This document shows, one piece after another, positions 1 to 64,000 of a stretch of DNA of 64,000 nucleotides (position 1 is the stretch's first letter; every line of letters starts with the position of its first letter). The notes beneath the pieces were generated by a model. That model did not search any database. It was not told where the DNA came from and was given only the letters and a program-made list of their open reading frames with translations. Made by a program: the position numbers and the translations under genes. Origin of the DNA: an uncultured virus (IMG/VR IMGVR_UViG_3300044996_000468) (taxonomy: Duplodnaviria > Heunggongvirae > Uroviricota > Caudoviricetes); IMG/VR virus record IMGVR_UViG_3300044996_000468, positions 1-64,000 of that record; one strand, given 5' to 3'.

Positions 1-48
1 CGCGATGCACTCGAAGCCGTTGAGGGCGGTGGCGTCTACGGCCTTACC

Positions 49-354
49 GTGGAGGCGGCATACGATCACAGACGCGGCGTCGTGCTCGCGTTGCAAGGCG
101 CCCACCTCATCGTTCGTACGTCGACCGGCCAGCTCGAAGACTGGAACGCGACCGGTTGTCACGTCGTCGAGCCTGCACGTCCCGACAAAGCCACGCCGTG
201 GAACGATCCCGCGATCGGGGTGCTGTCTGCTGTTGCCCTGCTCAAACGTTGCCTCGCGTATGGCATCAGCACGCAACACGCCGAGGGCCAGGAAATCGTC
301 GATGACGTGCGAGCGTTTCTGAAGGCCCGCGAGGACGCGCAACCCGTACCATGA
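49..354 (+). CDS. hypothetical protein (may start upstream of window)
   Basis: ORF coupled to next gene by ATGA overlap. Confidence 0.5.
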   Translation: MEAAYDHRRGVVLALQGAHLIVRTSTGQLEDWNATGCHVVEPARPDKATPWNDPAIGVLSAVALLKRCLAYGISTQHAEGQEIVDDVRAFLKAREDAQPVP

Positions 355-758
355 AAGACCCGATGTCCGAAGCTGCCACGAGAGTCACGCAGAAGATCAA
401 GCCGGCGAAGTCTCGCGACTCCGCTGCGAACCTGTCGACGGCGCAACACCCGCCGCAGCTCACGTTCGAACAGCTGACCGATGTCGTCAGTGAGGCGGCG
501 GGTTACAGCAACGGCGCCGACATCACGTTCGTGGCGTCGAGATCGTTGCCTCGCACGGTTCGTGCGACGGTGACGATCCACGGCACCACGACTGTTCTGG
601 CGGCGGGAGGAACCGATCATCGACAAGCGCTCATCGCGCTGTTGACGGTCATCGAGAAACACCATCGGGACTCGCTCCAGTGGCACAAGGAGCGCTGCAC
701 AGGGGCGCGTGCGCTGCTCGACAGGTACGGGCTCTTCTACCAGAAGAGCAACCTGTGA
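351..758 (+). CDS. hypothetical protein
   Basis: Overlapping start/stop codons with both neighbours. Confidence 0.6.
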   Translation: MKDPMSEAATRVTQKIKPAKSRDSAANLSTAQHPPQLTFEQLTDVVSEAAGYSNGADITFVASRSLPRTVRATVTIHGTTTVLAAGGTDHRQALIALLTVIEKHHRDSLQWHKERCTGARALLDRYGLFYQKSNL

Positions 759-958
759 GCACCGAAGAGACTCCAGACGGATGGGTGTTCTACACGCAGG
801 CGAGCCGACTGATCCATCAGTATGGCCGCGACGGCGCGCTCAAGGCCGTCAAGAAGAACGTCAAGAAGGCCGTTAGCGAAGCTCAGGAAGATTTCTGGAT
901 CGCCGTCGGTGATCTGATCGAAGAGACCTGTACCCGAACCAGCGAGGAGCTTGCATGA
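755..958 (+). CDS. hypothetical protein
   Basis: GTGA and ATGA overlaps; GTG start chosen within track ORF 680..958. Confidence 0.55.
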   Translation: MSTEETPDGWVFYTQASRLIHQYGRDGALKAVKKNVKKAVSEAQEDFWIAVGDLIEETCTRTSEELA

Positions 959-1659
959 CCGAACCGAAGAAGACCGAACTGATCGTCGCACTCGACGTTT
1001 CCTCCTACAACGAAGCCGTCGACCTCGTCACCGATCTCGCCAGGATGCAGGAACCTCGCGTCACATGGTTCAAGGTCGGCTTGGAGCTGTTCATCGCTGA
1101 CGGCGATCGCATCGTTCGGACGCTCAAGAACATCGACCACAAGATCATGCTGGATCTCAAGCTGCACGACATCCCGGAGACGGTCGCGCGGGCGACCAAG
1201 AAAGCCGTGGAGCGCGGCGTGGACATGCTGACCGTTCACGCAGCGGGCGGTCCCGAGATGATGGAAGCAGCCGTCAAAGGTGCCAACAACAAGGCTACGA
1301 TCCTCGCCGTGACGGTTCTGACGTCGCTCGACGAGGAGCGCCTCCGACAGCTCGGCATCAACATGACTCCGCGCGAGTGGGCGTTCCGCCTCGCGAACTT
1401 TGCGAGCCTGTCGGGCGTTCCTGGCCTCGTCTGTTCGGCGCATGAAGCTGCCGAACTTCACGACTTCTTCCCGAGCATGTTGCTCGTAACGCCAGGGATT
1501 CGACCGACCGGTAGTGTTGTCGGCGACCAGAAGCGCGTCGCGACGCCAGCTGATGCGCGTGCGGCGGGCGCCGACTTCATCGTTGTCGGTCGGCCAATCC
1601 GCGACGCTCCTGATCGTGCTGCTGCTGCCAAGGCAATCATGGCAGAGTTGACAGGATGA
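955..1659 (+). CDS. pyrF: orotidine-5'-phosphate decarboxylase
   Basis: LIVALD, KVG, DLKLHDIPETV (DxKxxD), VTVLTS, TPGIRP...DQKR, VVGRPI motifs. Confidence 0.95.
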   Translation: MTEPKKTELIVALDVSSYNEAVDLVTDLARMQEPRVTWFKVGLELFIADGDRIVRTLKNIDHKIMLDLKLHDIPETVARATKKAVERGVDMLTVHAAGGPEMMEAAVKGANNKATILAVTVLTSLDEERLRQLGINMTPREWAFRLANFASLSGVPGLVCSAHEAAELHDFFPSMLLVTPGIRPTGSVVGDQKRVATPADARAAGADFIVVGRPIRDAPDRAAAAKAIMAELTG

Positions 1660-1868
1660 ACTGGCACGTCATCAACGTATTTGGAGCCTTTGGACTGTGC
1701 CTACTCGCCTGGCTTCACTGTCGCCGTAACTACCGTGACCAGATCCGCGACCTGAAGGGCTGGCTCGAAACCGAGCGCGATCGTCGCATCGAGGCTGAAG
1801 AACGCGTCGATCGTCTCACCGAAGCGCTCTACAAGCGTCAGCACAAACATATCAGCAAGTGGAACTGA
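1656..1868 (+). CDS. small membrane/coiled-coil hypothetical protein
   Basis: N-terminal hydrophobic helix; ATGA overlap with pyrF. Confidence 0.55.
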   Translation: MNWHVINVFGAFGLCLLAWLHCRRNYRDQIRDLKGWLETERDRRIEAEERVDRLTEALYKRQHKHISKWN

Positions 1869-1871
1869 ACT

Positions 1872-2129
1872 ATGACCGACGAAGACAATCAGACCGGCAA
1901 CCGACCTGCACGCGAAGGCTTCCTGTTCGTGTGCGGCGCATGCGGCAAGACCAGCACATGGCGTTACGGTTTCGCGAGCATCGGACAGTTCAATCTTCTC
2001 AACCCGGAAACACCGGTCGTGACTTCGCCCGGCTGGGATGAGTCGTGCATGCTCAACGCGTCCGAAGTCGAGATCGAGCGGATCGTCTACGAGAACGGTC
2101 GTCTCATCGAGGTTCTACCCATCCAATGA
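1872..2129 (+). CDS. hypothetical protein (CxxC)
   Basis: Operon position; CGAC motif. Confidence 0.55.
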   Translation: MTDEDNQTGNRPAREGFLFVCGACGKTSTWRYGFASIGQFNLLNPETPVVTSPGWDESCMLNASEVEIERIVYENGRLIEVLPIQ

Positions 2130-2348
2130 GGGGAGGCATCGGTCGGCTAGGCGAGTCCTGCGGACGACGGCGCTGCAGCTGTCCACAGTGTTTCATCGCG
2201 GCTCGATGGCGCGGCTGCATCCACACCGCCGAGAACATGCGCAACGACGGTGGTGACGCGGATCGACCGGGACACCCGCTACCGCTCGGACGCGAGAACC
2301 CGGGCTATGTCGCGCTTCTCAAAGCACTTGGTCGATGAGGAGGATCTG

Positions 2349-2831
2349 ATGAGCAGCAAGTCGTACGAAGGCAAGATGTTGATCGTCACGCCGGACATGG
2401 ACAAGGGTTGGATCGTCTTCGCAAACAAGCACGTGATGGACGATATCGACCAGCTGGGATCGCACGCGATCGACGACATCCTCGGGAAAGAGCAGCCGCC
2501 TGAGCCCGGCGTCTGGATCTGGGAGGGCAAGGTCGTTTGGTCGTCACACCAGAGCTTCGAAGGCGACTACGATTGTGACGTCGACTACCGCAACGGCACG
2601 TGGCGTCGGCCGACCGACGAAGAGACTGCCATGCTCGTACGTGGCGAGTCGCCATGGCCGATCCCGCCGGAGAAAGAACCTTGGATCGATCCGAACCACA
2701 AACCGGAGGCACGGAACATGTGCATCTGCTGCAACTGCAACGGTCATCAAGTCCCTATCGGTGACCTGAACAACACCTGTCCGTTTTGCGGACAGACGCA
2801 AGCAGAGATCAACAAGCTGGAGGGACCATGA
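2349..2831 (+). CDS. hypothetical protein with C-terminal Zn-finger-like Cys cluster
   Basis: GAGGAGG RBS before ATG 2349; CICCNC...CPFC. Confidence 0.6.
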   Translation: MSSKSYEGKMLIVTPDMDKGWIVFANKHVMDDIDQLGSHAIDDILGKEQPPEPGVWIWEGKVVWSSHQSFEGDYDCDVDYRNGTWRRPTDEETAMLVRGESPWPIPPEKEPWIDPNHKPEARNMCICCNCNGHQVPIGDLNNTCPFCGQTQAEINKLEGP

Positions 2832-2991
2832 TCTCCGGGTTCCATGCGACGGTCGCAGCGTTCGTCGCGTTCGCGATCGCCTTGTCGCTTTACGCCGTCG
2901 GAGAGCCGTTGCTGCTTGCGGGCGTGTGTTGGTTCACGCTCAGCTGGTTCATCAACGATCTCCTCGACGATCGACTGAAACAGTCGAAGTG

Positions 2992-3327
2992 ATGCCTCCG
3001 ACCCTGGCCTGCTATCTCTTGCGCGAAGACGGTGAGTGGTACGACCTCGGCAACGTCTACCTATGGCGATCAGCCTTCACGACGTTTCCTGGACCGGTAG
3101 ACGGTTCTGTAGTGCTTCGCGGGGCCGAGGACACTCGCGTGCTCGGTCTTCGCCTCGACGGTTACGGTCACGACCAGGTCACATTGAACCGCATTGCGGC
3201 TGATATCGTTCGATGGGGTGATGGCAAGCGGATGCTCTTCGTGACTGAGTTGGACCCTGAAGTAGACCCCGACGTACGACCGTCGCCGATCATGGGCAGC
3301 GTGCGCGAAGCGCTCATGTCGTGCTAG
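2992..3327 (+). CDS. hypothetical protein
   Basis: TGATG overlap with upstream small ORF 2828..2992. Confidence 0.5.
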   Translation: MPPTLACYLLREDGEWYDLGNVYLWRSAFTTFPGPVDGSVVLRGAEDTRVLGLRLDGYGHDQVTLNRIAADIVRWGDGKRMLFVTELDPEVDPDVRPSPIMGSVREALMSC

Positions 3328-3705
3328 GTTCCGCAGCTTCATGCGGGAACTAGTTACTCCAGCGATCGCCACCGAAGCCGACCAGAACGAACTGGAGCTG
3401 CTCGTGCTCGAAATCGTCGAAGGTCAGCTCAACCGCGCACGGCTTGTGTATAGTCGAGAACAAGATGATTGCCGCGATCGAGCTACCAGACAAGCTGTGC
3501 GTGATCCGTTGGGTAGGTCGTGAACGTCTTCACGTAGCCGTAGTAACCGTCTGTGGCACCAAAATGAACGTCGACAGAGGCGTAGTGCAAGTACCGGACT
3601 TCGTTCTCGATGGTCGGCCCGTCATGAGCTTCTCCGACTTCGACGGCCAGGGCCGTCGTCCGCTCAAGATCTGCGAAACCTGCAAGAACGCGATCGCGGC
3701 TGCGA

Positions 3706-4461
3706 TCAAGGGCTGACGCGCGGGTTCAGTAGTCGATCGCGCAGCGCCAGTTGCTTGGCGGCGCGAAGCGCTAGGGCGCTGATGCCGATGACGGCGACGA
3801 GGCCGAGTGTGCCGATGGCCAACTTGGTGTTGGGCGACATGCCTGCGATCGGTGTCGGGGTTGCGGTCGTCAGGACTGCGTTGGCGAGCTGAGGGCCTGC
3901 ATTCGCGGCACCGGCCACGGTGAAATGAACGCCGTCGGAGGTGTGCTCAGCGTCGCGTGTCAGGTTGCGTGCATCGATCGTGTGATCGACACCGAAGACG
4001 TTTTGCATCACCTGCAACAGGGTCGGTGCCCCTTGCGTGTAATGGTCGTTTGTGTACGACGGTGGCCCGATCGCGAAGACCTCTGCTCCCATCGCGCGAT
4101 ACGCATCGCGGATCTTCGTCATCGCGTTCGTAGTTTGTGCAAGCGCGGCAGCCGTCAGGCCTTGATCGATATCGTTCGTACCGAGCATGACGATGACCTT
4201 GCTCGGACGAAACGTACGGTCGCTTGCGAGAAGGCCCGCGCTGTCTTCGTTTGAGAAGAAGCTCTGTGCCGAGCGACCGACGCGCGCATCGATGCGGACA
4301 GCTTGCGCGCCACCGTTGAGCAACTGCTGACCTACGATCTCGCCGGGCGCCGACGACGCCGTAACACGTTTGGCGAGATCGACGATCGTCGGGCCGCTAT
4401 CGCTGCCTGGATGCGACAAGCTGTCGCCGAAGATGATGATGCGTTCACCGACGACGTTCAC
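3706..4461 (-). CDS. SGNH/GDSL hydrolase with C-terminal membrane anchor
   Basis: FGDSL, LGTND, DGVH catalytic blocks; terminal TM LAIGTLGLVAVIGISALALR; GGAGG RBS before GTG 4461. Confidence 0.85.
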   Translation of the reverse strand: MNVVGERIIIFGDSLSHPGSDSGPTIVDLAKRVTASSAPGEIVGQQLLNGGAQAVRIDARVGRSAQSFFSNEDSAGLLASDRTFRPSKVIVMLGTNDIDQGLTAAALAQTTNAMTKIRDAYRAMGAEVFAIGPPSYTNDHYTQGAPTLLQVMQNVFGVDHTIDARNLTRDAEHTSDGVHFTVAGAANAGPQLANAVLTTATPTPIAGMSPNTKLAIGTLGLVAVIGISALALRAAKQLALRDRLLNPRVSP

Positions 4462-5413
4462 GGCGCCTCCCACGCAACACCGCCGTGGTGGCGAACTTTT
4501 TTGCGAGACGGATAGCACCGTAACCAAGGCCGACGAAGCCGCCTACGAGAAGGAGGCCCGCAAGAAACTGTCGACCGCTCGTTTGTGCGGGCTGCCCAGG
4601 TACGTTTGTGCAGATCGGCAGACTGGCGGACCAAACTGGACGCAGGCTTTGCGCAATGATGCCGTTGGCGTCGTAGACCGGATTGCCGAAGACCTTGCGA
4701 GCGCGTTCGATCAGTTGCTGACCTTCGAACGAATTTGCGTCCAAACCAAGCTTTCGAAACTGCGCCGTCTTCCAGTGATCGACACCGGGAATTGGCCCAA
4801 CCCAGTAACTGCCGCCCGACTGCGTGCAACCTGTCCGTTTTTTGCCGAATGCCTCACACAAAACTCGTTCCATCGGAACCGGGAAGAACGCGCGAAACTC
4901 AAGGCCGTCCTGATCGTCGGCGCCGAGGTTGATGTTCTCGCTCTTGCCGCTCATGACGAGATCGGCGAGTAGAGTTGTCAGAACGCTTGGATCGCGACTT
5001 GTTGCTGCGAAGCGGTTGCCGATGTTGCCGTGACCGGGAACGTTGATCTCGCCGTAGAGTTTGGACGGCTGTGTAAACAGGAGCAGGCCGTTGACGTCCG
5101 TCTTGCGGCGCGCGGCCTGGTTGACGGCGACCTCGCCGACGGCGACACGTTCTTCGACGGTGCCGTCACCGACCTCGCTGTGCATATAGCGCGCGAGCGT
5201 ATACGTCAACAGTGTGAGCGGCTTGTCAGCAGGCCAGAAGCCAGATGCTTGGAGCTGTTTCTCCGCGCTCGCACGCATGGCTTCCGGGTCGCAGCGAATC
5301 TCTCCTAGCTCGTCGGTACGACAGCCCGAATTCAGGATTCGAAGATCGGCGGGACCACCGCGCATCGGCGCGAACTTCGGGTGCCACGTCGGGTAGCAAT
5401 CAAGCACGGCCAT
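4445..5413 (-). CDS. SleB/CwlJ-like (Hydrolase_2) cell-wall hydrolase with C-terminal TM and Arg tail
   Basis: TLARYMHSEVG...RVAVGEVAVNQ resembles the SleB LAR..xxE...AV..V..N block; TM then VLRGRRRERRR. Confidence 0.6.
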   Translation of the reverse strand: MAVLDCYPTWHPKFAPMRGGPADLRILNSGCRTDELGEIRCDPEAMRASAEKQLQASGFWPADKPLTLLTYTLARYMHSEVGDGTVEERVAVGEVAVNQAARRKTDVNGLLLFTQPSKLYGEINVPGHGNIGNRFAATSRDPSVLTTLLADLVMSGKSENINLGADDQDGLEFRAFFPVPMERVLCEAFGKKRTGCTQSGGSYWVGPIPGVDHWKTAQFRKLGLDANSFEGQQLIERARKVFGNPVYDANGIIAQSLRPVWSASLPICTNVPGQPAQTSGRQFLAGLLLVGGFVGLGYGAIRLAKKFATTAVLRGRRRERRR

Positions 5414-6098
5414 AGCGCCTCCGTCGACCAAGCGTCATCGCGGCGCCTTTGGCGAAGCGCAGTGCGAGCCAGCTGAGTCCAACGAGTGTACCGAGCGCAG
5501 CGACGCCGACGAAGAAATCGCGTGTCGCGTGGCTTGTCTCTTGAACGGTGACCGCCGTCTGAGGACGATCGCGGAACAGCGGAATGCCGAGTGTCTTCGC
5601 GTTCGCGACCACCGATGCCGAATAACCGTCGACAGGGAGCCACGGCTCGGCGGGGATTCCAACGCCGAAACCGAAATCAGAGAAGAAGCCCGTCGACGGC
5701 TTGCCAACGGCCTGTACGACAGCTGCGGTCAACGATTGCGGCACGAACAGATCGAAGTGGAGATGCGGTCCACCAGAGAGACCCGTCGAGCCTGAAAGGC
5801 CAATCTGTTGGCCCTTGGTGACCGCTTGACCTTGAGAGATCTGTGCTTGCGAAAGGTGCAGGTAGCGCGAGACGACGCCATCGGCGTGTGTGAGCGCGAT
5901 GAAGATGCCAGCATCACTAGAGTCGGTTGGGACGACGCGCGTTGCAACGCCGTCAGCTGCAGCAAGGATCGGTGTCCCGACGGCCAACGGAATGTCAAGC
6001 GCGGGATGAAGTCCGGTCGCGCGCTGCGACCAACCGTCCAGCACTGTCAACGTGACGTTGCTGGGGGCGACGCGACCGAGATCGGGATCGAAAGCCAT
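5400..6098 (-). CDS. M23 metallopeptidase with C-terminal TM and Arg tail
   Basis: HPALD (HxxxD), YLHLS, GPHLHF; TM ending VGLSWLALRFAK; LGRRRRYGRA. Confidence 0.9.
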   Translation of the reverse strand: MAFDPDLGRVAPSNVTLTVLDGWSQRATGLHPALDIPLAVGTPILAAADGVATRVVPTDSSDAGIFIALTHADGVVSRYLHLSQAQISQGQAVTKGQQIGLSGSTGLSGGPHLHFDLFVPQSLTAAVVQAVGKPSTGFFSDFGFGVGIPAEPWLPVDGYSASVVANAKTLGIPLFRDRPQTAVTVQETSHATRDFFVGVAALGTLVGLSWLALRFAKGAAMTLGRRRRYGRA

Positions 6099-6099
6099 T

Positions 6100-6738
6100 T
6101 CATGCTCGACGACGGAAGTACTTGGGCGTGCGGTGGTTGCGACTGAAGCGACGGCGGCCGAATCCTGCCCGATGCTTGGGTTTGCCGAAACCTTGAGCAA
6201 TCGCAATCGTCGGCGTGATGATGGGGAACAAGGCTCCGAAGATACCCCAGACGATCGCCCAGCCCACGCTGTCGTTGCGTTTGTAGCCGTGATAGACGCT
6301 CGCCGCGAACGACGCCGTTGCGAGGACGCTCCAGATTATACGAACGGGCGTTGGTAGTCGCTTGAAGATCGTCGTGATACCGTTCGCCTTGGCAAGTGCC
6401 GCGTTGATCTGATTCGCCTGCGCGCCAAGCTTCACGGCACGCAGAGCGACATCAGAGCGATCACTGGCGTCGGGGATTGTCTGAAGAACCGCAACGGCTT
6501 GATCGAAGTTTTCAGTAGTCCCGAACTGTGTAATCAGGTCCAAAAGTCGTTTCGCGAGCGTATTCTTGTCGTCTTCGGTAAGCGCTCCTAAACCATTGAA
6601 GTGAACATCACCGTCGGGCGGCAGATCCCACGGGACTTTCTGAATGCTTCCGCCCCCGCCGGTGACGAAGACCGTCTCGTGCGGATGGACGGGGTAGAGG
6701 GTCTCGATACCAAGGGGCGTCGACACGGCGGCGAGCAT
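6100..6738 (-). CDS. membrane protein with two C-terminal TM helices and polybasic tail
   Basis: Hydrophobic helices IIWSVLATASFAASVY and WAIVWGIFGALFPII; internal NGLG; tail AGFGRRRF...RRRA. Confidence 0.75.
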   Translation of the reverse strand: MLAAVSTPLGIETLYPVHPHETVFVTGGGGSIQKVPWDLPPDGDVHFNGLGALTEDDKNTLAKRLLDLITQFGTTENFDQAVAVLQTIPDASDRSDVALRAVKLGAQANQINAALAKANGITTIFKRLPTPVRIIWSVLATASFAASVYHGYKRNDSVGWAIVWGIFGALFPIITPTIAIAQGFGKPKHRAGFGRRRFSRNHRTPKYFRRRA

Positions 6739-6771
6739 GTTGCCTCAATCCTACACCGGAAACAGCACCTT

Positions 6772-6787
6772 GATCGCGCGAACGATC
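6772..6787. promoter_or_regulatory. palindromic motif GATCG-N6-CGATC, copy 1
   Basis: GATCGCGCGAACGATC between divergent genes. Confidence 0.55.
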
Positions 6788-6805
6788 GCGCAGTAAGGTC
6801 CCGCG

Positions 6806-7060
6806 ATGCCACGAGGTAAGAAGCCGGACACCGACGAAGCGTGGGGATTCTACGGCGGTCCGCCGCACGAAGAGGGACGTTCGGCGCGAGCGCTCGCCGA
6901 GCTGGTTCGCAACACGAAGCTACGCACGCTGCACGACATGTCCGAACGTGAGATCCGTGCGCTGGAACGCTTCTACGGCTGTCCTGTGATCAGACCGGCT
7001 AGACTGCCGAAATCGTCGCGTCAACGCAACCGCGCTGTCCTCGCGGCTCTCGTAGCTTGA
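6806..7060 (+). CDS. hypothetical protein
   Basis: ORF divergent from 6100..6738. Confidence 0.5.
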   Translation: MPRGKKPDTDEAWGFYGGPPHEEGRSARALAELVRNTKLRTLHDMSEREIRALERFYGCPVIRPARLPKSSRQRNRAVLAALVA

Positions 7061-7468
7061 ACTAGACGCGGGCTGTCGCGTCGTAGCTCGCGGGCCATTG
7101 CGTGATCACCGCGTCGCTCGGCACCACGCGCGAGTGCTTCGATGACTCGTGCGTGGAGTCGATCGGCCGAGGGGCTCGGCAAACGCAGCTGCAAAAAGAT
7201 CGTCGATCGTGGGGTCGGACGGGACTGTTTGGGAGGCATACCTGACGTATCGAGCGTCTCAGGGATGGGTCAGGATCTACTTGATCTAGGCCCCAGAACC
7301 GGCTAGATCCTCGAAAATACGCTCAAATTCGCCCTAGGAAATCGCATACTTACAAGTTACTCTCGACAAGTCTGAATAAACTGGTGATCTGAGGCGTCGT
7401 TCCTGGCAGAGTTGCCAAGTAGCTCTCGCTATTTTAATCCACGGCGATTCGCCGCTTCGGAGGATACC

Positions 7469-7915
7469 ATGTCGGCAGGGCAGATTACGGACGGCGCGCA
7501 GGCACGCAAGTTCATCTTGGGCGGTAACGCGCGGGTGACCCTCGTCTCCCAAAGGACGGGCACACGGTTCACGTTCCGTGTCAAGGCGAAGGACATCCCC
7601 AAGGCGGGCGCGCCCGAGGCCCCGTGGTTTGTCTCGCTGCTGCGCGGCCCGGAGAACACCACGGACTACACGTTTCTGGGGACGATCTTCGAGGACCAGA
7701 CCACATACCGTCACGGGCGTAAGTCGACCGTCTCGGACGGGGCGCCGAGCGCCAAGGGCTGGGCGTGGGCCTGGTCCTTCCTGGCGAAGGGCGAACTGCC
7801 GCCGGGCTGCGAAGTCTGGCACGAGGGCCGGTGCGGCCGGTGCGGTCGGGCACTCACGGTGCCCGAGTCGATCGAGGCGGGTCTGGGTCCCGAGTGCGCC
7901 ACGGCGGGGTTCTAG
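7469..7915 (+). CDS. DUF6011-like Zn-finger protein
   Basis: C-terminal CGRCGRALTVPESIEAGLGPEC; GGAGG RBS. Confidence 0.8.
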   Translation: MSAGQITDGAQARKFILGGNARVTLVSQRTGTRFTFRVKAKDIPKAGAPEAPWFVSLLRGPENTTDYTFLGTIFEDQTTYRHGRKSTVSDGAPSAKGWAWAWSFLAKGELPPGCEVWHEGRCGRCGRALTVPESIEAGLGPECATAGF

Positions 7916-8079
7916 TCATGTCCAAGCCCAAGTCCAACAAGAAGTGCACGTGCGAGGGCAAGCTGCTCCCTGCACGGCTCAGTCTAGCACCGCCCTCGAT
8001 GATCACTGCCTTCTTCAAGAAGCGCGCGAAGCAGAACAAGCGTCGCGCCGAGCTTCGTCGTCAGAAGGGACGCTAAGCC

Positions 8080-8445
8080 GTGAAGTACTCAGTCCGCTAC
8101 GTTCACAAGGTCACGCAGACGTGCAGCTGCAAGCACGTCGAGGGAAGCCACTACAGCTACGTCGCCGATGCGAAGGCGCCGAACGGTCTGCAATGGACCC
8201 GCGGCAAGTGCACCGTGCGTGACTGTCGTTGTGAGGGCTACGAGCCCGACGTCGAGCACCACGATCTGCCAGACGGCGTGCCGGGCGATCGCAACGCGGT
8301 TACCAAGATCCTGTGCGAGCACCGGCTGCTCAGCGGTGGCCAGAAGCTGCAGGAAGTCCGTCGCAACAACGCCGGCCAGGTCGTGTGCTTCCTCAAGAAC
8401 AGCACGTTTCACTCGATCATCCTCACCCGCTCGAAGGGAGCCTGA
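8080..8445 (+). CDS. Cys-rich hypothetical protein
   Basis: CSCKH...H...CTVRDCRC. Confidence 0.55.
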   Translation: MKYSVRYVHKVTQTCSCKHVEGSHYSYVADAKAPNGLQWTRGKCTVRDCRCEGYEPDVEHHDLPDGVPGDRNAVTKILCEHRLLSGGQKLQEVRRNNAGQVVCFLKNSTFHSIILTRSKGA

Positions 8446-8447
8446 AC

Positions 8448-9641
8448 ATGAAGATCACGTCTTTCACGCTCGGCGGCGCGTTCGGCATCGACGCGATTCC
8501 GGTCTACATCACGTGCACTGTCGACGCCGATCGGCTCGATGCGTTCAAGATCACCGGTGTATCGCCGGTGCGCGCCAAGGAAATCGAGGTGCGTGTTCGT
8601 TCTGCGATCACGTCAGTCGGGCTGTGCGCGTGGCCAGTCGGTCAGGTGACGGTCGATGTCGATACCCGAGGCGCCAAGTTCCCTTCGGCAGCGCTCGATC
8701 TGCCGGTTGCTTGTGCGATCGCGGGCGTGAACGTCGACGGACTGCTCGTCGCGGGCGAGCTTGGACTCGACGGGCGCACGCGTCCCGTGCGCGGCATCGT
8801 GCAGGCGACGCTCCTCGCCAAGAGCCTCGGGCTGCGCGGCGTGCTGATTCCTGCCGACAACGAACGTGACGCGAAGGAAACGATCGGCGATGCGATCGAC
8901 GTCTATGTGCTCTCGCATCTCGTCGACTTGAACGGCGACATCGACGTTCTGAAGCTCGAATACACGGTGCGAACGTCGCGCACGAGGGCGACGTGTGACT
9001 TCTCCGAAGTCCGTGGACAGTCGGATGCGGTCTTGGCAATTGCAAACGCAGTCCGCACGCGCAGCAACGTGCTCCTGTCAGGACCGCCGGGCGTCGGAAA
9101 GACCATGATCGCGCGCCGGATCCCAACGGTGCTCTCCGCGATGACCAAGGACGAACAGATCGACGTGACGGAAGCCTACAGCGCGGTCGGCATGTCCGAC
9201 GGGCTCGTGACCGAGCGTCCGTTTCGCGCTCCGCACCATACGGTCTCGGTTTCTGCCTTGACGGGCGGCGGGATCGCGCCGCGTCCGGGCGAGGTTCAAC
9301 TCGCAACCCACGGCGTGCTGTTCCTCGACGAAGTCGACCAGTTCTCGCGCGGCGCGATCGATGGTCTGGTCTCGACGCTGAATGCGATGCCGGTGGCGTC
9401 GCGGCCCCTCGTGGTCGCAGCTGCGAACCCCTGCCCGTGCGGCTGGCACGGTTCGACGGTGCGTCCCTGTGCGTGTTCCCCGGGGTCGATCAAGCGGCAC
9501 GAGACGCGGGTCAACGAAGTGGCCGGGAAGTTGCGCCTGACGGTTCGTGTGGAGCTGCAGCATGTGGATCTCGCCCAGCTTCGTACGGCGCCGGTCGGCG
9601 AGTCGAGCGCGACGATTGCCGCCCGAATCGCCGGCTGCTAG
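8448..9641 (+). CDS. ComM/YifB (Mg-chelatase-like AAA+) homolog, C-terminally truncated
   Basis: GELGLDG..RPVRG, GPPGVGKT, RPFRAPHHT, GVLFLDE, NPCPCG; lacks the LLDRID segment and C-terminal domain. Confidence 0.85.
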   Translation: MKITSFTLGGAFGIDAIPVYITCTVDADRLDAFKITGVSPVRAKEIEVRVRSAITSVGLCAWPVGQVTVDVDTRGAKFPSAALDLPVACAIAGVNVDGLLVAGELGLDGRTRPVRGIVQATLLAKSLGLRGVLIPADNERDAKETIGDAIDVYVLSHLVDLNGDIDVLKLEYTVRTSRTRATCDFSEVRGQSDAVLAIANAVRTRSNVLLSGPPGVGKTMIARRIPTVLSAMTKDEQIDVTEAYSAVGMSDGLVTERPFRAPHHTVSVSALTGGGIAPRPGEVQLATHGVLFLDEVDQFSRGAIDGLVSTLNAMPVASRPLVVAAANPCPCGWHGSTVRPCACSPGSIKRHETRVNEVAGKLRLTVRVELQHVDLAQLRTAPVGESSATIAARIAGC

Positions 9642-9880
9642 ATTTACTCTCGCTTTGTTGAATAAGATGCCTTCCTCAGGCGTCTACTGTCATGAAAGAC
9701 AGAAGAATGAGCGACGAGAACAACGACAAAGCTCCCTGGGCAGACGACGTGTGGCGTGCCATCTGGGCCCGAATCACGACGCGGCGTGAATGGCGTCGAA
9801 AGCGTAACGAGCGTCGCGTACAGCGTCGCCTTTGCGCGTTTGCTGAACCCTTCAAAGCTGAAGGGAAAGGATAGAAATCG

Positions 9881-10435
9881 ATGCGCGAGCGAGCAGTCGG
9901 TGGGTACGAGCCGGATGACGTCGAACAGCGTGAGCTGGTCGAGCTGTGGCACCTCTCGCGGGGGATGGCGCCGTTCAGTGTCGAGCTGCTTTCGAAGCAC
10001 GGCACGCCGCGCGGCGTCCGAATCGCGTGGGTGGTCGATGAGTACATGAAGCAGCACGAGGGCAAGCCGAACGTCAAGCGCAAGTGGATCTACGTCTGGT
10101 GTGAGGCTGCACTCGGTCACTTGGTCGATCGCACGGTCACCGAGGTCGACTCACGCGGGCGCGGCGGCGTGGTCGCCGCTCAGCAGTGGATGTCGTGCTG
10201 CACGCATCACGCGACCGGTGGACCGACAACGGTCGCGTGCTCCGACGAAGTCTGGCACCGCCGCGCGCGAGTTCGCGTCCACGGTGGTGAAGTCACCGTC
10301 GGCGTGACTCGTATCTCGGACGTCGTGCCGCGCGATGATCTCAAGGTCTGCAAGGAGTGCAAGCTGCCGCGCCTCATGCACGGCACGCCGATGACCAACT
10401 GTACTGCGATGACGTCGTCACCGAGGAGCAAGTGA
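9881..10435 (+). CDS. hypothetical protein
   Basis: 184-aa ORF with RBS; C-terminal CKEC..H..C. Confidence 0.55.
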   Translation: MRERAVGGYEPDDVEQRELVELWHLSRGMAPFSVELLSKHGTPRGVRIAWVVDEYMKQHEGKPNVKRKWIYVWCEAALGHLVDRTVTEVDSRGRGGVVAAQQWMSCCTHHATGGPTTVACSDEVWHRRARVRVHGGEVTVGVTRISDVVPRDDLKVCKECKLPRLMHGTPMTNCTAMTSSPRSK

Positions 10436-10637
10436 TGCGAGGCCGACGGAAGCAGTCACCACCGCCTCCCCAGTCACCGCCTTTCCAAAAGGGTATTACG
10501 GCGTGGCTTGCAGCGAAGACGCAGATGGATACGGACGGACTTACCGTTAATCTATTTCGTCAAGTCGCGAAATGTATGTACGCGGAGTTGGCGGAGGAAG
10601 TTTCACCTACGCTCGGTGGCCGTCAACGTTGGCGGCA

Positions 10638-11225
10638 TCACCCGACGCTTCGAACAGCGGCGCTTCGTGCGAGGCGCAACGCGAGCCAACTGAGTCCGAC
10701 GACGCTCCCGACTACAACTAGACCGGCGGCGACCTTTGCACCCGTCGATGACGTCGGCGGCGCGGCTGGCTTCACGAGCGCGAGTTGATCTTTCAACCAC
10801 TGGTTTGGATCGATCGTGTTCGGTGGGATGACCCCAAGACGTTGCTTGCGGACCTCCCAGTGCGTGTGCCCAGTGGCCGCGTCGAATTTCGCGAGGAGCG
10901 TGCCCTCAAGCACCGTCTGACCAGGACGCACCGTGATCGAATTGAAATCGAGATGCGAGAGCAGGTGGAAGAAGCCACTCTTGCCCTGCATTAGTACAAC
11001 GCCGGGACCGTAGCCGACAAACGGCGCTGAGTTGCCGTCGGCAACATCGATGACGGTACCGTCCTCGGGTGCGAACACCTGCGGCGCGGTCGCGAACATG
11101 TCGACCCCGAAGTGCTGACACGGGAACGTCCCGATGCCGCACGAGCCGTCGGCAGGCGTTTGTCGAACGCACCCGAAGCAACCCGTCCGGTGCGTGTCGA
11201 ACGGTCCGGTCGGGAAGCGCGCCAC
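10638..11225 (-). CDS. M23 metallopeptidase with C-terminal TM
   Basis: HFGVD, LSHL, HTHWEV; TM ending VGLSWLALRLAR, same core as 5400..6098. Confidence 0.85.
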   Translation of the reverse strand: MARFPTGPFDTHRTGCFGCVRQTPADGSCGIGTFPCQHFGVDMFATAPQVFAPEDGTVIDVADGNSAPFVGYGPGVVLMQGKSGFFHLLSHLDFNSITVRPGQTVLEGTLLAKFDAATGHTHWEVRKQRLGVIPPNTIDPNQWLKDQLALVKPAAPPTSSTGAKVAAGLVVVGSVVGLSWLALRLARSAAVRSVG

Positions 11226-11226
11226 G

Positions 11227-11841
11227 TTACGCCGCCCTGCGACGACGCGCCATCACGACGCCGACGGTGATCGAAGCCGCAACGATCGCGCCTGTGATCA
11301 CGAGTGCGAAGAAGCGCTTGGGAGGCGATGGCGTCGCATCGGCGAGCATCATCTTCTTGCGCCGGGGGATTACAACCACGCCGACGCGGTCACGGAACTG
11401 CCAGCGCTGATCGAATTCGCGGCGTGAGATCGTGCGACGATTGCCGCGAACGTTCGGGTCCATAACGACCACGTTGGTCGGCTTCACCTTGGTGGCGACG
11501 ACGAAGTGGCCTTGGCCTGGACGTGTGAAGCTGCGGATCGCTACGATCACTGGAACATCGCTGTTGGTGTACGACCCCAACTCGTCGATGTTGCTGAAGC
11601 GCCGTGTCTGTGCGAAGTAGTTGCGTCGACGGGCGGCCATCGTGACCTGCCATGCCGTGGAGCCCGCCTTGGGATCGATGCCGATTTCGCGGATCAGAGT
11701 CGACTCGTCGACGTGATCGCCCCAGTGTCCCATCACCGCCTTGAGTGCGGCGGCACCGCACGAGTATGGCTGGATCTGTTGGTAGGGCGCTACCTCACCC
11801 AACCCAGCATCACCAAGACCTTGGGATTGTAGTGCCAACAT
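11227..11841 (-). CDS. C39-family cysteine peptidase with GLG-containing leader, C-terminal TM and Arg tail
   Basis: QQIQPYSCGAAAL (Q..C), GHFVV (H), VMDP (D); leader MLALQSQGLGDAGLG; tail MARRRRAA. Confidence 0.9.
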   Translation of the reverse strand: MLALQSQGLGDAGLGEVAPYQQIQPYSCGAAALKAVMGHWGDHVDESTLIREIGIDPKAGSTAWQVTMAARRRNYFAQTRRFSNIDELGSYTNSDVPVIVAIRSFTRPGQGHFVVATKVKPTNVVVMDPNVRGNRRTISRREFDQRWQFRDRVGVVVIPRRKKMMLADATPSPPKRFFALVITGAIVAASITVGVVMARRRRAA

Positions 11842-11873
11842 TGTCCGCGTACTTCGAATGGTATCATGCTGCG

Positions 11874-12449
11874 GTGCCGCGCCACGTGATCACCGCGCCG
11901 GACGATCCTCCGACGATGACCTGTCCTTCGGGACCGATGGTCTATCTCGCAGGCCCGATCCAGGGCTCGGCGAACTGGCAGATGGAGGCGATCCAAATTC
12001 TTGATGATCTGGCGCCTGAGCTTCACGTCGCGTCGCCGCGGGCGAAGGACTTCAAGGGTGGCGCCGAGAGGTTTCTTGCGTGGGAGCAGCAGGCACTTGT
12101 TCGTGCGGCGGCGGACGGCGTCGTGTTGTTCTGGTTGGCGAAGGAGACCAAGCATCACTGCAGTCGACCGTATGCTGCGAACGCACGCTTCGAACTGGGC
12201 GAGCTGGCCGTGAAGGCGGCCACAGGTCTTTTGTGCGTCGTCGTTGGAATCGAACAAGGTTTCCCGGGCGGGAAGTACTTGCAGCGTCGGTTGACACTCT
12301 CGTACCCACAGATTCCGATCTGTCGAACACTTCGTCAGACGTGTGCGGTTGCGGCCGAGCGTGCTTGCGTCGACACGCTCTCAGCGGCGCTTCCACGATC
12401 GTTGGCCGAGCTGTTCGTGGTGCCGTCGTTCGGCCGGAACAACGGTTAG
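11874..12449 (+). CDS. nucleoside 2-deoxyribosyltransferase-like protein
   Basis: VYLAGPIQG...WQ, SPR, WE, VLFW, RFELGE; start uncertain. Confidence 0.7.
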   Translation: MPRHVITAPDDPPTMTCPSGPMVYLAGPIQGSANWQMEAIQILDDLAPELHVASPRAKDFKGGAERFLAWEQQALVRAAADGVVLFWLAKETKHHCSRPYAANARFELGELAVKAATGLLCVVVGIEQGFPGGKYLQRRLTLSYPQIPICRTLRQTCAVAAERACVDTLSAALPRSLAELFVVPSFGRNNG

Positions 12450-12835
12450 AAGCCAGCGCGCTTGAGTGCTTCGTCGATCTCTTCTTCGACGGCTCTGGCG
12501 AGGTTGTGCTTCTGATCGATGGTGAGGCGCTTCCACGCCTGTACAGTCATCCTTTCGGGCGACTGCCACTCGAACACGCCGACCATCTGCGTGAGCGCCG
12601 CGACCTTGCTCCTGCTTCGACTGAATACAACGCGTTCCGCGAGCCACTTCGGGCCGAAGCCGTAGTTGCCTCCGAGCAACCAGCCAACTCGCTCCCCAAC
12701 AATTTGGGGCGTATCGCGCATGGCCTCGAAGAAGTCGTCGCGCGCTGCTTGTCGATCGACGAGCGGAGCTGCGTTGACTTCCTGGGCCTGCCTGCGCGCG
12801 ATCGCGATCTCGCGCTTCTCGTAGTCACCGGACAT
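12446..12835 (-). CDS. hypothetical protein
   Basis: 129-aa ORF directly downstream of 12839..13099. Confidence 0.6.
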   Translation of the reverse strand: MSGDYEKREIAIARRQAQEVNAAPLVDRQAARDDFFEAMRDTPQIVGERVGWLLGGNYGFGPKWLAERVVFSRSRSKVAALTQMVGVFEWQSPERMTVQAWKRLTIDQKHNLARAVEEEIDEALKRAGF

Positions 12836-12838
12836 GAG

Positions 12839-13099
12839 TTACCGATGGCGACGGCGACGGGCGATCTTCTTGAGGGCCATCATCTTGCCGCCGCTTCCGA
12901 CGACCTTGTACGACGTCTTGCGCCCGCGCTTCAGCGGACAGACGCGGATTTTGCCGACGGGGCAGTAGCGACCTTTGCCCTTGTAGCGGCGGCCACCGAT
13001 CTTGATGCTGCAGTCGCTGGCCGTGAACGTTCGGCAGTAGGCCGACTTGCCGTGCCGAGCAGCCGTGAACCGACGACGACGCTTTCTGCGCTTTGCCAT
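12839..13099 (-). CDS. small highly basic Cys-containing protein (putative DNA-condensing)
   Basis: MAKRRKRRRR...RRRRHR. Confidence 0.7.
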   Translation of the reverse strand: MAKRRKRRRRFTAARHGKSAYCRTFTASDCSIKIGGRRYKGKGRYCPVGKIRVCPLKRGRKTSYKVVGSGGKMMALKKIARRRRHR

Positions 13100-13138
13100 A
13101 CCCTATCCATACCATCGATCGCGCACGGGAAGCGAGTT

Positions 13139-13154
13139 GATCGCGCGAGCGATC
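13139..13154. promoter_or_regulatory. palindromic motif GATCG-N6-CGATC, copy 2
   Basis: GATCGCGCGAGCGATC between divergent genes; partial copy at 13117. Confidence 0.6.
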
Positions 13155-13216
13155 GGGGGTACCGTTCAGGCACCTCGCTCGACTTCGTCGAGCCCGGCTA
13201 CGGCTAGGAGGCGATC

Positions 13217-13567
13217 ATGGCTCTGGTTCTGAAACGCGAAGGCGCGTCGCCCAATCTTCTGAAGTACAGCGTCGTGGCCGACGCCGAGGGCGGTGAAGTC
13301 GTGTTGAGCCGTGATGCCTTGATTCGAGACACCGTACGCGGACCCTTGCAGACGTACGTCGAACGCGGTGTTCGCGTCGACGATCCCTGCCGCTACCTCC
13401 TGTGCAACCCGTCGATGCGGACTTTCGTGACGCCACGGACGTTCGCGCGAGTTGCTGTCGACGCGGTCACCGAAGGTCCGTCGTCGGCAGTCGCCTTCAA
13501 GATCATGGCAGAGCCCAACGCGACTGCGATCGTTGCGCTCGAATTTCGACACACACTCGCAGCGTAA
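13217..13567 (+). CDS. hypothetical protein
   Basis: AGGAGG RBS. Confidence 0.7.
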   Translation: MALVLKREGASPNLLKYSVVADAEGGEVVLSRDALIRDTVRGPLQTYVERGVRVDDPCRYLLCNPSMRTFVTPRTFARVAVDAVTEGPSSAVAFKIMAEPNATAIVALEFRHTLAA

Positions 13568-13576
13568 AGGGACCCC

Positions 13577-13969
13577 ATGAGCAAGAACGCAGGACAACTT
13601 CTTTGGAACCGCCAACGGATCAATCTCCCGGCGGGAACGACGCAAGTCAACACCGGTCTCACCCAGATCAACCGGTCGTTCGAAAGCGAGTCGATCGGCG
13701 AACCACCACTCGGTGTGACTGCGGCGCCTCCAGGGCCGGCGCCTGGCACGTTGCCGGCATCACGTGTCCAGGTCATCCCGCTCGCTCAGACGGACAAGTG
13801 GGCCAACGTCACCCACGGCGAGCCGTACCTCAACCCGGCGACGAACACGATTTTCGTCGCGTTTCAGAACGCCTCTGAGATTGGCATCACCGATCTCAAC
13901 GTCCTGTTCTGGTTGCCGCACTCGATGATCGGTCCGGGCGACGCCGATACGTACAACCTCGCGGACTAG
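13577..13969 (+). CDS. small beta-rich protein, paralog A (putative structural)
   Basis: Clear paralog of 17894..18289 (shared NRSFESESIGEPPLGVT and GPGDADTYN). Confidence 0.8.
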   Translation: MSKNAGQLLWNRQRINLPAGTTQVNTGLTQINRSFESESIGEPPLGVTAAPPGPAPGTLPASRVQVIPLAQTDKWANVTHGEPYLNPATNTIFVAFQNASEIGITDLNVLFWLPHSMIGPGDADTYNLAD

Positions 13970-13976
13970 TCGGAAC

Positions 13977-14468
13977 ATGCTCCGGCGGTATTGCTGGAAC
14001 GATCCATCGACGTTCCTCGACGCGCTTCGAGGGGAGGTTCTTCGTCGCGCATCACTCACGCCGTCGTTCTTCTCGCACAACGTCGGCGGTTGGCGCTCCG
14101 AAGACGATTTTTTCGAATGGCCGTTGGAGCAGGCGACACAGCTCCGTGTGCGCTTCGCCGAGATCGTCGGTGAGTTACCGTCGACCAAGGACCCTCATAC
14201 GTACCGGTATCGTGCATGGGCGATCGTGAACCGCGCAGGTAGTTTCCACCGCAGACACGTCCACGGAGGATCTATCTGGTCGGGCGTCTTCTATGTCGAC
14301 GCGGGCGGTCATCCGAGTGCGCGAACACTTTTCGAAATCGAAGGACGAGTCTTTCACATCGATCCAGAATCGGGCCTGATGACGGTGTTTCCGTCGTGCA
14401 CACCTCACAGCGTAGAACCTCACCTCGGCGGCGGCGAACGCGTTACGATCGCCTTTGACGCATATTAG
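13977..14468 (+). CDS. 2OG-Fe(II) oxygenase family protein
   Basis: WAIVN...HVH, WSGVFYV, FPS..PHSVEP...ERVTIAF. Confidence 0.8.
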   Translation: MLRRYCWNDPSTFLDALRGEVLRRASLTPSFFSHNVGGWRSEDDFFEWPLEQATQLRVRFAEIVGELPSTKDPHTYRYRAWAIVNRAGSFHRRHVHGGSIWSGVFYVDAGGHPSARTLFEIEGRVFHIDPESGLMTVFPSCTPHSVEPHLGGGERVTIAFDAY

Positions 14469-14477
14469 GAGGCACAC

Positions 14478-14660
14478 ATGTTAGCGATGACGTTTAGTGG
14501 TCCGCGTGGCGGACACGGTGGAGGGCACGGTGGTGGCGGACATGGCGGTGGACACGGCGGTGGCGGTTTCCGTCGCGGCGGCGGTTTTCGTCGCGGCGGT
14601 GGATGGTGGCCCAACTACTACGGCTACGGTCCTGAGGTTGTAGTCCTCCCGCCCGTATAG
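14478..14660 (+). CDS. Gly/His/Arg-rich small protein (frame continues past TAG to 14771)
   Basis: AGGAGG RBS; GGHGGG and GGGFRR repeats. Confidence 0.65.
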   Translation: MLAMTFSGPRGGHGGGHGGGGHGGGHGGGGFRRGGGFRRGGGWWPNYYGYGPEVVVLPPV

Positions 14661-14757
14661 ACGGACTGTCAGTTCACGATCCGAATGCCGACCGGTGAGC
14701 AGATCATCGTGGTTGGTCCGTGTCCGACGGCGCTGACCCAACCCGTCAACGCGTTGA

Positions 14758-15447
14758 TCACGCCGCGCTGAGCGTTGTCAGCCGGCGTGCCGCGATCAAC
14801 CAATCGGTGGCTTCATCCGGGATGGCTGTGTGTTCGGCGTGCGAGAGCGTGCGCCACGACGGTGGTACGTATCGTCGAGGGCTGGTGTTGTTGACGTGCG
14901 TCGATGCGATCAGGAAGGTCCGTGCAGGCATCGCTGGGCGTTCACGGTGTGCGTTGCACCAGAGGACGTCTTCGCCCGAGTCGACGTCATCGAAGGGATG
15001 CTTGTGCCAGAGGTCACGTAGGTATAGGAGCGACGCACCAACAGCTCCGGGAAGCTCGGCCGAATATGTGTACTGCCAGTAGTCGCCGGTTCGCAGGTCG
15101 AAGAACGGAAGTGTCCGTAGTCCTGAAACTGCGACACCGCCCGCACGAAGGACGCCAACCTGCTCTTGAAGTCGCCACGGTGCGTACCAATCGTCGTCAT
15201 CCCAGTGCGCCACGATGGTGCCGCGAGCGTGCGTGAGCCCGAGGTTGCGTTTGGCGCCGAGTCTGAGGCCGTCTGTTTCGATGAACCGGATGCGTTCGTC
15301 GTTTGGCAGCAGTGACGCGATTGGTCGTGGTCCGACGACGATCAGCTCACGATTGTCGTAGGTCTGTGCCTGCCAGCAGCGGAGCGTGAGAGGAATCCAG
15401 AGGGCGCGCCGAACGGTCGTCGGCATGATCGCACTTACGAGTGTCAT
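14758..15447 (-). CDS. glycosyltransferase family 2
   Basis: VSAIMPT, ELIVV, LGAKRNLG, AHWDDDDWY, GED. Confidence 0.9.
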   Translation of the reverse strand: MTLVSAIMPTTVRRALWIPLTLRCWQAQTYDNRELIVVGPRPIASLLPNDERIRFIETDGLRLGAKRNLGLTHARGTIVAHWDDDDWYAPWRLQEQVGVLRAGGVAVSGLRTLPFFDLRTGDYWQYTYSAELPGAVGASLLYLRDLWHKHPFDDVDSGEDVLWCNAHRERPAMPARTFLIASTHVNNTSPRRYVPPSWRTLSHAEHTAIPDEATDWLIAARRLTTLSAA

Positions 15448-15486
15448 CGTTGAAATCGGCGGTGAGGATCTTCATCATACCGTTCG

Positions 15487-16137
15487 ATGCAGGTGATCGT
15501 CAGCATGACGTCGATTCCGGCGCGCAACGGCCGACTCGCGTCGACGCTCGCCTCGTTGCAATCACAGACACGGCTGCCAGACGAGATTCGGCTCTACCTC
15601 GGGCCTGGATGTGCGCTCGTCGCAGACGTGACGTGCGTCGATGTTGAAGATCGCGGGCCGATCACCAAGTTGTCAGCGGTCGTGGATCCAGAAATTCCTG
15701 ACGACGCGTTGATTGTTACCGTCGACGACGACATCCTCTACGAACCGACTTGGCTGGAGACGTTGGTGGCTGCCGCTGAAGCGTCGCCGGGAGCGGTAGT
15801 TGGACGTTCGGGCTGGTTGGTTGCAGACTTCCTGCGTAGCGAGCATCACGGCTACTTCATCTGGGCGCAGGAAGACACGTGCGACGTCCTAGAAGGCTGG
15901 GCGGGCGTTGCCTATCGCAAGAGCTTCTTCGACGGATCCGTACTCGAACCGCCGCCGGAGTTTCGACTTGTCGATGACGTTTGGATCTCTGGTTACCTCT
16001 ATCGGCGTGGTATCGAACGTCGCATCGTTCGTCCACCGATGGCCATCCCCGATCCGAAGGGTCTGCCGGGTCTTCACAACAGGTCTGACTTCGTCAAACT
16101 CAACCGCAAAGCCGCACGGATCGCCTTCGCACCATGA
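15487..16137 (+). CDS. GT-A fold glycosyltransferase-like protein
   Basis: IVSMTSIPAR, GPITKL, TVDDDILY, DDVWISG. Confidence 0.75.
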   Translation: MQVIVSMTSIPARNGRLASTLASLQSQTRLPDEIRLYLGPGCALVADVTCVDVEDRGPITKLSAVVDPEIPDDALIVTVDDDILYEPTWLETLVAAAEASPGAVVGRSGWLVADFLRSEHHGYFIWAQEDTCDVLEGWAGVAYRKSFFDGSVLEPPPEFRLVDDVWISGYLYRRGIERRIVRPPMAIPDPKGLPGLHNRSDFVKLNRKAARIAFAP

Positions 16138-17345
16138 ACCCTATCAAGCTGTCCATCTGCATCAGTTCGCTCAACAGTCGGCACGCAACGTTGCACCGTC
16201 TCGTACGGCAGCTCCAGACACAACCACGTAGCGACGAGATCGAGATCCTGATCGCTGCCGACGAGCGACGACATCCCACCGGTGCCAAGCGCAATCGGTT
16301 GGTGGCTTCTGCCGTTGGTGCCTACGTCGTTCACATCGACGACGATGACATGGTTGCGGTCGACTACGTCCCCAAGGTACTTGCTGCGATCGATGCGAAT
16401 CGTGGCGTCGACGTCATCCTGCTTCGCGGTCGCCGTACGCATGTGGGTGGAGCTGCAGTCGTGTTCGACTATCGGCTCGGCGGTGAAGAAGGCGAAGTCG
16501 ACAAGAACGGCGTCCTCTGGCGCAACCCGGCCCATTTGTGTCCCATCCGTGCGGACATCGCCAAGTCGGTTCCGTTTGAGGAGATCTGGTTCGCTGAAGA
16601 TGTTCGTTGGCTCGAACAGGTCAAGCCTCTTCTCAAGACCGCTGCGCGCGCAGGCACACCTAACGAAGTGCTCTACAACTACCTATGGGAACCTAACAAG
16701 GACGTCTATATCTCCATGGTCACCGATCCGAAAGCCCCCAAGCCCGTCATGAAGATCGGCGGCGTCGTCATCGCAAACCCGGCAGCGACCGTCGACGTTT
16801 CCGATCACGAGTGCATCTTCGCGCCACAGTACGTCGAGCGATCAGGACCCGGCTCGACGGTCGAATTCAGTGCGCCGTACCGCGAGTTTCTGCGCAACTT
16901 CATCCGCGATCTGAAGATCCGTTCGATCGTCGATCTCGGCTGCGGTGACATGACCATCATGTCGAACGTCGACATGAACGACGCGCAATACCTAGGACTC
17001 GACGTCATTCCCGAACGCATCAAGCGCAACCGCGTGAAGTGTCCGCAGCTGGCTTTCGAGCATCGCGACATTCACAAGGGGCCGTTCCCGGCTGCGGACC
17101 TCTTCATTTGCAAGGATGTCGTCCAACACTGGTCGAACGAGGACATCCAAGGCTGGCTCGTCGATCTGCGAAGGGCACACTTTCGCTTCGCGCTCGTTAC
17201 AAACTGCAACTACGGGCCGACGGTCAACACCAAGATCGCGACCGGCGGCTGGCGTGCAATCGACTTGACCAAATCGCCGTTCTCCGTCGGCGAAGTCGTC
17301 TTCACCTGGGGCAACAAGGATGTCGTCCTACTGCGAGGCATGTGA
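16134..17345 (+). CDS. GT2 glycosyltransferase fused to class I SAM methyltransferase
   Basis: GAKRNRL, HIDDDD, AEDV in the N half; SGPGS, IVDLGCGD, KDVVQHW in the C half. Confidence 0.85.
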   Translation: MNPIKLSICISSLNSRHATLHRLVRQLQTQPRSDEIEILIAADERRHPTGAKRNRLVASAVGAYVVHIDDDDMVAVDYVPKVLAAIDANRGVDVILLRGRRTHVGGAAVVFDYRLGGEEGEVDKNGVLWRNPAHLCPIRADIAKSVPFEEIWFAEDVRWLEQVKPLLKTAARAGTPNEVLYNYLWEPNKDVYISMVTDPKAPKPVMKIGGVVIANPAATVDVSDHECIFAPQYVERSGPGSTVEFSAPYREFLRNFIRDLKIRSIVDLGCGDMTIMSNVDMNDAQYLGLDVIPERIKRNRVKCPQLAFEHRDIHKGPFPAADLFICKDVVQHWSNEDIQGWLVDLRRAHFRFALVTNCNYGPTVNTKIATGGWRAIDLTKSPFSVGEVVFTWGNKDVVLLRGM

Positions 17346-17893
17346 TGCATCTCCACGAAATTCTCACTGCCGAGTTCAACCGTTTCGGCAACGCACCGCT
17401 CAACATCATCGAGACCGGTACGATTCGCGGCGACAGTGAGGCGTCTCGCCTCGGTGACGGCTGGTCGACGCTCTGGTTCGCAGAGCGTCGTGCGCGATGC
17501 GGCGGTGAGCTGCTCTCGATCGACCTGGACGTGTCGACGGCGGCAACGGTGCTCGCCGAGCACGGCGTCGCGGATGGCGTCGAACTGGAACAAGGCCACA
17601 GCATCGATCGTCTGGCGTTCCGTTGCCGTCGAGGTCGACGATGGGACGTCATCCTTCTCGACAGCGACAACGACGCACAGCTCATCCTGCACGAGTTTCT
17701 GATCGCGCAGCACCTCGTCACCGATGGCGGTCTCGTCATGATCGATGACGTCCGTATGCCGAACCAACCGATCGGCGCCCTCAAGGGCGATCAGGTATGG
17801 CCCTACATCAAGAAGCGCGGTCTCGCGCATCACATCGTAGAGCGTGAAGGCTGGAACGGTTATCGCACGGGCGTACTCACCGTCCAGCTGTGA
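17345..17893 (+). CDS. class I SAM methyltransferase (Methyltransf_24-like)
   Basis: IIETGT, SIDLD, ILLDS, GGLVMIDD, KG; TGATG overlap. Confidence 0.75.
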   Translation: MHLHEILTAEFNRFGNAPLNIIETGTIRGDSEASRLGDGWSTLWFAERRARCGGELLSIDLDVSTAATVLAEHGVADGVELEQGHSIDRLAFRCRRGRRWDVILLDSDNDAQLILHEFLIAQHLVTDGGLVMIDDVRMPNQPIGALKGDQVWPYIKKRGLAHHIVEREGWNGYRTGVLTVQL

Positions 17894-18289
17894 CTACTGG
17901 CCGGGGTTGTACGTGTCCGCGTCGCCGGGTCCCACGATCGAGTGTGGATCCCAGAAGAGCACGTTCGGTGTCACTGTCACCGGTGGCGAGCTGGTGTTGG
18001 TGAACGTGACCTTTACGGTGTTGGTCGCTGGGTCGACGAACGGCTCGCCGTGGGTGATGCCTGTCCAGTCCGATAGCGGCGCCATCGGGATCACCTGGAT
18101 ACGCGACGCCGGAAGGGTACCGTCGGCAGGTCCCGGTGGTGCCACTGTCACACCGAGAGGCGGTTCGCCGATCGACTCGCTCTCGAACGACCTGTTGACC
18201 TGGGTGAGACCGGTGTCGATGGTCGTCACGCCGCCCGCCAGCGTCATGCGCTGACGATTCCAGAGAAGCTGTCCTGCCTTCTTGCTCAT
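17894..18289 (-). CDS. small beta-rich protein, paralog B (putative structural)
   Basis: Paralog of 13577..13969 in inverted orientation; AGGAG RBS. Confidence 0.8.
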   Translation of the reverse strand: MSKKAGQLLWNRQRMTLAGGVTTIDTGLTQVNRSFESESIGEPPLGVTVAPPGPADGTLPASRIQVIPMAPLSDWTGITHGEPFVDPATNTVKVTFTNTSSPPVTVTPNVLFWDPHSIVGPGDADTYNPGQ

Positions 18290-18353
18290 GGTTTCTCCTG
18301 TGCCGTAGCCGGATCCCGCAAAATGCGGGACGAGGTTCCATGAAGCTACACCC

Positions 18354-18369
18354 GATCGCGCGAGCGATC
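18354..18369. promoter_or_regulatory. palindromic motif GATCG-N6-CGATC, copy 3
   Basis: GATCGCGCGAGCGATC upstream of 17894..18289. Confidence 0.6.
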
Positions 18370-19051
18370 AACGCCGCCTACGATAACGTCGACCTACGCC
18401 CGCGCTGCCGTGCCGCTTGGCGCGCCAACGGGACACGCCATACACGATTCCGGCACCGAGCCCAGCAAGCACAACGGCCGCGCCGGCTCCGACGAGGATC
18501 GGATGGTCGAGGGCGAACTGGGCCGCCGGATGCTTGTTGAGGAAGATCGCTGTGTCGAGGACAGGAATCAGCTTATCGACGCCGGAGCCCGTCGAAGTAG
18601 CTGGCGCAGAACCGTCAGCGGGTACGGGTGCCTTGGCAGCTTCTTGCGCCTTCAAGGTCTGAAGGCGTTCGATCACCTGTGGAAGTGCAGGGTCCTGTGC
18701 GATCTGAAGAATCGTGTCGAGGTGCGGTCCGGCTTGCGTGAGGATCTGTTGGAGCTTCGCAAGCAGCTCGGGAGCCTGCTGCACGATGGCGGCGATGTCG
18801 CTGGTGATGTCGCCAAGGCCGTTCGACATGAAAGGCAGCCGCGCAAGGCGGGACTGCAAATCGAAATCGTCATCGGTCGACCACACCGTCGGCCAGTTCT
18901 TGGGCTGACCTGGGATCGCGCCGACGCCGGCAAGGCCGGGGGGTTGCGGGATGAAATGGAAGACGCGACCAGCGCGTGCGATCGCGTCTTCTTGCGCATC
19001 GGTCGAGAGCACTCGCACGGAGCCGCCAAGCTGATGTTGAAGTGCGAGCAC
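18368..19051 (-). CDS. membrane-anchored protein with MLALQ leader and Arg tail
   Basis: MLALQHQLGG; GLAGVG; NGLG; TM; AGVGRRYRRRR. Confidence 0.75.
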   Translation of the reverse strand: MLALQHQLGGSVRVLSTDAQEDAIARAGRVFHFIPQPPGLAGVGAIPGQPKNWPTVWSTDDDFDLQSRLARLPFMSNGLGDITSDIAAIVQQAPELLAKLQQILTQAGPHLDTILQIAQDPALPQVIERLQTLKAQEAAKAPVPADGSAPATSTGSGVDKLIPVLDTAIFLNKHPAAQFALDHPILVGAGAAVVLAGLGAGIVYGVSRWRAKRHGSAGVGRRYRRRR

Positions 19052-19068
19052 GGTCCAAGCCTATCATC

Positions 19069-19084
19069 GATCGCGCGAGCGATC
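19069..19084. promoter_or_regulatory. palindromic motif GATCG-N6-CGATC, copy 4
   Basis: GATCGCGCGAGCGATC next to minus-strand extended -10-like TGATAGGCT. Confidence 0.6.
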
Positions 19085-19137
19085 ACGACTCAGCCTTTGT
19101 GCTTCCCCATCGCGGATCCCGTAGTAGGGTCGCCGAC

Positions 19138-19719
19138 ATGACGATCGAATCTCTCATCGTTGCGATCCTTGCCATCACGGGCACAGCAGCGCCGCACACG
19201 TCCAAGAATGCGCGCGTGCACGCAGAGAGCGCACAGGCAGTCGCCACCGTCGATTTCCCGGTCGAAGTTCTCCTCGGTACGGCCTACGTCGAATCGCGCT
19301 TCTATCAGACGGCGCTGAGTCGGTTGGAGGATTGTACGGATCCGAAGGATCCTAAAACCTGCATTCGAAAGACCGGCGTGTGGGCCAGCCATGTACCGCC
19401 GCCGACGGCGCGACCGGACTGGTACTGTGGGCCGCTACAGACGGGCGGCTGGGTCACGTGGGCCGAGTGTCAGCGGATGCGGACGGACGTGCTGTACGGT
19501 TACCAGCAGGGCGTGCGCGAGCTGACGAAGTGGTGGAACGATCCGAGCTGTTCGCGACTACCGGATGACGATCGGCTGCGTTGTACGCTTGCCGGACACA
19601 ACGCCGGGTATGCAGGTGCGGCGAACTACAAGGTCTCGCCGTACGTTCGTGACGTGTTCAAGGCGCGCGATCGGATCGTGAAGATCACCGAGCACGAAGA
19701 GTTGAAGCCGGGTAGCTAG
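19138..19719 (+). CDS. lysozyme-like/lytic transglycosylase (SLT-like) with N-terminal signal or anchor
   Basis: AYVESRF, GPLQ, LAGHNAG motifs; hydrophobic N-terminus. Confidence 0.6.
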   Translation: MTIESLIVAILAITGTAAPHTSKNARVHAESAQAVATVDFPVEVLLGTAYVESRFYQTALSRLEDCTDPKDPKTCIRKTGVWASHVPPPTARPDWYCGPLQTGGWVTWAECQRMRTDVLYGYQQGVRELTKWWNDPSCSRLPDDDRLRCTLAGHNAGYAGAANYKVSPYVRDVFKARDRIVKITEHEELKPGS

Positions 19720-20045
19720 CGGCGCTTCTTGCGGCGGCTCTTGCGCTTGCGCGAGCGGCCGAGATTCGTGGGACAGAGACTGCCGTGGTAGAGCAGCGTG
19801 CCGGCAGGGTATCCACGGTTTTGCCGAGTCTGATTCCGCTCGGTGTACCAGTCGACGACCTTACGGTTCGTCGAGGACGAACACGGCACGTAGCATTGGA
19901 TGTCGCCGCGCTGGCTCGGCTTCCCCGACGCCATCGCGACGTCGACGCACTCGCGCGTACTGAGGCCGTGGCGCTGCGCGGCGCGGCGCGCGCTTTTCAT
20001 TGGGCCCTTGACGATCAACGAGACGCTGTTCGCACGTGTCGCCAC
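19716..20045 (-). CDS. basic protein with LG-polybasic tail; paralog of the C-half of 22550..23065
   Basis: VSLIVKGP...QC...W...GTLLYHG; NLGRSRKRKSRRKKRR. Confidence 0.8.
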   Translation of the reverse strand: MATRANSVSLIVKGPMKSARRAAQRHGLSTRECVDVAMASGKPSQRGDIQCYVPCSSSTNRKVVDWYTERNQTRQNRGYPAGTLLYHGSLCPTNLGRSRKRKSRRKKRR

Positions 20046-20047
20046 GG

Positions 20048-20485
20048 TTAGCGTCCTGCGGTGCGGTTCTTGGTGCGGCCCGCGTAGCGGTAGAGCGCGA
20101 CGCCGAACACTGCGAGCGCACCACCGACGGCGAGCGCGCCACCGGCGACGAGCATGTTCGAAACCGTCGGGCTCTGGTTCGCGAGGAACGAGTCGATGCC
20201 GCCGAACTGACGTCGGTAGGGGATCACGGTCTGGCCTCCGTTGATGGACGTGAAGTAGCTGGGGTCGCAGTAGTCGCAGACAGGTCCGCGTGCGGGGTAG
20301 CGGCGGCGGTACATCTGCGGCGTGCCGCCGGGGCCGTAGACCGGTGTCGCGACGCGGGTCGGTCCGACGATGGCCTGATGTGGCGCGAGCGGCTGACCAG
20401 CCGATGGAAAAGACACCGTGGGCTCGTCGCGCAGCCCTGCGAGCTGCGCGTCACTGAGACCTTCCAAGGTGAATACGTGGGGCAC
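20048..20485 (-). CDS. membrane-anchored hypothetical protein
   Basis: C-terminal TM LVAGGALAVGGALAVFGVALY plus basic tail; AAGGAG RBS. Confidence 0.7.
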   Translation of the reverse strand: MPHVFTLEGLSDAQLAGLRDEPTVSFPSAGQPLAPHQAIVGPTRVATPVYGPGGTPQMYRRRYPARGPVCDYCDPSYFTSINGGQTVIPYRRQFGGIDSFLANQSPTVSNMLVAGGALAVGGALAVFGVALYRYAGRTKNRTAGR

Positions 20486-20516
20486 TGGGTCAGCTCCTTG
20501 CTCTACAACCTACCAC

Positions 20517-20532
20517 GATCGCGTGCGCGATC
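20517..20532. promoter_or_regulatory. palindromic motif GATCG-N6-CGATC, copy 5
   Basis: GATCGCGTGCGCGATC next to minus-strand extended -10-like TGGTAGGTT. Confidence 0.55.
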
Positions 20533-20533
20533 G

Positions 20534-21067
20534 TTACTTACGTCGCCGCCCCCGTAGTGGCATGTCGGGCGGGAAATCGAACTTGCCGGTCGCGGCCCAC
20601 GTGCCACAGGCGGCGTTTGCCTTGGCGACCGCATCCATGGGCGAGTCGACGTCGACGCGCACACCGGGCTGCTTGTCCGTGGTGCAGAAGCGCAAGAACG
20701 GTTGGCCCTTGTCGAATGCAAGTTGAACTGGGCAACCCTTGCGCTTGAGCGCACCTGCGCACGGCTTGGGACAGGGGCGTGGCTTTATCTTGCCCTTGTG
20801 CTTGCCCTTCTTGACTTCGTACTGGCCACACGACTTCCCGTCGACGGAATCGACGCTCTTGCTCGTCGAACGGAAGCTGCGGTTGAGGTCGAACTGCGTG
20901 ACGGCAACGCGGCTCTCGCCAACGATCGTACACGCATTGGCGTCGACCTGTCCCGTTCGACCTGACTTGGCGCCGACAACGACACGAAGACAAGGCACGC
21001 TTGACGTGTCTGGCTTTGGCTTCTTGATCTTCTTGGGCTTGGTCGTGGTCGTTTGGGATTTCGCCAT
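20534..21067 (-). CDS. Lys/Cys-rich basic protein
   Basis: 177 aa; ends MPLRGRRRK. Confidence 0.7.
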   Translation of the reverse strand: MAKSQTTTTKPKKIKKPKPDTSSVPCLRVVVGAKSGRTGQVDANACTIVGESRVAVTQFDLNRSFRSTSKSVDSVDGKSCGQYEVKKGKHKGKIKPRPCPKPCAGALKRKGCPVQLAFDKGQPFLRFCTTDKQPGVRVDVDSPMDAVAKANAACGTWAATGKFDFPPDMPLRGRRRK

Positions 21068-21075
21068 GGCGATCC

Positions 21076-22449
21076 TCAGTGAAGAGAGTAGTTGACGATC
21101 TCACCGGGAGCGATCCAACAAGCGCGACAGCCCTTGCCGTCCGGTCCGCCGAGACCTGGCGGTGCTACGGCTTTGCGACACGTGTGCTTCGCGTCTTCGG
21201 TCGCATACGCTTGGCAGTTCCACGTGTAGCGAGGATCGGGACCCGTCATCTTCGGCTCGAAGCGTTGGGCATGTTGATAGACGTACTGCTCGCGCTCCGG
21301 CGTCATGCCGCGGTTCTGTTCGACTTGCAGTACGACCGTCGCGCCCGCCCAGCCAGGACCGAGATGCTGTCCGACGGGGTCGTAGCCTTCGATGCGACGA
21401 TTCCAGCCGGGACCGGGTTCGTTCACTTCGTACGCGCTCGGTCGGATGATGAAGTTGCGCGGATCGCGGTTGATGTCATTGACCGCGTCGGTACCCCATT
21501 CGGTCGCCCAGATGCGCGACGGCGCCCAGAACGTGATGTCAGGAAGGCGATCTGCGATCATCTTCCACTGCTGCAGGTATTCAGGTTCGAAGAAGTCGCC
21601 CGAGTCGTGGATCCGAAAGAAGCGCCGACCGGTCGGTTCAGATGGCAGCGCTTGCGTCTTCTCGACGACCTTCTCTTCACCGGTCTCGGTGTTGACGATC
21701 TTCACCTCTTCCTTCACCGTGCCGCCGTTCAGCTTGTAGTCCGCGTTGTTGATCGCGTAGACCATTGTCTCGACGAACGCGGTCGACGGTCCGTACGGGC
21801 CTTGAACATTGAACTTGATCGCTTGCCGCGCCCACAGGAACCGAAGGATCTGCGCGAACTGCACTTGGCCCGTCGAGTACTGTCCACCCTGCGCGTAACA
21901 GAACTGGCAGATGGCCTGCGCCAGGTTGACAGGCGCGTTGTACGGTCGACCGAGACCGTAGTTGACGTACTTCGCTGCTTTGCGCAGTGCATCTGCGGGA
22001 ACGAGGCTTTGTCCAGCGACCGCACCAGGGCACGCGCCACCGACTTGCGGCGGTCCTGCAGGGATGCTCCACGACGGCGTGTTCATCTTCGACGTCCATG
22101 ACAGAAGTTGGTACTGCTGGACGTTGGGGTTGGTTGCAGGATTCCACGCCGGGCCAGGCCCGATCGGCTGATCGAGCACGACGTAGACGTTGCTCGGATC
22201 CTTGCCGTGCACGTTGCCGGGACGGACGACAAACTGCTTGGTCTCCAGACTACGGATGACGGCGTCACGTACGAACATCATGCCGAGCAGCCCAGCATGC
22301 GCATCCGCGAGAACAGCACTGGGCGCAGGACAGGCCGGATGATCCTCACCGAGGTACGCGCCGTTCATCGACCCGACGCACATATCGTACGCACGTTCGA
22401 TGGCGGTGACGTCTTCGGTGACTTCGAGGTGCGGAATGATGGCTGCCAT
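21076..22449 (-). CDS. GP88-like (radical-SAM-like Fe-S) phage protein
   Basis: SKM..PSWSIPAG..CPGA, CQFCYA..G.Y, FRIHDSGDF, FWAPSR, CRACW. Confidence 0.7.
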   Translation of the reverse strand: MAAIIPHLEVTEDVTAIERAYDMCVGSMNGAYLGEDHPACPAPSAVLADAHAGLLGMMFVRDAVIRSLETKQFVVRPGNVHGKDPSNVYVVLDQPIGPGPAWNPATNPNVQQYQLLSWTSKMNTPSWSIPAGPPQVGGACPGAVAGQSLVPADALRKAAKYVNYGLGRPYNAPVNLAQAICQFCYAQGGQYSTGQVQFAQILRFLWARQAIKFNVQGPYGPSTAFVETMVYAINNADYKLNGGTVKEEVKIVNTETGEEKVVEKTQALPSEPTGRRFFRIHDSGDFFEPEYLQQWKMIADRLPDITFWAPSRIWATEWGTDAVNDINRDPRNFIIRPSAYEVNEPGPGWNRRIEGYDPVGQHLGPGWAGATVVLQVEQNRGMTPEREQYVYQHAQRFEPKMTGPDPRYTWNCQAYATEDAKHTCRKAVAPPGLGGPDGKGCRACWIAPGEIVNYSLH

Positions 22450-22549
22450 GGTGTTTACTCGGTGATGCGGTAGCGGTCGCGACCCCGACGATCGAACAAG
22501 TTCCCCGAGTTGGGGCGTACGCCTTCGCGAAGATTTGGTGCACGCATCT

Positions 22550-23065
22550 TCAGCGCCTCCGCTTGCGACGACGACGTGTGCCGTCGAGCGCGCTCAGGCA
22601 CGAACCTCCGACGTACAGCAGCGAGCCGGGCGAACTCCAGGTCCGCTGCGTCGAACGGTTGGGACGGCTCGCCCTGAACCACTTGTCGAGGCGATCACGC
22701 GTCGATGGTGTGCAGGCGGTGAAGCACTGCACGTCCTTGCCGTGGGTCACGCACGACGACATCGGGATGCCGTAGCGCGCCGCCTCACGCTGGACGCTCT
22801 TCTTGGGGCCCTTCGCGATCAGCGAGACGTGCTCGCGGCGCTTCGCGGTGCCGAGGCCGCGCGAGCCGCGCCCACCCTTGACTTTGACGGACACGACGTT
22901 GCGATCGTCGGCAATGCCGGGCGTACCGTGCTTGCCACCCATGTTGAGCACCCAGCCACCATGCGATGAACGCATGACGGCGGTGCCCGTGCGCTGTTGG
23001 CCTTGTGGCGTGACGATCGTAACGCGATCACCGGGCTTGATGACCTTGATCAGTGGATTCGCCAT
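22550..23065 (-). CDS. two-domain basic protein with internal GLG and Arg tail
   Basis: RGLG precedes the domain paralogous to 19716..20045; ends ALDGTRRRRKRRR. Confidence 0.8.
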   Translation of the reverse strand: MANPLIKVIKPGDRVTIVTPQGQQRTGTAVMRSSHGGWVLNMGGKHGTPGIADDRNVVSVKVKGGRGSRGLGTAKRREHVSLIAKGPKKSVQREAARYGIPMSSCVTHGKDVQCFTACTPSTRDRLDKWFRASRPNRSTQRTWSSPGSLLYVGGSCLSALDGTRRRRKRRR

Positions 23066-23067
23066 GG

Positions 23068-23472
23068 CTAGCGCCTCGCTTTCCGACGGCGTCGACGGCC
23101 GAGACCGTTGTTGCGATTGACGAGACAGTTCTCCGCGAACTCGCCCGCCGCTTTGCGGATCAGGCCTGCGTGCGACGGCGCGCTCGCACGACCGCCCGCG
23201 CTCTGGTGTGCGAGGTACTGACCGTAGTGCGTCATCATCTCGGCGTAGTCAGCCCACGCCGCACCGCACTTGCCGTTGCGCGACTTGTTGGTGACCATCG
23301 CGATCGAGTATCCGATGTCGTCGGACGCCTCGGTCATCTTCTTGGTGTGGATCGCCTCGGAGCTGCCAAGCCCGCGACGTGAACGCTTACGGCGTTGTGC
23401 ATGGCCCTTCATACGACGCTCGTGCGCTTTGCGTTTGTGGAACGCGCGAGAACGCGTCTTCTTGTTCGCCAT
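23068..23472 (-). CDS. basic protein with N- and C-terminal polybasic arms delimited by GLG
   Basis: ...RRKRSRRGLG|SSE...NNGLG|RRRRRKARR. Confidence 0.8.
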   Translation of the reverse strand: MANKKTRSRAFHKRKAHERRMKGHAQRRKRSRRGLGSSEAIHTKKMTEASDDIGYSIAMVTNKSRNGKCGAAWADYAEMMTHYGQYLAHQSAGGRASAPSHAGLIRKAAGEFAENCLVNRNNGLGRRRRRKARR

Positions 23473-23474
23473 GA

Positions 23475-23753
23475 CTAGCGCTTCGCCTTCCGGCGACGAC
23501 GGCGACGACCGACGCCGCCGCCGACGTTGTAGCACTCGTTGCGGTTGCACTCGGCGATCGTCCGTTGCATGCCAGGCAGCCCTTCCTCGACGCGACAGAC
23601 CGCGTTCGGGAACTGGCGCGAGCACGCGTGGCCGGCATCCATCGCTGCGCTGTATGACTTGTGGAGGCTGCGTCGATAGCCCGAAGGGCCGCTGACGACA
23701 AATCGTCCCGACGACGAGCCGAGTGACTTCCTACGACGACGTTTCTTCGCCAT
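23475..23753 (-). CDS. basic protein with N- and C-terminal polybasic arms
   Basis: MAKKRRRRKSLG|SSS...GGVG|RRRRRRKAKR. Confidence 0.8.
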   Translation of the reverse strand: MAKKRRRRKSLGSSSGRFVVSGPSGYRRSLHKSYSAAMDAGHACSRQFPNAVCRVEEGLPGMQRTIAECNRNECYNVGGGVGRRRRRRKAKR

Positions 23754-23755
23754 GG

Positions 23756-23995
23756 CTAGCGGCTCCTCTTCTTCTTCTTGCTCTTGCCCTTCTTGCGACG
23801 ACGGCGCCCGAAGTTGACGGGGCACGCGCGCTCGTGGATGCGTGTGTCGACGTCGCCGACGTTGAGTCGGCGACGGCCGCCCGGGAGGATGACCGTGTGA
23901 CGAGCGTCGACCTTGCGACGCGTCGCCGTGATCGTCTCGGCGTCGAACGCGAAGCAGGCGCCGATCGGAAGCTGTCGGAACGTACGCGCTGGCAT
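23756..23995 (-). CDS. basic protein with FG-polybasic tail
   Basis: MPARTF...VNFG|RRRRKKGKSKKKKRSR; TGATG overlap. Confidence 0.75.
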   Translation of the reverse strand: MPARTFRQLPIGACFAFDAETITATRRKVDARHTVILPGGRRRLNVGDVDTRIHERACPVNFGRRRRKKGKSKKKKRSR

Positions 23996-24258
23996 CAACG
24001 TCTCCTCTTTCGCGTGCGTCGACTGCGTCCGGCGATTTGGAGTAAACACACCGGACGAAGGCCGAAGGTCCGCTGGTACTTCTGCCGTAACTTGTCCTCC
24101 ATCTTGATGCGTGCGTCGGTGCAGTCGGTCGCGGCCACGTCGACATAGACGTGTTCGGTCCCGACCGTCTTGACCTTGAGGCCTGCGCGACGAATCTTGC
24201 GACTCATCTCGACCACGGTGACGGGACCCGTGTGGACCTTCATTCGGAAGATCGGCAT
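23995..24258 (-). CDS. basic protein with IAG-polybasic tail
   Basis: MPIFRMK...QIAG|RSRRTRKRRR; AGGAGG RBS. Confidence 0.75.
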   Translation of the reverse strand: MPIFRMKVHTGPVTVVEMSRKIRRAGLKVKTVGTEHVYVDVAATDCTDARIKMEDKLRQKYQRTFGLRPVCLLQIAGRSRRTRKRRR

Positions 24259-24317
24259 CAGCGACGCCTCCTGCGCGCACGCTTGCGTTTGCCGAGTCTG
24301 TAGGTAACGCCTACGGA

Positions 24318-24515
24318 CTAGCGACGGCGGCGCTTGCGCCAACGCGTGCCGCAGACCTTCGTGCCCCGCGCGGTGCGGATGCAGATCTTGCGACCCTTGC
24401 GGCGACCCTTGCGACCGCGGCGACGGCGACCGACGAGGGTGGGGAGAGCGCCCATGTGGCGACGACGACGGCGGCGACGCTTGCCGAGACCGTCGCCCTG
24501 ATTCGAGGTGTCCAT
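24318..24515 (-). CDS. protamine-like protein
   Basis: MDTSNQGDGLG|KRRRRRRRHMG...LVG|RRRRGRKGRRKGRK...RKRRRR; start chosen by RBS. Confidence 0.75.
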   Translation of the reverse strand: MDTSNQGDGLGKRRRRRRRHMGALPTLVGRRRRGRKGRRKGRKICIRTARGTKVCGTRWRKRRRR

Positions 24516-24691
24516 CTTCTTGGTCCTTGTTGAAGTTGCCCCACAAGTCGGCGACGCCGTCTCGATGGGTGTTTCTTTCAAGAAGATCCCACGAGCGATC
24601 GAGGTCGTCAAGATGATCGCTGCTGCGATCGGTGTCATGGAAGCAGACGCCCAACGGTCACGATTGAAGGTACAGTTACGGCTCCAAACCG

Positions 24692-25399
24692 ATGAAACCG
24701 TTCAAACCTGGTAGCGATCCGCGTAAAGTCTTCAAAGGAGAACACCGCGAACGAAAGCCAACTCGACTGTTCACGTTTGATGACCTTGCTACAGCGGCTG
24801 TCGAGGCGCCAGCAACGACACGCAAGAAGCTGCGAACGACGACGAACGCGAGGACCGTAGCGCTCTACATCGTTGACGCACTGGCCCGTGGCTCTGTCCG
24901 ACTTTCGGACGAAGAAGCTGTGCAAGCGCTCGCAGGAGCCGCGACGTTGAAGGAATGGCGAGGTCGTTGGCCACGCTTCGATCTATATCGATGCGGCTAC
25001 CCCGACTGCGTGAACACGCTCCTCGATGCTGGCCTGTGTGTTAGCCATGGTGGGTCGGCTCGGCCGACCGTGAAGATTGAGGGTGACCACTTCGTGATGT
25101 GGACGGGCCGAGCGTACACACCGATCTGTCGGGTGATTTTTGGCGTGATCGATTCGGGTGCGGTCGAGCACATTGATCAGAACAGCTGGAACAACCACCC
25201 CGACAACCTCATCGCGCCCGCCGACGTTCACGTCCGTTCGACGAGACGCAACCGTTGGTCGTATGGCTACGCCGAGCTGGGTGACCTGTTCGGCTTATCG
25301 GTCGACGGCACACGACAAGCTGCGTCGCGTGGACTCTTCGATCCGGCGTCGCTCGACAGCGTGACGAGCTTCTGGTTCCTTCGACAGACCCCGCGTTAG
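24692..25399 (+). CDS. HNH-motif protein (homing-endonuclease-like) with C-terminal HTH
   Basis: VEHIDQNSWNNHPDNL; opposite strand to both flanking operons. Confidence 0.6.
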   Translation: MKPFKPGSDPRKVFKGEHRERKPTRLFTFDDLATAAVEAPATTRKKLRTTTNARTVALYIVDALARGSVRLSDEEAVQALAGAATLKEWRGRWPRFDLYRCGYPDCVNTLLDAGLCVSHGGSARPTVKIEGDHFVMWTGRAYTPICRVIFGVIDSGAVEHIDQNSWNNHPDNLIAPADVHVRSTRRNRWSYGYAELGDLFGLSVDGTRQAASRGLFDPASLDSVTSFWFLRQTPR

Positions 25400-25665
25400 C
25401 GCAGGGTCGTATCGTTGCCCTTGCACTTGCGGCAAATTCGAATCGAAAGACCGCGGTACGCGAAGTAGGTAATCTCCTGCTCGTTCAGGTTGGTCTTGGC
25501 GCACTTCAGGCAGAGCTTCTTCTGCATACCGTGGCGCTCTGCCATCTCGTACGCGGTATGCCACATGCCGATCTTGGTGGCAGCGACAACCGCGTCTCGA
25601 ACGTTCCTGAGGGTCATCCCATCGGGGAAGACGTGATCGTCGGGCAGGGACGGTCGTTGCGCCAT
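25396..25665 (-). CDS. hypothetical Zn-finger protein
   Basis: CLKC...CRKC; GGAGG RBS. Confidence 0.6.
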   Translation of the reverse strand: MAQRPSLPDDHVFPDGMTLRNVRDAVVAATKIGMWHTAYEMAERHGMQKKLCLKCAKTNLNEQEITYFAYRGLSIRICRKCKGNDTTLR

Positions 25666-25666
25666 G

Positions 25667-26557
25667 TCACTCTCCTCCCAAGAACGTATCATCGGAAACG
25701 ATCAGGACCGCCGGTCGAAGTCCTCGACGTTCAGCGGTAGCACCGACAGCGTGACGTTCGTGGACAGGCGCGATGGTCGCCCAGCTGTAGAGGTCGCGAA
25801 CGTACTCATGGTCGCTGTTGGACGCGACGATTGTGGCACCGCGATCGTGTGCGGCACGAAGGGCCGTGGCGAGCGTGACGTGATCGTCGTCGGAGAAGCC
25901 TCCCGCCGTGTACTTGTCGAACGTCTCGTAGTAAGGCGAGTCGGCGTAGACGACGTCACCTGCTTGCGCGGCAGCGATCGTATCTCGGAAATCGGCGTGG
26001 CGAACGTCGGCGCCGCGAAGGGCGTGCGCGACGATCGCCAGGCTTTCGGCGGTGGGAACGCTCGCGCGACTGCGATCACCGCCGTGCGGGACGTTGAACT
26101 TGCCCTTGCTGTTTTCACGGTAGAGACCGTTGAAGCCGAACCGGTTCAGGTACAGGAACCGAGCCGCCGCGAGGACCGGGCTACGCGACTCCTCGGCGCG
26201 GATGCGGATGTAGCTCTCTTTGTCGGTGCCACGATCCACGAGCGTCTTCAGCGCCCACGCGACCGATGCGGAGGTCTTCCGGATCGTCTGATACATCGAG
26301 ATCAGCGGCTTGCAGTTGTCGCCGAGCACCATGTCAGGAAGCCCGAGATCGAGCGCGACCGCACCGCCACCGAGGAACGGTTCGACGTAACGTCCTCGGG
26401 TGACGGCGAGTCGTGCATGAATCGCGGGCGCCAAGAGCGGGACCAGCCATCGTTTGCTTCCGACCCACTTGAGTGGCGGGGTGCAGCCGACGCGCGGTGG
26501 AAACACGTTCGCTGTGGGAACGGTCGATAGCGGGTTGGGCGTTGCGGTCGTCATCAT
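25667..26557 (-). CDS. Dam-family (D12 class) DNA adenine methyltransferase
   Basis: LKWVGSKR, YVEPFLGGG, YLNRFGFNGLYREN..G.FNVP, catalytic DSPY variant. Confidence 0.9.
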   Translation of the reverse strand: MMTTATPNPLSTVPTANVFPPRVGCTPPLKWVGSKRWLVPLLAPAIHARLAVTRGRYVEPFLGGGAVALDLGLPDMVLGDNCKPLISMYQTIRKTSASVAWALKTLVDRGTDKESYIRIRAEESRSPVLAAARFLYLNRFGFNGLYRENSKGKFNVPHGGDRSRASVPTAESLAIVAHALRGADVRHADFRDTIAAAQAGDVVYADSPYYETFDKYTAGGFSDDDHVTLATALRAAHDRGATIVASNSDHEYVRDLYSWATIAPVHERHAVGATAERRGLRPAVLIVSDDTFLGGE

Positions 26558-26565
26558 AGAGCCCC

Positions 26566-26727
26566 CTAGAGCTGTGCGAACAGGTACAGCGCGAGCACGA
26601 TCAAGGTCAGCGTGACAGCGTAGCGTAGAAGCTGTTCGAGTAGACCTGGACTTTGTAGATACGGATCGCTGCTGCGAACGAGCAAGTCGCGCCACAGGTG
26701 GTTACGGGTCTCGCGGCTGAGTTTCAC
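26566..26727 (-). CDS. 53-aa small membrane protein (below the ORF-track length cutoff)
   Basis: MKLSRETRNHLWRD...YAVTLTLIVLALYLFAQL; fills the gap, GTGA overlap. Confidence 0.5.
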   Translation of the reverse strand: MKLSRETRNHLWRDLLVRSSDPYLQSPGLLEQLLRYAVTLTLIVLALYLFAQL

Positions 26728-27026
26728 GTTGCCGAGCCTTCGTAGTCCATGCCGAGCTTTAGCTGGTCACGAAGATCCAGGTAGAAGCTGACCGCGGCAC
26801 GAACGTCGTCGAAAAATTCTTCGTCGACAGCCACGCCGTCGGCCCTGTATTGACGCGAGACGCGGAAACGACCGTCTTCGACGCGGTCGATCCAAAAATC
26901 TGCGAACAGCTCGATGCCGAAGCCTGCTGGATGCGTCAAGACAACCGCGAACGCGGCCATGAGCTGCTCGGCTTGGGCACGTTCGCGTTCTGGATCGATG
27001 TCAGCCATAGGGCGCCGAAGGTTCAC
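26724..27026 (-). CDS. hypothetical protein
   Basis: Operon position with overlaps. Confidence 0.55.
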   Translation of the reverse strand: MNLRRPMADIDPERERAQAEQLMAAFAVVLTHPAGFGIELFADFWIDRVEDGRFRVSRQYRADGVAVDEEFFDDVRAAVSFYLDLRDQLKLGMDYEGSAT

Positions 27027-27703
27027 CCTCGGAGGACGTCCGTCAACACCTGATCGAGGAGCTTGTCGGTCGGCAAGGTTCCGTCGAGCAGCACCGTGTT
27101 GTCGAAGTGCTGGTAGGCGTACGCCAGGTAGCGAGCGCGCAGTCGCTGTTGGTAGGCGCGGTCTTTCTTCTCATACAGCTCGTTGCGCGTTTCGGCGCGT
27201 TTGGCGAAACGTTCCTCCATGACTTCGGGCGGGATGTCGATGATGTACACGCGATCCGGACGAAGGAACTGGACGCGCTGCTGGAAGGCGTAGATCGCTT
27301 CGACGGGGTACTCCTCGGCCTGATACACGAGGCCGCTGACCTCGACGAGACGATCGGCGATGATGTAGCAGCCGCGATCGTAGGCGGCTTGGAGGTCCGG
27401 ATCGCGTTCGACGCGATCGGCGACTAGTAGATACGCCATCCCGCGCGCGGACACGTGTTCGTGCTTGCTGAACACGCGACGGATCATCTGGCCCGGCGCT
27501 GACATCGAACTGGGGAAGTTGCAGGTGTAGATCCTGTCGGTCGTGACACCTTGCTTGTGCAGCGTCTCGGCGACAGCGCGCGAGAGGGTACTCTTGCCGC
27601 TACCGTCAGGGCCCTCGAAGGCGAGGAAGCGTGCACCGCCAGGGCGTGCCGCGAGGCGCTGTTGATCTTCGTAGTCCATGTGTGCGGTCTTGGTCTCGGT
27701 CAT
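27023..27703 (-). CDS. tmk: thymidylate kinase
   Basis: FEGPDGSGKST, ADR, IIADR, YQ, RPD. Confidence 0.9.
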   Translation of the reverse strand: MTETKTAHMDYEDQQRLAARPGGARFLAFEGPDGSGKSTLSRAVAETLHKQGVTTDRIYTCNFPSSMSAPGQMIRRVFSKHEHVSARGMAYLLVADRVERDPDLQAAYDRGCYIIADRLVEVSGLVYQAEEYPVEAIYAFQQRVQFLRPDRVYIIDIPPEVMEERFAKRAETRNELYEKKDRAYQQRLRARYLAYAYQHFDNTVLLDGTLPTDKLLDQVLTDVLRG

Positions 27704-27717
27704 GTTCTTCTCCGAAT

Positions 27718-29784
27718 CTATCGTGAGGCTGATGCGAGGAACTTGCCTGCGTCGGCGAGGACTTTCGAAAAGCCGACGAACGGAAGCGAACGGCGCATCA
27801 TGCCGCCGTACGACTTTGCGAGGATGCGCGTGTCGAGAAGCACGAACACACCGCGATCCGTCGTACTGCGAATCAGTCGACCGGCACCTTGCGCCAACTC
27901 GATGGCGGCGCGCGGGAAGTAGAAGTCGTCCCAGAAGGTGTCTGGGTGCTTCTGTTTCATCATGTCGACGAGCGGATCGTTGAACGATTCGAGGGGCAGC
28001 TTGTCGATCACGAGGCACGATAGTGCTTCGCCTTGAATGTCCAGCCCGACCCAAAAGCTCTTAGTCGCGAGGAGGACCGAGTCGGTCTGTTCGCGGAACA
28101 TGTGCGCGAGGGTCTTGTTGGGCGCGTCGCCCTGAACCAGCAACGGGTAGTCGATGTTGCCTTGCAACTGCTCCGCGACGTACTTCAGGCGCCGCCACGA
28201 CGTGAACAGGACGAGCGTGCGCCCTTTGCAATCACGGATGAGCGTCTTGATCGCTTCAGCGGCCTTCTGGTTGTAGATCGCGTCGTTTTCTGGAATCGGC
28301 CACGGGATGCCGAGCGGTACGATGAACTTGGCTTGTGTCGCGAAGTTGAAGGGGCTCGGTACACGCACACCGATGACGTTGGCGCCGGGGACGTTGGTGC
28401 CGCGTTGGGCGAACTGCCAGCTGTGCAGCCGGACGTCTTCGTTGCCGGCGTTGACTTTGTCGGTGCCGGGTAAAACCGCTTGGCGGACGAGGCCCAGCTC
28501 GTCGCGGATGAAGTCGAACGTTCCGCCGCTCGTCATCGTCGCAGACACGCAGATCACCGACGGGTACCGTTCGAAGACGCGCTCGGAAAGATGCTGTCCG
28601 ACGCGGTATGGGACGGCGCGAAGCCGGACGGTAGCAGCCGTGACGCGCTGATCGTCGTTTGGCTTGTCGATCCAGTACGCCGTCGTGTCGTTGAGCTGCC
28701 CTGCAAATTCCTTGATTTGGACGACGAACGTCTCAGCACGGTCGCGACAGGACTTTCGCATCGCACACGTTCCACAGAGCGCGGGCGTGTCACATCCACA
28801 GCCGCCCTGCGCAGCCCGCATCGCATCGTCAAGCACGTCGACGATTTCGATCGTCGCCACGCAATCGACTTCAGCGACGCGGGGTGATTCCATGTTGAGC
28901 GCGTAGCGCGCGACGTCTTCGAAGAAGGGGCTCGCGGTGTCGCGCAACGCCTTGGCGAGTCCGCGATCGCCGAGATACTTCGAGATGTCGGATGCGAGCT
29001 GGTTGATGTGGGTCAGGCCCAGTTCGCGACCGAAACATCGCCGCGCGATGTTGGCAGCCTCGTGAGCCTCATCGAAGATGACGGTCTGGAAGTTCGTCCA
29101 CGTCGGATCAGTTGTGTGGAGCAACTTGGAGAAGAACAGGTCGTAGTTGGCGACCACCACGGTGGCGTTCTCTGCGTTGTCGGCGGCGCGTTCGGCGAAG
29201 CACGACTCGTAGTAGGCACACGCGCGACGCCCGCAGCGTTCACCAGACACCGAGAAGACGTTCCACGTCCGTTGTGAGACAGCCGGTGGCGCCTCGGACT
29301 GATCGCCGGTAGGGGTGGCTGTTCCCCATGCGCTGAGCGCTTGCGCTTCGATGTTTCCGTCGAGATCGAGTCCCGGAATCGGTGCACCACTGTCGAACAT
29401 CGCCATCTCGCGCTGGCAGAGGTAGTTCGCACGGCCCTTGAGGAGCGCGAAACTGAAGTCAATCTCTTCGTCGGCGGCGGCGAAGGCTTTCTCGACGACC
29501 GGAAGATCCTTGTCGATCAGCTGCTCCTGCAGCGCCTTGTTCGCCGTGACGACGAGGACGCGTCGACCCTTGTGGACGGCGTGCCGGATGGCCGGAATCA
29601 AGTACGCCATCGTTTTGCCGGTTCCAGTCGGTGCTTCTCCAAGGAGAACGAGGCGACCTTCGATCGCCTCGTCGACGGCCTGTGCAAGCTGCACTTGACC
29701 TTCACGCTTGGAGTACCCCGGGATCACGGTCGCAAGCGCACCCGTGAAGTCGTCGAACATGTTGTCGATGTAGTTCGTGCTCAT
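27718..29784 (-). CDS. dinG: DinG/YoaA-family Fe-S helicase
   Basis: REGQ, EAPTGTGKT, KGRANYLC, C..C..C, DEAH, SAT, LFTS, FWVGLD, QGAGRLIRS. Confidence 0.92.
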   Translation of the reverse strand: MSTNYIDNMFDDFTGALATVIPGYSKREGQVQLAQAVDEAIEGRLVLLGEAPTGTGKTMAYLIPAIRHAVHKGRRVLVVTANKALQEQLIDKDLPVVEKAFAAADEEIDFSFALLKGRANYLCQREMAMFDSGAPIPGLDLDGNIEAQALSAWGTATPTGDQSEAPPAVSQRTWNVFSVSGERCGRRACAYYESCFAERAADNAENATVVVANYDLFFSKLLHTTDPTWTNFQTVIFDEAHEAANIARRCFGRELGLTHINQLASDISKYLGDRGLAKALRDTASPFFEDVARYALNMESPRVAEVDCVATIEIVDVLDDAMRAAQGGCGCDTPALCGTCAMRKSCRDRAETFVVQIKEFAGQLNDTTAYWIDKPNDDQRVTAATVRLRAVPYRVGQHLSERVFERYPSVICVSATMTSGGTFDFIRDELGLVRQAVLPGTDKVNAGNEDVRLHSWQFAQRGTNVPGANVIGVRVPSPFNFATQAKFIVPLGIPWPIPENDAIYNQKAAEAIKTLIRDCKGRTLVLFTSWRRLKYVAEQLQGNIDYPLLVQGDAPNKTLAHMFREQTDSVLLATKSFWVGLDIQGEALSCLVIDKLPLESFNDPLVDMMKQKHPDTFWDDFYFPRAAIELAQGAGRLIRSTTDRGVFVLLDTRILAKSYGGMMRRSLPFVGFSKVLADAGKFLASASR

Positions 29785-29798
29785 GCTGCTCCCCTAGT

Positions 29799-32700
29799 TC
29801 AGTTGACTTCCGCCCAAGTTTTTCCGGCCTTGGCGTCGACGGGAAAATTCATCTTGTTGCCGTTGTACTCGACCTCGCGCGTGAAGCACTTCACGACGAG
29901 GGCCTTGAGCAGATCCTGATCGTCTTCGTCGCACTCGAAGACTACGGCATCGTGGATCTGAAGGATCGGCCACGCGCCCTCGGGCAGGAGCGGCATGATA
30001 TCCGCGAGCCCCAGGTTGATAAGGTCAGCGCCCGACGCCTGAATCGGGAAGTTGACGACTTCGGTCAGGTCGAACTGCTTGATCGGAAAACATCGACGAC
30101 GTCCGAGGATCATGCTTCGGATCTCGCCTTGCTGATCCGCCATCCGTTGCATGTCCTGGTGCCACTTGGTGACGCCCGGCATGCGGGTCTTCATCACCTG
30201 CACCATCTTGCCGATCATGCCGATGGTGACCTGCGGGTAGTCGCGGACGACGGCCTTCCACAACGTCTCGATCGAGCCGGCGTAGAACGCGCCGTACTCC
30301 GGGCGCTTGATCAGGTCGCGGCGGACCTTGCGTTCGTCGACAGGAACCGTGTCGAAGTCCGGCCAGACGATGCGCGCGAACTCGCTATGGATGTCCTTGT
30401 CCTTGTGGAAGATGTCGAGGAGGAACGGGTCACCTGACATGAGCGCGATCAGGCGTGCTTCGAGTTGCTTCGCATCGAAAGCGACGAACGCACGCCCGTA
30501 CGGTGCGACCACCTGGCTACGGAGGTTGGGGCGTCCCTTCTTTTTGTCGGCCTTGGGCCAGTTCTGTGCTTGTGGTCCTTCGGAGCGCCATCGTCCAGTG
30601 ATGGCGTGGACGCTCCATCGTGGGTGAACACGCAGCCACGGATCGGCGAAGCCGTAACGGATCTTGCCGGGGATCGGTCGGCCTTCCTTGTCGAGGACCG
30701 GGCGATCGAGCATGCGTTCACAGAACGTCGACAGGAGCTTTGCGTTCTCGCGGTAGTTGAGGAGCGCTTGGATTTCCGGGTACTGCGAGAACGCTTCGAG
30801 GACGTCTTTCTTTGTCGAGATTCGACCACTGGCCGTCTGAAGACTGAGCGGCACACCGCAGGCCTTGAGGAAGGCCACGATGTGATCGCCCGAGTCGATC
30901 ATGAAGTTGAACTTGCTAGCCTCGATCTCGCCGAGGCGTTTCGAAATACGTTCGTCAAGATCGATCGGATCGTGCTTTCGCGTACGCCGCGCCTGTTCGA
31001 AGGCGAGCCGTTCCTTGAAGCGCGCCAGGATCGTCGGATCCTGAATTTTGTCGTCCAGCTCTTTTTTGGCCGCATCGATGTTGGCGCGGAAGCCTTTGCG
31101 GAGTTGCCCGTTGATTTCTGGATCGATCGGGACGCCCTTCATGTGCATCACGCTGGCGGCGTGCGCCATCGCGAGATCCACCTTGTAGGTCTTCTCGGCG
31201 TTCGACTCCTTGATGATGAGCGCGATCGGACCTTCGATACGTGCCGTCGCAAGCGTGTCGCGTGCGTTGTAGGGCAGCAGCTCGTCGAGCGTTCCTTGAC
31301 CATGGCGGTATTCGGCCTTCCACGGCGGAGCGGCGTAGAACTGCGTCAGGACACGCTGAAGGTTGTGTGCGAGGCCTGGGAACGCACTGTGATGCATGAG
31401 CATCGTGCAGTGGATTTCGCCGTTGATCTGAAAACCGTGACGTTCCAAGACAGGTACGTCGTAGATCCGGTTGTGGAAGATCTTGACGACGGACTCGTCG
31501 GCGAACAGTTTGTCGAGCGGTTCGAGAACCTCCGGGATGCACAGCTCCCACGCGATGCTGATCGCGCGCTCGAACGTGGCGAGCCCGAGCGCCGACATGT
31601 TGGCGTTGTAAGGTGAGAGCGCGGTGTGTTGCTTCGTGTTTTCGACGAAGGTCTCGGTGTCACACGCGAACCGACCTGAACGGTATGCGTCGACGACGAA
31701 GTCGGCGACGAGCTTCTTCGCCCGCTGCCAATCTTCTAGTTCGACCTGAATGTCGTCGGTGAACTTGATGTCGGCGCCCTGCGAGATCAGGTTCACCTTG
31801 GCCGTGTCGTAGAGCAGGTTCCAGAAGGCGAGGTCGACCGTGTGTGACCCACCACCGCCACTCGCACCGCCGCCACGAAGGATCGCAGCGGGGTGAATGC
31901 TCGGGATCACCGCACGCGTCCGTCCGCTGTTGTCGCAGTCGACCTCGTGGTACGAGCCCGCCATCTGCGTGATCGAGAACTTCTCGTTGCCAGTGAGTTG
32001 TTGGGCGGCGTGAGCCCCGAGGGCGAGGACGGGCACGCCGGGGAACTGTGCGATCTCTTGTTTGAGTCGGTCGCCACAAGCTTGACGTGCTTGCTTCTTG
32101 ATGGCGTCGGAGGCGCCGTGCGGCGGTTGGCAGTTGTGAACGACGGCTCCGGGCGTGAGGAAGTTGTGCGTGCCTTCCACTTCGAGGCAGTACACGGTCG
32201 CGCCTTCGCCTTTTCGTCGGGGGCTCGTACAGACGCTCTCGGCCTGATCGTAAAAGGCCGCTGCTGGAATGGGCTCGTATGTTTGCGGGTCGTACTTGCC
32301 GCGATCTTCAGGTCGAAGTTTGTACGCCATCACAGGTGGAACGTAAGTCGCGATCGCAGCACTGAATCGCGCAGTCCCTTCGACCGTGAATCGGATACGG
32401 CCGCGCCGAACGCGGTTTTCGAAACCGCGTGCACGTAGTACTGCAGAGGCGTGAAGAAGATCTGGTTCGGGAAAGGCGACGCCACAAATCTCGGCGAGCG
32501 GACGGTGCCCGTTGCGGATCTGCATGTACCCATCGTCTAGGTACCAGACGGCAAACAACAGCTCGTCCGCCGAAGCGAGAACAGTCGATGGGATTCGTTT
32601 CTTGCCTTCGGGGTAGAAGAGGTCGCGTGTTGCATGTCCCCATGCACCGGCAGCTGTACGGAACCCGTACTTAGCTTGCTCATTTTGTCGGGGTGGCTGT

Positions 32701-33488
32701 TGGAACAGTGACACGCCGAATTTTTTCAACACGCGCGCCTTCAGCATCGCGTACTGTTTTTGATCTTCGGCGTGGGTAACTACGAGTGAGCCCTTTGCGA
32801 GGGTTCCGTCACCGAGCAACGTTCCATAGGCAACCTGCAGTGCACGACCCGCAGGTGCCACGTCGCCGGTGGCGATCCACCCACCGTTGATATCGGCGGC
32901 GGGTCGCCAACCTTCCGGTGTCAGGACGGGATGATCTTCGGTAAGTACGGCATGCGTTCGTCCTCGGGCTCCTGCACGTTGCGCCCATCGGAACGATACG
33001 TCACGCATCTCGCGCGTTCCTCGTGGATTTCGATACCAGTTCGTAACGCGCGCTGCGATCACACTCCCTGTTGCGTCGATGGACTGTACGAGTCCGTCAT
33101 AACGGTTGGCAACGAGGTGATCGATCCGTTTCAGGGATCCGTCTGCGAGTCGAACTTGGGTGGTCCCTTCGACGCACAGCATGCTGTTCGACACCCACAA
33201 CGACTCACGTGCGATGCCGAGCCTGGAGAGCGTTTCGTTGACGAGACGACCGGAGCTGCCGACGAACGGGCGCTGCTGGATGACTTCGTTCTGGCCAGGT
33301 CCTTCGCCGACGACGATGAAGTTTGGCCGTTCCCAGCCCTCACCGAAGACAGGTTGGTTCGGTTTGCCGAACTTGCCGAATGGACAGTTTGCGCAGTCGG
33401 CGCCGTGCGCGTTGCCGCGGATTGTCTTCGGCGCGTCGTCGTCGACGAAGCGATCCTCGGACGGCATATCGGCAACGGTGAAGCTCAT
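29799..33488 (-). CDS. polA: family A DNA polymerase with N-terminal family-4 uracil-DNA glycosylase domain (SPO1-type fusion), intein-containing
   Basis: UDG: CANC, GEGPG..E, PFVGSSG, HPAAILR; exo: DTET, HNRIYD, YNARD; pol: DAKQLEAR, R...KRPEYG, QIHD; start at MSFTV by ATGA overlap. Confidence 0.93.
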   Translation of the reverse strand: MSFTVADMPSEDRFVDDDAPKTIRGNAHGADCANCPFGKFGKPNQPVFGEGWERPNFIVVGEGPGQNEVIQQRPFVGSSGRLVNETLSRLGIARESLWVSNSMLCVEGTTQVRLADGSLKRIDHLVANRYDGLVQSIDATGSVIAARVTNWYRNPRGTREMRDVSFRWAQRAGARGRTHAVLTEDHPVLTPEGWRPAADINGGWIATGDVAPAGRALQVAYGTLLGDGTLAKGSLVVTHAEDQKQYAMLKARVLKKFGVSLFQQPPRQNEQAKYGFRTAAGAWGHATRDLFYPEGKKRIPSTVLASADELLFAVWYLDDGYMQIRNGHRPLAEICGVAFPEPDLLHASAVLRARGFENRVRRGRIRFTVEGTARFSAAIATYVPPVMAYKLRPEDRGKYDPQTYEPIPAAAFYDQAESVCTSPRRKGEGATVYCLEVEGTHNFLTPGAVVHNCQPPHGASDAIKKQARQACGDRLKQEIAQFPGVPVLALGAHAAQQLTGNEKFSITQMAGSYHEVDCDNSGRTRAVIPSIHPAAILRGGGASGGGGSHTVDLAFWNLLYDTAKVNLISQGADIKFTDDIQVELEDWQRAKKLVADFVVDAYRSGRFACDTETFVENTKQHTALSPYNANMSALGLATFERAISIAWELCIPEVLEPLDKLFADESVVKIFHNRIYDVPVLERHGFQINGEIHCTMLMHHSAFPGLAHNLQRVLTQFYAAPPWKAEYRHGQGTLDELLPYNARDTLATARIEGPIALIIKESNAEKTYKVDLAMAHAASVMHMKGVPIDPEINGQLRKGFRANIDAAKKELDDKIQDPTILARFKERLAFEQARRTRKHDPIDLDERISKRLGEIEASKFNFMIDSGDHIVAFLKACGVPLSLQTASGRISTKKDVLEAFSQYPEIQALLNYRENAKLLSTFCERMLDRPVLDKEGRPIPGKIRYGFADPWLRVHPRWSVHAITGRWRSEGPQAQNWPKADKKKGRPNLRSQVVAPYGRAFVAFDAKQLEARLIALMSGDPFLLDIFHKDKDIHSEFARIVWPDFDTVPVDERKVRRDLIKRPEYGAFYAGSIETLWKAVVRDYPQVTIGMIGKMVQVMKTRMPGVTKWHQDMQRMADQQGEIRSMILGRRRCFPIKQFDLTEVVNFPIQASGADLINLGLADIMPLLPEGAWPILQIHDAVVFECDEDDQDLLKALVVKCFTREVEYNGNKMNFPVDAKAGKTWAEVN
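32133..33176 (-). mobile_element. LAGLIDADG intein (348 aa) in the UDG domain of PolA
   Basis: L|CVEGTTQV...THNFLTPGAVVHN|C; GTLLGDG and WYLDDG blocks. Confidence 0.93.
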
Positions 33489-34600
33489 GCGCGCAGTGCC
33501 TCCATGAACCACGTGAGCCACGAAGGAAGATCGACGATGGGCGCCGGAATCCAAAACGCCGGTTCACCAGAAACTTGCGTTGAAGGGGCGACTGCGATGA
33601 GGCCTCCTTCACAGAGAATTTCTAGGCCGGCCGCGAATCGTTGGCTGCGCGGGAGCCAGAGGCCGTGCGGAACGTTGTAGAAGTGCGCGCGCACGTCACC
33701 TGTCTGATGTGTCAACGTGATTGGTAGAGGCCCGTCGACAGTACTGACGGCGCGTGTGACTACGACCAAGAGTCGCGATGCTCCTCCAGTTCGAATGCCG
33801 ATGCGCGTGCTTGGTGCGTGCCTCCACATATTGGCGACGCGTTCAGGGCGACATCCAGGAAATGTGTGTGAGACGAGATGCAGTCCAAGTTGTCTACAGG
33901 TTGTTCCTTCTGAACACGTACAACCGGCCTTGCCTTGTGCTTCAGGGGTCCTGAGCGGATTCGTGAATTGTAGATCTCGCAACGGGTCAACCCAGAAGTG
34001 GTGCTGCACATACCGTTGCGCAGCTTCGGTCAAGGACACCGTGTGATTCGGAAGCCAGGACCAGTCTCGGGTCTCGTGAGGCGTTGGTGGTGGTGGTGGC
34101 ACTGCTGCGAGCAATTGTTCGGCGTCAGCCTCGCGCAGAAATTTTTCCGGGATCAGATAACACGGTCGTGCAATGTCTTCGCGCCACCAGTTCGCGTAGC
34201 GCGCCAGACGTGGCAATGTCCAACCTACGATCTCGATCGACGGACAACGGTGGGTGTTGACCAGGACGTGGGGGACATCTTCGGGATCTTGATCATGGAG
34301 TGGTAGACACCCGTTGGGATAGTTCGTCGAGCGAACACGGATCCCCCCTACAAGACCAGCTTCTGTCCGCGCCGCTTCCCAGTCGCGCAGATTGAGTGCA
34401 CCTGCCCATCCACAGTTCAGGAACTGTGCGAATGCGTACTCAGCGAGTGCACCTTGAATGTCGATCGTCTCACCGTCGGCTGTCGGCGTGACGCGCCCAT
34501 CGTTGCGACCGCCTTGACGCTGTACGCGATAGCGTGTGCGACCAACCTTGACGGCGTGCGCGACCTCGACATCAGACAGTTGAATCTGGATTCGCGTCAC
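33485..34600 (-). CDS. fusion: unknown nuclease-like N-domain plus degenerate Prim-Pol domain
   Basis: C-half CTC..C..GLH, W..APSTRIGIRTG, GGLIAVAPS...SG..W parallels 53867..55072 but lacks DxD. Confidence 0.6.
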   Translation of the reverse strand: MTRIQIQLSDVEVAHAVKVGRTRYRVQRQGGRNDGRVTPTADGETIDIQGALAEYAFAQFLNCGWAGALNLRDWEAARTEAGLVGGIRVRSTNYPNGCLPLHDQDPEDVPHVLVNTHRCPSIEIVGWTLPRLARYANWWREDIARPCYLIPEKFLREADAEQLLAAVPPPPPTPHETRDWSWLPNHTVSLTEAAQRYVQHHFWVDPLRDLQFTNPLRTPEAQGKAGCTCSEGTTCRQLGLHLVSHTFPGCRPERVANMWRHAPSTRIGIRTGGASRLLVVVTRAVSTVDGPLPITLTHQTGDVRAHFYNVPHGLWLPRSQRFAAGLEILCEGGLIAVAPSTQVSGEPAFWIPAPIVDLPSWLTWFMEALRA

Positions 34601-36318
34601 GACGCGTCCTCGAAGAGTGCGTCGGCTGCTTTCACAGCGGCGCTGCCGACCTCGTTGGTCAGCTCCTTCGCACCGAGGCGAAGTAGGTACGCGTCGCGCG
34701 TCGATCGTTTGAAGCCGGTCAGCTCGTCGATCTCGGCTTTATGGACGGGGTTCGGCCATGCGTTGGCGAGGATCTCCAACACCTGACGTTCGCCCTTGGG
34801 GAGCTTGGCGAACCAGTAGTCGCGTAACGCTTCGCCGGTAGGTAGCGGTTCGACGTCGGGCATCGCGGCGATGCCTTCCTCGGTTGCAAAGATCGTATCG
34901 CCGTCTTCCGAGAGGAGACCCTTCTTCCGAAGCCGCAGGATGTAAGCATCCCGCGTCGAACGTTTGTAGCCGGTGAGCGTGGTGACTCGCTTCTTGATCA
35001 GCCCGTCAACGAACTGAATCGCCGCACGTAGCACGGCGGCCTCACCTTCGGGGAGTGGCTTGTCGTCGTAGGTGCCGTGCGACTTGGACGTAGAACGTAC
35101 AGGCGCAGGTGCGGGCGTTAACGTGAAGCCCTTCGGTGCCTTCGTCGGCTGCTTCACGGGCAGCACGACAGGCGCCTTGAGCGTTCGGCCCGAATTCAAA
35201 ACGAACGTTTGCAGCGTCGTCACCTGCGCGCGCAGGCTTGCCGTGCCGGCCGTCAGCGTCTCCAGGCCCGGCGCGAGCCTCTCACTGATCGCCAGCATCT
35301 TGACGGCGATCGCCTCGATACGCTTCAGGTCGCGATCTTTGAACGCAGGCTTCTCGACGATCTTGGTCTCGATCTTCGTCTCGGCCTTCGGCTGCGCGGC
35401 CTTGGTCTTGGTCAGCTCGGACTTCAGCTGTTTGATTTGCGCGCGCAGATCGCCGACGGTCTTGGCCTCTTCTTCGGCTTCGTGGGGCAGGTCCGCGAGC
35501 TGTGCGAGGACTTTCTTCACGCGCTCGCGTGGCGGCGTCGGAGGCGTCGCACGCTGACCTGCGCGCAGGTGCGTCGTCTGAACGCCGCCGACTTGGATCT
35601 GTTTGACTTCGTCGGCGAACGCGGGACCGAAGACGTAGAACTGCCCTGGCTTGAGCGTGCGAAGCGACATCGTGTCTTCGCGCGTCGTGAAACCCAGCTC
35701 CGCGGCGGCGCGTTTCATGTCGACGTCGAGGGCCGACCTGCCAATCAACTTGTTGTTGCACTCGGCAGCGGCGTCCTTCGAGAGCTTGGCGATCCGCTGC
35801 GTCGCGAGTACGCCAGCGAAGCCGCGCTTGCGGCCGAGCGCCATGAGGTTCTTGACGGCGCCCGTTGAGACGGCGCTACCGACTTCGGGGCAGTAGAGGT
35901 GCGCTTCGTCGAGGATGACGAGCGCGGAGTGCCACAGGTCGCGTGGTGCGTTCACGAGCGATTCGAGGAACCGCTTCACGAATTCGGCACGCTGGGTACC
36001 AAGCTCGTAGATGTCGACGATCACGGAAACGTTCAGCTCCAGAAGTCGACGAGCGAGCAGCGTCGCGCTTTTCAAATCGGCGGGGCAGTCGCCTTTCTGA
36101 CCCGCGAGCACGAAGTCGAACTTCTCGCGCAGCGTGTGGTACTCGCCGTCGTGATCGATGACGATCTGTTGGGCCTTGCCGTACGTCTGTTCGATGAGAC
36201 GGCGGATCGCCCAGCTCTTTCCGGCACCGCTGTTGGCTTGAACCAGGAGGCGCGATTCGACGAGCTTGTCGACGTCGATCGCACAGTCCGCTCCTAGTAA
36301 TGGTTCACGCTTTGTCAT
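34597..36318 (-). CDS. HerA/FtsK-like (DUF87) ATPase with coiled coil and tandem winged-helix C-terminus
   Basis: QANSGAGKS, DHDGEY, LDEAH, GRKRG..ATQR; duplicated TG(Y/F)KRSTRDAY.LRL. Confidence 0.85.
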   Translation of the reverse strand: MTKREPLLGADCAIDVDKLVESRLLVQANSGAGKSWAIRRLIEQTYGKAQQIVIDHDGEYHTLREKFDFVLAGQKGDCPADLKSATLLARRLLELNVSVIVDIYELGTQRAEFVKRFLESLVNAPRDLWHSALVILDEAHLYCPEVGSAVSTGAVKNLMALGRKRGFAGVLATQRIAKLSKDAAAECNNKLIGRSALDVDMKRAAAELGFTTREDTMSLRTLKPGQFYVFGPAFADEVKQIQVGGVQTTHLRAGQRATPPTPPRERVKKVLAQLADLPHEAEEEAKTVGDLRAQIKQLKSELTKTKAAQPKAETKIETKIVEKPAFKDRDLKRIEAIAVKMLAISERLAPGLETLTAGTASLRAQVTTLQTFVLNSGRTLKAPVVLPVKQPTKAPKGFTLTPAPAPVRSTSKSHGTYDDKPLPEGEAAVLRAAIQFVDGLIKKRVTTLTGYKRSTRDAYILRLRKKGLLSEDGDTIFATEEGIAAMPDVEPLPTGEALRDYWFAKLPKGERQVLEILANAWPNPVHKAEIDELTGFKRSTRDAYLLRLGAKELTNEVGSAAVKAADALFEDAS

Positions 36319-36383
36319 GCTCGTCTCCCTAGTGACGAGATTGTGGTCGCTCCTGCTCGTAGACGCTCGGTGTTGTCCGGGGC

Positions 36384-36914
36384 TCAGCCGGGCAACGGCG
36401 CTTCCGCTTCGAACTTCTTCTCGACGGGACCGCCGAGCACGATCTCGGGGACGTGTTCGTACGTGAGTAGATCACCATCGAACGTCGCCTCGACACGGAT
36501 CTGATCGATGCGCTTGCGCTTGCCGTCGATGGCGACGTCGAACGACTCACGCGCACGAGCATCGAGCATGATGCAATCGCCGTGTCGCAGAAGCAGTGGC
36601 TGCTTCGGCGTCCATCGGAAAGTGCTATGGCCGTCGACGACCTGGAGTGGCAACGACTCGCCGATGTTGCGATTCCTCGCGGCATCGTGTGCGCTGATCT
36701 TGATCAACCGATCGAGGATGGGAGGCTGCACGTCACAGACAGCCCCCTCGGCGAGTGCAGTGAACTTGAACAGGATCGAAGACACTTCGAAGTCTTGGTA
36801 CATCGAGTGAAGTCCGGTCTTGTCTGGGAACACGATCTTCTCACCTGCCTTCACGGTGACTTCGCCGCTGCGGGTGAAGGGGTCGCGATCGACGACGGGC
36901 TTTCCGTTCTGCAC
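36384..36914 (-). CDS. hypothetical beta-rich protein
   Basis: AAGGAG RBS before GTG 36914; 3' part of track ORF 36384..37448. Confidence 0.65.
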   Translation of the reverse strand: MQNGKPVVDRDPFTRSGEVTVKAGEKIVFPDKTGLHSMYQDFEVSSILFKFTALAEGAVCDVQPPILDRLIKISAHDAARNRNIGESLPLQVVDGHSTFRWTPKQPLLLRHGDCIMLDARARESFDVAIDGKRKRIDQIRVEATFDGDLLTYEHVPEIVLGGPVEKKFEAEAPLPG

Positions 36915-36934
36915 GAGATCTCCTTGGTGAATCG

Positions 36935-38917
36935 TTAGAAGTCGGCGTTCAGGTCGACTTCGCCTTCGACGCCCTGTTGGTACGCCGACGCACGGCGTTC
37001 GAAGAAGTTGGTCATCTCTTGGACGTCCTGCAGGTCCATGAACCCGAACGGATTCTTGACGTTGAACGTCTTGCTGTAGCCGAGCGCCGCAAGACGCTGA
37101 TCGGCGACGAACTGGAGGTACGTCACGACGTCGTTGACCGAGAGGCCGGCGACGCCACCTGCCAGGAGGTCTTCCGCGAAGGCGGCTTCGCAGTCGATAG
37201 CTTCGTCGATCATCTGTCGGACGTCGCGTTCCAGTTCGGCGTCGAACAATTCGGGTTCTTCGCGGCGGACGGTGGCGACGACCGCGAACGCGAACGTCAT
37301 GTGACAGTTGCCAGTGATCGAGACTTTGTTGTTGTAGCGCATCACAAAAGCGCCGGTTGGGACGGTTACACAGTGAACGTTCCCGTCGTATGCGACGATG
37401 TCGTCGAGGATCGACCCGCACGACACGATATCGACGTCGTGGATCCACGTACGGTACATCGTCGAGTACGTATCCGATCTGTGATCTTCTTCGATGCCGA
37501 ACGTGGCGTGTCGACCGCCTAGCGTTGCCACAGCTTGAACGACGTCGACGTTGTCGCGGAACTTGGACGAGTAGTAGATGTAGTAGCCGTCCATTGGATC
37601 GGCTGGCGTATGTCCGTCCCAGTGCCGAAGTTCTTCGACGAAGTCAGTAGCCCACTTGGTGTCGATCTTCGTCAAGTCGACCCACGTGTTCAGGTGCTTG
37701 CTGAGAGGTGTAGAAGCGGGGACGTTGATGAAGAACTCGTTCCAGCCGTTCTCGTCGCAGTCAACTTTGTACTTCCAACCGAGACGCGTGACGAGATCTG
37801 TCAATCTCGCGATTTTGCGATCACGCCGCAGAGAGAACTTCGCCGGGACCGTCCCGCAACGCTCGCCGGTATACCGCTCGCTGAGGTGCCCGTCGGCTTG
37901 GAACGCGATCAAGAAACGTTGCTCGTCGGTAAGCTCCGGTGCGACCTGTAGCGCGTGTCCTGCCACTGGAAGCTTCTTCTTGCCGTTGATCTTGAATTCA
38001 GACGCCGGCTGCTTGGACCACTGCTTCTGATAGTCCCAGCGCTGCACGATGTCGTGATCCATTGTCATCATCTGATCGACACCACCCTTGCGGTGTCGCA
38101 GATGTCGAACAGATCCTCGGTGCGGCTTGTGAAGCACCCTGAGCGGCTTCACGAATGAAATTTCATGAGTCTGAAGATCGAACTGGGCGACCTGTGTGTC
38201 TTCCGTCAGCTCACGGAAGTCGACCCAACCCTTGGGGGTTAGCACTTCGGTGCCGTCAACCATACAACTCTCATCTCTAAACACCCAGTTGGTGCCGTCG
38301 GCGAGGCCGGGCAGGAGGCCCTTCGAGCGCAGGAAGTAGACGTAGGCGAACGCGCCGAAGAAGAACAGACCTTCGATGCACGCGGCGAAGCAGATCAGAT
38401 TCGAGAGAAACTGTCGACGCTGGCGGGGCGTGCTGATCCGATCGAGCGATTGGATCGAGTCGATCCAGCGAAGACAGAAGTCAGCTTTCTGTTTGATCGA
38501 CGGGATCGTCTCGACGGCGGCGAACGCTTTCTGTCGCTCGCTGTGTTCGGGGACGTAGGTGTCGAGCAGGGTCAGATAGAACTGGACGTGGAGCGCTTCC
38601 TCGAAGAGCTGTCGCGACAAGTACATCCGCGCCTCGGGGGCGTTGACGTGCTTGTAGAGGTTCAGCACGAGGTTGTTCGCGACGATCGAGTCGCCCGTCG
38701 CGAAGAACGCGACGAGCCGTTGGATCAGGTGACGTTCAGCCGACGTCATCTTGGTGAGGTCGGCGACGTCCGTCGAGAAGTTGATCTCCTCGACGGTCCA
38801 CGTGTTCTTGATCGCCGCGCGGTACATCTCGAAGAACTGTGGATAGATCATCGGCCGCAGCGTCAGACACATCCCAGGATCGAGGAGACGCGCTGGTCGC
38901 TGCATGTCGATGTTCAC
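36935..38917 (-). CDS. nrdB: class Ia ribonucleotide reductase beta subunit, intein-containing
   Basis: W..EE, FFATGDSIV, EEALH..FY, EGLFF..AF, RDES|CH, NFFE. Confidence 0.95.
   Translation of the reverse strand: MNIDMQRPARLLDPGMCLTLRPMIYPQFFEMYRAAIKNTWTVEEINFSTDVADLTKMTSAERHLIQRLVAFFATGDSIVANNLVLNLYKHVNAPEARMYLSRQLFEEALHVQFYLTLLDTYVPEHSERQKAFAAVETIPSIKQKADFCLRWIDSIQSLDRISTPRQRRQFLSNLICFAACIEGLFFFGAFAYVYFLRSKGLLPGLADGTNWVFRDESCMVDGTEVLTPKGWVDFRELTEDTQVAQFDLQTHEISFVKPLRVLHKPHRGSVRHLRHRKGGVDQMMTMDHDIVQRWDYQKQWSKQPASEFKINGKKKLPVAGHALQVAPELTDEQRFLIAFQADGHLSERYTGERCGTVPAKFSLRRDRKIARLTDLVTRLGWKYKVDCDENGWNEFFINVPASTPLSKHLNTWVDLTKIDTKWATDFVEELRHWDGHTPADPMDGYYIYYSSKFRDNVDVVQAVATLGGRHATFGIEEDHRSDTYSTMYRTWIHDVDIVSCGSILDDIVAYDGNVHCVTVPTGAFVMRYNNKVSITGNCHMTFAFAVVATVRREEPELFDAELERDVRQMIDEAIDCEAAFAEDLLAGGVAGLSVNDVVTYLQFVADQRLAALGYSKTFNVKNPFGFMDLQDVQEMTNFFERRASAYQQGVEGEVDLNADF
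37307..38266 (-). mobile_element. LAGLIDADG intein (320 aa) in NrdB
   Basis: S|CMVDGTEVLTPKGW...VHCVTVPTG...ITGN|C; AFQADG and RHWDG blocks. Confidence 0.92.
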
Positions 38918-41295
38918 TGGCAGGCCTCACAGCTCTCGGGATTCTCCAACGAACATGCGATCGCGGCCTCGTCAGGCATCACGGATGCCACGTTCGTCTT
39001 CGCGATCCTGGTTGCCGGGCGCGAGCGTAGGTAGTACGTCGTCTTCAGGCCGGCCTTCCAGGCGTAGAAGTACATCGACGAGAGCGCTCCGATGTTCGGG
39101 TTCTCGACGAACAGGTTCAGCGACTGGCTCTGATCGATGAAGGCGCCACGCTCGGCGGCCATATCGATCAGCGCACGCATCGGCAGCTCCCATGCGGTGC
39201 GGAACACCTTGCGGACGTCTTCGGGGACTTCCGCGAGCGTGTGAACCGAGCCCTCGGCGTTCTTGATCCGCGTCCGTGTGTGCTCCGTCCAGAGGCCGAG
39301 ACGCTTGAGCGCGTCGACGAGGTAACGGTTGACCTGCAGGAAGTCACCGGACATCGTCTCGCGCTTGAAGAGGTTCGAGACCTGTGGCTCGATGCACTCG
39401 TAGCAGCCTGCGATCGACGCGATGGTCGCGGTCGGCGCGATCGCGATCGTCAACGAGTTGCGAAGGCCCGTCTTCTTGATCCGCTCGCGTAACACGTTCC
39501 AGCGAACCGGATCGCGAGGGACGACGTTCCACGCGTCGAACTGCAACTCGCCGTGTGCGGCGCGCGTATCATCGAACGTCTCGTGCTTGCCCTTCTCGAC
39601 GGCGAGGTCGGCGGACGTCGTCAGCGCGTGGAAGTAGATCTCCTCCGAGATCCGTTTCGAGAGGTCTCGGGCTTCCGACGAGTCGAACGCCCAGCCGAGT
39701 TGGAAGAAGACGTCCTGCAGTCCCATGATCCCGAGGCCCACGGGACGCCATCGCATGTTCGAGCGCTTGGTGCTCGGGATCGTGTAGAAGTTGACATCGA
39801 TGACGAAGTCGAGCTGACGGATCGCGGTACGCACCGTACGCGCCAGCTTGGTGAAGTCGAACTTGCCGTCGATGACGTGGCGACCGAGGTTGATCGAGCC
39901 GAGGTTGCAGACCGCGGTCTCGTCTTGCGACGTGACTTCGAGGACCTCCGTGCAGAGATTGGACAGATGCACGACGCGATCGGGCGACCACGTCTGGTTG
40001 CACGCGCGGTTACACGCGTCCTTCCAGGTCATCCAACCGTTGCCGGTCTGCGCGAGCGTACGCATCATCTTGGCGTACAGGTCGCGTGCCTTGACGGTCT
40101 TCGCGGCGAGGCCGGCAGCTTCGGCCTTGATGTACTGCCTTTCGAATTCCGCACCCCAGACGTCACAGAGCGTCGGGACCATCTTCGGATCGAAGAGGCT
40201 CCACGGTTCGTCCGCTTCGACGCGGCGCATGAACAGATCCGGAACCCAGTTCGCGAGATGAAGGTTGTGGGTTCGGCTGCCCTCATCGCCCGTGTTGTTG
40301 CGCAGCTCCAGAAACTCCTCGATGTCGGCGTGCCACGTCTCCAGGTACACGCACGCTGCGCCCTTGCGCTTGCCGCCCTGGTTGACTGCTGCGACGCTTG
40401 CGTCGAGCGTCTTCAGCCACGGCACGATGCCGTTCGAGTGGCCGTTCGTGCTGGAGATCAGTGAGCCGCGTGACCGCACGCGGTGGTACGCCAGGCCGAT
40501 GCCGCCGGAGAACTTCGACAACAACGCGACGTCGGAGTACCGCCCGTAGATGTTCTCCAGGTGATCTTTTGGCGAGTCGAGCAGGAAACAGCTCGACAGT
40601 TGCTCATGCGCTGTACCGGCGTTGAACAGCGTCGGCGAGCCCGGGAGATACTCCAGTGCGGAGAGGAGCGCGTACAGCTCCAACGCTTCGGAACATGTCG
40701 AGGTGAGCGCGCACGCGATGCGCAAGAAGAACTGCTGCGGCGTCTCGATCACCTGTCGCGACGTCGGATGACGAAGCAGGTAGCGATCGTAGAGTGTGCG
40801 CAGGCCGAAGTACTCGAAGTTGTCGTCGGCGAGCGGGTTGACCGCATCGTTGAGCTTGCGCGTGTGGTGTCCGACGAACGTTGCCAACCGTTCGTTGATG
40901 AAGCCGAGCTGCACGCCTGCGTCGATCGACTGGCTGAAGGCGTGGATCTTTTGGCTTTGTACTTCCTTGGCAATGTAGTTCGCCAGAATGCGTGCCGCAA
41001 GACGGCTGTACTGCGGCTCTTCGGCGGTGAGACCGGCCGCGGTCTGGATCGACAAGAGATCCAGCTCTCGTGTAGTGGCGCCGTCGTAGAGGCCGCTGAT
41101 GGTTCGTGTGGCGACCTGGAGCGCGTCGACGTCCTTGAGACCTCCGCAGCACCGACTGATCGCACGCACGATCTTATTGATGTCGGCGATCTCCGATGAG
41201 CCGTCACGCTTGGTGACCCTCATCGTGGTGTGCGTCTTTAGATCGGGGTTGGTGAGAGTTGTTGCCCGTTGGCTGTACGACCGCGTAACAGACAT
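38914..41295 (-). CDS. nrdA: class Ia ribonucleotide reductase alpha subunit with ATP cone
   Basis: VTKRDG cone, SPTLFNAG, SSCFL, SNLCTE, CNLGS, APTATI, KTTYYLR, C-terminal CEAC. Confidence 0.97.
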   Translation of the reverse strand: MSVTRSYSQRATTLTNPDLKTHTTMRVTKRDGSSEIADINKIVRAISRCCGGLKDVDALQVATRTISGLYDGATTRELDLLSIQTAAGLTAEEPQYSRLAARILANYIAKEVQSQKIHAFSQSIDAGVQLGFINERLATFVGHHTRKLNDAVNPLADDNFEYFGLRTLYDRYLLRHPTSRQVIETPQQFFLRIACALTSTCSEALELYALLSALEYLPGSPTLFNAGTAHEQLSSCFLLDSPKDHLENIYGRYSDVALLSKFSGGIGLAYHRVRSRGSLISSTNGHSNGIVPWLKTLDASVAAVNQGGKRKGAACVYLETWHADIEEFLELRNNTGDEGSRTHNLHLANWVPDLFMRRVEADEPWSLFDPKMVPTLCDVWGAEFERQYIKAEAAGLAAKTVKARDLYAKMMRTLAQTGNGWMTWKDACNRACNQTWSPDRVVHLSNLCTEVLEVTSQDETAVCNLGSINLGRHVIDGKFDFTKLARTVRTAIRQLDFVIDVNFYTIPSTKRSNMRWRPVGLGIMGLQDVFFQLGWAFDSSEARDLSKRISEEIYFHALTTSADLAVEKGKHETFDDTRAAHGELQFDAWNVVPRDPVRWNVLRERIKKTGLRNSLTIAIAPTATIASIAGCYECIEPQVSNLFKRETMSGDFLQVNRYLVDALKRLGLWTEHTRTRIKNAEGSVHTLAEVPEDVRKVFRTAWELPMRALIDMAAERGAFIDQSQSLNLFVENPNIGALSSMYFYAWKAGLKTTYYLRSRPATRIAKTNVASVMPDEAAIACSLENPESCEACQ

Positions 41296-41411
41296 GAATT
41301 CTCCCTGAGACGAAGAGGACTGCTAACAGCTCACTGTGGACGGCTCTCTTGAACGAAATGGTCCGCGGCGTGGGTCCGATCCCACGTTACGCTGGTGATA
41401 GCCCGCGGGTC

Positions 41412-41427
41412 GATCGCGCGCACGATC
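41412..41427. promoter_or_regulatory. palindromic motif GATCG-N6-CGATC, copy 6
   Basis: GATCGCGCGCACGATC in the leader upstream of nrdA. Confidence 0.5.
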
Positions 41428-41465
41428 ATCGGATGATCAACGTTGAGCGATCAACGATCAGTCGG

Positions 41466-42041
41466 TTAACGACCCGCGCGGGCGCCGTTCCCGCTGGGCG
41501 GGGACTGCGGACGACGCGGTGCGTTCGACGTCGGCTTGGTGGGCTGCGCCGGGGGCGGCTGCGCCGGGGGCGGAGCTGCCGCTTGCGCCTGGCCGACATC
41601 GGCGCCGACCGGACGCTCACGCACCCACGACGTGAAGTCGCGCTCGACCTCGTTGCCCATCTTGTCGATGGTCTTGCCGGCGCGCTTCTCGACGTCCGCC
41701 GTGAAGCTCAGGCCGACGAGCTGGTCGGTGTCGAACCCACCGTTGTCGTCGATCACCGCGTTGGAAGCGGTCAGGAACGACAGCATACGACCGCGCGCGA
41801 AGTCGCTGTCGTTGACGAGGTACGAGTTGACCATCGTACGCCCCATCATCGGGTTGCCCTCGGGACCGACGACCTGACCGGTGACCTTGAGGGTGTTGTT
41901 GCCCGCGTTCGACGTTCCGGTCGCAACCTTCGTGATCTCGAAGTCGTACGTGCCGGGATCGACGGACTGGAACCCGCCGTCGTTCGGACGGAGGTTCGGG
42001 TCCTTCAGGTTCATGCTGCTGATGATCTTGACGTGATCCAT
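41466..42041 (-). CDS. phage ssDNA-binding protein-like (DUF669-like)
   Basis: GGFQSVDPGTYDFEI..., Pro/Ala/Gln-rich tail; follows the AAA_24 gene. Confidence 0.65.
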   Translation of the reverse strand: MDHVKIISSMNLKDPNLRPNDGGFQSVDPGTYDFEITKVATGTSNAGNNTLKVTGQVVGPEGNPMMGRTMVNSYLVNDSDFARGRMLSFLTASNAVIDDNGGFDTDQLVGLSFTADVEKRAGKTIDKMGNEVERDFTSWVRERPVGADVGQAQAAAPPPAQPPPAQPTKPTSNAPRRPQSPPSGNGARAGR

Positions 42042-42074
42042 GTGACTCTCTCCCTGGTTTGCTTGGTTGTCTCG

Positions 42075-43043
42075 CTACCTGGACGACGGTCGTCCAGACT
42101 GTGCCGCTGTCTGAGGACGCACCGGCGCCTTGCCTCTGTTGTTGGGCGTTGGCGTCGGATCTGGTGTAGCAGTCGCCGGAGCGACTACTGAAGGCTCTGG
42201 GGTCGCTGCAGCGACTGGTTGTGCAGTCTCGCTTGGAAGCGACACTGGAGTCTCCGGTGGAAGATCGAAAAGATCTTCGACGCGTTCGAGCGGATCGAGG
42301 ATCCCGAGCGCTTCTGCGAGAGTGCGGTAGGTGCACTCGGGGATGAAGACGTCCTTGTTGTCGGCGCCCTCGGTGATGTAACCGAGCGGATCGGGAAGAC
42401 GACCTTCGTCGCGACCGCCTGCTGCGTAGCTGCCGAACTTGCGCGTTCGGACTTCCCACTGTAACGGCCCGTTGCCGCTCTGAAAGTGACGGTGGTAGAG
42501 CAGGTAGTCGCAACCTGCCGAGAACTTCTGCGCGTTCTGTCCTGACAGCATCGGACCGCCGACGGGCTGTTCTTCGCCAGGATCCTTGGCGAGGCAGAGC
42601 CAGACGACGTTGCATCCGAGAAGGTGAATCTCTTCGCGCAACGTCTTCAGGTGCGCGGCGAGCTTCTGGTAGAGACGGCGCGGGTCGCGTTCGCCGCCAG
42701 CAGACTCGAAGAAGTTGAAGACGAGATCCGAGTAGAACGTCAGCGAGTCGATGACGATCGTGCGCACTTCACCGCGTTTGATCAGCGGCTCGGCGTCCTT
42801 CACCGCCTTGGTCATGTCGATCATCTTCTCGATCGCCCAGACCTTCGGATCGCGCCCTTCTTCGAAGAGGATGCTCTTGTCCATGTTCTGCAGCGTCGTC
42901 CAGCCGGACTCGGTGGCGTCCGAGAGGAACAGCGGTCTCGGCCAGCTGCCGGCGAAGCGTGTCTTGCCGCTTCGCGACGCGCCGTAGGAGAGCGCGGTGA
43001 TGCGCTGATGCTTTCCCGGTTTCGATACGTCGATTACACGCAT
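42075..43043 (-). CDS. AAA_24 / Sak4-like ATPase
   Basis: YGASRSGKT, TIVIDSLT; adjacent to nuclease and SSB-like genes. Confidence 0.8.
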   Translation of the reverse strand: MRVIDVSKPGKHQRITALSYGASRSGKTRFAGSWPRPLFLSDATESGWTTLQNMDKSILFEEGRDPKVWAIEKMIDMTKAVKDAEPLIKRGEVRTIVIDSLTFYSDLVFNFFESAGGERDPRRLYQKLAAHLKTLREEIHLLGCNVVWLCLAKDPGEEQPVGGPMLSGQNAQKFSAGCDYLLYHRHFQSGNGPLQWEVRTRKFGSYAAGGRDEGRLPDPLGYITEGADNKDVFIPECTYRTLAEALGILDPLERVEDLFDLPPETPVSLPSETAQPVAAATPEPSVVAPATATPDPTPTPNNRGKAPVRPQTAAQSGRPSSR

Positions 43044-43109
43044 GGCTCTCCCTTAGCTCTCTGTGGTTGCGTTGTCAGACGAAGGTTGCAGGTGTCGGTC
43101 TGCACACCG

Positions 43110-45386
43110 TTACTCGTTGGTTGAGGTCTCCGCCGAAGAAACGCCGTTTGCCGTATCGCTCGACGGCGTCGTGAGATCAAGTCCCATCTGCGACTCAGTC
43201 GCTTCCGCGATCGGTGCATCGGCAGCCTTCGCCGCCTTGGCTGCGCGCACCGCCTTCTCAAGTCTGCGAAGCGGCGTGAGCTTTTCGTTCGTCGAGCAGT
43301 GTTGAAACAACGAACACATGCCGTAACGATGGACGCAGTTGTTGCGAGCCTTCGGCCAGGTGTTCGTTGCGCGACACATCTCTTGGTACGCCGCCCACAC
43401 GCGTAGATCGTCGTCGTGGCCGCTGACGTGCCACGCTTGGGCCGGCACGATGATGCGTTGAAACTGGGGGATCTTCTGTTTGCCGACGATATTGACGATG
43501 GTGCCGCGCAGCTTGCCGTACTTCTTGTCGAGCTTGGCCTGTTTCCAGACCATGATCTGTCCCAAGATTTCGCCGTCGTTGTGCCAGCCTTCGAGAAGGT
43601 CTGCGGTGAATCGGGAGGCCGTGTTGTGGGTGATGATTCCGTTCGCGACGAAGTTGTGAACGCGCGGAACGGTGATGTCATACATCATCGCGCGACCGCT
43701 GACGACGACGTGGCTAACACGATCCCAGGTCAATTCGGCGTAGATGACGTTGTCGAATTCCTTGGATGGGCGATCGACGGCGTACTTCTTCAGCGTCTCG
43801 CGTTCGACGGCGCGATTCTTGAGCTGCTGTCGAAGGGCGCCAGGTTGATTCTCGACGGGTACGTGCAGTTTGACGTATGTCGACGGAACGTAGGCGTCGT
43901 CGCCCTGCTTGAGGCAACGAAGGACAGGGCGTACGTCGTACTTTACGAACCACACGTGCTTGTCATCGATGGCGCACAGGAAACGACGTTTGCCTTCGCG
44001 CGTGATGACTTTGGTGGTCCACACGTCGCGACGTTCGCCGTCGTACTCGACGGAAGACTCGGTGACCGAAGACGGAATGCCGCGTCGATGAAGAAGTGCT
44101 TGTACGCCCATGCACAGCTTCTCGCTACGTGAGACGTACGCGATTCGAACCTTGTCTTGTGACGGCTTGCCGTCGTTACGGTCCTCGCGGAAGAGGTCGA
44201 CACATCCGTCGGTGTTCCACAGCGCGCCGAGAAGAATGTCGACTTGACGATCAGGACAACCGAACAGCTGGTCGGGGATGAACTTGGTGGCTGCCAAGCA
44301 TTCAGAAAGGCCAAGTTCGTCGAGGAGTACCTGTGCCGGGTTGTCGGTCGCACGGGAGACAGATACCGTCGGAGCGCGTTCTTCGCTTCGAAAGAGCGTC
44401 GGCTTGGCGCCGATCGTGGCAGCGACGTCCTGGAAACGTTCAAGGATCGCCTCGTTGGTGTTTGTGAACTTGCCGTTCGTCATGCAGCCGTCGCCGAGCA
44501 TGAGACCGACGAATTCAACTTGCGCGTCGGTGAACGGACTCGGGCCGTCGTAACCGCCGGTTGACGGCGCGATCGCAACCCAGTCTTCGTGCGTTAGCGC
44601 TGCAGCAGGAACCCAACCGCGTGCGGTCAGAAACGGGTGATTGTCAGAAGTGCGCAGCCGGCGACCGGATTCCAAAACGACTTCATAGACGTCCCGGACC
44701 GACGTTGGCTCGGGAACACCTGCGCGAGTCTTGACCATCCGTCGCGTGTTCTCGTCGTAGGCCAGGACGATCGGCTCTTGCTTGCGTGCTGCTAGCTCTG
44801 CAATGGACAGCAGCTCGCCGGTGCCGTAATCGAACAGCTTCTCGTCAGCGTGGAGGCACTTGTGTTCGATGATCCACGTGCCTTCACGGATGCCCGGCTG
44901 ATCTTCGACGACGCGCGCGATCAAGTCGTACCGGCACGTATTGCCGCGATCACCCATTGCCCAGTCCTCGATCGCGATCGGGTCGAGGTAGTCGTTCGGG
45001 TAGTGATCGCGGTACGACTCGTAACACTTCCACCCGGCGAGGACGGCTTCCATGCGTGCGCCGCCTTCGATGAGCAGCTCACGACACATGTCAGGCGTGA
45101 GCTTGAGGTTCTCGTCCATCATCCACAAGTAGTGGAGCGCCATGAACGTGTGAAACGCTGAGCCGGTCTCCAGCGCCATCGCTGCTGGACCGCGCTCGCC
45201 GTCGATGTAGTTGACCTTGTAGAGATACGGACAGCGTTGGAACGTTGCGTACGACGACCAGCCGCGCCCGGATGCTCCGCCGAGGCGTTCCATCCCGAAC
45301 TTCTTGAAAATCTCTTCGAGGACGTCGTCGAGACGACGAATGTCGTCGCGCGGCATGAGGCTGATGACGGTACCGTCGACGTTCAT
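43110..45386 (-). CDS. PD-(D/E)XK Cas4/AddB-like exonuclease, intein-containing
   Basis: SSY..FQRCP, G.AFH, RYDL, IIEHK|T, Q...Y-like, C-terminal C...C..F..C. Confidence 0.85.
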   Translation of the reverse strand: MNVDGTVISLMPRDDIRRLDDVLEEIFKKFGMERLGGASGRGWSSYATFQRCPYLYKVNYIDGERGPAAMALETGSAFHTFMALHYLWMMDENLKLTPDMCRELLIEGGARMEAVLAGWKCYESYRDHYPNDYLDPIAIEDWAMGDRGNTCRYDLIARVVEDQPGIREGTWIIEHKCLHADEKLFDYGTGELLSIAELAARKQEPIVLAYDENTRRMVKTRAGVPEPTSVRDVYEVVLESGRRLRTSDNHPFLTARGWVPAAALTHEDWVAIAPSTGGYDGPSPFTDAQVEFVGLMLGDGCMTNGKFTNTNEAILERFQDVAATIGAKPTLFRSEERAPTVSVSRATDNPAQVLLDELGLSECLAATKFIPDQLFGCPDRQVDILLGALWNTDGCVDLFREDRNDGKPSQDKVRIAYVSRSEKLCMGVQALLHRRGIPSSVTESSVEYDGERRDVWTTKVITREGKRRFLCAIDDKHVWFVKYDVRPVLRCLKQGDDAYVPSTYVKLHVPVENQPGALRQQLKNRAVERETLKKYAVDRPSKEFDNVIYAELTWDRVSHVVVSGRAMMYDITVPRVHNFVANGIITHNTASRFTADLLEGWHNDGEILGQIMVWKQAKLDKKYGKLRGTIVNIVGKQKIPQFQRIIVPAQAWHVSGHDDDLRVWAAYQEMCRATNTWPKARNNCVHRYGMCSLFQHCSTNEKLTPLRRLEKAVRAAKAAKAADAPIAEATESQMGLDLTTPSSDTANGVSSAETSTNE
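43623..44858 (-). mobile_element. LAGLIDADG intein (412 aa) in the PD-(D/E)XK nuclease
   Basis: K|CLHADE...TSDNHPFLT...YDITVPRVHNFVANGIITHN|T; GLMLGDG and LWNTDG blocks. Confidence 0.93.
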
Positions 45387-45571
45387 TTCGAAATCCTTGC
45401 TCGGGGGTACTTCGGCTCACCGTCGACCGCAACGACTTCGCTCGGAGCAATCCAACCACAACCATCGCACTCGAACTCTTCGTGCATGCGAAGCACGCCG
45501 TCGCCGTCGAGGTCTTTCTCGCGAAGGATCGTCTCGACGTCGTTGCCGCAAGCGCGATGGATTTCTTTCAT
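45383..45571 (-). CDS. small Zn-ribbon hypothetical protein
   Basis: HRAC...CDGC; ATGA overlaps on both sides. Confidence 0.55.
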   Translation of the reverse strand: MKEIHRACGNDVETILREKDLDGDGVLRMHEEFECDGCGWIAPSEVVAVDGEPKYPRARISK

Positions 45572-47364
45572 TCGCCCTTCTCCCAGTCGTAGTCCCAAAG
45601 GGACCCGTGGTAGTCGCTGTCGCCGTCGTCGAGATCGGGATGGTCCATCATCAACGCCTTCGCGAGCGCGTCGAAGTCGTCGGGACCGTCAGTGATACGC
45701 GCGAAGGCCGCAGCGAGGACACCGATCGTCGACTCGGCCGCGGGCACACCCATGCGATACGCGACATCGCACTTGTCCTGCAGCGCTGCAAGGATCTTGC
45801 GGTCGATTTCGTGATCGATGATCACGTACGTGGCCGCCATCGGGCGTAGCGGTGAGAACGTACGCATCTCAGCCTGTGCCACCACCGACGGCGTGAAGTC
45901 CAACTCGGCGAACACACAGTGGCGGGCCGCGCTGAGATCGATGCCGACTTGACCGACGGACAACGTGATACAGAGAGGCGCAGGCTTCTCGTAGGTACGC
46001 CAACGATCGAAGATGTCCTCACGGATCGACATTGGCGTCTCGCCGCCGCCGGAGACGACGACGCCCGGGAAGCCGGCTTCCGAGAGCCTGTGCTCGATCT
46101 GAAGGGCGACGTCGCGGTGCCAGCTCCAGATCACGACCTTCTCACCGCTTTGCAGGATTCGCTTGGCGACGTCGACGGCTACGGGGATCTTGTGCTTGGC
46201 GAGGAGCCGTCGGAACCGCGCCATCGCACCGATGGCAGTGGTTCGCTTGTTGTGGTCGCGAACGCGTTCAGCGTCCTTCTCGATTTCGAATTGCTGCGTT
46301 TCCGAAACGACCACTGCCTCGACCGCGCGTTCGATCGCCGGCAGCTCGCCCGAGACGTCCTGCCACGTGCGGCGGATCATGATCTCGGAGAGGCGTTCTC
46401 GAAACTCGTCCTCATTGGAGGCGCCGTCGTACTCGTAGCCGTGCGTTCCGGGATGCGCGTCGCAGTAGCGTACGGCGTAGTCGAAGAACTTGCCGAACGC
46501 AGCAGGCGCCACGCACGACAGCGTCGTGAAGAGCCCCGACGGTCTATTCCAAATCGGCGTTCCCGTTGCTGCGATCACGCGTTCGGCAAGGTTAGACACG
46601 AACGTCACTGCTTCGGCGCGGCGCGAGACGCGTTGGGAGATGAGATGGATCTCATCGAGCACGAGCGTTCCGATACGGCGACCGTTCAGCTCCATCCAAG
46701 TTTCGAGAATGTCGTAGTTGCAGAAGATCAGCTTGGCGTCGGCGAGCTGCTTCGGATCGAACCGCTTGCCTTCGATCAGGTCGAAGCCGCGATCGCGTCT
46801 GGGTGCGACGGGCTTCTTGGGATTGGTCCGCTCGATCATTCGGCCGCTGAGGACGACGGGACGTACGTCAGGCCAGCGTCGACGCATCCAAGCAAGCCAA
46901 ACTTCACGTGTCGCGAGCGGTGCGACGACGAGCATCGGTCCCAGTTCAGGATCGTGTGATGACGTCGCCGTCAGGGTCTTACCGACGCGCATCGCGTCGC
47001 CAAGGAGCGTACCGCGACGTGCACGGATGAAGTCGCGGCCGTCGTGTTGATAGGAGCGAAGGGTCCAGCCGTTCGGACTGGTGGTCGCGTCGAAGGCCGC
47101 TCGATCGCGGCAGCGATCACTTTCCGATCGCTGCCGCGATCGGAGGTCGGCCAAAAAAACAGCGGCCTCCGGGTGCGTCTTGGCGAGAAGCGGCAGATGG
47201 GAACGGTGCGCTAGCGGGCCGATGCGCGCGTCGTAGCCGACGGACGGAGCGATCGCGATCTCCGGGGTCCATGCCGCCGGGATCGCGTACCAGTCCTGTC
47301 GTTTTGGGTGCGGTCGGATGACGACGGGGCTCGCCGTCGCCGCGACCGCGGCCGATGCTCTCAT
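45568..47364 (-). CDS. SNF2-family (HARP-like) helicase
   Basis: LRSYQ, DAMRVGKT, LDEIH, ATGTP, MIRRT, VGIDLS, QAEMR. Confidence 0.9.
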   Translation of the reverse strand: MRASAAVAATASPVVIRPHPKRQDWYAIPAAWTPEIAIAPSVGYDARIGPLAHRSHLPLLAKTHPEAAVFLADLRSRQRSESDRCRDRAAFDATTSPNGWTLRSYQHDGRDFIRARRGTLLGDAMRVGKTLTATSSHDPELGPMLVVAPLATREVWLAWMRRRWPDVRPVVLSGRMIERTNPKKPVAPRRDRGFDLIEGKRFDPKQLADAKLIFCNYDILETWMELNGRRIGTLVLDEIHLISQRVSRRAEAVTFVSNLAERVIAATGTPIWNRPSGLFTTLSCVAPAAFGKFFDYAVRYCDAHPGTHGYEYDGASNEDEFRERLSEIMIRRTWQDVSGELPAIERAVEAVVVSETQQFEIEKDAERVRDHNKRTTAIGAMARFRRLLAKHKIPVAVDVAKRILQSGEKVVIWSWHRDVALQIEHRLSEAGFPGVVVSGGGETPMSIREDIFDRWRTYEKPAPLCITLSVGQVGIDLSAARHCVFAELDFTPSVVAQAEMRTFSPLRPMAATYVIIDHEIDRKILAALQDKCDVAYRMGVPAAESTIGVLAAAFARITDGPDDFDALAKALMMDHPDLDDGDSDYHGSLWDYDWEKGE

Positions 47365-47405
47365 TTTTCAGACCCCTAGCTCTGCGAACAAGCTCTGACC
47401 TTGGC

Positions 47406-47434
47406 ACGCTATGTGTGGATGGCCGGTCTGTCAA
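47406..47434 (-). promoter_or_regulatory. sigma70-type promoter for the leftward replication operon
   Basis: TTGACA-17 nt-TAGCGT on the minus strand. Confidence 0.75.
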
Positions 47435-47595
47435 GTCGGTTGCGCGTGAACGCACAGCGAATGTCGCATCGCCTACGTTGGCGGGATCTGCTTCCCTCGA
47501 TCCACAGCTTGTGGATAGACTGTGAAGTTGGATCGCGATCGTCGCGATCTGACGAGATTCTCGACGAGAGATCTCGATGACGCTCGTACGAAAAC

Positions 47596-47624
47596 TTGAC
47601 GGGCACCGTCGCGGCATGTAGTGA
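47596..47624 (+). promoter_or_regulatory. sigma70-like promoter for the rightward arm
   Basis: TTGACG-17 nt-TAGTGA; imperfect -10. Confidence 0.5.
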
Positions 47625-47658
47625 TGCGCGAACACGCTTGCGCGTGCGTGGTGGACAC

Positions 47659-47871
47659 ATGAGACACGTGAGTCGCACGAAGAACATCGACAACCTCATG
47701 ACCGCCGAGCAGGTCGCCGCGTTCTTGGGCGTGTCGGTTGCCACGGTGTGGCGCTTGACAAGTTCAAAGAAGCTCACGGGGACCCGCGTGCTCGGTCGAA
47801 CCGTTTTTGATCGCGCCAAGGTTGAAGCGGTTCACAGACAGCGTCAACGAACGGCGACGGCGGCGGGTTGA
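47659..47871 (+). CDS. excisionase-like HTH (HTH_17) DNA-binding protein
   Basis: LMTAEQVAAFLGVSVATVWRL...L.G.RV..R..F. Confidence 0.85.
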   Translation: MRHVSRTKNIDNLMTAEQVAAFLGVSVATVWRLTSSKKLTGTRVLGRTVFDRAKVEAVHRQRQRTATAAG

Positions 47872-47936
47872 GGATGCAACCAGGGGCGGTGTACATCATT
47901 CTTCTGGGCGAAGTCGTACGCCCATAGACGAGGCGC

Positions 47937-49622
47937 ATGTCGAACAACGTCATCCCCTTCCCCGGAACGACTGTGCCCGCGGCACCGCAGGCGCCTAGCA
48001 GTCCCATCAGCGATCCGGATCCGGAAGCGTGGGTTGAGCAACGGATCTGGACCATCCGTTACGACAAGACGTTCAACCTCGATCAGAAGGCGCGCATTAT
48101 CTACAACTTCATCTGGAGCTACGAAAGCTCCAGGACACGCGCAGGGTGCGCCTGGCTTTCCGTCGACGGTCGCCCGTATCTCTGGGTCTACGATCCACGC
48201 CGTCCGCGGCTCCTGGAGATCGACAACAAGAATCTCGAATTCACGAGCTACTTCTTCTTGCGCTACGGGCTTACGCACTCCGAGCCGCTCACGCGCCACC
48301 TGATCGACATGCTCCGCAACGGCGCTGCCGGTAGCGGCCATCCGCGCACCGAACGACGGTTCTCATACTGGGATCGGTGGACCAAGACCCTCTACATCTC
48401 GTCGTACGACGGCTACTGTTGGGAGATCACGGGCGCACCGATCGATCCAAAAAACCCCGGCGATCAACGCGGCGTGACGTCGCAGCCCAACGGCGCCGGT
48501 CGAACGCTATTTATCGACGACGATCGTGGCATGACACCCGCGGATCCGCTCCTCGGCAGCGACAACCGTGCACTGTTTCGACACCTGATCGAGGACTTGC
48601 AGTACGCACCGACGCGCGAGCAGTCGGGCATGTCACCGGAGATCCAGAAGACGTGCCTCGGGATCTGGATCTTCGCGATCGCGTTCCCAGACCTGCTTCC
48701 GACCAAGCCGATCCTCCTCATCGAGGGCGATCCAGGATCCGGCAAGACGATGGCCATGCAGCGCATTGCGCTCGCACTCCACGGCGAGAACATGCCGATC
48801 CAGGTTCCCAAGCAGGAGGACAAGGACTTCGGCGTGAAGATTCTACGTCGACCGATCGCCATCCTCGACGACATCAACGAACCGGTGACGTGGCTGCGCG
48901 ACATGCTCTGCACCTACGCGACCGGCGGCGGCTGGAGCAAGCGCAAGCACTACACCAACGACGCCGAGCACGTGATCAAGCCGGAGAGCTTCCTCGCGAT
49001 CACGACGAACAACCCATCGACGTTCCGCCAGGCGCAGTTGGCTGACCGTTGTCTCATCCTTCGCCTCGAACGTCGCGAGGACAAGAACGGTTACCTCGGC
49101 GCCGAAGCACTGTTCGAGCAGATCCGCGCCGATCGTGACGAGATCTTCGGCGACTGGCTCACGTGGCTCAACGAGATCGTCGCTGAGCTGCGCAAGAACC
49201 GGAAACCGCGTCCGACGAAGTCGCGCATGGCTGACTTCGCGCACCTTGCACACGTGATCGGTCGCGTGCTCTCTCGTCCAGGCGGACCGAAAGGCAACTG
49301 GTCGCCTGAAGCGATCGACACGATGCTTACGTGCATGCAGTCCGAGCGCAACGCGCTCGTGATCGAGGGTGATCCGCTGACCGAGATCATCGACCGTTGG
49401 CTCGAAGTCGCTTCGAACCAGGGTCGTGAGGTTCGCGTTTCAGATTTGCATCGCGAGCTGGCGAATATCGCGCGCGCATCTGGTAGTACGACGTTCTTCA
49501 AGTCACCCAAGGCGCTCGCTACACGCCTCAAGGAGGCGGACGCCGCGCTCAAGGAACACTTCGAGATCTCGCGACGTGTCGCCCACGGCGGCGTCACGAT
49601 GTACACGTTCCGACGTACGTAA
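47937..49622 (+). CDS. primase-associated P-loop helicase/ATPase
   Basis: GDPGSGKT, ILDDIN, ATGGG..KRKHYTN, LADR, RMADF. Confidence 0.75.
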   Translation: MSNNVIPFPGTTVPAAPQAPSSPISDPDPEAWVEQRIWTIRYDKTFNLDQKARIIYNFIWSYESSRTRAGCAWLSVDGRPYLWVYDPRRPRLLEIDNKNLEFTSYFFLRYGLTHSEPLTRHLIDMLRNGAAGSGHPRTERRFSYWDRWTKTLYISSYDGYCWEITGAPIDPKNPGDQRGVTSQPNGAGRTLFIDDDRGMTPADPLLGSDNRALFRHLIEDLQYAPTREQSGMSPEIQKTCLGIWIFAIAFPDLLPTKPILLIEGDPGSGKTMAMQRIALALHGENMPIQVPKQEDKDFGVKILRRPIAILDDINEPVTWLRDMLCTYATGGGWSKRKHYTNDAEHVIKPESFLAITTNNPSTFRQAQLADRCLILRLERREDKNGYLGAEALFEQIRADRDEIFGDWLTWLNEIVAELRKNRKPRPTKSRMADFAHLAHVIGRVLSRPGGPKGNWSPEAIDTMLTCMQSERNALVIEGDPLTEIIDRWLEVASNQGREVRVSDLHRELANIARASGSTTFFKSPKALATRLKEADAALKEHFEISRRVAHGGVTMYTFRRT

Positions 49623-49650
49623 GACACTCTCAAGCTAGGGGATCACGTCC

Positions 49651-49908
49651 ATGAGTCAATTGACAGCGTGCCAGCCGGGTTGGTTGGCGATTTTCGAAAA
49701 CGCCCACGGAGACGGCTTCTCGACGGAGCCCATCGCGTGTTGGTTGTTGTCCAACGACGACGAGGACGTGCGACCGATCTGTGCGCTCGGTGGTGACATG
49801 ACCGACGCCTCGCAGGCCAAGAACTTCATCGGTGTTGCCGGTCCGGGAACAGCGGCCAAAGCGGTGTATGAGGCAATGCGCGCGCTGCCGGTCAAGAAGG
49901 CAACGTAG
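49651..49908 (+). CDS. hypothetical protein
   Basis: RBS and operon position. Confidence 0.6.
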   Translation: MSQLTACQPGWLAIFENAHGDGFSTEPIACWLLSNDDEDVRPICALGGDMTDASQAKNFIGVAGPGTAAKAVYEAMRALPVKKAT

Positions 49909-50099
49909 TCATGCAACGAAACTTGGTAGAAGGTGACGAAATCAAGACCGCCGCGGGGACCGGGAAAATCCGTCGCATCGGTCCGATTCAACGTAGCGAC
50001 AGCAGCAAGTACGCGTGGGCGATGCTCACGTTGGATCTTGCCGGGCAGACCGCCTACTGCGTTGCGCGCGAGGACGAGCTGCTGCGCAGCGACTGATCC

Positions 50100-50384
50100 A
50101 TGGCGCTGGTCGAAACTACAGTCGTCAACGTCTACACGACGCCGTTCGATGTGAAGATCGATCGGACGACGCCGTTCGGCAACCCATTCATCTTGGGCAA
50201 GGACGGCGATCGCACGACGGTGCTCGCGAAGTTCAAGACGTACTTCCTAAAGCGCGTCGAAGAAGAGCCGTTTTTTCGTCGACAGGTGTTGGCGCTTCGT
50301 GGAAAAAAGTTAGGGTGTGTCTGTGCTCCAAAAATCTGTCACGGGATGGTGATCGCCGAGTGGTTGGAGGCGAACGCAGCATGA
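50100..50384 (+). CDS. DUF4326-like protein
   Basis: IDR.TPFGNPF, LRGKKLGCVCAPKICHG. Confidence 0.85.
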   Translation: MALVETTVVNVYTTPFDVKIDRTTPFGNPFILGKDGDRTTVLAKFKTYFLKRVEEEPFFRRQVLALRGKKLGCVCAPKICHGMVIAEWLEANAA

Positions 50385-50947
50385 ACGCACAACAGAAAGC
50401 GCTCGTCAGCCGCGAGCTGGCGAAGGCGTCGACGGCGCTACACAACGCCCACATGTTGGCCGTGCACGGCGGTGATATGGATCTGGCCGCCGCACTCATG
50501 AAGGACAAGATCTCGGTCGCGACGCAGATCACCGCGCTGAGCGGCGGTCCTGTGCGCGTCACCGGAGCTGAGCTACTGAAGCACCCGCCGAAGTAACGCA
50601 ATAGTCGCCCACTAGGGAACGCGCAAGCGTGTGGGCAAGGGAGAGCTGATGAGCCGTAGGAAGCCAGAAGGACCGACGCACTTGCTTTGCGTCGTTGCTA
50701 CAGCGAGCGCCGACGATGTCGGACCGGCGATCGCACACCAACGCGCACAGCTACAGGGCAAGACAGCTGCATGGGTCCCTGATGTTCCGACGCTGTGGAA
50801 TCCCAACACGGTGGAGACAGTTCGCGACGGTAGTGGTCGCCCGGTGATGATCATCCCGATCGAGAAGCTCGATCCGCGCGTGAAGTTCGTCGCCGTCTAC
50901 ATCGACGACTACGACGCGAGCATGAGCACGACACTTGGGGAGCTGCA

Positions 50948-51289
50948 GTGACCGCCGCGACGCAGAAGACCGGCCGCGTCACCAAGCTGACGCACGTCAA
51001 AGGCGCGATGGAGTACCGCTTCGTGCCCAAGGGCTGGACCACGCCTCCCGGATTCGAAAATCTGTGTTGGTTCGAATTCGATCCTGTCGAGCACGCCGAC
51101 GAGTACGCGAAGTGGAAGGCGGACATCGGTCACGCCCGTGGTGCGCGCCTCAAGAAGTTCACCGGCTCCAACGTCGAGTGGGACTTCACAGCGAGCTGGT
51201 ACCACGACGGCAAGATCGTCTACCGAGTCCGCGTTGACCATGATCCTGTCGAGCGTCCTGTGCTCGTCGTTATCGGAGGCTTCTCGTGA
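50948..51289 (+). CDS. hypothetical protein
   Basis: GTGA overlaps on both sides. Confidence 0.55.
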   Translation: MTAATQKTGRVTKLTHVKGAMEYRFVPKGWTTPPGFENLCWFEFDPVEHADEYAKWKADIGHARGARLKKFTGSNVEWDFTASWYHDGKIVYRVRVDHDPVERPVLVVIGGFS

Positions 51290-51609
51290 ACAAGCACACC
51301 ACGTTTCGGAAGCTCTTGAAGGAACGACTCGCCATTGGGCAGGCGCTACAGACGGAGCTGGACAAGCTCGTGCCACCAACTCCAACGGGCTACCTCCGCG
51401 CCAATGAACACTGGAAGGTCGTCTACGTCGCGCCGGGTGAGGGTCCCGTGGAGTTGGAGATCGCCATCGAGCCCCCTGACGGCGCTTACGAGTGGCGTTC
51501 GCCGCGAGCGCAGCAACTCAACACACTTCAAGCGCTACTCGGCTGCGACGACATCTACGTCAAGGCGATCGGCGGACCTCACTACATCGCGTACTACAAC
51601 AAGACCTAA
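51286..51609 (+). CDS. hypothetical protein
   Basis: GGAGG RBS; overlap with upstream gene. Confidence 0.55.
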   Translation: MNKHTTFRKLLKERLAIGQALQTELDKLVPPTPTGYLRANEHWKVVYVAPGEGPVELEIAIEPPDGAYEWRSPRAQQLNTLQALLGCDDIYVKAIGGPHYIAYYNKT

Positions 51610-51624
51610 CTGAAGGACCACGCC

Positions 51625-53022
51625 ATGAAAGAGCCGTTTCTCAAGATCGTCGACCACCTGAACCCCGAAGACGTCGCCATGTTGCAAGCGCTCTACTCGC
51701 GTTCGGCAGACAGCGTCGAAGAGCATCTGAAGCGCGTCAAGGAGGTCGGCTCCGGCAAGTTCATGAAGCAGTACTACGTCGGCTTCAACCACAAGTCGAT
51801 TGCCGACTGCGGCTCGACGACGATGTTCACCGAAGGCGTAAGCCTTCTCGCGGCGAAGGCGATCCAGGATTGGCCGCTGTACTCGGGCCAAGAGACGAGC
51901 ACGCGCTACATCAACATGAGCCAGCAGCCGATCATCGACCCGATCGGGTCAGCCGAGTCGCTAGCGATCCTCGAAGCGTGGATGGCCTTCTACGTGAAGC
52001 ATCAGGATCGTGTCGCCGAGATCATCGCCCTTCGATATCCGAAGGGCGAAGCTGAGAAGCAAGAGACTTACGATCGTGCGGTGAAGGCGCGCGTGTTCGA
52101 TGTTCTCCGTGGCTTCCTGCCAGCTGGAATCACAACGCAGCTGTCGTGGCACTCAAACTTGCGACAAGCCGACGACCACCTATCATGGATGCTGCATCAT
52201 CCGATGCCAGAGGTTGTGCGGGTCGCGCTGCAGCTGCGCAGATTGCTCCACGAGCGCTATCCGTCGAGCGGGTTCAACCATTTTGGTGGGGCTGGCGTCA
52301 GCGGCGTCGCCAACAAGGACGAAGGACTCCGCGATGTACGTCAGGAGTGGATGTGGCGTGTAGCCACGGAGTGGACGTATTCGGCGCGGTGGGCACCGAC
52401 GCACGCGGAGAGTGTCGACGTGTTATCGACGGGCTTTCGTGGTCTCGACTACGACGCGGACGCGCGGATGGAGCCCTACAAGGAGATGCTCGCGACGAGG
52501 CCGGAAGGCTGCGTGCTGCCGCACTTCCTGACGTCACTCGGGCAGTTCAACCTACGACACTTGATCGATTTCGGTTCGTTCCGCGACGCACAACGACACC
52601 GAAACGGCGTCGTTCAGATGCCGCTCCTCGACACGAGCTTCGGCTTCGAGCGGTGGTACCTGGAGCAGCTTGGTGACCCAAACAACGGGGATGTCGGCGG
52701 CCTTCGCGACGAAGCCGTCGAGCTGATCCACAAGCAACAGGAACGAATCCGTACACTGTCGACGGATCCTGTGAAGCGCCAGTACTATGTCGCGCTCGGC
52801 TTCCGTGTGCCGTGCCAGATGACGATGGCGCTTCCCGCGCTGCTCTACTACCTGGAGCTGCGCTCGAAGAAGACCGTCCATCCGACGCTGCGGCATCAGG
52901 TTCATAACGTGGTCAGGAAGTTCCAGCAGGTCTACCCGCCGGAGCAGATCGCGTTGCATGTGGACATGGACCCGAGCGACTGGGATGTCCGTCGCGGCAA
53001 CCAGACGATCACGAAGCGTTGA
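51625..53022 (+). CDS. thyX: FAD-dependent thymidylate synthase (long, tandem-domain type)
   Basis: HKSIADCG, QETSTRY, RGFLP, NLRQ, FRDAQRHR, ELRS...HP. Confidence 0.85.
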   Translation: MKEPFLKIVDHLNPEDVAMLQALYSRSADSVEEHLKRVKEVGSGKFMKQYYVGFNHKSIADCGSTTMFTEGVSLLAAKAIQDWPLYSGQETSTRYINMSQQPIIDPIGSAESLAILEAWMAFYVKHQDRVAEIIALRYPKGEAEKQETYDRAVKARVFDVLRGFLPAGITTQLSWHSNLRQADDHLSWMLHHPMPEVVRVALQLRRLLHERYPSSGFNHFGGAGVSGVANKDEGLRDVRQEWMWRVATEWTYSARWAPTHAESVDVLSTGFRGLDYDADARMEPYKEMLATRPEGCVLPHFLTSLGQFNLRHLIDFGSFRDAQRHRNGVVQMPLLDTSFGFERWYLEQLGDPNNGDVGGLRDEAVELIHKQQERIRTLSTDPVKRQYYVALGFRVPCQMTMALPALLYYLELRSKKTVHPTLRHQVHNVVRKFQQVYPPEQIALHVDMDPSDWDVRRGNQTITKR

Positions 53023-53025
53023 GCT

Positions 53026-53877
53026 GTGGCAAACGAACTTGTCAACGCCGCCATCGAATACGCCAACCTGATCTATGGACTGATCGACCCACGAACGCAG
53101 ATGGTCTTTTACATCGGAAAAACTGAACGCGGGCTTTCGCGCACAAAGCAGCATCGTCATGAGAAAAAGAATAAGGCGCTACGCGCCGTAATCGCTGCCT
53201 TGCAGAAAGCCGGGCTGACTTACGAGGTTATCGTACTTGATCGAACCGACGAGCCTCGAACGCCGCGCGTCGTGTGTTGGTGGAACCGAGATCGCGCCCC
53301 AACGCACCTCGCCGATCTGGAGAGGTGGTGGATTGCAATGGGTCGCGCAATGGAATGGCCGTTGACGAATCAAACTGACGGCGGTGAAGGCGCGCCAAAC
53401 CGATTCGACGTAGGACAACGTTCGATCATCGCCAAGAAGGCCAAAGCGGCGATGTCACCGAAACAACGGAGTGCGGCTGTGGTCAAAGCCAACGCAACAC
53501 GCGGTCCTGAACAGCGAAAAGCGATTGCACAAAGAGCAGCGGCGACACGTGTTGCATCGGGCGTCCAAGCAATGCTGAACGCGGCCACGTCACAACGCAA
53601 CAGGACACGAACGTCAGAACAGAATTCAGAGAACTCGCGACGTTCATGGTCAGAAGAACGCCGCGCACATCGTAGCGCGCAAATGACGGCTTACATGGCG
53701 AAGTTCACACCCGAAGAACGTCGCGAGCGCGCCCGCCGCAGCAACGCCTTACGAACGCATGAAGAACGTAGCGCTGCTGTACGGAGGGTGCATGCGGCAC
53801 GTACGCCTGAACAGCGGAGCGAGATCGTGCGAAAAGGGCATTTAGCTCGTCGGAGGTCTTCCACCAATGTCGAATGA
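53026..53877 (+). CDS. free-standing GIY-YIG-like homing endonuclease with repetitive basic C-terminus
   Basis: IYGLIDPRT..VFYIGKT..R..H, E..WI, LTNQTDGGEG, repeated (T/S)PEQRS units. Confidence 0.8.
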   Translation: MANELVNAAIEYANLIYGLIDPRTQMVFYIGKTERGLSRTKQHRHEKKNKALRAVIAALQKAGLTYEVIVLDRTDEPRTPRVVCWWNRDRAPTHLADLERWWIAMGRAMEWPLTNQTDGGEGAPNRFDVGQRSIIAKKAKAAMSPKQRSAAVVKANATRGPEQRKAIAQRAAATRVASGVQAMLNAATSQRNRTRTSEQNSENSRRSWSEERRAHRSAQMTAYMAKFTPEERRERARRSNALRTHEERSAAVRRVHAARTPEQRSEIVRKGHLARRRSSTNVE

Positions 53878-55072
53878 CCTCTTGGAAGCAGCACTTACGT
53901 ATGCCAGTAGGGGATGGCGCGTGATCGCGTTGCATTTTTTAAATCAGTACAACGGAGTGACGGGCTGTTCATGTCGTAAGAAGACTGAGTGTACGGCAAT
54001 AGGCAAACATCCGATCTTCCCAAAGTGGCGCGAGATCGCGACGACGGATACAGATAGATTGCATGTCTGGTGGCGACATAAACCGAGAGGGAATGTTGGC
54101 CTCTTGATGGGTGGCGCAGCGAGTCTCGTGTGCGTCGACATCGACGGCGACGAGGGCCGTGCGTCGTTGAAGAAGCTCGAAGCTGAGAACAGCAAGCTCC
54201 CGAAGACGCGCTCGCAGACGACGGGACGCGCGGGCGGCGGCGAGCACTTTCTCTTCCACGTCGATCCGTTCTACGTCGACTGGATTCGGAACCGCGCGAA
54301 GGTAGCGCCCGGCCTCGATTTCAGATCCGAGGGCGGCCTCATCGTCGCGGCGCCGTCGCTGCACCTATCCGGCAACCGCTACCAGTGGCGTGATCCGAAC
54401 TATCCCATCGCCGAGTTGCCGGAGTGGATGTTCAAGCTGGCGCTCTCGAAGCGCGAGGTCTCGCACGAGGTCTTGTCGAGCGGTGAGCGCCCCAAAGAGG
54501 AAGATCTCGCGCGAGTCGGTTGGCCGCTCGAACGGCGCATGGCCGCTGCGCGCGTCGAGCTGGCGAAGGCTGAACCGGCGATCCAAGGTCAGAACGGATC
54601 GGCCGCGTGCTATCGCGCAGCGATTCTCGTGACGCGTGGATTCTGTATCCCCGTCGAGGGTCACAACCACGTCCACGACCTCATGTGGGAGGTCTACAAC
54701 CCGCTGTGCGTACCGTCCTGGCCTGAGGACGAGCTGACGCACAAGATCCACGACGCCGAGAAGGTCTCCTACGCGCCGTGGGGCTTCCGTCTGAACTTCG
54801 CGATCATGACGGAGCAGTATTCGAAGCCGCACAAGACCAAGCTGGTCGCGCCGATCGGTACAACGTCGCCGACAGGAGCCAGTGATGTACACGCGCGGCT
54901 GGCCGCGCACGCGTCGTTGGTGCGTCCACAGCCGAGTGCGCGGCCGGTGAGGCCGCCGACGCGGGCCGAATTGCTTGCGCGGCCTGATCGTCGAGATCCG
55001 GAGATCGCCTCACAACCAGTTCCGAAACCGTCTGTCGACGAAGACGACGAAGGAGTCGCCGAATGCGTTTGA
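53867..55072 (+). CDS. bifunctional DNA primase/polymerase (Prim-Pol) with PriCT-like domain
   Basis: A..YASRGWRV, CSC..C..GKHP, NVG, VDIDG, GGEHFLF, DFRSEGG..VAAPSLH.SG.RY.W. Confidence 0.9.
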   Translation: MSNDLLEAALTYASRGWRVIALHFLNQYNGVTGCSCRKKTECTAIGKHPIFPKWREIATTDTDRLHVWWRHKPRGNVGLLMGGAASLVCVDIDGDEGRASLKKLEAENSKLPKTRSQTTGRAGGGEHFLFHVDPFYVDWIRNRAKVAPGLDFRSEGGLIVAAPSLHLSGNRYQWRDPNYPIAELPEWMFKLALSKREVSHEVLSSGERPKEEDLARVGWPLERRMAAARVELAKAEPAIQGQNGSAACYRAAILVTRGFCIPVEGHNHVHDLMWEVYNPLCVPSWPEDELTHKIHDAEKVSYAPWGFRLNFAIMTEQYSKPHKTKLVAPIGTTSPTGASDVHARLAAHASLVRPQPSARPVRPPTRAELLARPDRRDPEIASQPVPKPSVDEDDEGVAECV

Positions 55073-55473
55073 TCTACTTGGCACATCCTCTCGGCGCACC
55101 GACCCCCGAAGGTGTCGAAGCCAACAAGGCACGCGCCCGTCGCTGGATCCGATGGATCTACGATCACCTCAATGTCGGACGTGTTCGAGTTGCCGTCGTC
55201 GCTGATTGGCTGATCACGTGCGACGTCCTCGACGACTTCAACCCTGATCATCGTTCGCAGGGTATGACGATGAACAAGGCGATCATCCCCGTGTGTCACG
55301 AGTTTTGGATGGTGGGTGGTCGCGTCTCGTCGGGCATGGAAGAGGAGTGGAAGCTCGTCCGCAACCTCATCGCGAGTCGAATGAGTCCGATGAAGCGCTA
55401 CTTCGACCTGACGTGGCTCGGCGACGAGCCGCCAGCTGTCATGCCTGATGAGGTCAAGGCACTCGTCGCATGA
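55063..55473 (+). CDS. DUF4406/NDT-like Rossmannoid protein
   Basis: IYLAHP, CHEFWMVGGRVSSGMEEE. Confidence 0.65.
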   Translation: MRLIYLAHPLGAPTPEGVEANKARARRWIRWIYDHLNVGRVRVAVVADWLITCDVLDDFNPDHRSQGMTMNKAIIPVCHEFWMVGGRVSSGMEEEWKLVRNLIASRMSPMKRYFDLTWLGDEPPAVMPDEVKALVA

Positions 55474-56138
55474 CGCTCGATCCCAACATCCGGCGTGAGG
55501 CGTGGGGCGTCTTGAAGATGTACTCGACGCCGCAGCAAGAGCTGATCAAGAAGAACCTGTACGGCCCCCGCGAAGCGCGTCTGGCAGGTGCCATCGTTGC
55601 CAACAGCATGGTTGCAGTGGTCCATCAGCAACCGACGGAAACAGATGCGTTACGCGAGCTACAGGAAAGCGCCTGGGAGACCGTCTCGGCGCTGGTGGAG
55701 CTGTTGAAGCAGGCTGCGCAGATCATCGAGGACAACGTCGCCGGTGATCACGTGGCGTTGCTGAATGAGATCGATCGTGAAGTGTCGTCGGCCGAGGAGA
55801 ACTTCGACTACGCGGAAGCTGACGCTGCGACGGAGGAAGGCACGTCGTCGTTCAAGGTCATCGTGTTCCCGCCATTGATCGACGCGCCGGATCAAGCGAT
55901 CACGGCGTTCGTGGAGAAGATACGGGTGCGGGCGATCCCAGTGTGGGTGGCCGACGAAAATGACCAGACCAAGCGCCTGAAGGCGATGACCATCCGCGAG
56001 ATCTACAACATCGGCCGTGTTGCGGCCGTCGTCATCACGAATGTTGATGGCATGGTGCTCGATGGCTGGTACAACGGTCTGCCCTGGGTAGAAGAAGTCA
56101 CGAGCAAGTTGGCAGCGCTACAGGAGCGGTTTCGATGA
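55470..56138 (+). CDS. hypothetical protein
   Basis: ATGA overlaps. Confidence 0.6.
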   Translation: MTLDPNIRREAWGVLKMYSTPQQELIKKNLYGPREARLAGAIVANSMVAVVHQQPTETDALRELQESAWETVSALVELLKQAAQIIEDNVAGDHVALLNEIDREVSSAEENFDYAEADAATEEGTSSFKVIVFPPLIDAPDQAITAFVEKIRVRAIPVWVADENDQTKRLKAMTIREIYNIGRVAAVVITNVDGMVLDGWYNGLPWVEEVTSKLAALQERFR

Positions 56139-56455
56139 AGCAGAAGACCAAGAAGCGCGTGCGTGACCCACTCGCGAAAGCCAAGAAGGCCGTGCCGCCC
56201 ATATCGCTGGCGAGGGCCAAGGCAACAGTGCGTCGTCGACCGCCGCCGAAGAAGGTCACGTCGAGCGTATTCCACGTTCTCGACACCAAGGGCGAGGTCT
56301 TTGGTGAGTACGCGACGCGCGAAGATGCCTGGCACGACGCCGTCGGCCCGCGGTTCTGCAAGGGCTTCTATATCGTCGAGTACGCGAAGCGCGGTGTGCG
56401 TCGGTACGACTATAACGCGGCGTCGCTGAAGGAGATGCGCGATGTCGGTAGATGA
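56135..56455 (+). CDS. hypothetical basic protein
   Basis: ATGA overlap; GGAG RBS. Confidence 0.55.
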   Translation: MKQKTKKRVRDPLAKAKKAVPPISLARAKATVRRRPPPKKVTSSVFHVLDTKGEVFGEYATREDAWHDAVGPRFCKGFYIVEYAKRGVRRYDYNAASLKEMRDVGR

Positions 56456-57227
56456 AAAGAAGAGAGATGGCGGCTTCCTGGACGTTCAGCTCGTCGAGAA
56501 ACTGTTGTCTTCGTCGGTCGAGATGCCGGCTGATGACAAGGTCAAGATCCTGCGCGGGCTCGTGACGACAGGCCCGTACGCGTCGGTCAAGGAGATGGAG
56601 GCGTTGCCGCAAGGCGTGGCGACGTTCCTACGTGCGCTGCGCGATCTGTTGCCTGACGTCCTCGACGAGATCGATCGAGCTGTCGGACAAGAGAAGCAGA
56701 CGGCGTCGGCGTTGGATGGTTTTGTCGGCGATCTCGAACGCATGCGCGACGCGAAGGTCCCTACGGAGATCTGCTGCCCACAGTGCAAGATGCTCCATGT
56801 TGACCAGGACGAGTGGGCGACGACGCGGCTGCACCGCAAGCATCTGTGTGTGAAGTGCGGACATGTCTGGGCGCCGTACGCGGTCACGACGGTCGGCGTT
56901 GACTTTCACATCGAATGTCGCGTTGAAATGGAGCAGCTACGTACTGATGCTATCTGGCTCCGGTCAGCGTGGGAAACAGAAATCGAGGCGAACAAGAAGC
57001 TAATCGCACGTCGTGATGAGCTACTCACGATGATCGCCAACCTTTCGCAAGCGGTTCCCCTCGACAGCGAAGTCGCGGGCGCGATCGATGCACAGCGCTC
57101 GCTCATCGCCGAGGTCGGTACGCTCAAAGCCCGCGTCGCCGAGCTGGAACGTGAGAAAGCCGAACGCGACAAGCCTCGCGAGTACGTCAACATGGCGACC
57201 GAGTACGACGGGACCGACTATGGCTAG
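56442..57227 (+). CDS. hypothetical protein with Zn-ribbon and coiled coil
   Basis: CPQC..LHVD..W...H..HLC..CG. Confidence 0.65.
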   Translation: MSVDEKKRDGGFLDVQLVEKLLSSSVEMPADDKVKILRGLVTTGPYASVKEMEALPQGVATFLRALRDLLPDVLDEIDRAVGQEKQTASALDGFVGDLERMRDAKVPTEICCPQCKMLHVDQDEWATTRLHRKHLCVKCGHVWAPYAVTTVGVDFHIECRVEMEQLRTDAIWLRSAWETEIEANKKLIARRDELLTMIANLSQAVPLDSEVAGAIDAQRSLIAEVGTLKARVAELEREKAERDKPREYVNMATEYDGTDYG

Positions 57228-57585
57228 AAAGACCACAACGAGAACAGCGGTGGCTACGCGTGTGCCGCATCGAGGCCACCCGAAGTGTCGTCCGGGCAAA
57301 ACGGCGCACGGCACCAAAGCGCTCCAGCTGCGACCGAACGGTCGTTGGGGAAAGGATGATGGCGGTCCCGGGCTCGCGTTCATCGGTACGGCTGCTAGCG
57401 AGATCGATCCGCAGACGGCGACGGTGTGGGTCGCGAACTGCAGCTGCAAGATCTACTTGCAGTGCCCGCTTGCGAAAGCGCTCGCCTACGCAGGTGATCG
57501 TTACGAAGCCACAACAGTCGAACGTCGTCGACGGGCGCAGGGTCGAAAGATCCGTCGACCGCGAGCGGGACGGACGCTGTTGTAG
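57220..57585 (+). CDS. hypothetical protein
   Basis: Overlap with upstream gene; start MARKTT. Confidence 0.5.
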   Translation: MARKTTTRTAVATRVPHRGHPKCRPGKTAHGTKALQLRPNGRWGKDDGGPGLAFIGTAASEIDPQTATVWVANCSCKIYLQCPLAKALAYAGDRYEATTVERRRRAQGRKIRRPRAGRTLL

Positions 57586-57962
57586 TGCCAGCGTTCCTTC
57601 GGGGGTTCATCGTCTGCGACGGCTGTGGCACGACCGCAACCGTGACGGCGAAGGTGTCTGCACGTGACCACACGGACCTGTGGTGGGATCTGCCGACGGG
57701 CTGGCAGCTGTTCGGGCGCGGACACAACGGGGTCATCGTGTACTGCTCGCGCGCATGCAACACGAACGGCGCGTCGATGGGGTATCCAGATCAGCAAGGT
57801 CGCGGCAATCTCGATCCGGCGACGTTCGACGTACGCACGCTCGACAAGCTCTACGAGCTGATCGAGATCGGCGCGAAGAAATCGACGGGTGCCGACAACG
57901 TCCTCGCTGCGATCGAGGCCGTCTTGATCGCGTGGCGACAACGCCCAAAGGGGGCATCATGA
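57585..57962 (+). CDS. hypothetical protein (CxxC...CxxxC)
   Basis: Operon position. Confidence 0.55.
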   Translation: MPAFLRGFIVCDGCGTTATVTAKVSARDHTDLWWDLPTGWQLFGRGHNGVIVYCSRACNTNGASMGYPDQQGRGNLDPATFDVRTLDKLYELIEIGAKKSTGADNVLAAIEAVLIAWRQRPKGAS

Positions 57963-58345
57963 GCAACAAAGGTCTCCTCAGATTTTGCTGGCAGGAACAG
58001 AACGGTGAAATCACCAACTGGTGGTCGGACGACCTGGCGAAGCAGAAGCATCGGTTCGTGCACACCGAGTGGGGAAAGTTCGCGGTCGCCGTCGACGTCA
58101 AGCTCGGCGAGGTGCAGCTTCAGATCGCCAACCCACCATCGCGGCGTATCGTACGTGTTGTCGACCTCCCTCGCGTCGACGGGAACGACTTTCAAATGGC
58201 GTTCGAAGCTGTCGCCATGACGGGTACGCACGCGGCGTTCGCGGTCGAGTTGTTCTTGCGAGCCATCGATCGCGACGATCTTGCAAGTTGCCTCACGCCG
58301 GACGGGCGACCTGAAGGCTATGACCCTGGAGGACGACTGCCGTGA
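57959..58345 (+). CDS. hypothetical protein
   Basis: ATGA overlap; start MSNKGL. Confidence 0.55.
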   Translation: MSNKGLLRFCWQEQNGEITNWWSDDLAKQKHRFVHTEWGKFAVAVDVKLGEVQLQIANPPSRRIVRVVDLPRVDGNDFQMAFEAVAMTGTHAAFAVELFLRAIDRDDLASCLTPDGRPEGYDPGGRLP

Positions 58346-58833
58346 TTCTCGGCGTTACGGGACATCGACCCGATAAGATCGGCGGCTACGACGACGACGC
58401 CAACCCGCTACGCAGCTGGGTTCGTGGACAGATTCGTCGACACCTACAAACGTTTCGGCCGCTGTACGGCATCAGCGGGATGGCGCTCGGAACGGATCAA
58501 GATTTCGCCGCTGCCTGCGTCGAGCTGGGCATTCCGTTCATCGCCGCCGTGCCGTTCAAAGGTCAGGAGCTGGCGTGGCGATCGCATCCGACGTCGCGCA
58601 AGAGGTATCGCGAGCTGATTGCGAAGGCTTACGAGGTCGTGATCGTGAGTGAAGGTGGTTACGAGAATTTCAAAATGCAGGTGAGGAACGAGTGGGTCGT
58701 GGATCATTGCAACGCGATGTTGTGCGTGTTCGACGGTTCACCCGGCGGAACGGCAAACACCGTCAACTACGCTGACCGCGTTCGCCGTGACAAGATCCGT
58801 ATCAACCCTCGGGACTTTCAGGCGGCCGTGTGA
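58342..58833 (+). CDS. YspA/DUF1273-like SLOG-family protein
   Basis: GVTGHRP, SGMALGTD, PFKGQE..W, RNEWVVD, GGTANTV.YA. Confidence 0.88.
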   Translation: MILGVTGHRPDKIGGYDDDANPLRSWVRGQIRRHLQTFRPLYGISGMALGTDQDFAAACVELGIPFIAAVPFKGQELAWRSHPTSRKRYRELIAKAYEVVIVSEGGYENFKMQVRNEWVVDHCNAMLCVFDGSPGGTANTVNYADRVRRDKIRINPRDFQAAV

Positions 58834-59053
58834 GGGTCGCGCGATCGAACCAAACGCAGACGTACGAACCAACGTCAGTGACCTTGGCATTCGAAGGCTG
58901 GAGCTACGACACATGACGACGTTCTTAATCGGCCTTGCTGCGTTCTCGTCGGTGTTCTTGGGCACTTTTTACGATGTTGCGATCAACTTTGATCGTGACG
59001 TGGATAGAAATCAGACCATCAACGTCACACATGGACGACATGCAGGTGTATAA

Positions 59054-59587
59054 ATGAGTCGCGAAGACGACGACAAAGGCGAAATCGAAATCGGTGCCGT
59101 GTTCCCGGGCGGGACGCTCGAAGAAGCGCAAGCCTTCGTGCAGCTCCACCTGGCGAACGGCGCCAAGTGTCCTGCCTGTGGACAATTCGCCAAGCTCTAT
59201 CGCAGAAAATTGAATGCCACGATGGCCTACGCGCTCGTGCTGATCCACCAGTTCTTCAAGAAGAACCCGCAACACGCCTGGATCCACGTCGCGTCGTTCT
59301 TGGTCAACACGCGTCGCGATAGCTCGGTGGCAGGTGGTGATGTTGTCAAGCTCCGACACTGGGGCTTGATCGAGCGCGTCGACGGCGAGCGCGGCGATGG
59401 CAGTGACCGTGTCGGTCGGTACACGATCACGGAGCTGGGACGACGGTTCGTCGAGGGGGCGATCGCCGTTCCGCGCTACGCATATCTGTTCAATCAGATG
59501 CTCATGCGGTTGAGTGAAGAGAAGACGACGATCCAGGAGGCGTTAGGCGATCGATTCTCGTACGAAGAGCTACTGCAAGGAGCCTGA
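59054..59587 (+). CDS. hypothetical protein (Zn knuckle plus winged-helix-like)
   Basis: CPACGQ..K.Y.RKL, KLRHWGLIE, Y.IT.LG..F. Confidence 0.65.
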   Translation: MSREDDDKGEIEIGAVFPGGTLEEAQAFVQLHLANGAKCPACGQFAKLYRRKLNATMAYALVLIHQFFKKNPQHAWIHVASFLVNTRRDSSVAGGDVVKLRHWGLIERVDGERGDGSDRVGRYTITELGRRFVEGAIAVPRYAYLFNQMLMRLSEEKTTIQEALGDRFSYEELLQGA

Positions 59588-59589
59588 AG

Positions 59590-59880
59590 ATGAACTGCAC
59601 CTGCGATCAGCGCGGCGACTTCTGCCCCGAGCATCCCACCTGCGCGTGCGGTTGCGAGCGGCACGCGCACCGCGGCAACGCCGAGTGCATCGCCGGCTCG
59701 ATGAACTGCCACGGTTGTAACGCCTACCGCCCGGCGCGGCTCAAACGCTTCCACGAGCTGTACGACCACGACCTTGAAGACATCACGTTGGATGCCCTCA
59801 AGCTCGCCTACAGAGACCTGCGCGCGCACCACATCGAAGAAACCACGGCGTTGTGGCATAGGATCACCAATCCGAAGTGA
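59590..59880 (+). CDS. Cys/His-rich hypothetical protein
   Basis: Many C/H residues; AAGGAG RBS. Confidence 0.55.
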   Translation: MNCTCDQRGDFCPEHPTCACGCERHAHRGNAECIAGSMNCHGCNAYRPARLKRFHELYDHDLEDITLDALKLAYRDLRAHHIEETTALWHRITNPK

Positions 59881-60134
59881 AGACCTACGAGACCAAGCCG
59901 TCTGAGCCGCCGACAACATGTCCCGTCCCGCGATGTGGCTACAAGCGCGTCTGGAAGTATTTCAAGTACGACCGCGTACGCGGTGGTCGTAAGCCGCCGC
60001 GTGACGGTTGGCGGGCGCACTGTGCAGCCTGTGCGGTGCTCACCGAGCTACGCCATCATAAACGCCGCGCCGAAGTACTCCAAGAACGCTGGTCGGCGAT
60101 GGTAGAACCGCCGAAGCCTGTGCCGCGTCGATAG
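59877..60134 (+). CDS. hypothetical protein
   Basis: GTGA overlap; CPVPRC...CAAC. Confidence 0.5.
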   Translation: MKTYETKPSEPPTTCPVPRCGYKRVWKYFKYDRVRGGRKPPRDGWRAHCAACAVLTELRHHKRRAEVLQERWSAMVEPPKPVPRR

Positions 60135-60164
60135 TTCTCGTTCTGACGAAAAGCCTCGACGACG

Positions 60165-60180
60165 GTGAAGACCGACGACG
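60165..60180 (+). repeat. 16-bp direct repeat, copy 1
   Basis: GTGAAGACCGACGACG, identical at 61957..61972. Confidence 0.75.
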
Positions 60181-60455
60181 GTGAGGACTTGCGGAATTAG
60201 TCTTGCTTTGGTGCTTGCTTTAGTGAGTGCCTTTGTGCTGTGCTATAGCTCTCGACTTCTAGGGGAACCATGGGCACCAAAATCACGGCACTTGCCAAGG
60301 CGAAAAAGATCGGCATGTACGAAGACGCCAAGAGGGCGATCTTCGTCAACGTCACCGAAATCGACATCGAGCGCGCGACATGCTTCGCGCCCGACCAGTG
60401 CGCAATGGCCAAGGCTGCTTGCCGCGCAATTCCGAATGCGTTGAGGGCCTTCTTC

Positions 60456-61646
60456 CATGCTTATCCGGTTAACACCCCAAACGTGATTTAGACACATGAG
60501 TACCGTACTGACACATCAAGTCACGATCTGGATGGCAGGCGACAAGTTGTGCTGAACCTCGCGAACTGGCGTAAGTACCAGCACCTGTTTGTCCCTCCGT
60601 CCGATCGCCCGTGCATCGCTGGAGTCAGCGGTGGTTCGACGAGTGGTGTGATGGCCGCGCTGCTCTCGGCTGCCGTGCTCATGTCGTTCCAGAACACGGG
60701 CAAAGAGCACGCGCTGACTTACGAATTCCTGGAGGCGCTCGCAGATGCTATCGGTCGCGAGATTGTCTGGTTGGAGTACCGCCCGCCCGCCTCGCGCGGG
60801 GCCCCGCCTGCGGCGGCACGTTTTGCAGTCGTAACACCGCGAACCGCTGATCGTAGCGGCGGACCGTTCGAGATGATGATGATGGACGCGATCAACGCAT
60901 ATCGCGCAGCCATCGGTAAGGGGCCGATCGCGCCGTGGTGGCGCTCGCGCATCTGCACGACGTACATGAAGACGCGACTCGCGCGCCGCTACGTGGAGTC
61001 GCTTGGGTGGAACGGCCACGATGAACTAGTGGGGCTTCGTGCCGACGAGCCCGATCGTGTGGCCAAACTCCGCGTGGGCGTCCCCAAGCGAATCGGTCGC
61101 CATGCGCCGCTTAGCGTCGCTGGTTTCACGGCCAACGATGTAGCTGCGTTCTGGGGTGAGCAGTCGTTCAGGCTCAACCTGCCGCCTCACCTCGGCAACT
61201 GCACTGGATGCTTTCTAAAGGACCAGGCCGACCAAAGCCGCGCGCTCGACCAGAATGGCGACGTCGATTACTGGGCGGGTATGCAGGAGCGGCATCCGGG
61301 ATTCGGCGGCAAGAATCACCCCGGCTATCGTCGGCTCGCAGCCGAGGCGCCATCGCGTTACGCGATTGAGGCGGCACTGTTGGCCGGGCGAACGCCCGAT
61401 AACGAGAACGGTATGGAGTCTCGTCGGTTCAAGCTTGTTGTCATCCAGGAGCGCAAGCGGCTAGCCGGACAGGTGGCGCCGTTCTCGTGTGCGTGCGAGG
61501 GCTCCGACGCACTAGCGCAGATGGACGACGACGAAGAGAACGCATACATCGCATCACTACCAAGTGAGGACGCGGCATGAAGAGTGCCAATTCACAATCT
61601 AACAAGGACGGTCAGACCTGTTATGGGTGCCAACCGGATAAGCATG
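60456..61646. mobile_element. non-autonomous TIR element (mobile insertion cassette, 1191 bp) carrying a passenger gene
   Basis: TIRs CATGCTTATCCGGTTAACACCC / GGGTGCCAACCGGATAAGCATG (20/22); 8-bp TSD CCTTCTTC at 60448..60455 and 61647..61654; no transposase. Confidence 0.92.
60549..61580 (+). CDS. PAPS-reductase-like (PP-loop adenine nucleotide alpha-hydrolase) protein
   Basis: GVSGGSTS, NTGKEH..TYEF, RICT..MK, VGLRADE..R, APL, GNCTGCFLK. Confidence 0.85.
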   Translation: MLNLANWRKYQHLFVPPSDRPCIAGVSGGSTSGVMAALLSAAVLMSFQNTGKEHALTYEFLEALADAIGREIVWLEYRPPASRGAPPAAARFAVVTPRTADRSGGPFEMMMMDAINAYRAAIGKGPIAPWWRSRICTTYMKTRLARRYVESLGWNGHDELVGLRADEPDRVAKLRVGVPKRIGRHAPLSVAGFTANDVAAFWGEQSFRLNLPPHLGNCTGCFLKDQADQSRALDQNGDVDYWAGMQERHPGFGGKNHPGYRRLAAEAPSRYAIEAALLAGRTPDNENGMESRRFKLVVIQERKRLAGQVAPFSCACEGSDALAQMDDDEENAYIASLPSEDAA

Positions 61647-61956
61647 CCTTCTTCTACGAGAATGCTGTGTACATCGCATACTACGACACGAAGACAAAGA
61701 AGAAGAGGACCTTGCGCTTCATTCCTTCACCGGAAGCGCGGAAGAACATTCATACCTTCGACACGACCGGGAAGTTCTCTCCAGGACGCTACCGGCTGGA
61801 CGCACCCAAGGGTTCGGACACGCTGGCCAGCATTCGTGAGCGGAGTCGACGTCGTCCTGGTCGACATCCTCCGAGCAACAAGCCGGTGATCAAGCGCGCT
61901 GTCAAGGCTACCGTCAAAGGGCGTCTGCAGTACGCCTACGCCTACTAGCCGAGACC

Positions 61957-62418
61957 GTGAAGACCGACGACGAGATCAGTCACGCGATCGCGCGAGCACA
62001 CAGCGACGAAGCCGTGTTCGCTGACTACCTGCGCGGCTTTGGTCTCGTCGTCGATACACTCTCCCGCGGTTTTCGAAAGTCGCTCGACGACATCGCGCAG
62101 TACGCCCACGACGTCGACCTGCAAGTCGCCGGCTACGCTTGCCAGTACAAGCATCGCGGCAACGCGCGGCTCGCGTACATCGTCAGGAACTACTGGGGGC
62201 CGTTCCTCGACGAGAAGCAGAAGGCCGATCGCACGCCGGTCGACTTCTACATCCTCGACTTCACCGACGCGACAGTGATCGCACCGTATGCACCGGATCT
62301 GTGGAAAGTCCAGACCAACGACGATCGATCGGACCGAGCACGCGCGAAACAGTTCTACATCGTGAACATCCGCGACTGCGTCCAGCTGCAAGCCTGGATC
62401 GACTGGCTCAGAAGCTGA
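61957..62418 (+). CDS. hypothetical protein, possibly PD-(D/E)XK-like
   Basis: E...DVDL...QYK pattern; weak. Confidence 0.55.
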   Translation: MKTDDEISHAIARAHSDEAVFADYLRGFGLVVDTLSRGFRKSLDDIAQYAHDVDLQVAGYACQYKHRGNARLAYIVRNYWGPFLDEKQKADRTPVDFYILDFTDATVIAPYAPDLWKVQTNDDRSDRARAKQFYIVNIRDCVQLQAWIDWLRS

Positions 62419-62454
62419 CGTCGAGTGATCTCGCCGCGGTTCGTTCGCATCATA

Positions 62455-62551
62455 GGCTTGACTTGTCAGGTACATCTGCGAAACGTTCAGTTCCAGTAGA
62501 GAACGGCTTGACTCGTCGAAGTCGTGCGTGAGAGGTTCAGTTCGAGTAGAG
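62455..62551 (+). repeat. tandem imperfect 47-bp repeat, period 50 bp
   Basis: GGCTTGACTyGTC...GTTCAGTTCsAGTAGAG at 62455 and 62505; 34/47 identical. Confidence 0.8.
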
Positions 62552-62571
62552 CGCGACAATTTAGGGAGCAC

Positions 62572-64000
62572 ATGAAGAGCACGAGGCTAGGGCCTCGGTC
62601 ACTCACTGCCCGTAGGGTTCGGGACGTTGAGCGACCACTGGTCGAGGACATTCTTGCGACCGCAGATCGTGGAGCCGCTCTCGCCGTAGCGTTCGGTGCG
62701 CAGGAAACTCGCGCTGTCTGTCTTTGGTCGGATATCGGCAAGGCATCCGAGTCCTGGCAGATCCAGCAACGCGGGTCGAAGTACGGCCTACGTATTAACC
62801 ATGTTGGATTAGGCGTTTGGCACACCTTACGCGTTCCCGGCATCCCGTCCATGCAACGATTGGCAATCGCTGTCGCGATCGCCGGTCACCATGGTGGTCT
62901 CCCAGACGCAAGTTACCTACCTGCACTGGCAGATGAGAGCGCACCGCTTCGAGAGGCGCTGATCGATCTTCCCGACGAGATCACTGCCCTTCCCGTAATG
63001 CGACAACGTCGGTTCGCAAACGCGACGCATTTGTTCATGTTCACGCAGATGATCGCGTCGGCACACATCGACGCCGACTGGCAAAACGCGGCGGAATGGG
63101 AGCGAGAAGTCTGTGGTGCGCCCATCACACGACCTTCGTATCCGAGCATCGAACAGCTCTACCGACAGTTGGAGAGCGTGTGCAGTGACACACGGCTCGA
63201 TCGGAGCGATCTCCGTACTGCGTTCCGTTTGCACTATCTAAGTGCCGCTGAACGTGTTCCGGGGTTCTATTCGTTCTCAGCCCCTCTCGGTGCGTTCAAC
63301 GTCGAAGCCTTGGCGCTGTACGGGCTGGCACACGCGCGACGCAACGCACGAGAAAGGGTCATCCTTGTCTGTTCGACGCAGATGATGTTCGAAGAGTGCA
63401 CAGACAAGCTTCGTGCCTCTCTCGGAGACGCATTCGCAGAGCCCGCCGCGTTCGACGTCCAAAGTTGTGGGTTCAGTCCTCGTGTCGAGACCTGGGACGC
63501 TCCTGTCGTCGTTACCGCGCTTCGAGATTTCTTAGGGCTCCTCTTTGACAATCGTCCAGCGTCTCTGCGACGTTTCCATCACCTCGCACGCGCAGTGGTC
63601 GTTGTCGTCGACGCACAACAGATCCCGTTGCCCGTGCGCACGTTGACCCGCGAAGCGTTACAAGTACTCGTTGATCATTTCCACGCTTCGGTGTCGCTCG
63701 TGTCGGCGGTCCCCTACGGAGTCGCGGAGGACGATCGACCAGAGTTGTTGGGGCCAAAGGACGCCTTCAACACGGTCTACGGAGAGATTCAGACCACATG
63801 GCCCGATCATCACGAACCGTTACCCTCCGCCGTACAGATCGCACACGAGATCGCCGAGCACGCTGAGTGTTTGACGGTTCTCCAAGATGCATCCAGATTG
63901 CGTGAGGTAGCACAAGCGATGAGGGCGTACGTCCCCGACGTCCAGGTCACTGCCGTGTCGTCTCGGATGTGTGCTGAACATCGTCGTGCGGTGATACGTA
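62572..64000 (+). CDS. cas3: type I-C Cas3 homolog (HD + SF2 helicase) with degenerate catalytic motifs; runs off the window
   Basis: Translated by hand, 476 open codons: WSDIGK, INH, AIAGHHGGLPD, IDADW, GFYSFSAPLGAFN, ETWDAPVVVT, LFDNRP..LRRFHHLA, VDAQQIP, SSRMCAEHR. Confidence 0.88.
   Translation, partial: MKSTRLGPRSLTARRVRDVERPLVEDILATADRGAALAVAFGAQETRAVCLWSDIGKASESWQIQQRGSKYGLRINHVGLGVWHTLRVPGIPSMQRLAIAVAIAGHHGGLPDASYLPALADESAPLREALIDLPDEITALPVMRQRRFANATHLFMFTQMIASAHIDADWQNAAEWEREVCGAPITRPSYPSIEQLYRQLESVCSDTRLDRSDLRTAFRLHYLSAAERVPGFYSFSAPLGAFNVEALALYGLAHARRNARERVILVCSTQMMFEECTDKLRASLGDAFAEPAAFDVQSCGFSPRVETWDAPVVVTALRDFLGLLFDNRPASLRRFHHLARAVVVVVDAQQIPLPVRTLTREALQVLVDHFHASVSLVSAVPYGVAEDDRPELLGPKDAFNTVYGEIQTTWPDHHEPLPSAVQIAHEIAEHAECLTVLQDASRLREVAQAMRAYVPDVQVTAVSSRMCAEHRRAVIR

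Follow-up and report, generated by a model that had tools for sequence, protein, structure and literature searches.

Arginine/lysine-rich C-terminal tails on two kinds of viral protein, encoded beside a stand-alone C39 peptidase

The 64,000-nt window analysed here, part of a virus genome of ~221 kb (G001), contains between positions 3706 and 24515 a series of minus-strand genes whose products end in runs of Arg and Lys, in many cases just after a Gly, together with a gene for a C39 peptidase. The question raised by this locus is whether these endings are a single removable tag, as supposed in a preliminary description that took them for a maturation code of virion proteins, or whether they serve the proteins that carry them. 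That interpretation was supported in part: the tails, instead of being one common tag, occur on two unrelated architectures. The explanation we favour, with a probability of roughly one half, is an electrostatic design that runs through the lineage and is found on two kinds of protein; on this view the tails are most likely retained on the mature proteins and are not one removable tag.

Gene calling relied on a log-odds model of codon use, for which the window's long ORFs were the training set, and all the minus-strand frames previously used scored as coding. A protein was considered tailed when at least five of its last 10 residues were Arg or Lys. Indeed, 37 of the 331 proteins called in G001 were tailed, against 3.8 ± 1.8 expected by within-protein shuffling (maximum 11 in 500), and an N-terminal basic run of the same density was present in only 9 of the 331. 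Tails were concentrated in the flagged region (14/34 genes, against 23/297 elsewhere in G001; odds ratio 8.3, p = 1.2e-6), where 13 of the 21 minus-strand genes were tailed. The same pattern was found in a relative, G002 (20/333 tailed, shuffled 3.5 ± 1.7), and orthologue comparison showed the tails to be kept in G002, L004-L006, L032 and L033; nine loci of more distant large viruses with similar GC gave one tailed protein in 171 called genes. The Arg/Lys tails are real, non-random and conserved. That they derive from false frames in GC-rich DNA, or from Arg/Lys codons mistakenly read in the Shine-Dalgarno of the following gene, is extremely improbable. Several genes of the second kind described below do hold AAGAGGAG-like ribosome-binding sites in their last 2–4 codons, 2–4 nt before the next start codon, but such an overlap, present in 12/37 tailed and 69/294 other genes, could account for the last 2–4 residues only, and the tail Arg codons are mostly ordinary CGN, in runs reaching far past any ribosome-binding site. 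An artefact is further contradicted by the coding scores of the tail-bearing frames, by the Pfam domains that several of them hold in the same frame, and by orthologue conservation at the protein level.

Position −1 of the tail is occupied by Gly in 12 of the 37 proteins of G001, compared with a share of 7.7% among all residues (binomial p = 1.3e-5), and in 7 of the 20 of G002; for internal basic clusters of G001 the count was 6/62. The preliminary description had named lack of Gly enrichment and lack of conservation as computable outcomes that would speak against it; Gly was enriched, and tails with their preceding Gly recurred in orthologues and relatives, the residue at −1 being G, occasionally A. 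Among its 13 Gly-bounded examples, 11 are indeed C-terminal tails (genes starting at 4445, 5400, 6100, 18368, 19716, 20534, 22550, 23068, 23475, 23756 and 23995; a slash marks the boundary in the motifs below), and two are not: GLG/KRRRRRRR (24318) is the N-terminal arm of gene 24318–24515, whose C-terminus is a separate Arg run, and RLG/KRKR (24258) precedes the best start of gene 23995–24258, which makes it intergenic unless that gene product is extended at its N-terminus. The N-terminal basic arms bounded by LG/SS in 23068 and 23475 proved genuine. A (G/N)-(L/F/V)-G tripeptide stands ahead of 6 of the 12 Gly-bounded tails (7 counting A-L-G), and the identical tripeptide closes N-terminal arms (RRGLG/SS, KSLG/SS) and many N-terminal "ML..." peptides; overall, G-hydrophobic-G is in modest excess (129 vs 101 ± 9.5 shuffled). 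The Gly may act as a flexible linker or as a helix cap bordering the folded part. Gly is found just past the C-terminus of roughly a third of helices, a frequency close to the observed 12/37, which was counted in favour of this reading; against it, the residues before the tail show more of a pattern than a plain linker calls for, as a shared protease site would.

A TM helix precedes 10 of the 37 tails and is absent before the other 27 (hydropathy scan, G001), so that the membrane association formerly proposed for the set is plausible for these 10. Proteins of this first kind (class A) consist of a soluble domain, a Gly/Ala-rich C-terminal TM helix, a short basic juxtamembrane helix, Gly and the Arg run. 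Their soluble domains are two M23 peptidases, a GDSL esterase, a conserved 322-aa domain, the C39 peptidase and several uncharacterised ones:

3706..4473, minus strand: GDSL esterase (Pfam Lipase_GDSL_2, 7.8e-8); Gly/Ala-rich C-terminal TM helix and R-x-A-K juxtamembrane helix in a module aligning with three other enzymes; end weakly basic, without Arg run
4445..5413, minus strand: conserved 322-aa domain, TM helix, juxtamembrane helix, LRG/RRRERRR
5400..6098, minus strand: M23 peptidase (Pfam Peptidase_M23, 6.6e-23; NCBIfam MepM/ShyA-like), TM helix, TLG/RRRRYGRA
6100..6738, minus strand: protein with hydrophobic segments, start MLAAV, basic end GFG/RRR... (GLG/R... retained in the G002 orthologue)
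10638..11225, minus strand: second M23 peptidase (Pfam M23, 3.4e-10), shared TM/juxtamembrane module, without Arg run
11227..11841, minus strand: stand-alone C39 (double-glycine-type) cysteine peptidase, 204 aa (Pfam C39, 1.8e-16, 60.6 bits, cut-off 22); N-terminal MLALQSQGLGDAGLG peptide, catalytic domain, TM helix, RRRRAA
18368..19012, minus strand: uncharacterised domain and TM helix, end GVG/RRYRRRR (orthologues MSG/RYRRRR and GMG/RSYRRRR)
20048..20485, minus strand: class A-like, C-terminal TM helix and short mixed basic end

One alignable C-terminal module, made of the TM helix and a following "LAL-R-x-A-K", is common to four of the enzymes. In the 322-aa family, a C-terminal TM helix was present in 89/120 and a basic end in 33/120 of the matches listed; among these matches, 11 relatives have the GDSL domain and the 322-aa domain as parts of a single protein, 10 of them with an N-terminal TM helix instead. 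Such fusions behind an N-terminal helix suggest that the catalytic domains lie outside and that the Arg tails would be cytoplasmic. Class A members would then be single-pass membrane proteins, the Arg run being a "positive-inside" end which fixes the N-out/C-in orientation and could be held against anionic lipid or DNA.

A close likeness is M4Lys of Salmonella phage BSPM4, in which the catalytic domain is N-terminal, the TM helix C-terminal and the end positively charged; it is predicted N-out and lyses cells without Sec or holin (PMC7143992). Shared features are the wall-degrading N-terminal domain, the lack of a signal peptide, the single C-terminal TM helix and the positive end predicted to hold the N-out/C-in topology (PMC7143992). 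C-terminal-TM endolysins are also reported from Hafnia phage Enc34 and Acidovorax phage AP1 (LysAP). The present case differs in that the design recurs in eight or more different proteins, four of them with the alignable anchor module, and in the basic end, a run of 4–9 Arg against the three charges of the M4Lys type. Moreover, unlike in those cases, the virus also encodes a soluble GH25 endolysin (G001, 39232–40104); a lysis role is here putative, and because of this endolysin the anchored M23 and GDSL enzymes need not be lysis enzymes, which counts against the favoured reading. Tripartite C-terminal sorting signals (LPXTG/sortase, PEP-CTERM/exosortase, GlyGly-CTERM/rhombosortase) likewise give many otherwise unrelated proteins of one genome a TM helix and then, at the extreme C-terminus, an Arg-rich cluster; here, however, the helix is not preceded by a signature motif, the N-terminus has no Sec signal peptide, and the proteins scanned include no sortase-type enzyme.

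The second kind (class B) comprises nine proteins of 65–177 aa with 20–45% Arg+Lys and an even number of Cys (2, 4 or 8), seven of whose genes form one minus-strand run adjoining the replication genes. They are listed with a tail-less neighbour, which served as anchor for finding relatives:

12839..13099, minus strand: 86 aa, 37% Arg+Lys, 4 Cys; basic runs at both ends
19716..20018, minus strand: 100 aa, 4 Cys; C-P-T-N-L-G/RSRKRKSRRKKRR; judged by eye, apparently paralogous to the C-terminal half of 22550–23065
20534..21067, minus strand: 177 aa, 8 Cys; Lys-rich N-terminus, PLRG/RRRK (PLRG retained in 4 of 5 other loci read; PLG/R in L033)
21076..22449, minus strand: tail-less neighbour, GP88-family protein (Pfam PF17338)
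22550..23065, minus strand: 171 aa, 4 Cys; LDG/TRRRRKRRR
23068..23472, minus strand: 134 aa, 2 Cys; N-terminal arm to RRGLG/SS, C-terminal NNGLG/RRRRRKARR
23475..23753, minus strand: 92 aa, 4 Cys, start at 23753; N-terminal arm to KSLG/SS, C-terminal GGGVG/RRRRRRKAKR
23756..23995, minus strand: 79 aa, 2 Cys; C-P-V-N-F-G/RRRRKKGKSKKKKRSR (orthologues retain (N/S)FG/RR(R/K)(K/R))
23995..24258, minus strand: 87 aa, 2 Cys; IAG/RSRRTRKRRR
24318..24515, minus strand: 65 aa, 45% Arg+Lys, 2 Cys; GDGLG/KRRRRRRR near the N-terminus, CGTRW/RKRRRR at the C-terminus (G002 orthologue 63% identical)

Searches of Pfam, PHROGs and NCBIfam gave no family match for class B. Of the 27 tailed proteins without a TM helix, 9 have a Cys no more than 10 residues from the tail (~4 expected), among them 7 of the 8 encoded within 19716–24515, the exception being 20534–21067. 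These features are consistent with a small folded core that carries, at one end or at both, disordered Arg arms on Asn/Gly-rich linkers; the most likely role of class B proteins, like that of protamines and viral core proteins, would be to bind nucleic acid and neutralise it. Adenovirus VII and Mu, baculovirus P6.9 and ascovirus P64 are likewise small Arg-rich proteins encoded by large dsDNA viruses, although class B has no sequence or family relation to them, belongs to a virus of a bacterial host and is accompanied by a C39 enzyme and not by adenain.

The C39 gene was confirmed as described, with a GLGDAGLG N-terminus, TM helix, RRRRAA end and four intact catalytic residues. Its product matched the ComA peptidase (PEP) domain (3k8u/5xe8; E = 2e-5) and resembles the stand-alone FapD and PA2778 family, with Gln, Cys, His and Asp aligned; Q22, C28, H112 and D128 are invariant across 54 sequences and the enzyme is retained throughout the lineage. 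By its sequence it is a genuine double-glycine-type peptidase. It differs from the known enzymes in being TM- and Arg-anchored without an ABC transporter, no transporter partner having been found, and in its candidate sites, G-(L/F/V)-G and not Gly-Gly. C39 enzymes are known for the removal of N-terminal leaders, their known substrates being defined by a closing Gly-Gly with conserved hydrophobic spacing before it, and they accept G, A or S at P1. Adenovirus core precursors, for their part, are trimmed at Gly-containing sites by the adenovirus protease.

In a similar way, on the model of the preliminary description, the Arg/Lys runs could be transient tags which recruit cargo to DNA or to an inner virion membrane and are cut after Gly by the C39 enzyme at maturation. 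The enriched and conserved Gly at −1, the (G/N)-hydrophobic-G repeats at both N- and C-terminal arm boundaries, the −1 residue compatible with the P1 preference and the intact, conserved enzyme all agree with such a process. Nevertheless, we consider it unlikely: the cut would fall between G-hydrophobic-G and Arg and not after the Gly-Gly that closes an N-terminal leader; the membrane would separate the C39 domain from the class A tails if this enzyme is oriented as the rest of its class; close relatives of the 322-aa enzyme (P0295, P0297 and P0298) end in acidic (Asp) runs in place of Arg; and one orthologue is wholly tail-less (G001 90050–90370 vs G002 118659–118943). Furthermore, viral C39 homologues of 30–43% identity mostly have neither TM helix nor tail, and the ±10-kb flanks of distant ones contained 1 tailed protein in 171 genes.

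The N-terminal "ML...G-(L/F)-G" peptides would be likelier C39 substrates than the tails. The enzyme might be a maturation peptidase for "M-L-(A/T)...G-(L/F)-G" peptides of membrane proteins, its own included, and perhaps for the LG/SS arms, with the C-terminal tails left in place, a possibility that we regard as tentative. Leader removal is the usual C39 role, and ML[ASTGY] starts were found in 11/19 proteins with a single C-terminal TM helix against 22/312 others (odds ratio 18, p = 8e-8; start codons as called in this analysis). Between orthologue pairs the peptide differs in length and sequence, with the Gly end and the residues after it kept, as in ...G/ESANEL in both genomes. The anchor motif was present in 52 of 57 C39 homologues; in these 52 the C39 domain is directly preceded by G (46), A (3), S (1) or Y (2), and the position upstream of that residue holds L (46) or F (6). 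Peptide length is 5–16 residues in 49 of them and greater in three (42, 74 and 74), both 74-residue peptides containing a DUF5661 insertion with both ends kept. Against this role, MLA starts occur in only 10 of the 331 proteins of G001, G-hydrophobic-G in the first 25 residues is not enriched over the proteome (15 vs 17 expected), the peptides have neither the Gly-Gly end nor the hydrophobic spacing of classical leaders, L-A-(Q/K/E) replaces L-G in more distant C39 homologues, and no transporter partner was found. A comparable arrangement is that of the Prp protease, which removes the N-terminal extension from ribosomal protein L27; in Staphylococcus phage 80alpha, capsid and scaffold proteins carry a copy of this extension. 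There too a short Met-Leu N-terminal peptide on several unrelated proteins is served by a dedicated cysteine protease, of another family and with another motif, cleavage being putative here.

The tails might also act directly, by oligo-arginine permeabilisation of membranes in lysis or entry, or by electrostatic pairing with acidic-tailed viral proteins leading to assembly or a condensate. Acidic C-terminal ends are in excess too (8 vs 1.8 ± 1.3 shuffled), the Cas7 and Csd1 of the virus carry Asp/Glu-rich C-terminal tails, Arg ends are exchanged for Asp ends in the relatives of the 322-aa enzyme, and the genome encodes Gly-Phe-Gly-rich low-complexity proteins; these points are purely compositional and we judge direct action quite improbable.

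The designation of the tailed set as virion proteins was unsupported, since no protein in it matches a known structural family. The membrane-containing virion proposed in the preliminary description is conjectural; no tailed-phage hallmark genes were detected in G001 or G002, and the search for a jelly-roll capsid returned one capsid-like candidate, a weak match with Z about 7.

The window forms the start of a 78.6-kb contig (G000), which in turn belongs to a 221,422-bp virus record (G001); the GC content is ≈61%. G000 matches G001 at 99.2–100% identity over nt 155282–221422 and then wraps to nt 1–12369, thus indicating that the G001 genome is circular or circularly permuted (window position w corresponds to G001 position w + 155281). 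A codon log-odds model trained on long ORFs called 331 genes in G001. The minus-strand frames proposed in the preliminary description score as coding under this model, and Pfam domains (GDSL esterase, two M23 peptidases, C39 peptidase and GP88) fall in the same frames. Relatives were found in the genome G002 (195.8 kb) and in the loci L004–L006, L032 and L033, the GP88-family marker protein being ≈75% identical. When the GP88-family protein was searched by tblastn, no match emerged among 50,697 phage records, and the lineage looks unclassified. The label of one homologue hints at Planctomycetota as the host group. The G001 genome also encodes a complete set of proteins for replication and nucleotide metabolism as well as two tyrosine recombinases, and its PHROG matches to sigma factors and ParB-like proteins are weak.

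Tails, defined as at least five Arg/Lys in the last 10 residues, are present in 37 of the 331 G001 proteins, against 3.8 ± 1.8 (maximum 11) expected by chance when each protein was shuffled 500 times, and the N-terminal equivalent occurs in only nine proteins. Tailed genes are concentrated in the region originally singled out, window 3706–24515 (14/34 vs 23/297 elsewhere; odds ratio 8.3, p = 1.2e-6). The proposed preference for Gly just before the tails was confirmed (12/37 vs a Gly frequency of 7.7%, p = 1.3e-5), the corresponding count for basic clusters inside proteins being 6/62. The pattern recurs in G002, where 20 of 333 proteins are tailed (3.5 ± 1.7 in shuffles) and Gly precedes 7 of the 20 tails; by comparison, the 171 genes called in nine control loci, taken from large viruses of similar GC content that are more distantly related, include a single tailed protein. 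Reading in the wrong frame, or a Shine-Dalgarno artefact at gene ends, is contradicted by the coding scores, by the ordinary CGN codons that encode the Arg tails and by the overlap counts, the ribosome-binding site of the next gene overlapping only the last few codons, in 12/37 tailed genes vs 69/294 other genes. Given the shuffles, the region and Gly statistics, the recurrence in G002, the controls and the codon usage, the tails are real, non-random and conserved, and the pattern is unusual in scale. Eleven of the 13 tails quoted at the outset are true C-terminal Arg/Lys tails; the example at 24318 is instead an N-terminal arm, and the motif RLG|KRKR near 24258 sits 5' to the best start codon.

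By hydropathy scan, 10 of the 37 tails belong to membrane proteins (class A), in which a soluble domain is followed by one C-terminal transmembrane (TM) helix and then by the basic end. A further tail of this class, at 6100–6738, falls just outside the 50-residue window of the scan, and three relatives have the same helix with a weaker end.

Class A proteins (window coordinates)
3706–4473, minus strand: GDSL esterase
4445–5413: protein with a conserved 322-aa domain
5400–6098, minus strand: M23 peptidase (Pfam M23, 6.6e-23)
6100–6738: class A protein
10638–11225, minus strand: M23 peptidase (Pfam M23, 3.4e-10)
11227–11841, minus strand: C39 peptidase
18368–19012: class A protein
20048–20485: class A protein

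An alignable C-terminal module, consisting of a Gly/Ala-rich helix and then LAL-R-x-A-K, is common to the proteins at 3706–4473, 4445–5413, 5400–6098 and 10638–11225. The unknown class A domains had no family match in Pfam, PHROGs or NCBIfam, and a PDB sequence search with 4445–5413 returned nothing meaningful. Among the best 120 of the 155 homologues of the 322-aa domain, a C-terminal TM helix is found in 89 and a basic end in only 33; three close relatives in this set end in Asp/Glu runs, and in another three a final Arg run follows an acidic linker. The genes for the GDSL esterase and the 322-aa-domain protein are adjacent in the window (3706–5413) and overlap by 29 nt. In eleven relatives among those listed the two domains are fused, and ten of these have an N-terminal TM helix. 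Such an N-terminal signal-anchor, and likewise the C-terminal helix with its positive charges, would place the catalytic domains outside and the C-terminal end in the cytoplasm, and from these sequence features we infer that the class A tails are cytoplasmic.

The same layout is described for the M4Lys endolysin. In this enzyme an N-terminal catalytic domain precedes a C-terminal TM helix and an end with positive charge; the N-terminus is predicted to lie outside, and lysis requires neither Sec nor holin (PMC7143992). The proteins at 5400–6098 and 10638–11225 are similar to M4Lys, as portrayed there, in their N-terminal peptidoglycan hydrolase domain (M23) and, by hydropathy scan and sequence, in the single C-terminal TM helix with a positive end (PMC7143992). 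A soluble GH25 endolysin of the ordinary kind, equipped with a peptidoglycan-binding domain, is also encoded (G001 39232–40104), and the anchored class A enzymes may therefore act in entry or envelope remodelling rather than in lysis. Signals of the sortase/exosortase type, which combine a signature motif ahead of the TM helix with an N-terminal signal peptide and a dedicated sorting enzyme, differ from the class A ends: no common motif precedes the helices in the alignment of class A C-termini, a hydrophobic signal core is absent from the class A N-termini and no sortase-type family occurs among the Pfam matches of the scanned proteins.

The second set of proteins (class B) comprises nine small basic proteins of 65–177 aa, with 20–45% Arg + Lys, each with 2, 4 or 8 Cys and none with a TM helix.

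Class B proteins (window coordinates)
12839–13099: class B protein
19716–20018: class B protein
20534–21067: class B protein
22550 to 24515: six contiguous class B genes

The class B genes follow directly downstream of the genes for polymerase, helicase, thymidylate kinase and methyltransferase, on the same strand. The Arg arms of the class B proteins are borne on linkers rich in Asn and Gly (for example N-N-G-L-G and G-G-G-V-G). Eight tailed proteins without a TM helix lie between 19716 and 24515, and seven of them, all but 20534–21067, have a Cys within 10 residues of the tail. No class B protein had a match in Pfam, PHROGs or NCBIfam, a PDB sequence search with 22550–23065 gave nothing meaningful and 23068–23472 had no usable match in the ESM Atlas; a search of the bacteriophage literature for protamine-like, arginine-rich DNA-condensing proteins found only work on eukaryotic viruses and hepatitis B. 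In the best-supported reading, the tails are predicted to act as positive-inside membrane anchors on class A and as protamine-like nucleic-acid-binding arms on class B.

The preliminary description had instead read all tails as one cleavable tag on putative virion proteins, cut off after Gly by the C39 peptidase encoded at 11227–11841. This protein matches Pfam PF03412 (C39) with 60.6 bits (cut-off 22, E = 1.8e-16) and PF13529 with 44.7 bits (cut-off 24), and more weakly NCBIfam models of bacteriocin-exporter peptidase domains and of the stand-alone C39 families PA2778, FapD and FilB. Its catalytic Gln, Cys, His and Asp are intact, as claimed: they align with those of the ComA peptidase domain and, as Q22, C28, H112 and D128, are invariant in a 54-sequence alignment (A3). 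Unlike classical C39 domains, which form the N-terminus of an ABC exporter, the protein stands alone, with 204 aa ending in one TM helix. Each of the 57 close homologues is likewise stand-alone (168–272 aa), and 42 of them end in at least three consecutive Arg/Lys after a hydrophobic stretch. Judged by these matches and alignments, the protein is a real, conserved, membrane-anchored peptidase of the double-glycine type, and C39 is the only cysteine peptidase family that the family scans found in the region 3706–24515.

Removal of the Arg tails by this enzyme, and with it the single-tag reading, is not supported, and no computed result shows such cleavage. The class A tails would be cytoplasmic, whereas the C39 domain, if it had the orientation of its neighbours, would face the other side; this orientation is uncertain because positive charges flank its helix on both sides. 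Moreover, tails are replaceable by acidic ends, as in the relatives of the 322-aa domain, or absent in an orthologue, and the viral C39 homologues of 30–43% identity mostly have neither helix nor tail and lie in loci without tailed proteins. When a complex of 23068–23472 with the C39 domain (residues 1–165 of alignment A3) was predicted, the score was 0.00, a value that counts neither for nor against cleavage. Some cleavage is nevertheless favoured by the residues at the arm boundaries, which show more pattern than a simple linker would require, as a (G/N)-(L/F/V)-G tripeptide precedes many tails and also ends N-terminal arms (RRGLG|SS, KSLG|SS). Adenovirus core proteins are matured by an adenain-family protease at (M/I/L)-x-G-G|x or (M/I/L)-x-G-x|G sites; the present case differs both in the enzyme, a C39 peptidase, and in the candidate sites, (G/N)-(L/F/V)-G|R.

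If the C39 peptidase processes any of these proteins, it is predicted to act more probably on N-terminal peptides. C39 enzymes are known for removing N-terminal leaders ending in Gly-Gly, Gly-Ala or Gly-Ser, and because of this role we rate peptides starting with Met-Leu as likelier substrates than the tails. With the start codons called in this analysis, M-L-(A/S/T/G/Y) starts occur in 11/19 proteins with a single C-terminal TM helix vs 22/312 others (odds ratio 18, p = 8e-8); in the window they are seen at 6100–6738, 11227–11841 and 18368–19012. Many of these peptides reach a G-(L/F)-G end, unlike the Gly-Gly of C39 leaders, within 10–20 residues, and between paired orthologues the peptide differs, whereas the Gly at its end and the residues that follow are conserved. 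The anchor motif at the domain start is present in 52 of the 57 C39 homologues. In these 52, the residue just before the catalytic domain is Gly (46), Ala (3), Ser (1) or Tyr (2), the one preceding it is Leu (46) or Phe (6), and the N-terminal peptide is 5–16 residues long in 49 and 42, 74 and 74 in the other three, both 74-residue peptides having an inserted DUF5661 with the two peptide ends kept. The ML...G-(L/F)-G start may be a leader or targeting peptide, a reading to be set against the whole proteome, in which G-hydrophobic-G near N-termini is not enriched (15 vs 17 expected).

Six-frame Pfam searches of G001 and G002, which very divergent versions could escape, gave no match to Phage_capsid, Terminase_6N, TerL_ATPase, Phage_portal or Phage_sheath_1, nor to Capsid_NCLDV and Pox_A32 (NCLDV-type capsid and A32-type ATPase). 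No capsid or portal family was found by PHROGs and Pfam, with 237 distinct proteins scanned against PHROGs and short ones left out; the family scans omitted the 110-aa gene at G001 139804–140136 and most proteins below 95 aa outside G000. Terminase-named PHROG rows were limited to a partial match on a HerA-like ATPase and a weak one on an intein-bearing nuclease, and the only other structural-family match was a weak tail-fibre-like domain. The HerA-like ATPase (34597–36318) resembles HerA helicases and sits among replication genes, and a packaging role for it is not supported.

A 249-aa protein with a high codon score (G001 72831–73580; L010:12831–13580) is predicted to form a single jelly roll (pLDDT 84.8). 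The proteins it matches best are the capsid proteins of three archaeal viruses that contain a membrane (SPV1, HCIV-1 and HHIV-2), but Z is only 6.5–7.0, which is in the range of chance resemblance. A membrane-containing virion is possible, and in the literature on large jelly-roll phages no description of this lineage was found. The 249-aa protein has 113 relatives among 1.84 billion representatives. Two other capsid candidates were rejected: a 452-aa protein (G001 80607–81965), with a XepA/YomS-like domain at Z 12 and a TNF/C1q-like jelly roll, has the look of a fibre or decoration protein rather than of a clear capsid protein, and a high-scoring 783-aa protein (L010:16566–18917) is a vWA protein with ≈33% identity to Ackermannviridae. 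The vWA protein is common to Ackermannviridae and other cultured phages at this level of identity (503 records), and a MoxR-type ATPase is encoded ≈27 kb away (L012:5593–6687).

Taken jointly, these elements would describe a non-tailed bacterial virus of ≈221 kb with a membrane particle, in which the membrane-anchored C39 peptidase cuts the N-terminal ML...G-(L/F)-G peptides of TM-plus-oligo-Arg proteins after G-hydrophobic-G and also acts at the arm boundaries of class B, freeing oligo-arginine peptides as DNA counter-ions. This whole is improbable, and we assign it a probability of about 0.12; within it, the freed peptides would be a counterpart of adenovirus Mu. Each element has a known counterpart, in C-terminal-TM endolysins, C39 leader peptidases and the basic core proteins of large eukaryotic viruses; what is new is that a large bacterial virus in which no structural genes can be recognised combines all of them. 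As far as is known, the DNA of tailed phages is packed with essentially no help from condensing proteins, and only a few single cases are known of lytic enzymes anchored in the membrane by a C-terminal helix. In this lineage the same charged C-terminal module is found on about one tenth of the proteins, to which are added a protamine-like protein block and a conserved membrane-anchored double-glycine-type peptidase. Should the tails prove to organise the particle's membrane or DNA, or the peptidase to define a new maturation site, the system would offer a testable route into how a large bacterial virus of an unclassified lineage is assembled; if not, it is still a clear case of positive-inside anchoring and basic disordered arms on an unusual scale.

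Several other genes were observed. Acidic C-terminal ends (at least five Asp/Glu in the last 10 residues) are over-represented across G001 as well, with 8 proteins vs 1.8 ± 1.3 in shuffles. A type I-C CRISPR-Cas system (Cas3 HD, Cas5d, Csd1, Cas7) extends from window 62860–64000 into locus L001:524–6708, and the C-termini of its Csd1 and Cas7 are Asp/Glu-rich tails. The CRISPR array (L001:6886–9850) has ≈34–40 repeats of ≈36 nt (34 in the main repeat family), ending GGATAGAAAC, with stems that vary between copies in a seemingly compensatory way. Intein and LAGLIDADG matches lie within the family A DNA polymerase and a PD-(D/E)XK nuclease, and the small subunit of ribonucleotide reductase, at 660 aa, is larger than usual and its match is split, these entries being at window 29799–33488, 36935–38917 and 43110–45386; HNH endonuclease genes are numerous in the genome. 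Two paralogous proteins of ≈130 aa (window 13577–13969, plus strand, and 17894–18289, minus strand), share their start (MSK.AGQLLWNRQR) and their end (GPGDADTYN) and lie on either side of a set of glycosyltransferase, methyltransferase and 2OG-oxygenase genes; they occur in two or three tandem copies in relatives and could be modified surface or structural proteins. ThiF/E1-like and transglutaminase-like proteins are encoded at G001 53451–54008 and 67097–67942. Finally, three adjacent small membrane proteins (L011:16552–17557; G001 96552–97557) have Pro-Glu-Cys ends, one with a further Thr, after a Gly/Ala-rich helix, and the first of them carries DUF5661, the domain inserted in two of the C39 homologues.

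Follow-up and report, generated by a model that had tools for sequence, protein, structure and literature searches.

A Cas3 homologue with replaced catalytic motifs heads a type I-C variant CRISPR-Cas operon in a lake-water jumbo phage

Why would a phage keep an uninterrupted gene for a Cas3 whose catalytic motifs have been replaced? The question arises from an uncultured Caudoviricetes record, of which the first 64,000 nucleotides (bases 1-64000 of the contig, hereafter the window) end inside a cas3-like gene; downstream coordinates follow that contig's numbering. The initial annotation described an uninterrupted frame running off the window edge and read it as a candidate decoy anti-CRISPR. 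The answer depends on the protein itself, on its relatives and on what lies beyond the edge.

A full-length Cas3 homologue and its catalytic sites

The cas3-like gene (62572..64000 in the window, plus strand), recognized from its reading frame, family profiles and a structural model, is open to the window end from either GTG 62524 or ATG 62572. In the full 78,626-bp record the frame proved real and complete, with the stop at contig base 64677, and it encodes 717 aa from the GTG or 701 aa from the ATG. A Shine-Dalgarno-like AGGGAG (62563..62568, plus strand) stands 3 nt before the ATG, and because the relatives described below align to the protein only from about residue 35-45 onward, ATG 62572 is the likely start. 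A 608-aa database gene call (P0001, start M110) was rejected as the gene model for being too short. Upstream of the start, the 17-nt motif GTTCAGTTC[C/G]AGTAGAG occurs twice on the same strand (62485-62501 and 62535-62551), with the copies 50 nt apart and no third copy found in the whole 221-kb genome at up to 2 mismatches; this pair is a possible operator or promoter element of the gene. The GC3 of the gene, 0.62, is the lowest among ten phage genes measured (0.68 to 0.84 in the others), which would fit weak expression or a relaxation of codon selection.

The encoded protein is a full-length type I-C Cas3 homologue with collinear HD, RecA1, RecA2 and C-terminal domains (approximately residues 35-190, 240-400, 420-590 and 600-717 in the 717-aa GTG numbering). 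Its best family match is PADLOC Cas3c (E 3.7e-60, residues 12-697), and it passes the Cas3 HD profile TIGR01596 (45.7-46.3 bits, cut-off 43.45). PF18019 is likewise passed by the full protein (26.1 against 23.1), although the window-truncated fragment scores 18.7, below that cut-off; no helicase model among the Pfam and NCBIfam profiles was significant. The I-C Cas3 chain 8zns_A of the PDB was matched at E 7.6e-15. An AlphaFold model (pLDDT 86.2, pTM 0.90) is confident over 717 residues and adopts the full-length I-C Cas3 fold, and the best PDB matches returned by Foldseek are I-C Cas3 structures (8zns, TM 0.78; 8g9u_P, TM 0.69). Compared with canonical type I-C Cas3 (8zns and 8g9u chain P), the protein therefore shares domain order and fold, as well as an operon position upstream of cas5c-cas8c-cas7c. 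However, it is only about 20-25% identical to these proteins, with replacements in all of its ATPase motifs and at two HD histidines, a shortened loop at the position of the anchor loop, and a clade-specific insertion in the C-terminal domain. In the solved I-C complex, the anchor loop is the element through which Cas3 docks on Cas8c, as described in the accessible text of bioRxiv 10.1101/2023.08.05.552134. At that position, after motif III, clade members have a loop of 12-16 aa, whereas the median over 142 homologues is 21 and a loop of 13 aa or fewer occurs in just 6 of them; the aromatic tip varies among the clade members.

All motifs quoted in the initial annotation are present in the translation (AIAGHHGGLPD, IDAD, WDAPVVVT, LFDNRPASLRRFHHLA, SSRMCAEHR, EDI, SDIGK, PLGAFNV, VDAQ and SAV), and the catalytic degeneracy that it proposed was both confirmed and extended by alignment to 142 Cas3 homologues with a minimum length of 600 aa (of 162 ids fetched, 17 fell short of this length and were left out). 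ATPase motifs I, Ia, II, III, V and VI, with conservation of about 100% in this set, are all replaced. The Walker A lysine (142/142) is N, the Walker B aspartate and glutamate (each 142/142) are V and D, the motif III threonine (141/142) is V, the motif V glycine (142/142) is A, and the motif VI glutamine and arginine (141/142 each) are A and G. With the motifs for ATP binding and hydrolysis absent (Walker A GK[ST], Walker B DE, III, V and VI; checked residues each conserved in at least 138/142), the protein is predicted to be unable to bind or hydrolyse ATP in the manner of a canonical SF2 helicase. The nuclease site is incomplete: two HD metal ligands are replaced, and the other six of the eight checked HD-domain residues are present (D70, H93, H122, H123, D183 and D185). 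The motif I histidine (H in 135/142 homologues, with 7 gaps) is replaced by aspartate, which could still bind metal, and the motif II histidine of the HD dyad (139/142, with 3 gaps) is replaced by serine. Changing the histidine of the Cas3 HD dyad abolishes nuclease activity in published mutagenesis of this domain.

This dead Cas3 is not alone. Three metagenomic relatives (P0017, P0018 and P0019; 660-705 aa, none interrupted) share 31-39% identity with it and match it at E values of 2.5e-120, 1.4e-92 and 4.8e-43, respectively, against about 1e-31 at best for ordinary Cas3. In a FastTree phylogeny the four proteins are monophyletic with support of 1.0, and the phage protein, P0017 and P0018 group together at 0.999. 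The four members (660-717 aa) have 100 invariant alignment columns, and their C-terminal domain carries a conserved insertion specific to the clade (approximately residues 612-640), in which GEA.LVPVV is partly invariant. None of the four has the Walker A GK[ST] signature, P0019 retaining the Walker A lysine and the Walker B DE pair. All eight checked HD-domain residues are retained in P0018 and P0019; P0017 shares D and S at the two histidine positions with the phage protein and has a third change, H122 to T. Because intact relatives at 31-39% identity all lack GK[ST], and two of them keep the HD residues, the alignment indicates that motor loss in the clade is old and that the protein has been maintained. 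HD loss, which is confined to the phage protein and P0017, probably came later. The proposal that the protein lost its catalytic sites while selection kept it for a non-catalytic role gains support from this intact four-member clade and from the confidently predicted fold. P0017 and P0019 were absent from viral_contigs, and scans of metagenome_contigs, viral_contigs and genome_contigs with the clade alignment recovered the same phage and ordinary Cas3 only.

The operon beyond the window edge

The statement that the window holds no other cas gene or array is literally true, but it misleads: the start of cas5c lies 805 bases past the window edge. The cas3-like gene is followed on the same strand, with short gaps or overlaps, by the type I-C effector genes cas5c (64805-65440, 211 aa; TIGR01876 at 112.4 bits against 85, and PADLOC), cas8c (65430-67442, 670 aa; PF09709 at 199.6 bits against 27, and PADLOC) and a circularly permuted cas7c (67527-68708, 393 aa), with a CRISPR array (68888-72361) directly after the last gene. 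All four cas ORFs are intact. Cas8c passed the Pfam model but reached 158 bits with TIGR01863, under the cut-off of 218.65, and ends in an acidic, AAQ-repeat C-terminal tail. In Cas7c, two phmmer domains appear in swapped order relative to 8g9s_B and 7kha_B, with residues 57-248 corresponding to canonical Cas7c 84-283 and residues 286-371 to canonical 2-93; this protein also passed Pfam but scored 176.7 with the NCBIfam equivalog, below its cut-off of 182.25. Eight relatives of Cas7c (42-47% identity) have the same permuted order and three relatives of Cas8c share 43-44% identity, so that on sequence grounds both proteins look maintained as a distinct family. For the Cas7 relative P0171 and the Cas8c relative P0287, the longest contig is 18,543 in both cases. 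A Cas7 alignment scan returned 49 loci, with the permutation in none but the phage's own, the Cas8c relative P0288 was absent from viral_contigs, and the combination of dead Cas3 and permuted Cas7 was seen in this phage only. In the literature searched, no paper dealt with a I-C operon that keeps an inactivated Cas3 or with a permuted Cas7c.

No cas1, cas2 or cas4 was detected in either record of this phage, with positive controls in reference genomes, and profile searches including PADLOC revealed no candidate effector gene inside the operon. The phage genome has a single Cas3-like gene and a single array, and no other Cas effector was matched among 40 phage ORFs of at least 330 aa. The operon is thus a type I-C variant CRISPR-Cas system without an adaptation module, carried by a jumbo phage.

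The array comprises about 45 units with a 36-nt repeat and is partly degenerate, with only 26 units well formed, 18 distinct repeat sequences and spacer lengths of 12 to 119 nt as parsed; the spacers are all different. Across the 18 distinct repeats, the repeat hairpin is paired in 93.8% of cells and variation is concentrated in the loop, with covariation not above shuffled controls. The repeats end in a GAAAC-type 3' handle, the conservation of which is partly built in by repeat picking, and this 3' end presumably resembles that of published I-C repeats. Within viral_contigs the repeat pattern is confined to this phage. When the spacers were searched against the phages and plasmids collections and about 1 Mb of other loci, nothing matched, and in the phage's own genome no match exceeded 16 nt; with no spacer target found, target positions give silencing no support.

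A proposed non-cutting partner for the phage's own Cascade, and the alternatives

Since the cas3-like gene heads a cas3-cas5c-cas8c-cas7c-array operon, the premise of the initial annotation that no other cas genes were present is false, and a stand-alone decoy is no longer the simplest reading. Our preferred explanation, to which we assign a probability of roughly 0.45, is that the dead Cas3 acts as a non-enzymatic partner of the phage's own variant Cascade and that the two form a DNA-binding or silencing system. Because its Cas3 has lost the motor and part of the nuclease site, the probable fate of its DNA targets is to be bound, not destroyed. A Cascade of Cas5c, Cas8c, Cas7c and crRNA would bind DNA targets, and the dead Cas3, docked on the R-loop complex, would serve without enzymatic activity, for example as clamp, roadblock or adaptor. 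The outcome for the targets would then be silencing or blocking without shredding, comparable to that of type IV-A, V-M and other nuclease-free CRISPR systems of mobile elements. P0018 and P0019, in which the HD residues are intact, may represent nick-only forms. According to the available portion of bioRxiv 10.1101/2023.08.05.552134, full R-loops are the only ones to which Cas8c recruits I-C Cas3, whose nicking is independent of ATP and whose processive degradation of DNA requires it. Precedents for binding-only CRISPR systems on phages and plasmids are described in the accessible parts of PMC7162821 and PMC11656645. More tentatively, the clade could represent a I-C lineage in which the motor was lost first and the HD histidines afterwards (the phage protein and P0017), and in which the dead Cas3 locks a permuted-Cas7 Cascade on R-loops as a programmable repressor of genes of the host or of rival elements.

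An unlikely alternative is that the HD site, with its aspartate and serine, can still make one cut in the displaced strand when the protein has docked, and that ATP-driven shredding does not follow. The non-target strand is indeed nicked by I-C Cas3 without ATP (same preprint, as available), six of the eight checked HD residues are present here, and the motif I change is to another metal-binding residue. Because P0018 and P0019 keep all eight residues, a nickase stage is plausible for the clade. For the phage protein, however, the dyad histidine found in 139/142 homologues (gaps in the rest) is serine, and changing this histidine abolishes nuclease activity, as noted above; P0017 carries its third HD change.

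The decoy reading, in which the dead Cas3 occupies the docking site on a host I-C Cascade and excludes host Cas3, perhaps in addition to serving its own Cascade, is less likely than the partnership with the phage's own Cascade, and we consider it improbable. The protein is phage-borne and intact, folded in the model and enzymatically degenerate in its motifs. Since the residues of the I-C Cas3-Cas8c interface are conserved among I-C systems (available text of bioRxiv 10.1101/2023.08.05.552134), cross-binding to a host Cascade is conceivable. Inactivated phage homologues of Cas proteins, namely Cas9 with a dead RuvC and Cas4, have also been proposed as inhibitors (PMC11656645 and PMC10910872, in the parts accessible). 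Yet the gene opens a complete Cascade operon that has its own array, the loop at the anchor-loop position is short with an unconserved aromatic tip, and Cas proteins are rarely recruited as anti-CRISPRs, as stated in the available part of PMC11656645. The accessible text of PMC10910872 reserves 'biomimicry' anti-CRISPRs for stand-alone Cas homologues without cas-gene or array association, a description that does not fit this gene at the head of a cas operon followed by an array. Known anti-CRISPRs at the Cas3-recruitment step, such as AcrIF3, a mimic of a Cas8f domain (PMC11656645, in part), are phage products acting at the handshake between Cascade and Cas3, a step with which the present protein could also interfere. 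In contrast to the 701-aa Cas3 homologue in its own Cascade operon, they are small, unrelated to Cas3 and bind Cas3 or Cascade.

That an acquired I-C system is now eroding, its intact frame being only a matter of time, seems equally improbable. The degenerate, irregular array units, the lowest GC3 among the genes measured, the missing adaptation genes and the failure to find spacer targets in the collections searched would all fit such decay. They must be set against four intact cas ORFs, four uninterrupted clade members across 31-39% identity, the membership of Cas7c and Cas8c in conserved variant families and a model confidently folded over 717 residues. Moreover, the phage sequence recurs with zero differences in contigs from four lake-water runs, and at least 76% of its sampled words are contained in 11 runs.

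Least probable, and quite doubtful, is that the dead Cas3 on Cascade recruits another phage or host enzyme (a helicase or nuclease in trans): the clade has its conserved C-terminal insertion and the phage encodes a YoaA/DinG-family helicase (window 27718-29784; PADLOC type IV-A DinG, E 2.1e-109), but this helicase adjoins DNA polymerase 33 kb from the operon, and the operon has no effector candidate of its own. The same helicase was rejected as a type IV CasDinG, as its best scores come from YoaA/DinG repair-helicase models and its match to Csf4 is only weak (E 4.7e-26, well short of the cut-off).

Known systems and the carrier phage

Type I systems that abandoned target destruction, including CASTs, HNH variants and some phage systems, are known to have lost Cas3 outright. 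If the more tentative reading of a Cascade-locking repressor is true, the present operon would be the first type I system to silence by means of a retained, inactivated Cas3 instead of by Cas3 deletion. The retention of a full-length, folded, dead Cas3 in a lineage would imply a structural role on Cascade worth selecting for. A close description is the 'type I-C variant' of huge phages reported by Al-Shayeb et al. in 2020 (PMC7162821), which, in the text available, is likewise borne by huge phages, is without Cas1, Cas2 and Cas6, includes a Cas5d-like Cas5, and is proposed to function by means other than canonical interference. That variant is described with an 'unidentified helicase instead of Cas3' and with a second, CasPhi system; compared by description only, the operon here has a recognisable HD-bearing Cas3 homologue with a dead motor, and its phage has no second array and no other Cas effector in the 40 ORFs scanned. 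Type IV-A (CasDinG), type V-M (Cas12m) and type I CASTs are also borne by mobile elements, without an adaptation module or evident target degradation, and the outcome proposed for them is likewise silencing or competition; they delete Cas3 or use an active DinG helicase, whereas here an inactive full-length Cas3 is kept (accessible parts of PMC11656645 and PMC10910872). Type IV-A is defined by Csf-type effectors with an adjacent DinG, in contrast to the I-C effectors and distant helicase of this phage.

The combination of a dead Cas3, a permuted Cas7c and a large heterogeneous array without adaptation genes makes a compact and distinct jumbo-phage I-C variant. Running from motor-dead, HD-intact to motor-dead, HD-replaced members, its Cas3 clade offers a natural series separating recruitment, nicking and translocation. 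Should the complex bind without cutting, it would provide a ready-made multi-subunit CRISPRi scaffold. The locus also bears on the question, raised in the available text of PMC11656645, of why viruses so rarely recruit Cas proteins as inhibitors.

The carrier is a lake-water jumbo phage of about 221 kb: a second record of this phage, 221,422 bp long and rated 100% complete by CheckV, overlaps the one analysed, which bridges its two ends. Cas3 and Cas7 searches of the phages collection returned remote fragments only, and a terminase search returned two unannotated fragments only. A third contig matches the phage at 99.986% identity over 14.7 kb.

The operon and its cas3-like gene

Judged from its genes, the CRISPR-Cas system of this phage is a new type I-C variant of clear specialist interest, being jumbo-phage-borne, devoid of an adaptation module and equipped with a Cas3 predicted to be motor-dead and a permuted Cas7c. 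The literature searched yielded no account of an inactivated Cas3 being kept, nor of a permuted Cas7c.

The cas3-like frame can be read to the window end from a GTG at 62524 or an ATG at 62572, and it closes at 64677 in the full 78,626-bp record, in agreement with the initial annotation, which had described an uninterrupted ORF running off the edge and whose quoted sequence strings were all found in the translation. Because AGGGAG precedes the ATG, a 701-aa version exists in the protein collection (P0166) and the alignments of the closest relatives begin at residue 35-45 of the query, the gene was taken as 62572-64677 (701 aa); residue numbers here follow the 717-aa GTG form. A 608-aa gene call (P0001) was rejected as the full protein, its start being too late. 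Immediately 5' of the gene lie two copies of GTTCAGTTC[C/G]AGTAGAG (62485-62501 and 62535-62551), 50 nt apart, which possibly constitute an operator; with up to 2 mismatches allowed, no further copy occurs in the 221-kb genome.

With the full protein, curated cut-offs were passed by Cas3 HD models only (TIGR01596, 45.7-46.3 bits against 43.45; PF18019, 26.1 bits against 23.1), and profile searches gave no match to helicase family models. The PADLOC Cas3c model matched end to end (E 3.7e-60), and the closest solved structures are two type I-C Cas3 proteins (8zns_A, E 7.6e-15; 8g9u_P, E 5e-12). An AlphaFold2 model built from an input alignment of 61 sequences was confident (pLDDT 86.2, pTM 0.90), and its top structural matches were the same entries (TM 0.78 and 0.69), followed by I-E Cas3. 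The protein is thus a full-length I-C Cas3 homologue with HD, RecA1, RecA2 and C-terminal domains.

To compare motifs, 162 database ids were fetched and 17 shorter sequences dropped, leaving 145 homologues of at least 600 aa, three of which are the close metagenomic relatives P0017, P0018 and P0019; the remaining 142 served as the reference set. In Walker A, the first Thr (142/142), Gly (139/142), Lys (142/142) and last Thr (141/142) are replaced in the query by L, F, N and V, and the Walker B Asp and Glu (both 142/142) by V and D. Motif Ia Pro and Gln (both 142/142) are S and E, and the motif III Thr (141/142) is V. The motif V Thr (142/142), Glu (138/142), Gly (142/142) and Asp (138/142) have become A, G, A and A, while the motif VI Gln, Gly, Asn and Arg (each 141/142) read A, C, F and G. 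The HD motif I His (135/142, with 7 gaps) is D and the dyad His (139/142, with 3 gaps) is S; the HD domain retains D70, H93, H122, H123, D183 and D185. The catalytic degeneracy previously noted is therefore real and wider than claimed, as motifs Ia, V and VI are gone too. It is established from SF2-helicase and HD-nuclease biochemistry that such changes abolish activity, and the same outcome is predicted here.

Searched exhaustively with phmmer, 1.84 billion representatives yielded 3,273 hits, headed by P0017 (694 aa, 39% identity, E 2.5e-120), P0018 (705 aa, 36%, E 1.4e-92) and P0019 (660 aa, 31%, E 4.8e-43); the next-best matches, at ~1e-31, were ordinary Cas3. In a FastTree phylogeny of 146 sequences, these three and the query make up a long-stemmed clade (support 1.0), within which P0017 and P0018 join the query at 0.999, the branching order of this trio not being settled by that tree. 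All four members lack Walker A GK[ST] (PLGAFNV, PSSIVDA, PASVDRN and PHGASKI), have degenerate motifs III, V and VI, and share a C-terminal-domain insertion. In P0019 the Lys of Walker A survives, as does the DE pair of Walker B. Both HD histidines persist in P0018 and P0019; D and S at these positions are common to the query and P0017, the latter with an additional H122T change. We infer that motor loss is common to the whole clade, and HD loss probably came later. The frames are uninterrupted in all four, with 100 invariant columns in common. Since four frames of 660-717 codons at 31-39% identity are unlikely to stay open by chance, the proteins appear to have been kept by purifying selection for a non-catalytic purpose, which supports the earlier suggestion of catalytic loss under continued selection.

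Cascade genes and CRISPR array

The initial annotation had reported no other cas gene or array, a window-edge artefact: directly downstream lie cas5c (contig 64805-65440, +; TIGR01876, 112 bits against a cut-off of 85), cas8c (65430-67442, +; PF09709, 199.6 bits), cas7c (67527-68708, +; PF05107, 181.7 bits) and, 3' of cas7c, a CRISPR array (68888-72361). The whole phage genome contains one Cas3-like gene and one array, and no cas1, cas4 or cas2 was found in it, with positive controls for each. A PADLOC scan of the 40 phage ORFs of at least 330 aa gave no further Cas effector.

Relative to the solved I-C Cas7, Cas7c is circularly permuted, the C-terminal two thirds coming first and the N-terminal third after: residues 57-248 match canonical 84-283 and residues 286-371 match canonical 2-93. 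Its N-terminus is GN-repeat and Lys-rich, and its tail is acidic. Eight metagenomic Cas7c clusters (351-370 aa, 42-47% identity) with the same permuted order and both tails span 77-84% of the phage protein, compared with at most ~53% for ordinary Cas7c. Among fetched Cas7 loci with both halves detectable, two were permuted, both from this phage, and the seven others canonical. The Cas7 model was of moderate confidence (pLDDT 60.9) and matched I-C Cas7 over ~200 columns. For Cas8c, three relatives share 43-44% identity with the phage protein, and one of them is encoded on a 359-kb contig. By sequence, the Cascade genes beside the dead Cas3 are a distinct, conserved variant. Low-complexity stretches at the Cas8c C-terminal tail (contig 67300-67442; AAQ repeats and an acidic run) and in the GN repeats of the Cas7c N-terminus (67527-67700) draw many unrelated metagenome contigs in read mapping.

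The repeat 3' end, by which repeats were picked, matched 46 times, one match being an overlap artefact, giving ~45 array units. Of these, 26 have a well-formed 36-nt repeat, in 18 distinct versions, which makes the repeats unusually heterogeneous; ~20 are shifted or degenerate, so that their spacers appear to run from 12 to 119 nt. The repeat can fold into a 9-bp hairpin, paired in 93.8% of cells, and varies mostly in the loop and at a single base pair (U-A, C-G or U-G); covariation was not above shuffled controls. All spacers are unique, with no mutual similarity, and no targets were found in the phage and plasmid collections, the phage itself or the other retrieved loci. The array looks old and not homogenised by adaptation; though partly eroded, it keeps a pattern of constraint that would fit crRNA production. 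This array of ~45 spacers stands in a phage that has no cas1 or cas2.

Proposed action of the dead Cas3

In N. lactamica I-C, according to one study (bioRxiv 10.1101/2023.08.05.552134), Cas8c recruits Cas3 only once the full R-loop has formed; the HD domain touches the Cas8 wedge and recruit loop, the helicase reaches the Cas8 N-terminal domain via an anchor loop, and nicking is ATP-independent whereas shredding is ATP-dependent. A motor-less Cas3 would be unable to reel and shred DNA, and the replacement of two HD histidines probably deprives this one of nicking as well. Given that the gene persists as the first of a Cascade operon that has itself been maintained, the model with the most support has the dead Cas3 docking as a passive subunit on the phage's own Cascade-R-loop; the system may then work through binding, either by silencing or as a roadblock. 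Such a mode would be in line with the binding-only CRISPR systems that occur on phages and plasmids (PMC7162821; PMC11656645). The huge-phage type I-C variant described in PMC7162821 has an unidentified helicase in the place of Cas3. Another source mentions an incomplete I-C system that combines a Cas8-Cas5 fusion with the lack of Cas3 and may bind DNA, as well as HNH variants in which cas3 was lost step by step (PMC10910872). At the anchor-loop position, the loop after motif III is shorter in the clade (12-16 aa) than in the 142 other homologues (median 21), which suggests that the Cas3-Cascade handshake was remodelled together with the variant Cas8c.

The initial annotation had instead proposed a decoy anti-CRISPR acting against host I-C Cascade. 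This is partly supported, as the protein is intact yet catalytically degenerate; however, its premise of a lone cas3 was false, and the shortened loop makes cross-binding to canonical host Cascade less likely. A nick-only enzyme is a further rival. A decaying remnant would fit the eroded array units, the lack of known spacer targets and a GC3 of 0.62, the lowest of ten genes measured (others 0.68-0.84, with cas7c at 0.84, similar to RNR); beside these stand the open frames of the whole clade. Phage location alone does not explain the degeneracy, since viral contigs of another phage lineage (L018 and L019, 111 and 118 kb) carry canonical I-C cas7, cas8c and cas5c together with a Cas3 whose GIGKT, DESQ and HD motifs are intact. 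The last rival casts the protein as an adaptor for a trans-acting enzyme.

Phage genome and other features

The 78,626-bp record overlaps another record of this phage (221,422 bp; CheckV, 100% complete) and joins the latter's end to its start, so the genome is ~221 kb and closes on itself. The window encodes phage replication and packaging genes, including DNA polymerase, ribonucleotide reductase, helicases, primase and terminase. The population is clonal: a third contig is 99.986% identical over 14.7 kb, and phage contigs from four runs show zero differences. At least 76% of sampled words were present in eleven lake-water metagenome runs.

A PAPS-reductase/SspD-like PP-loop protein (60549-61580, +; phrog_424, E 7e-31; PF01507 under cut-off) is encoded on the strand of the cas operon, 1 kb 5' of it; one source reports a CysH-like protein of the PAPS-reductase superfamily accompanying type IV-B CRISPR systems (PMC11656645). 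Adjoining the DNA polymerase is a YoaA/DinG-family helicase (27718-29784, -), which matches the PADLOC type IV-A DinG model (E 2.1e-109) and scores best with YoaA in NCBIfam, and weakly with Csf4. The polymerase itself (29799-33554, -) contains a LAGLIDADG homing-endonuclease segment, a replicative-helicase-like gene (43110-45386, -) has intein N- and C-terminal motifs, and the RNR small-subunit gene (36935-38917, -) carries a large extra segment. An inverted-repeat pair of ~390 bp each (13575-13961 and 17902-18291) shares 72% identity. Finally, a tandem repeat of 111 nt (37 aa) at contig ~75016-75154 (~15016-15154 of the contig stretch L002) lies in an ORF in which the motif CPAGQHLFTFPWGV recurs; the 78,626-bp record has one copy more of it than the 221-kb record.
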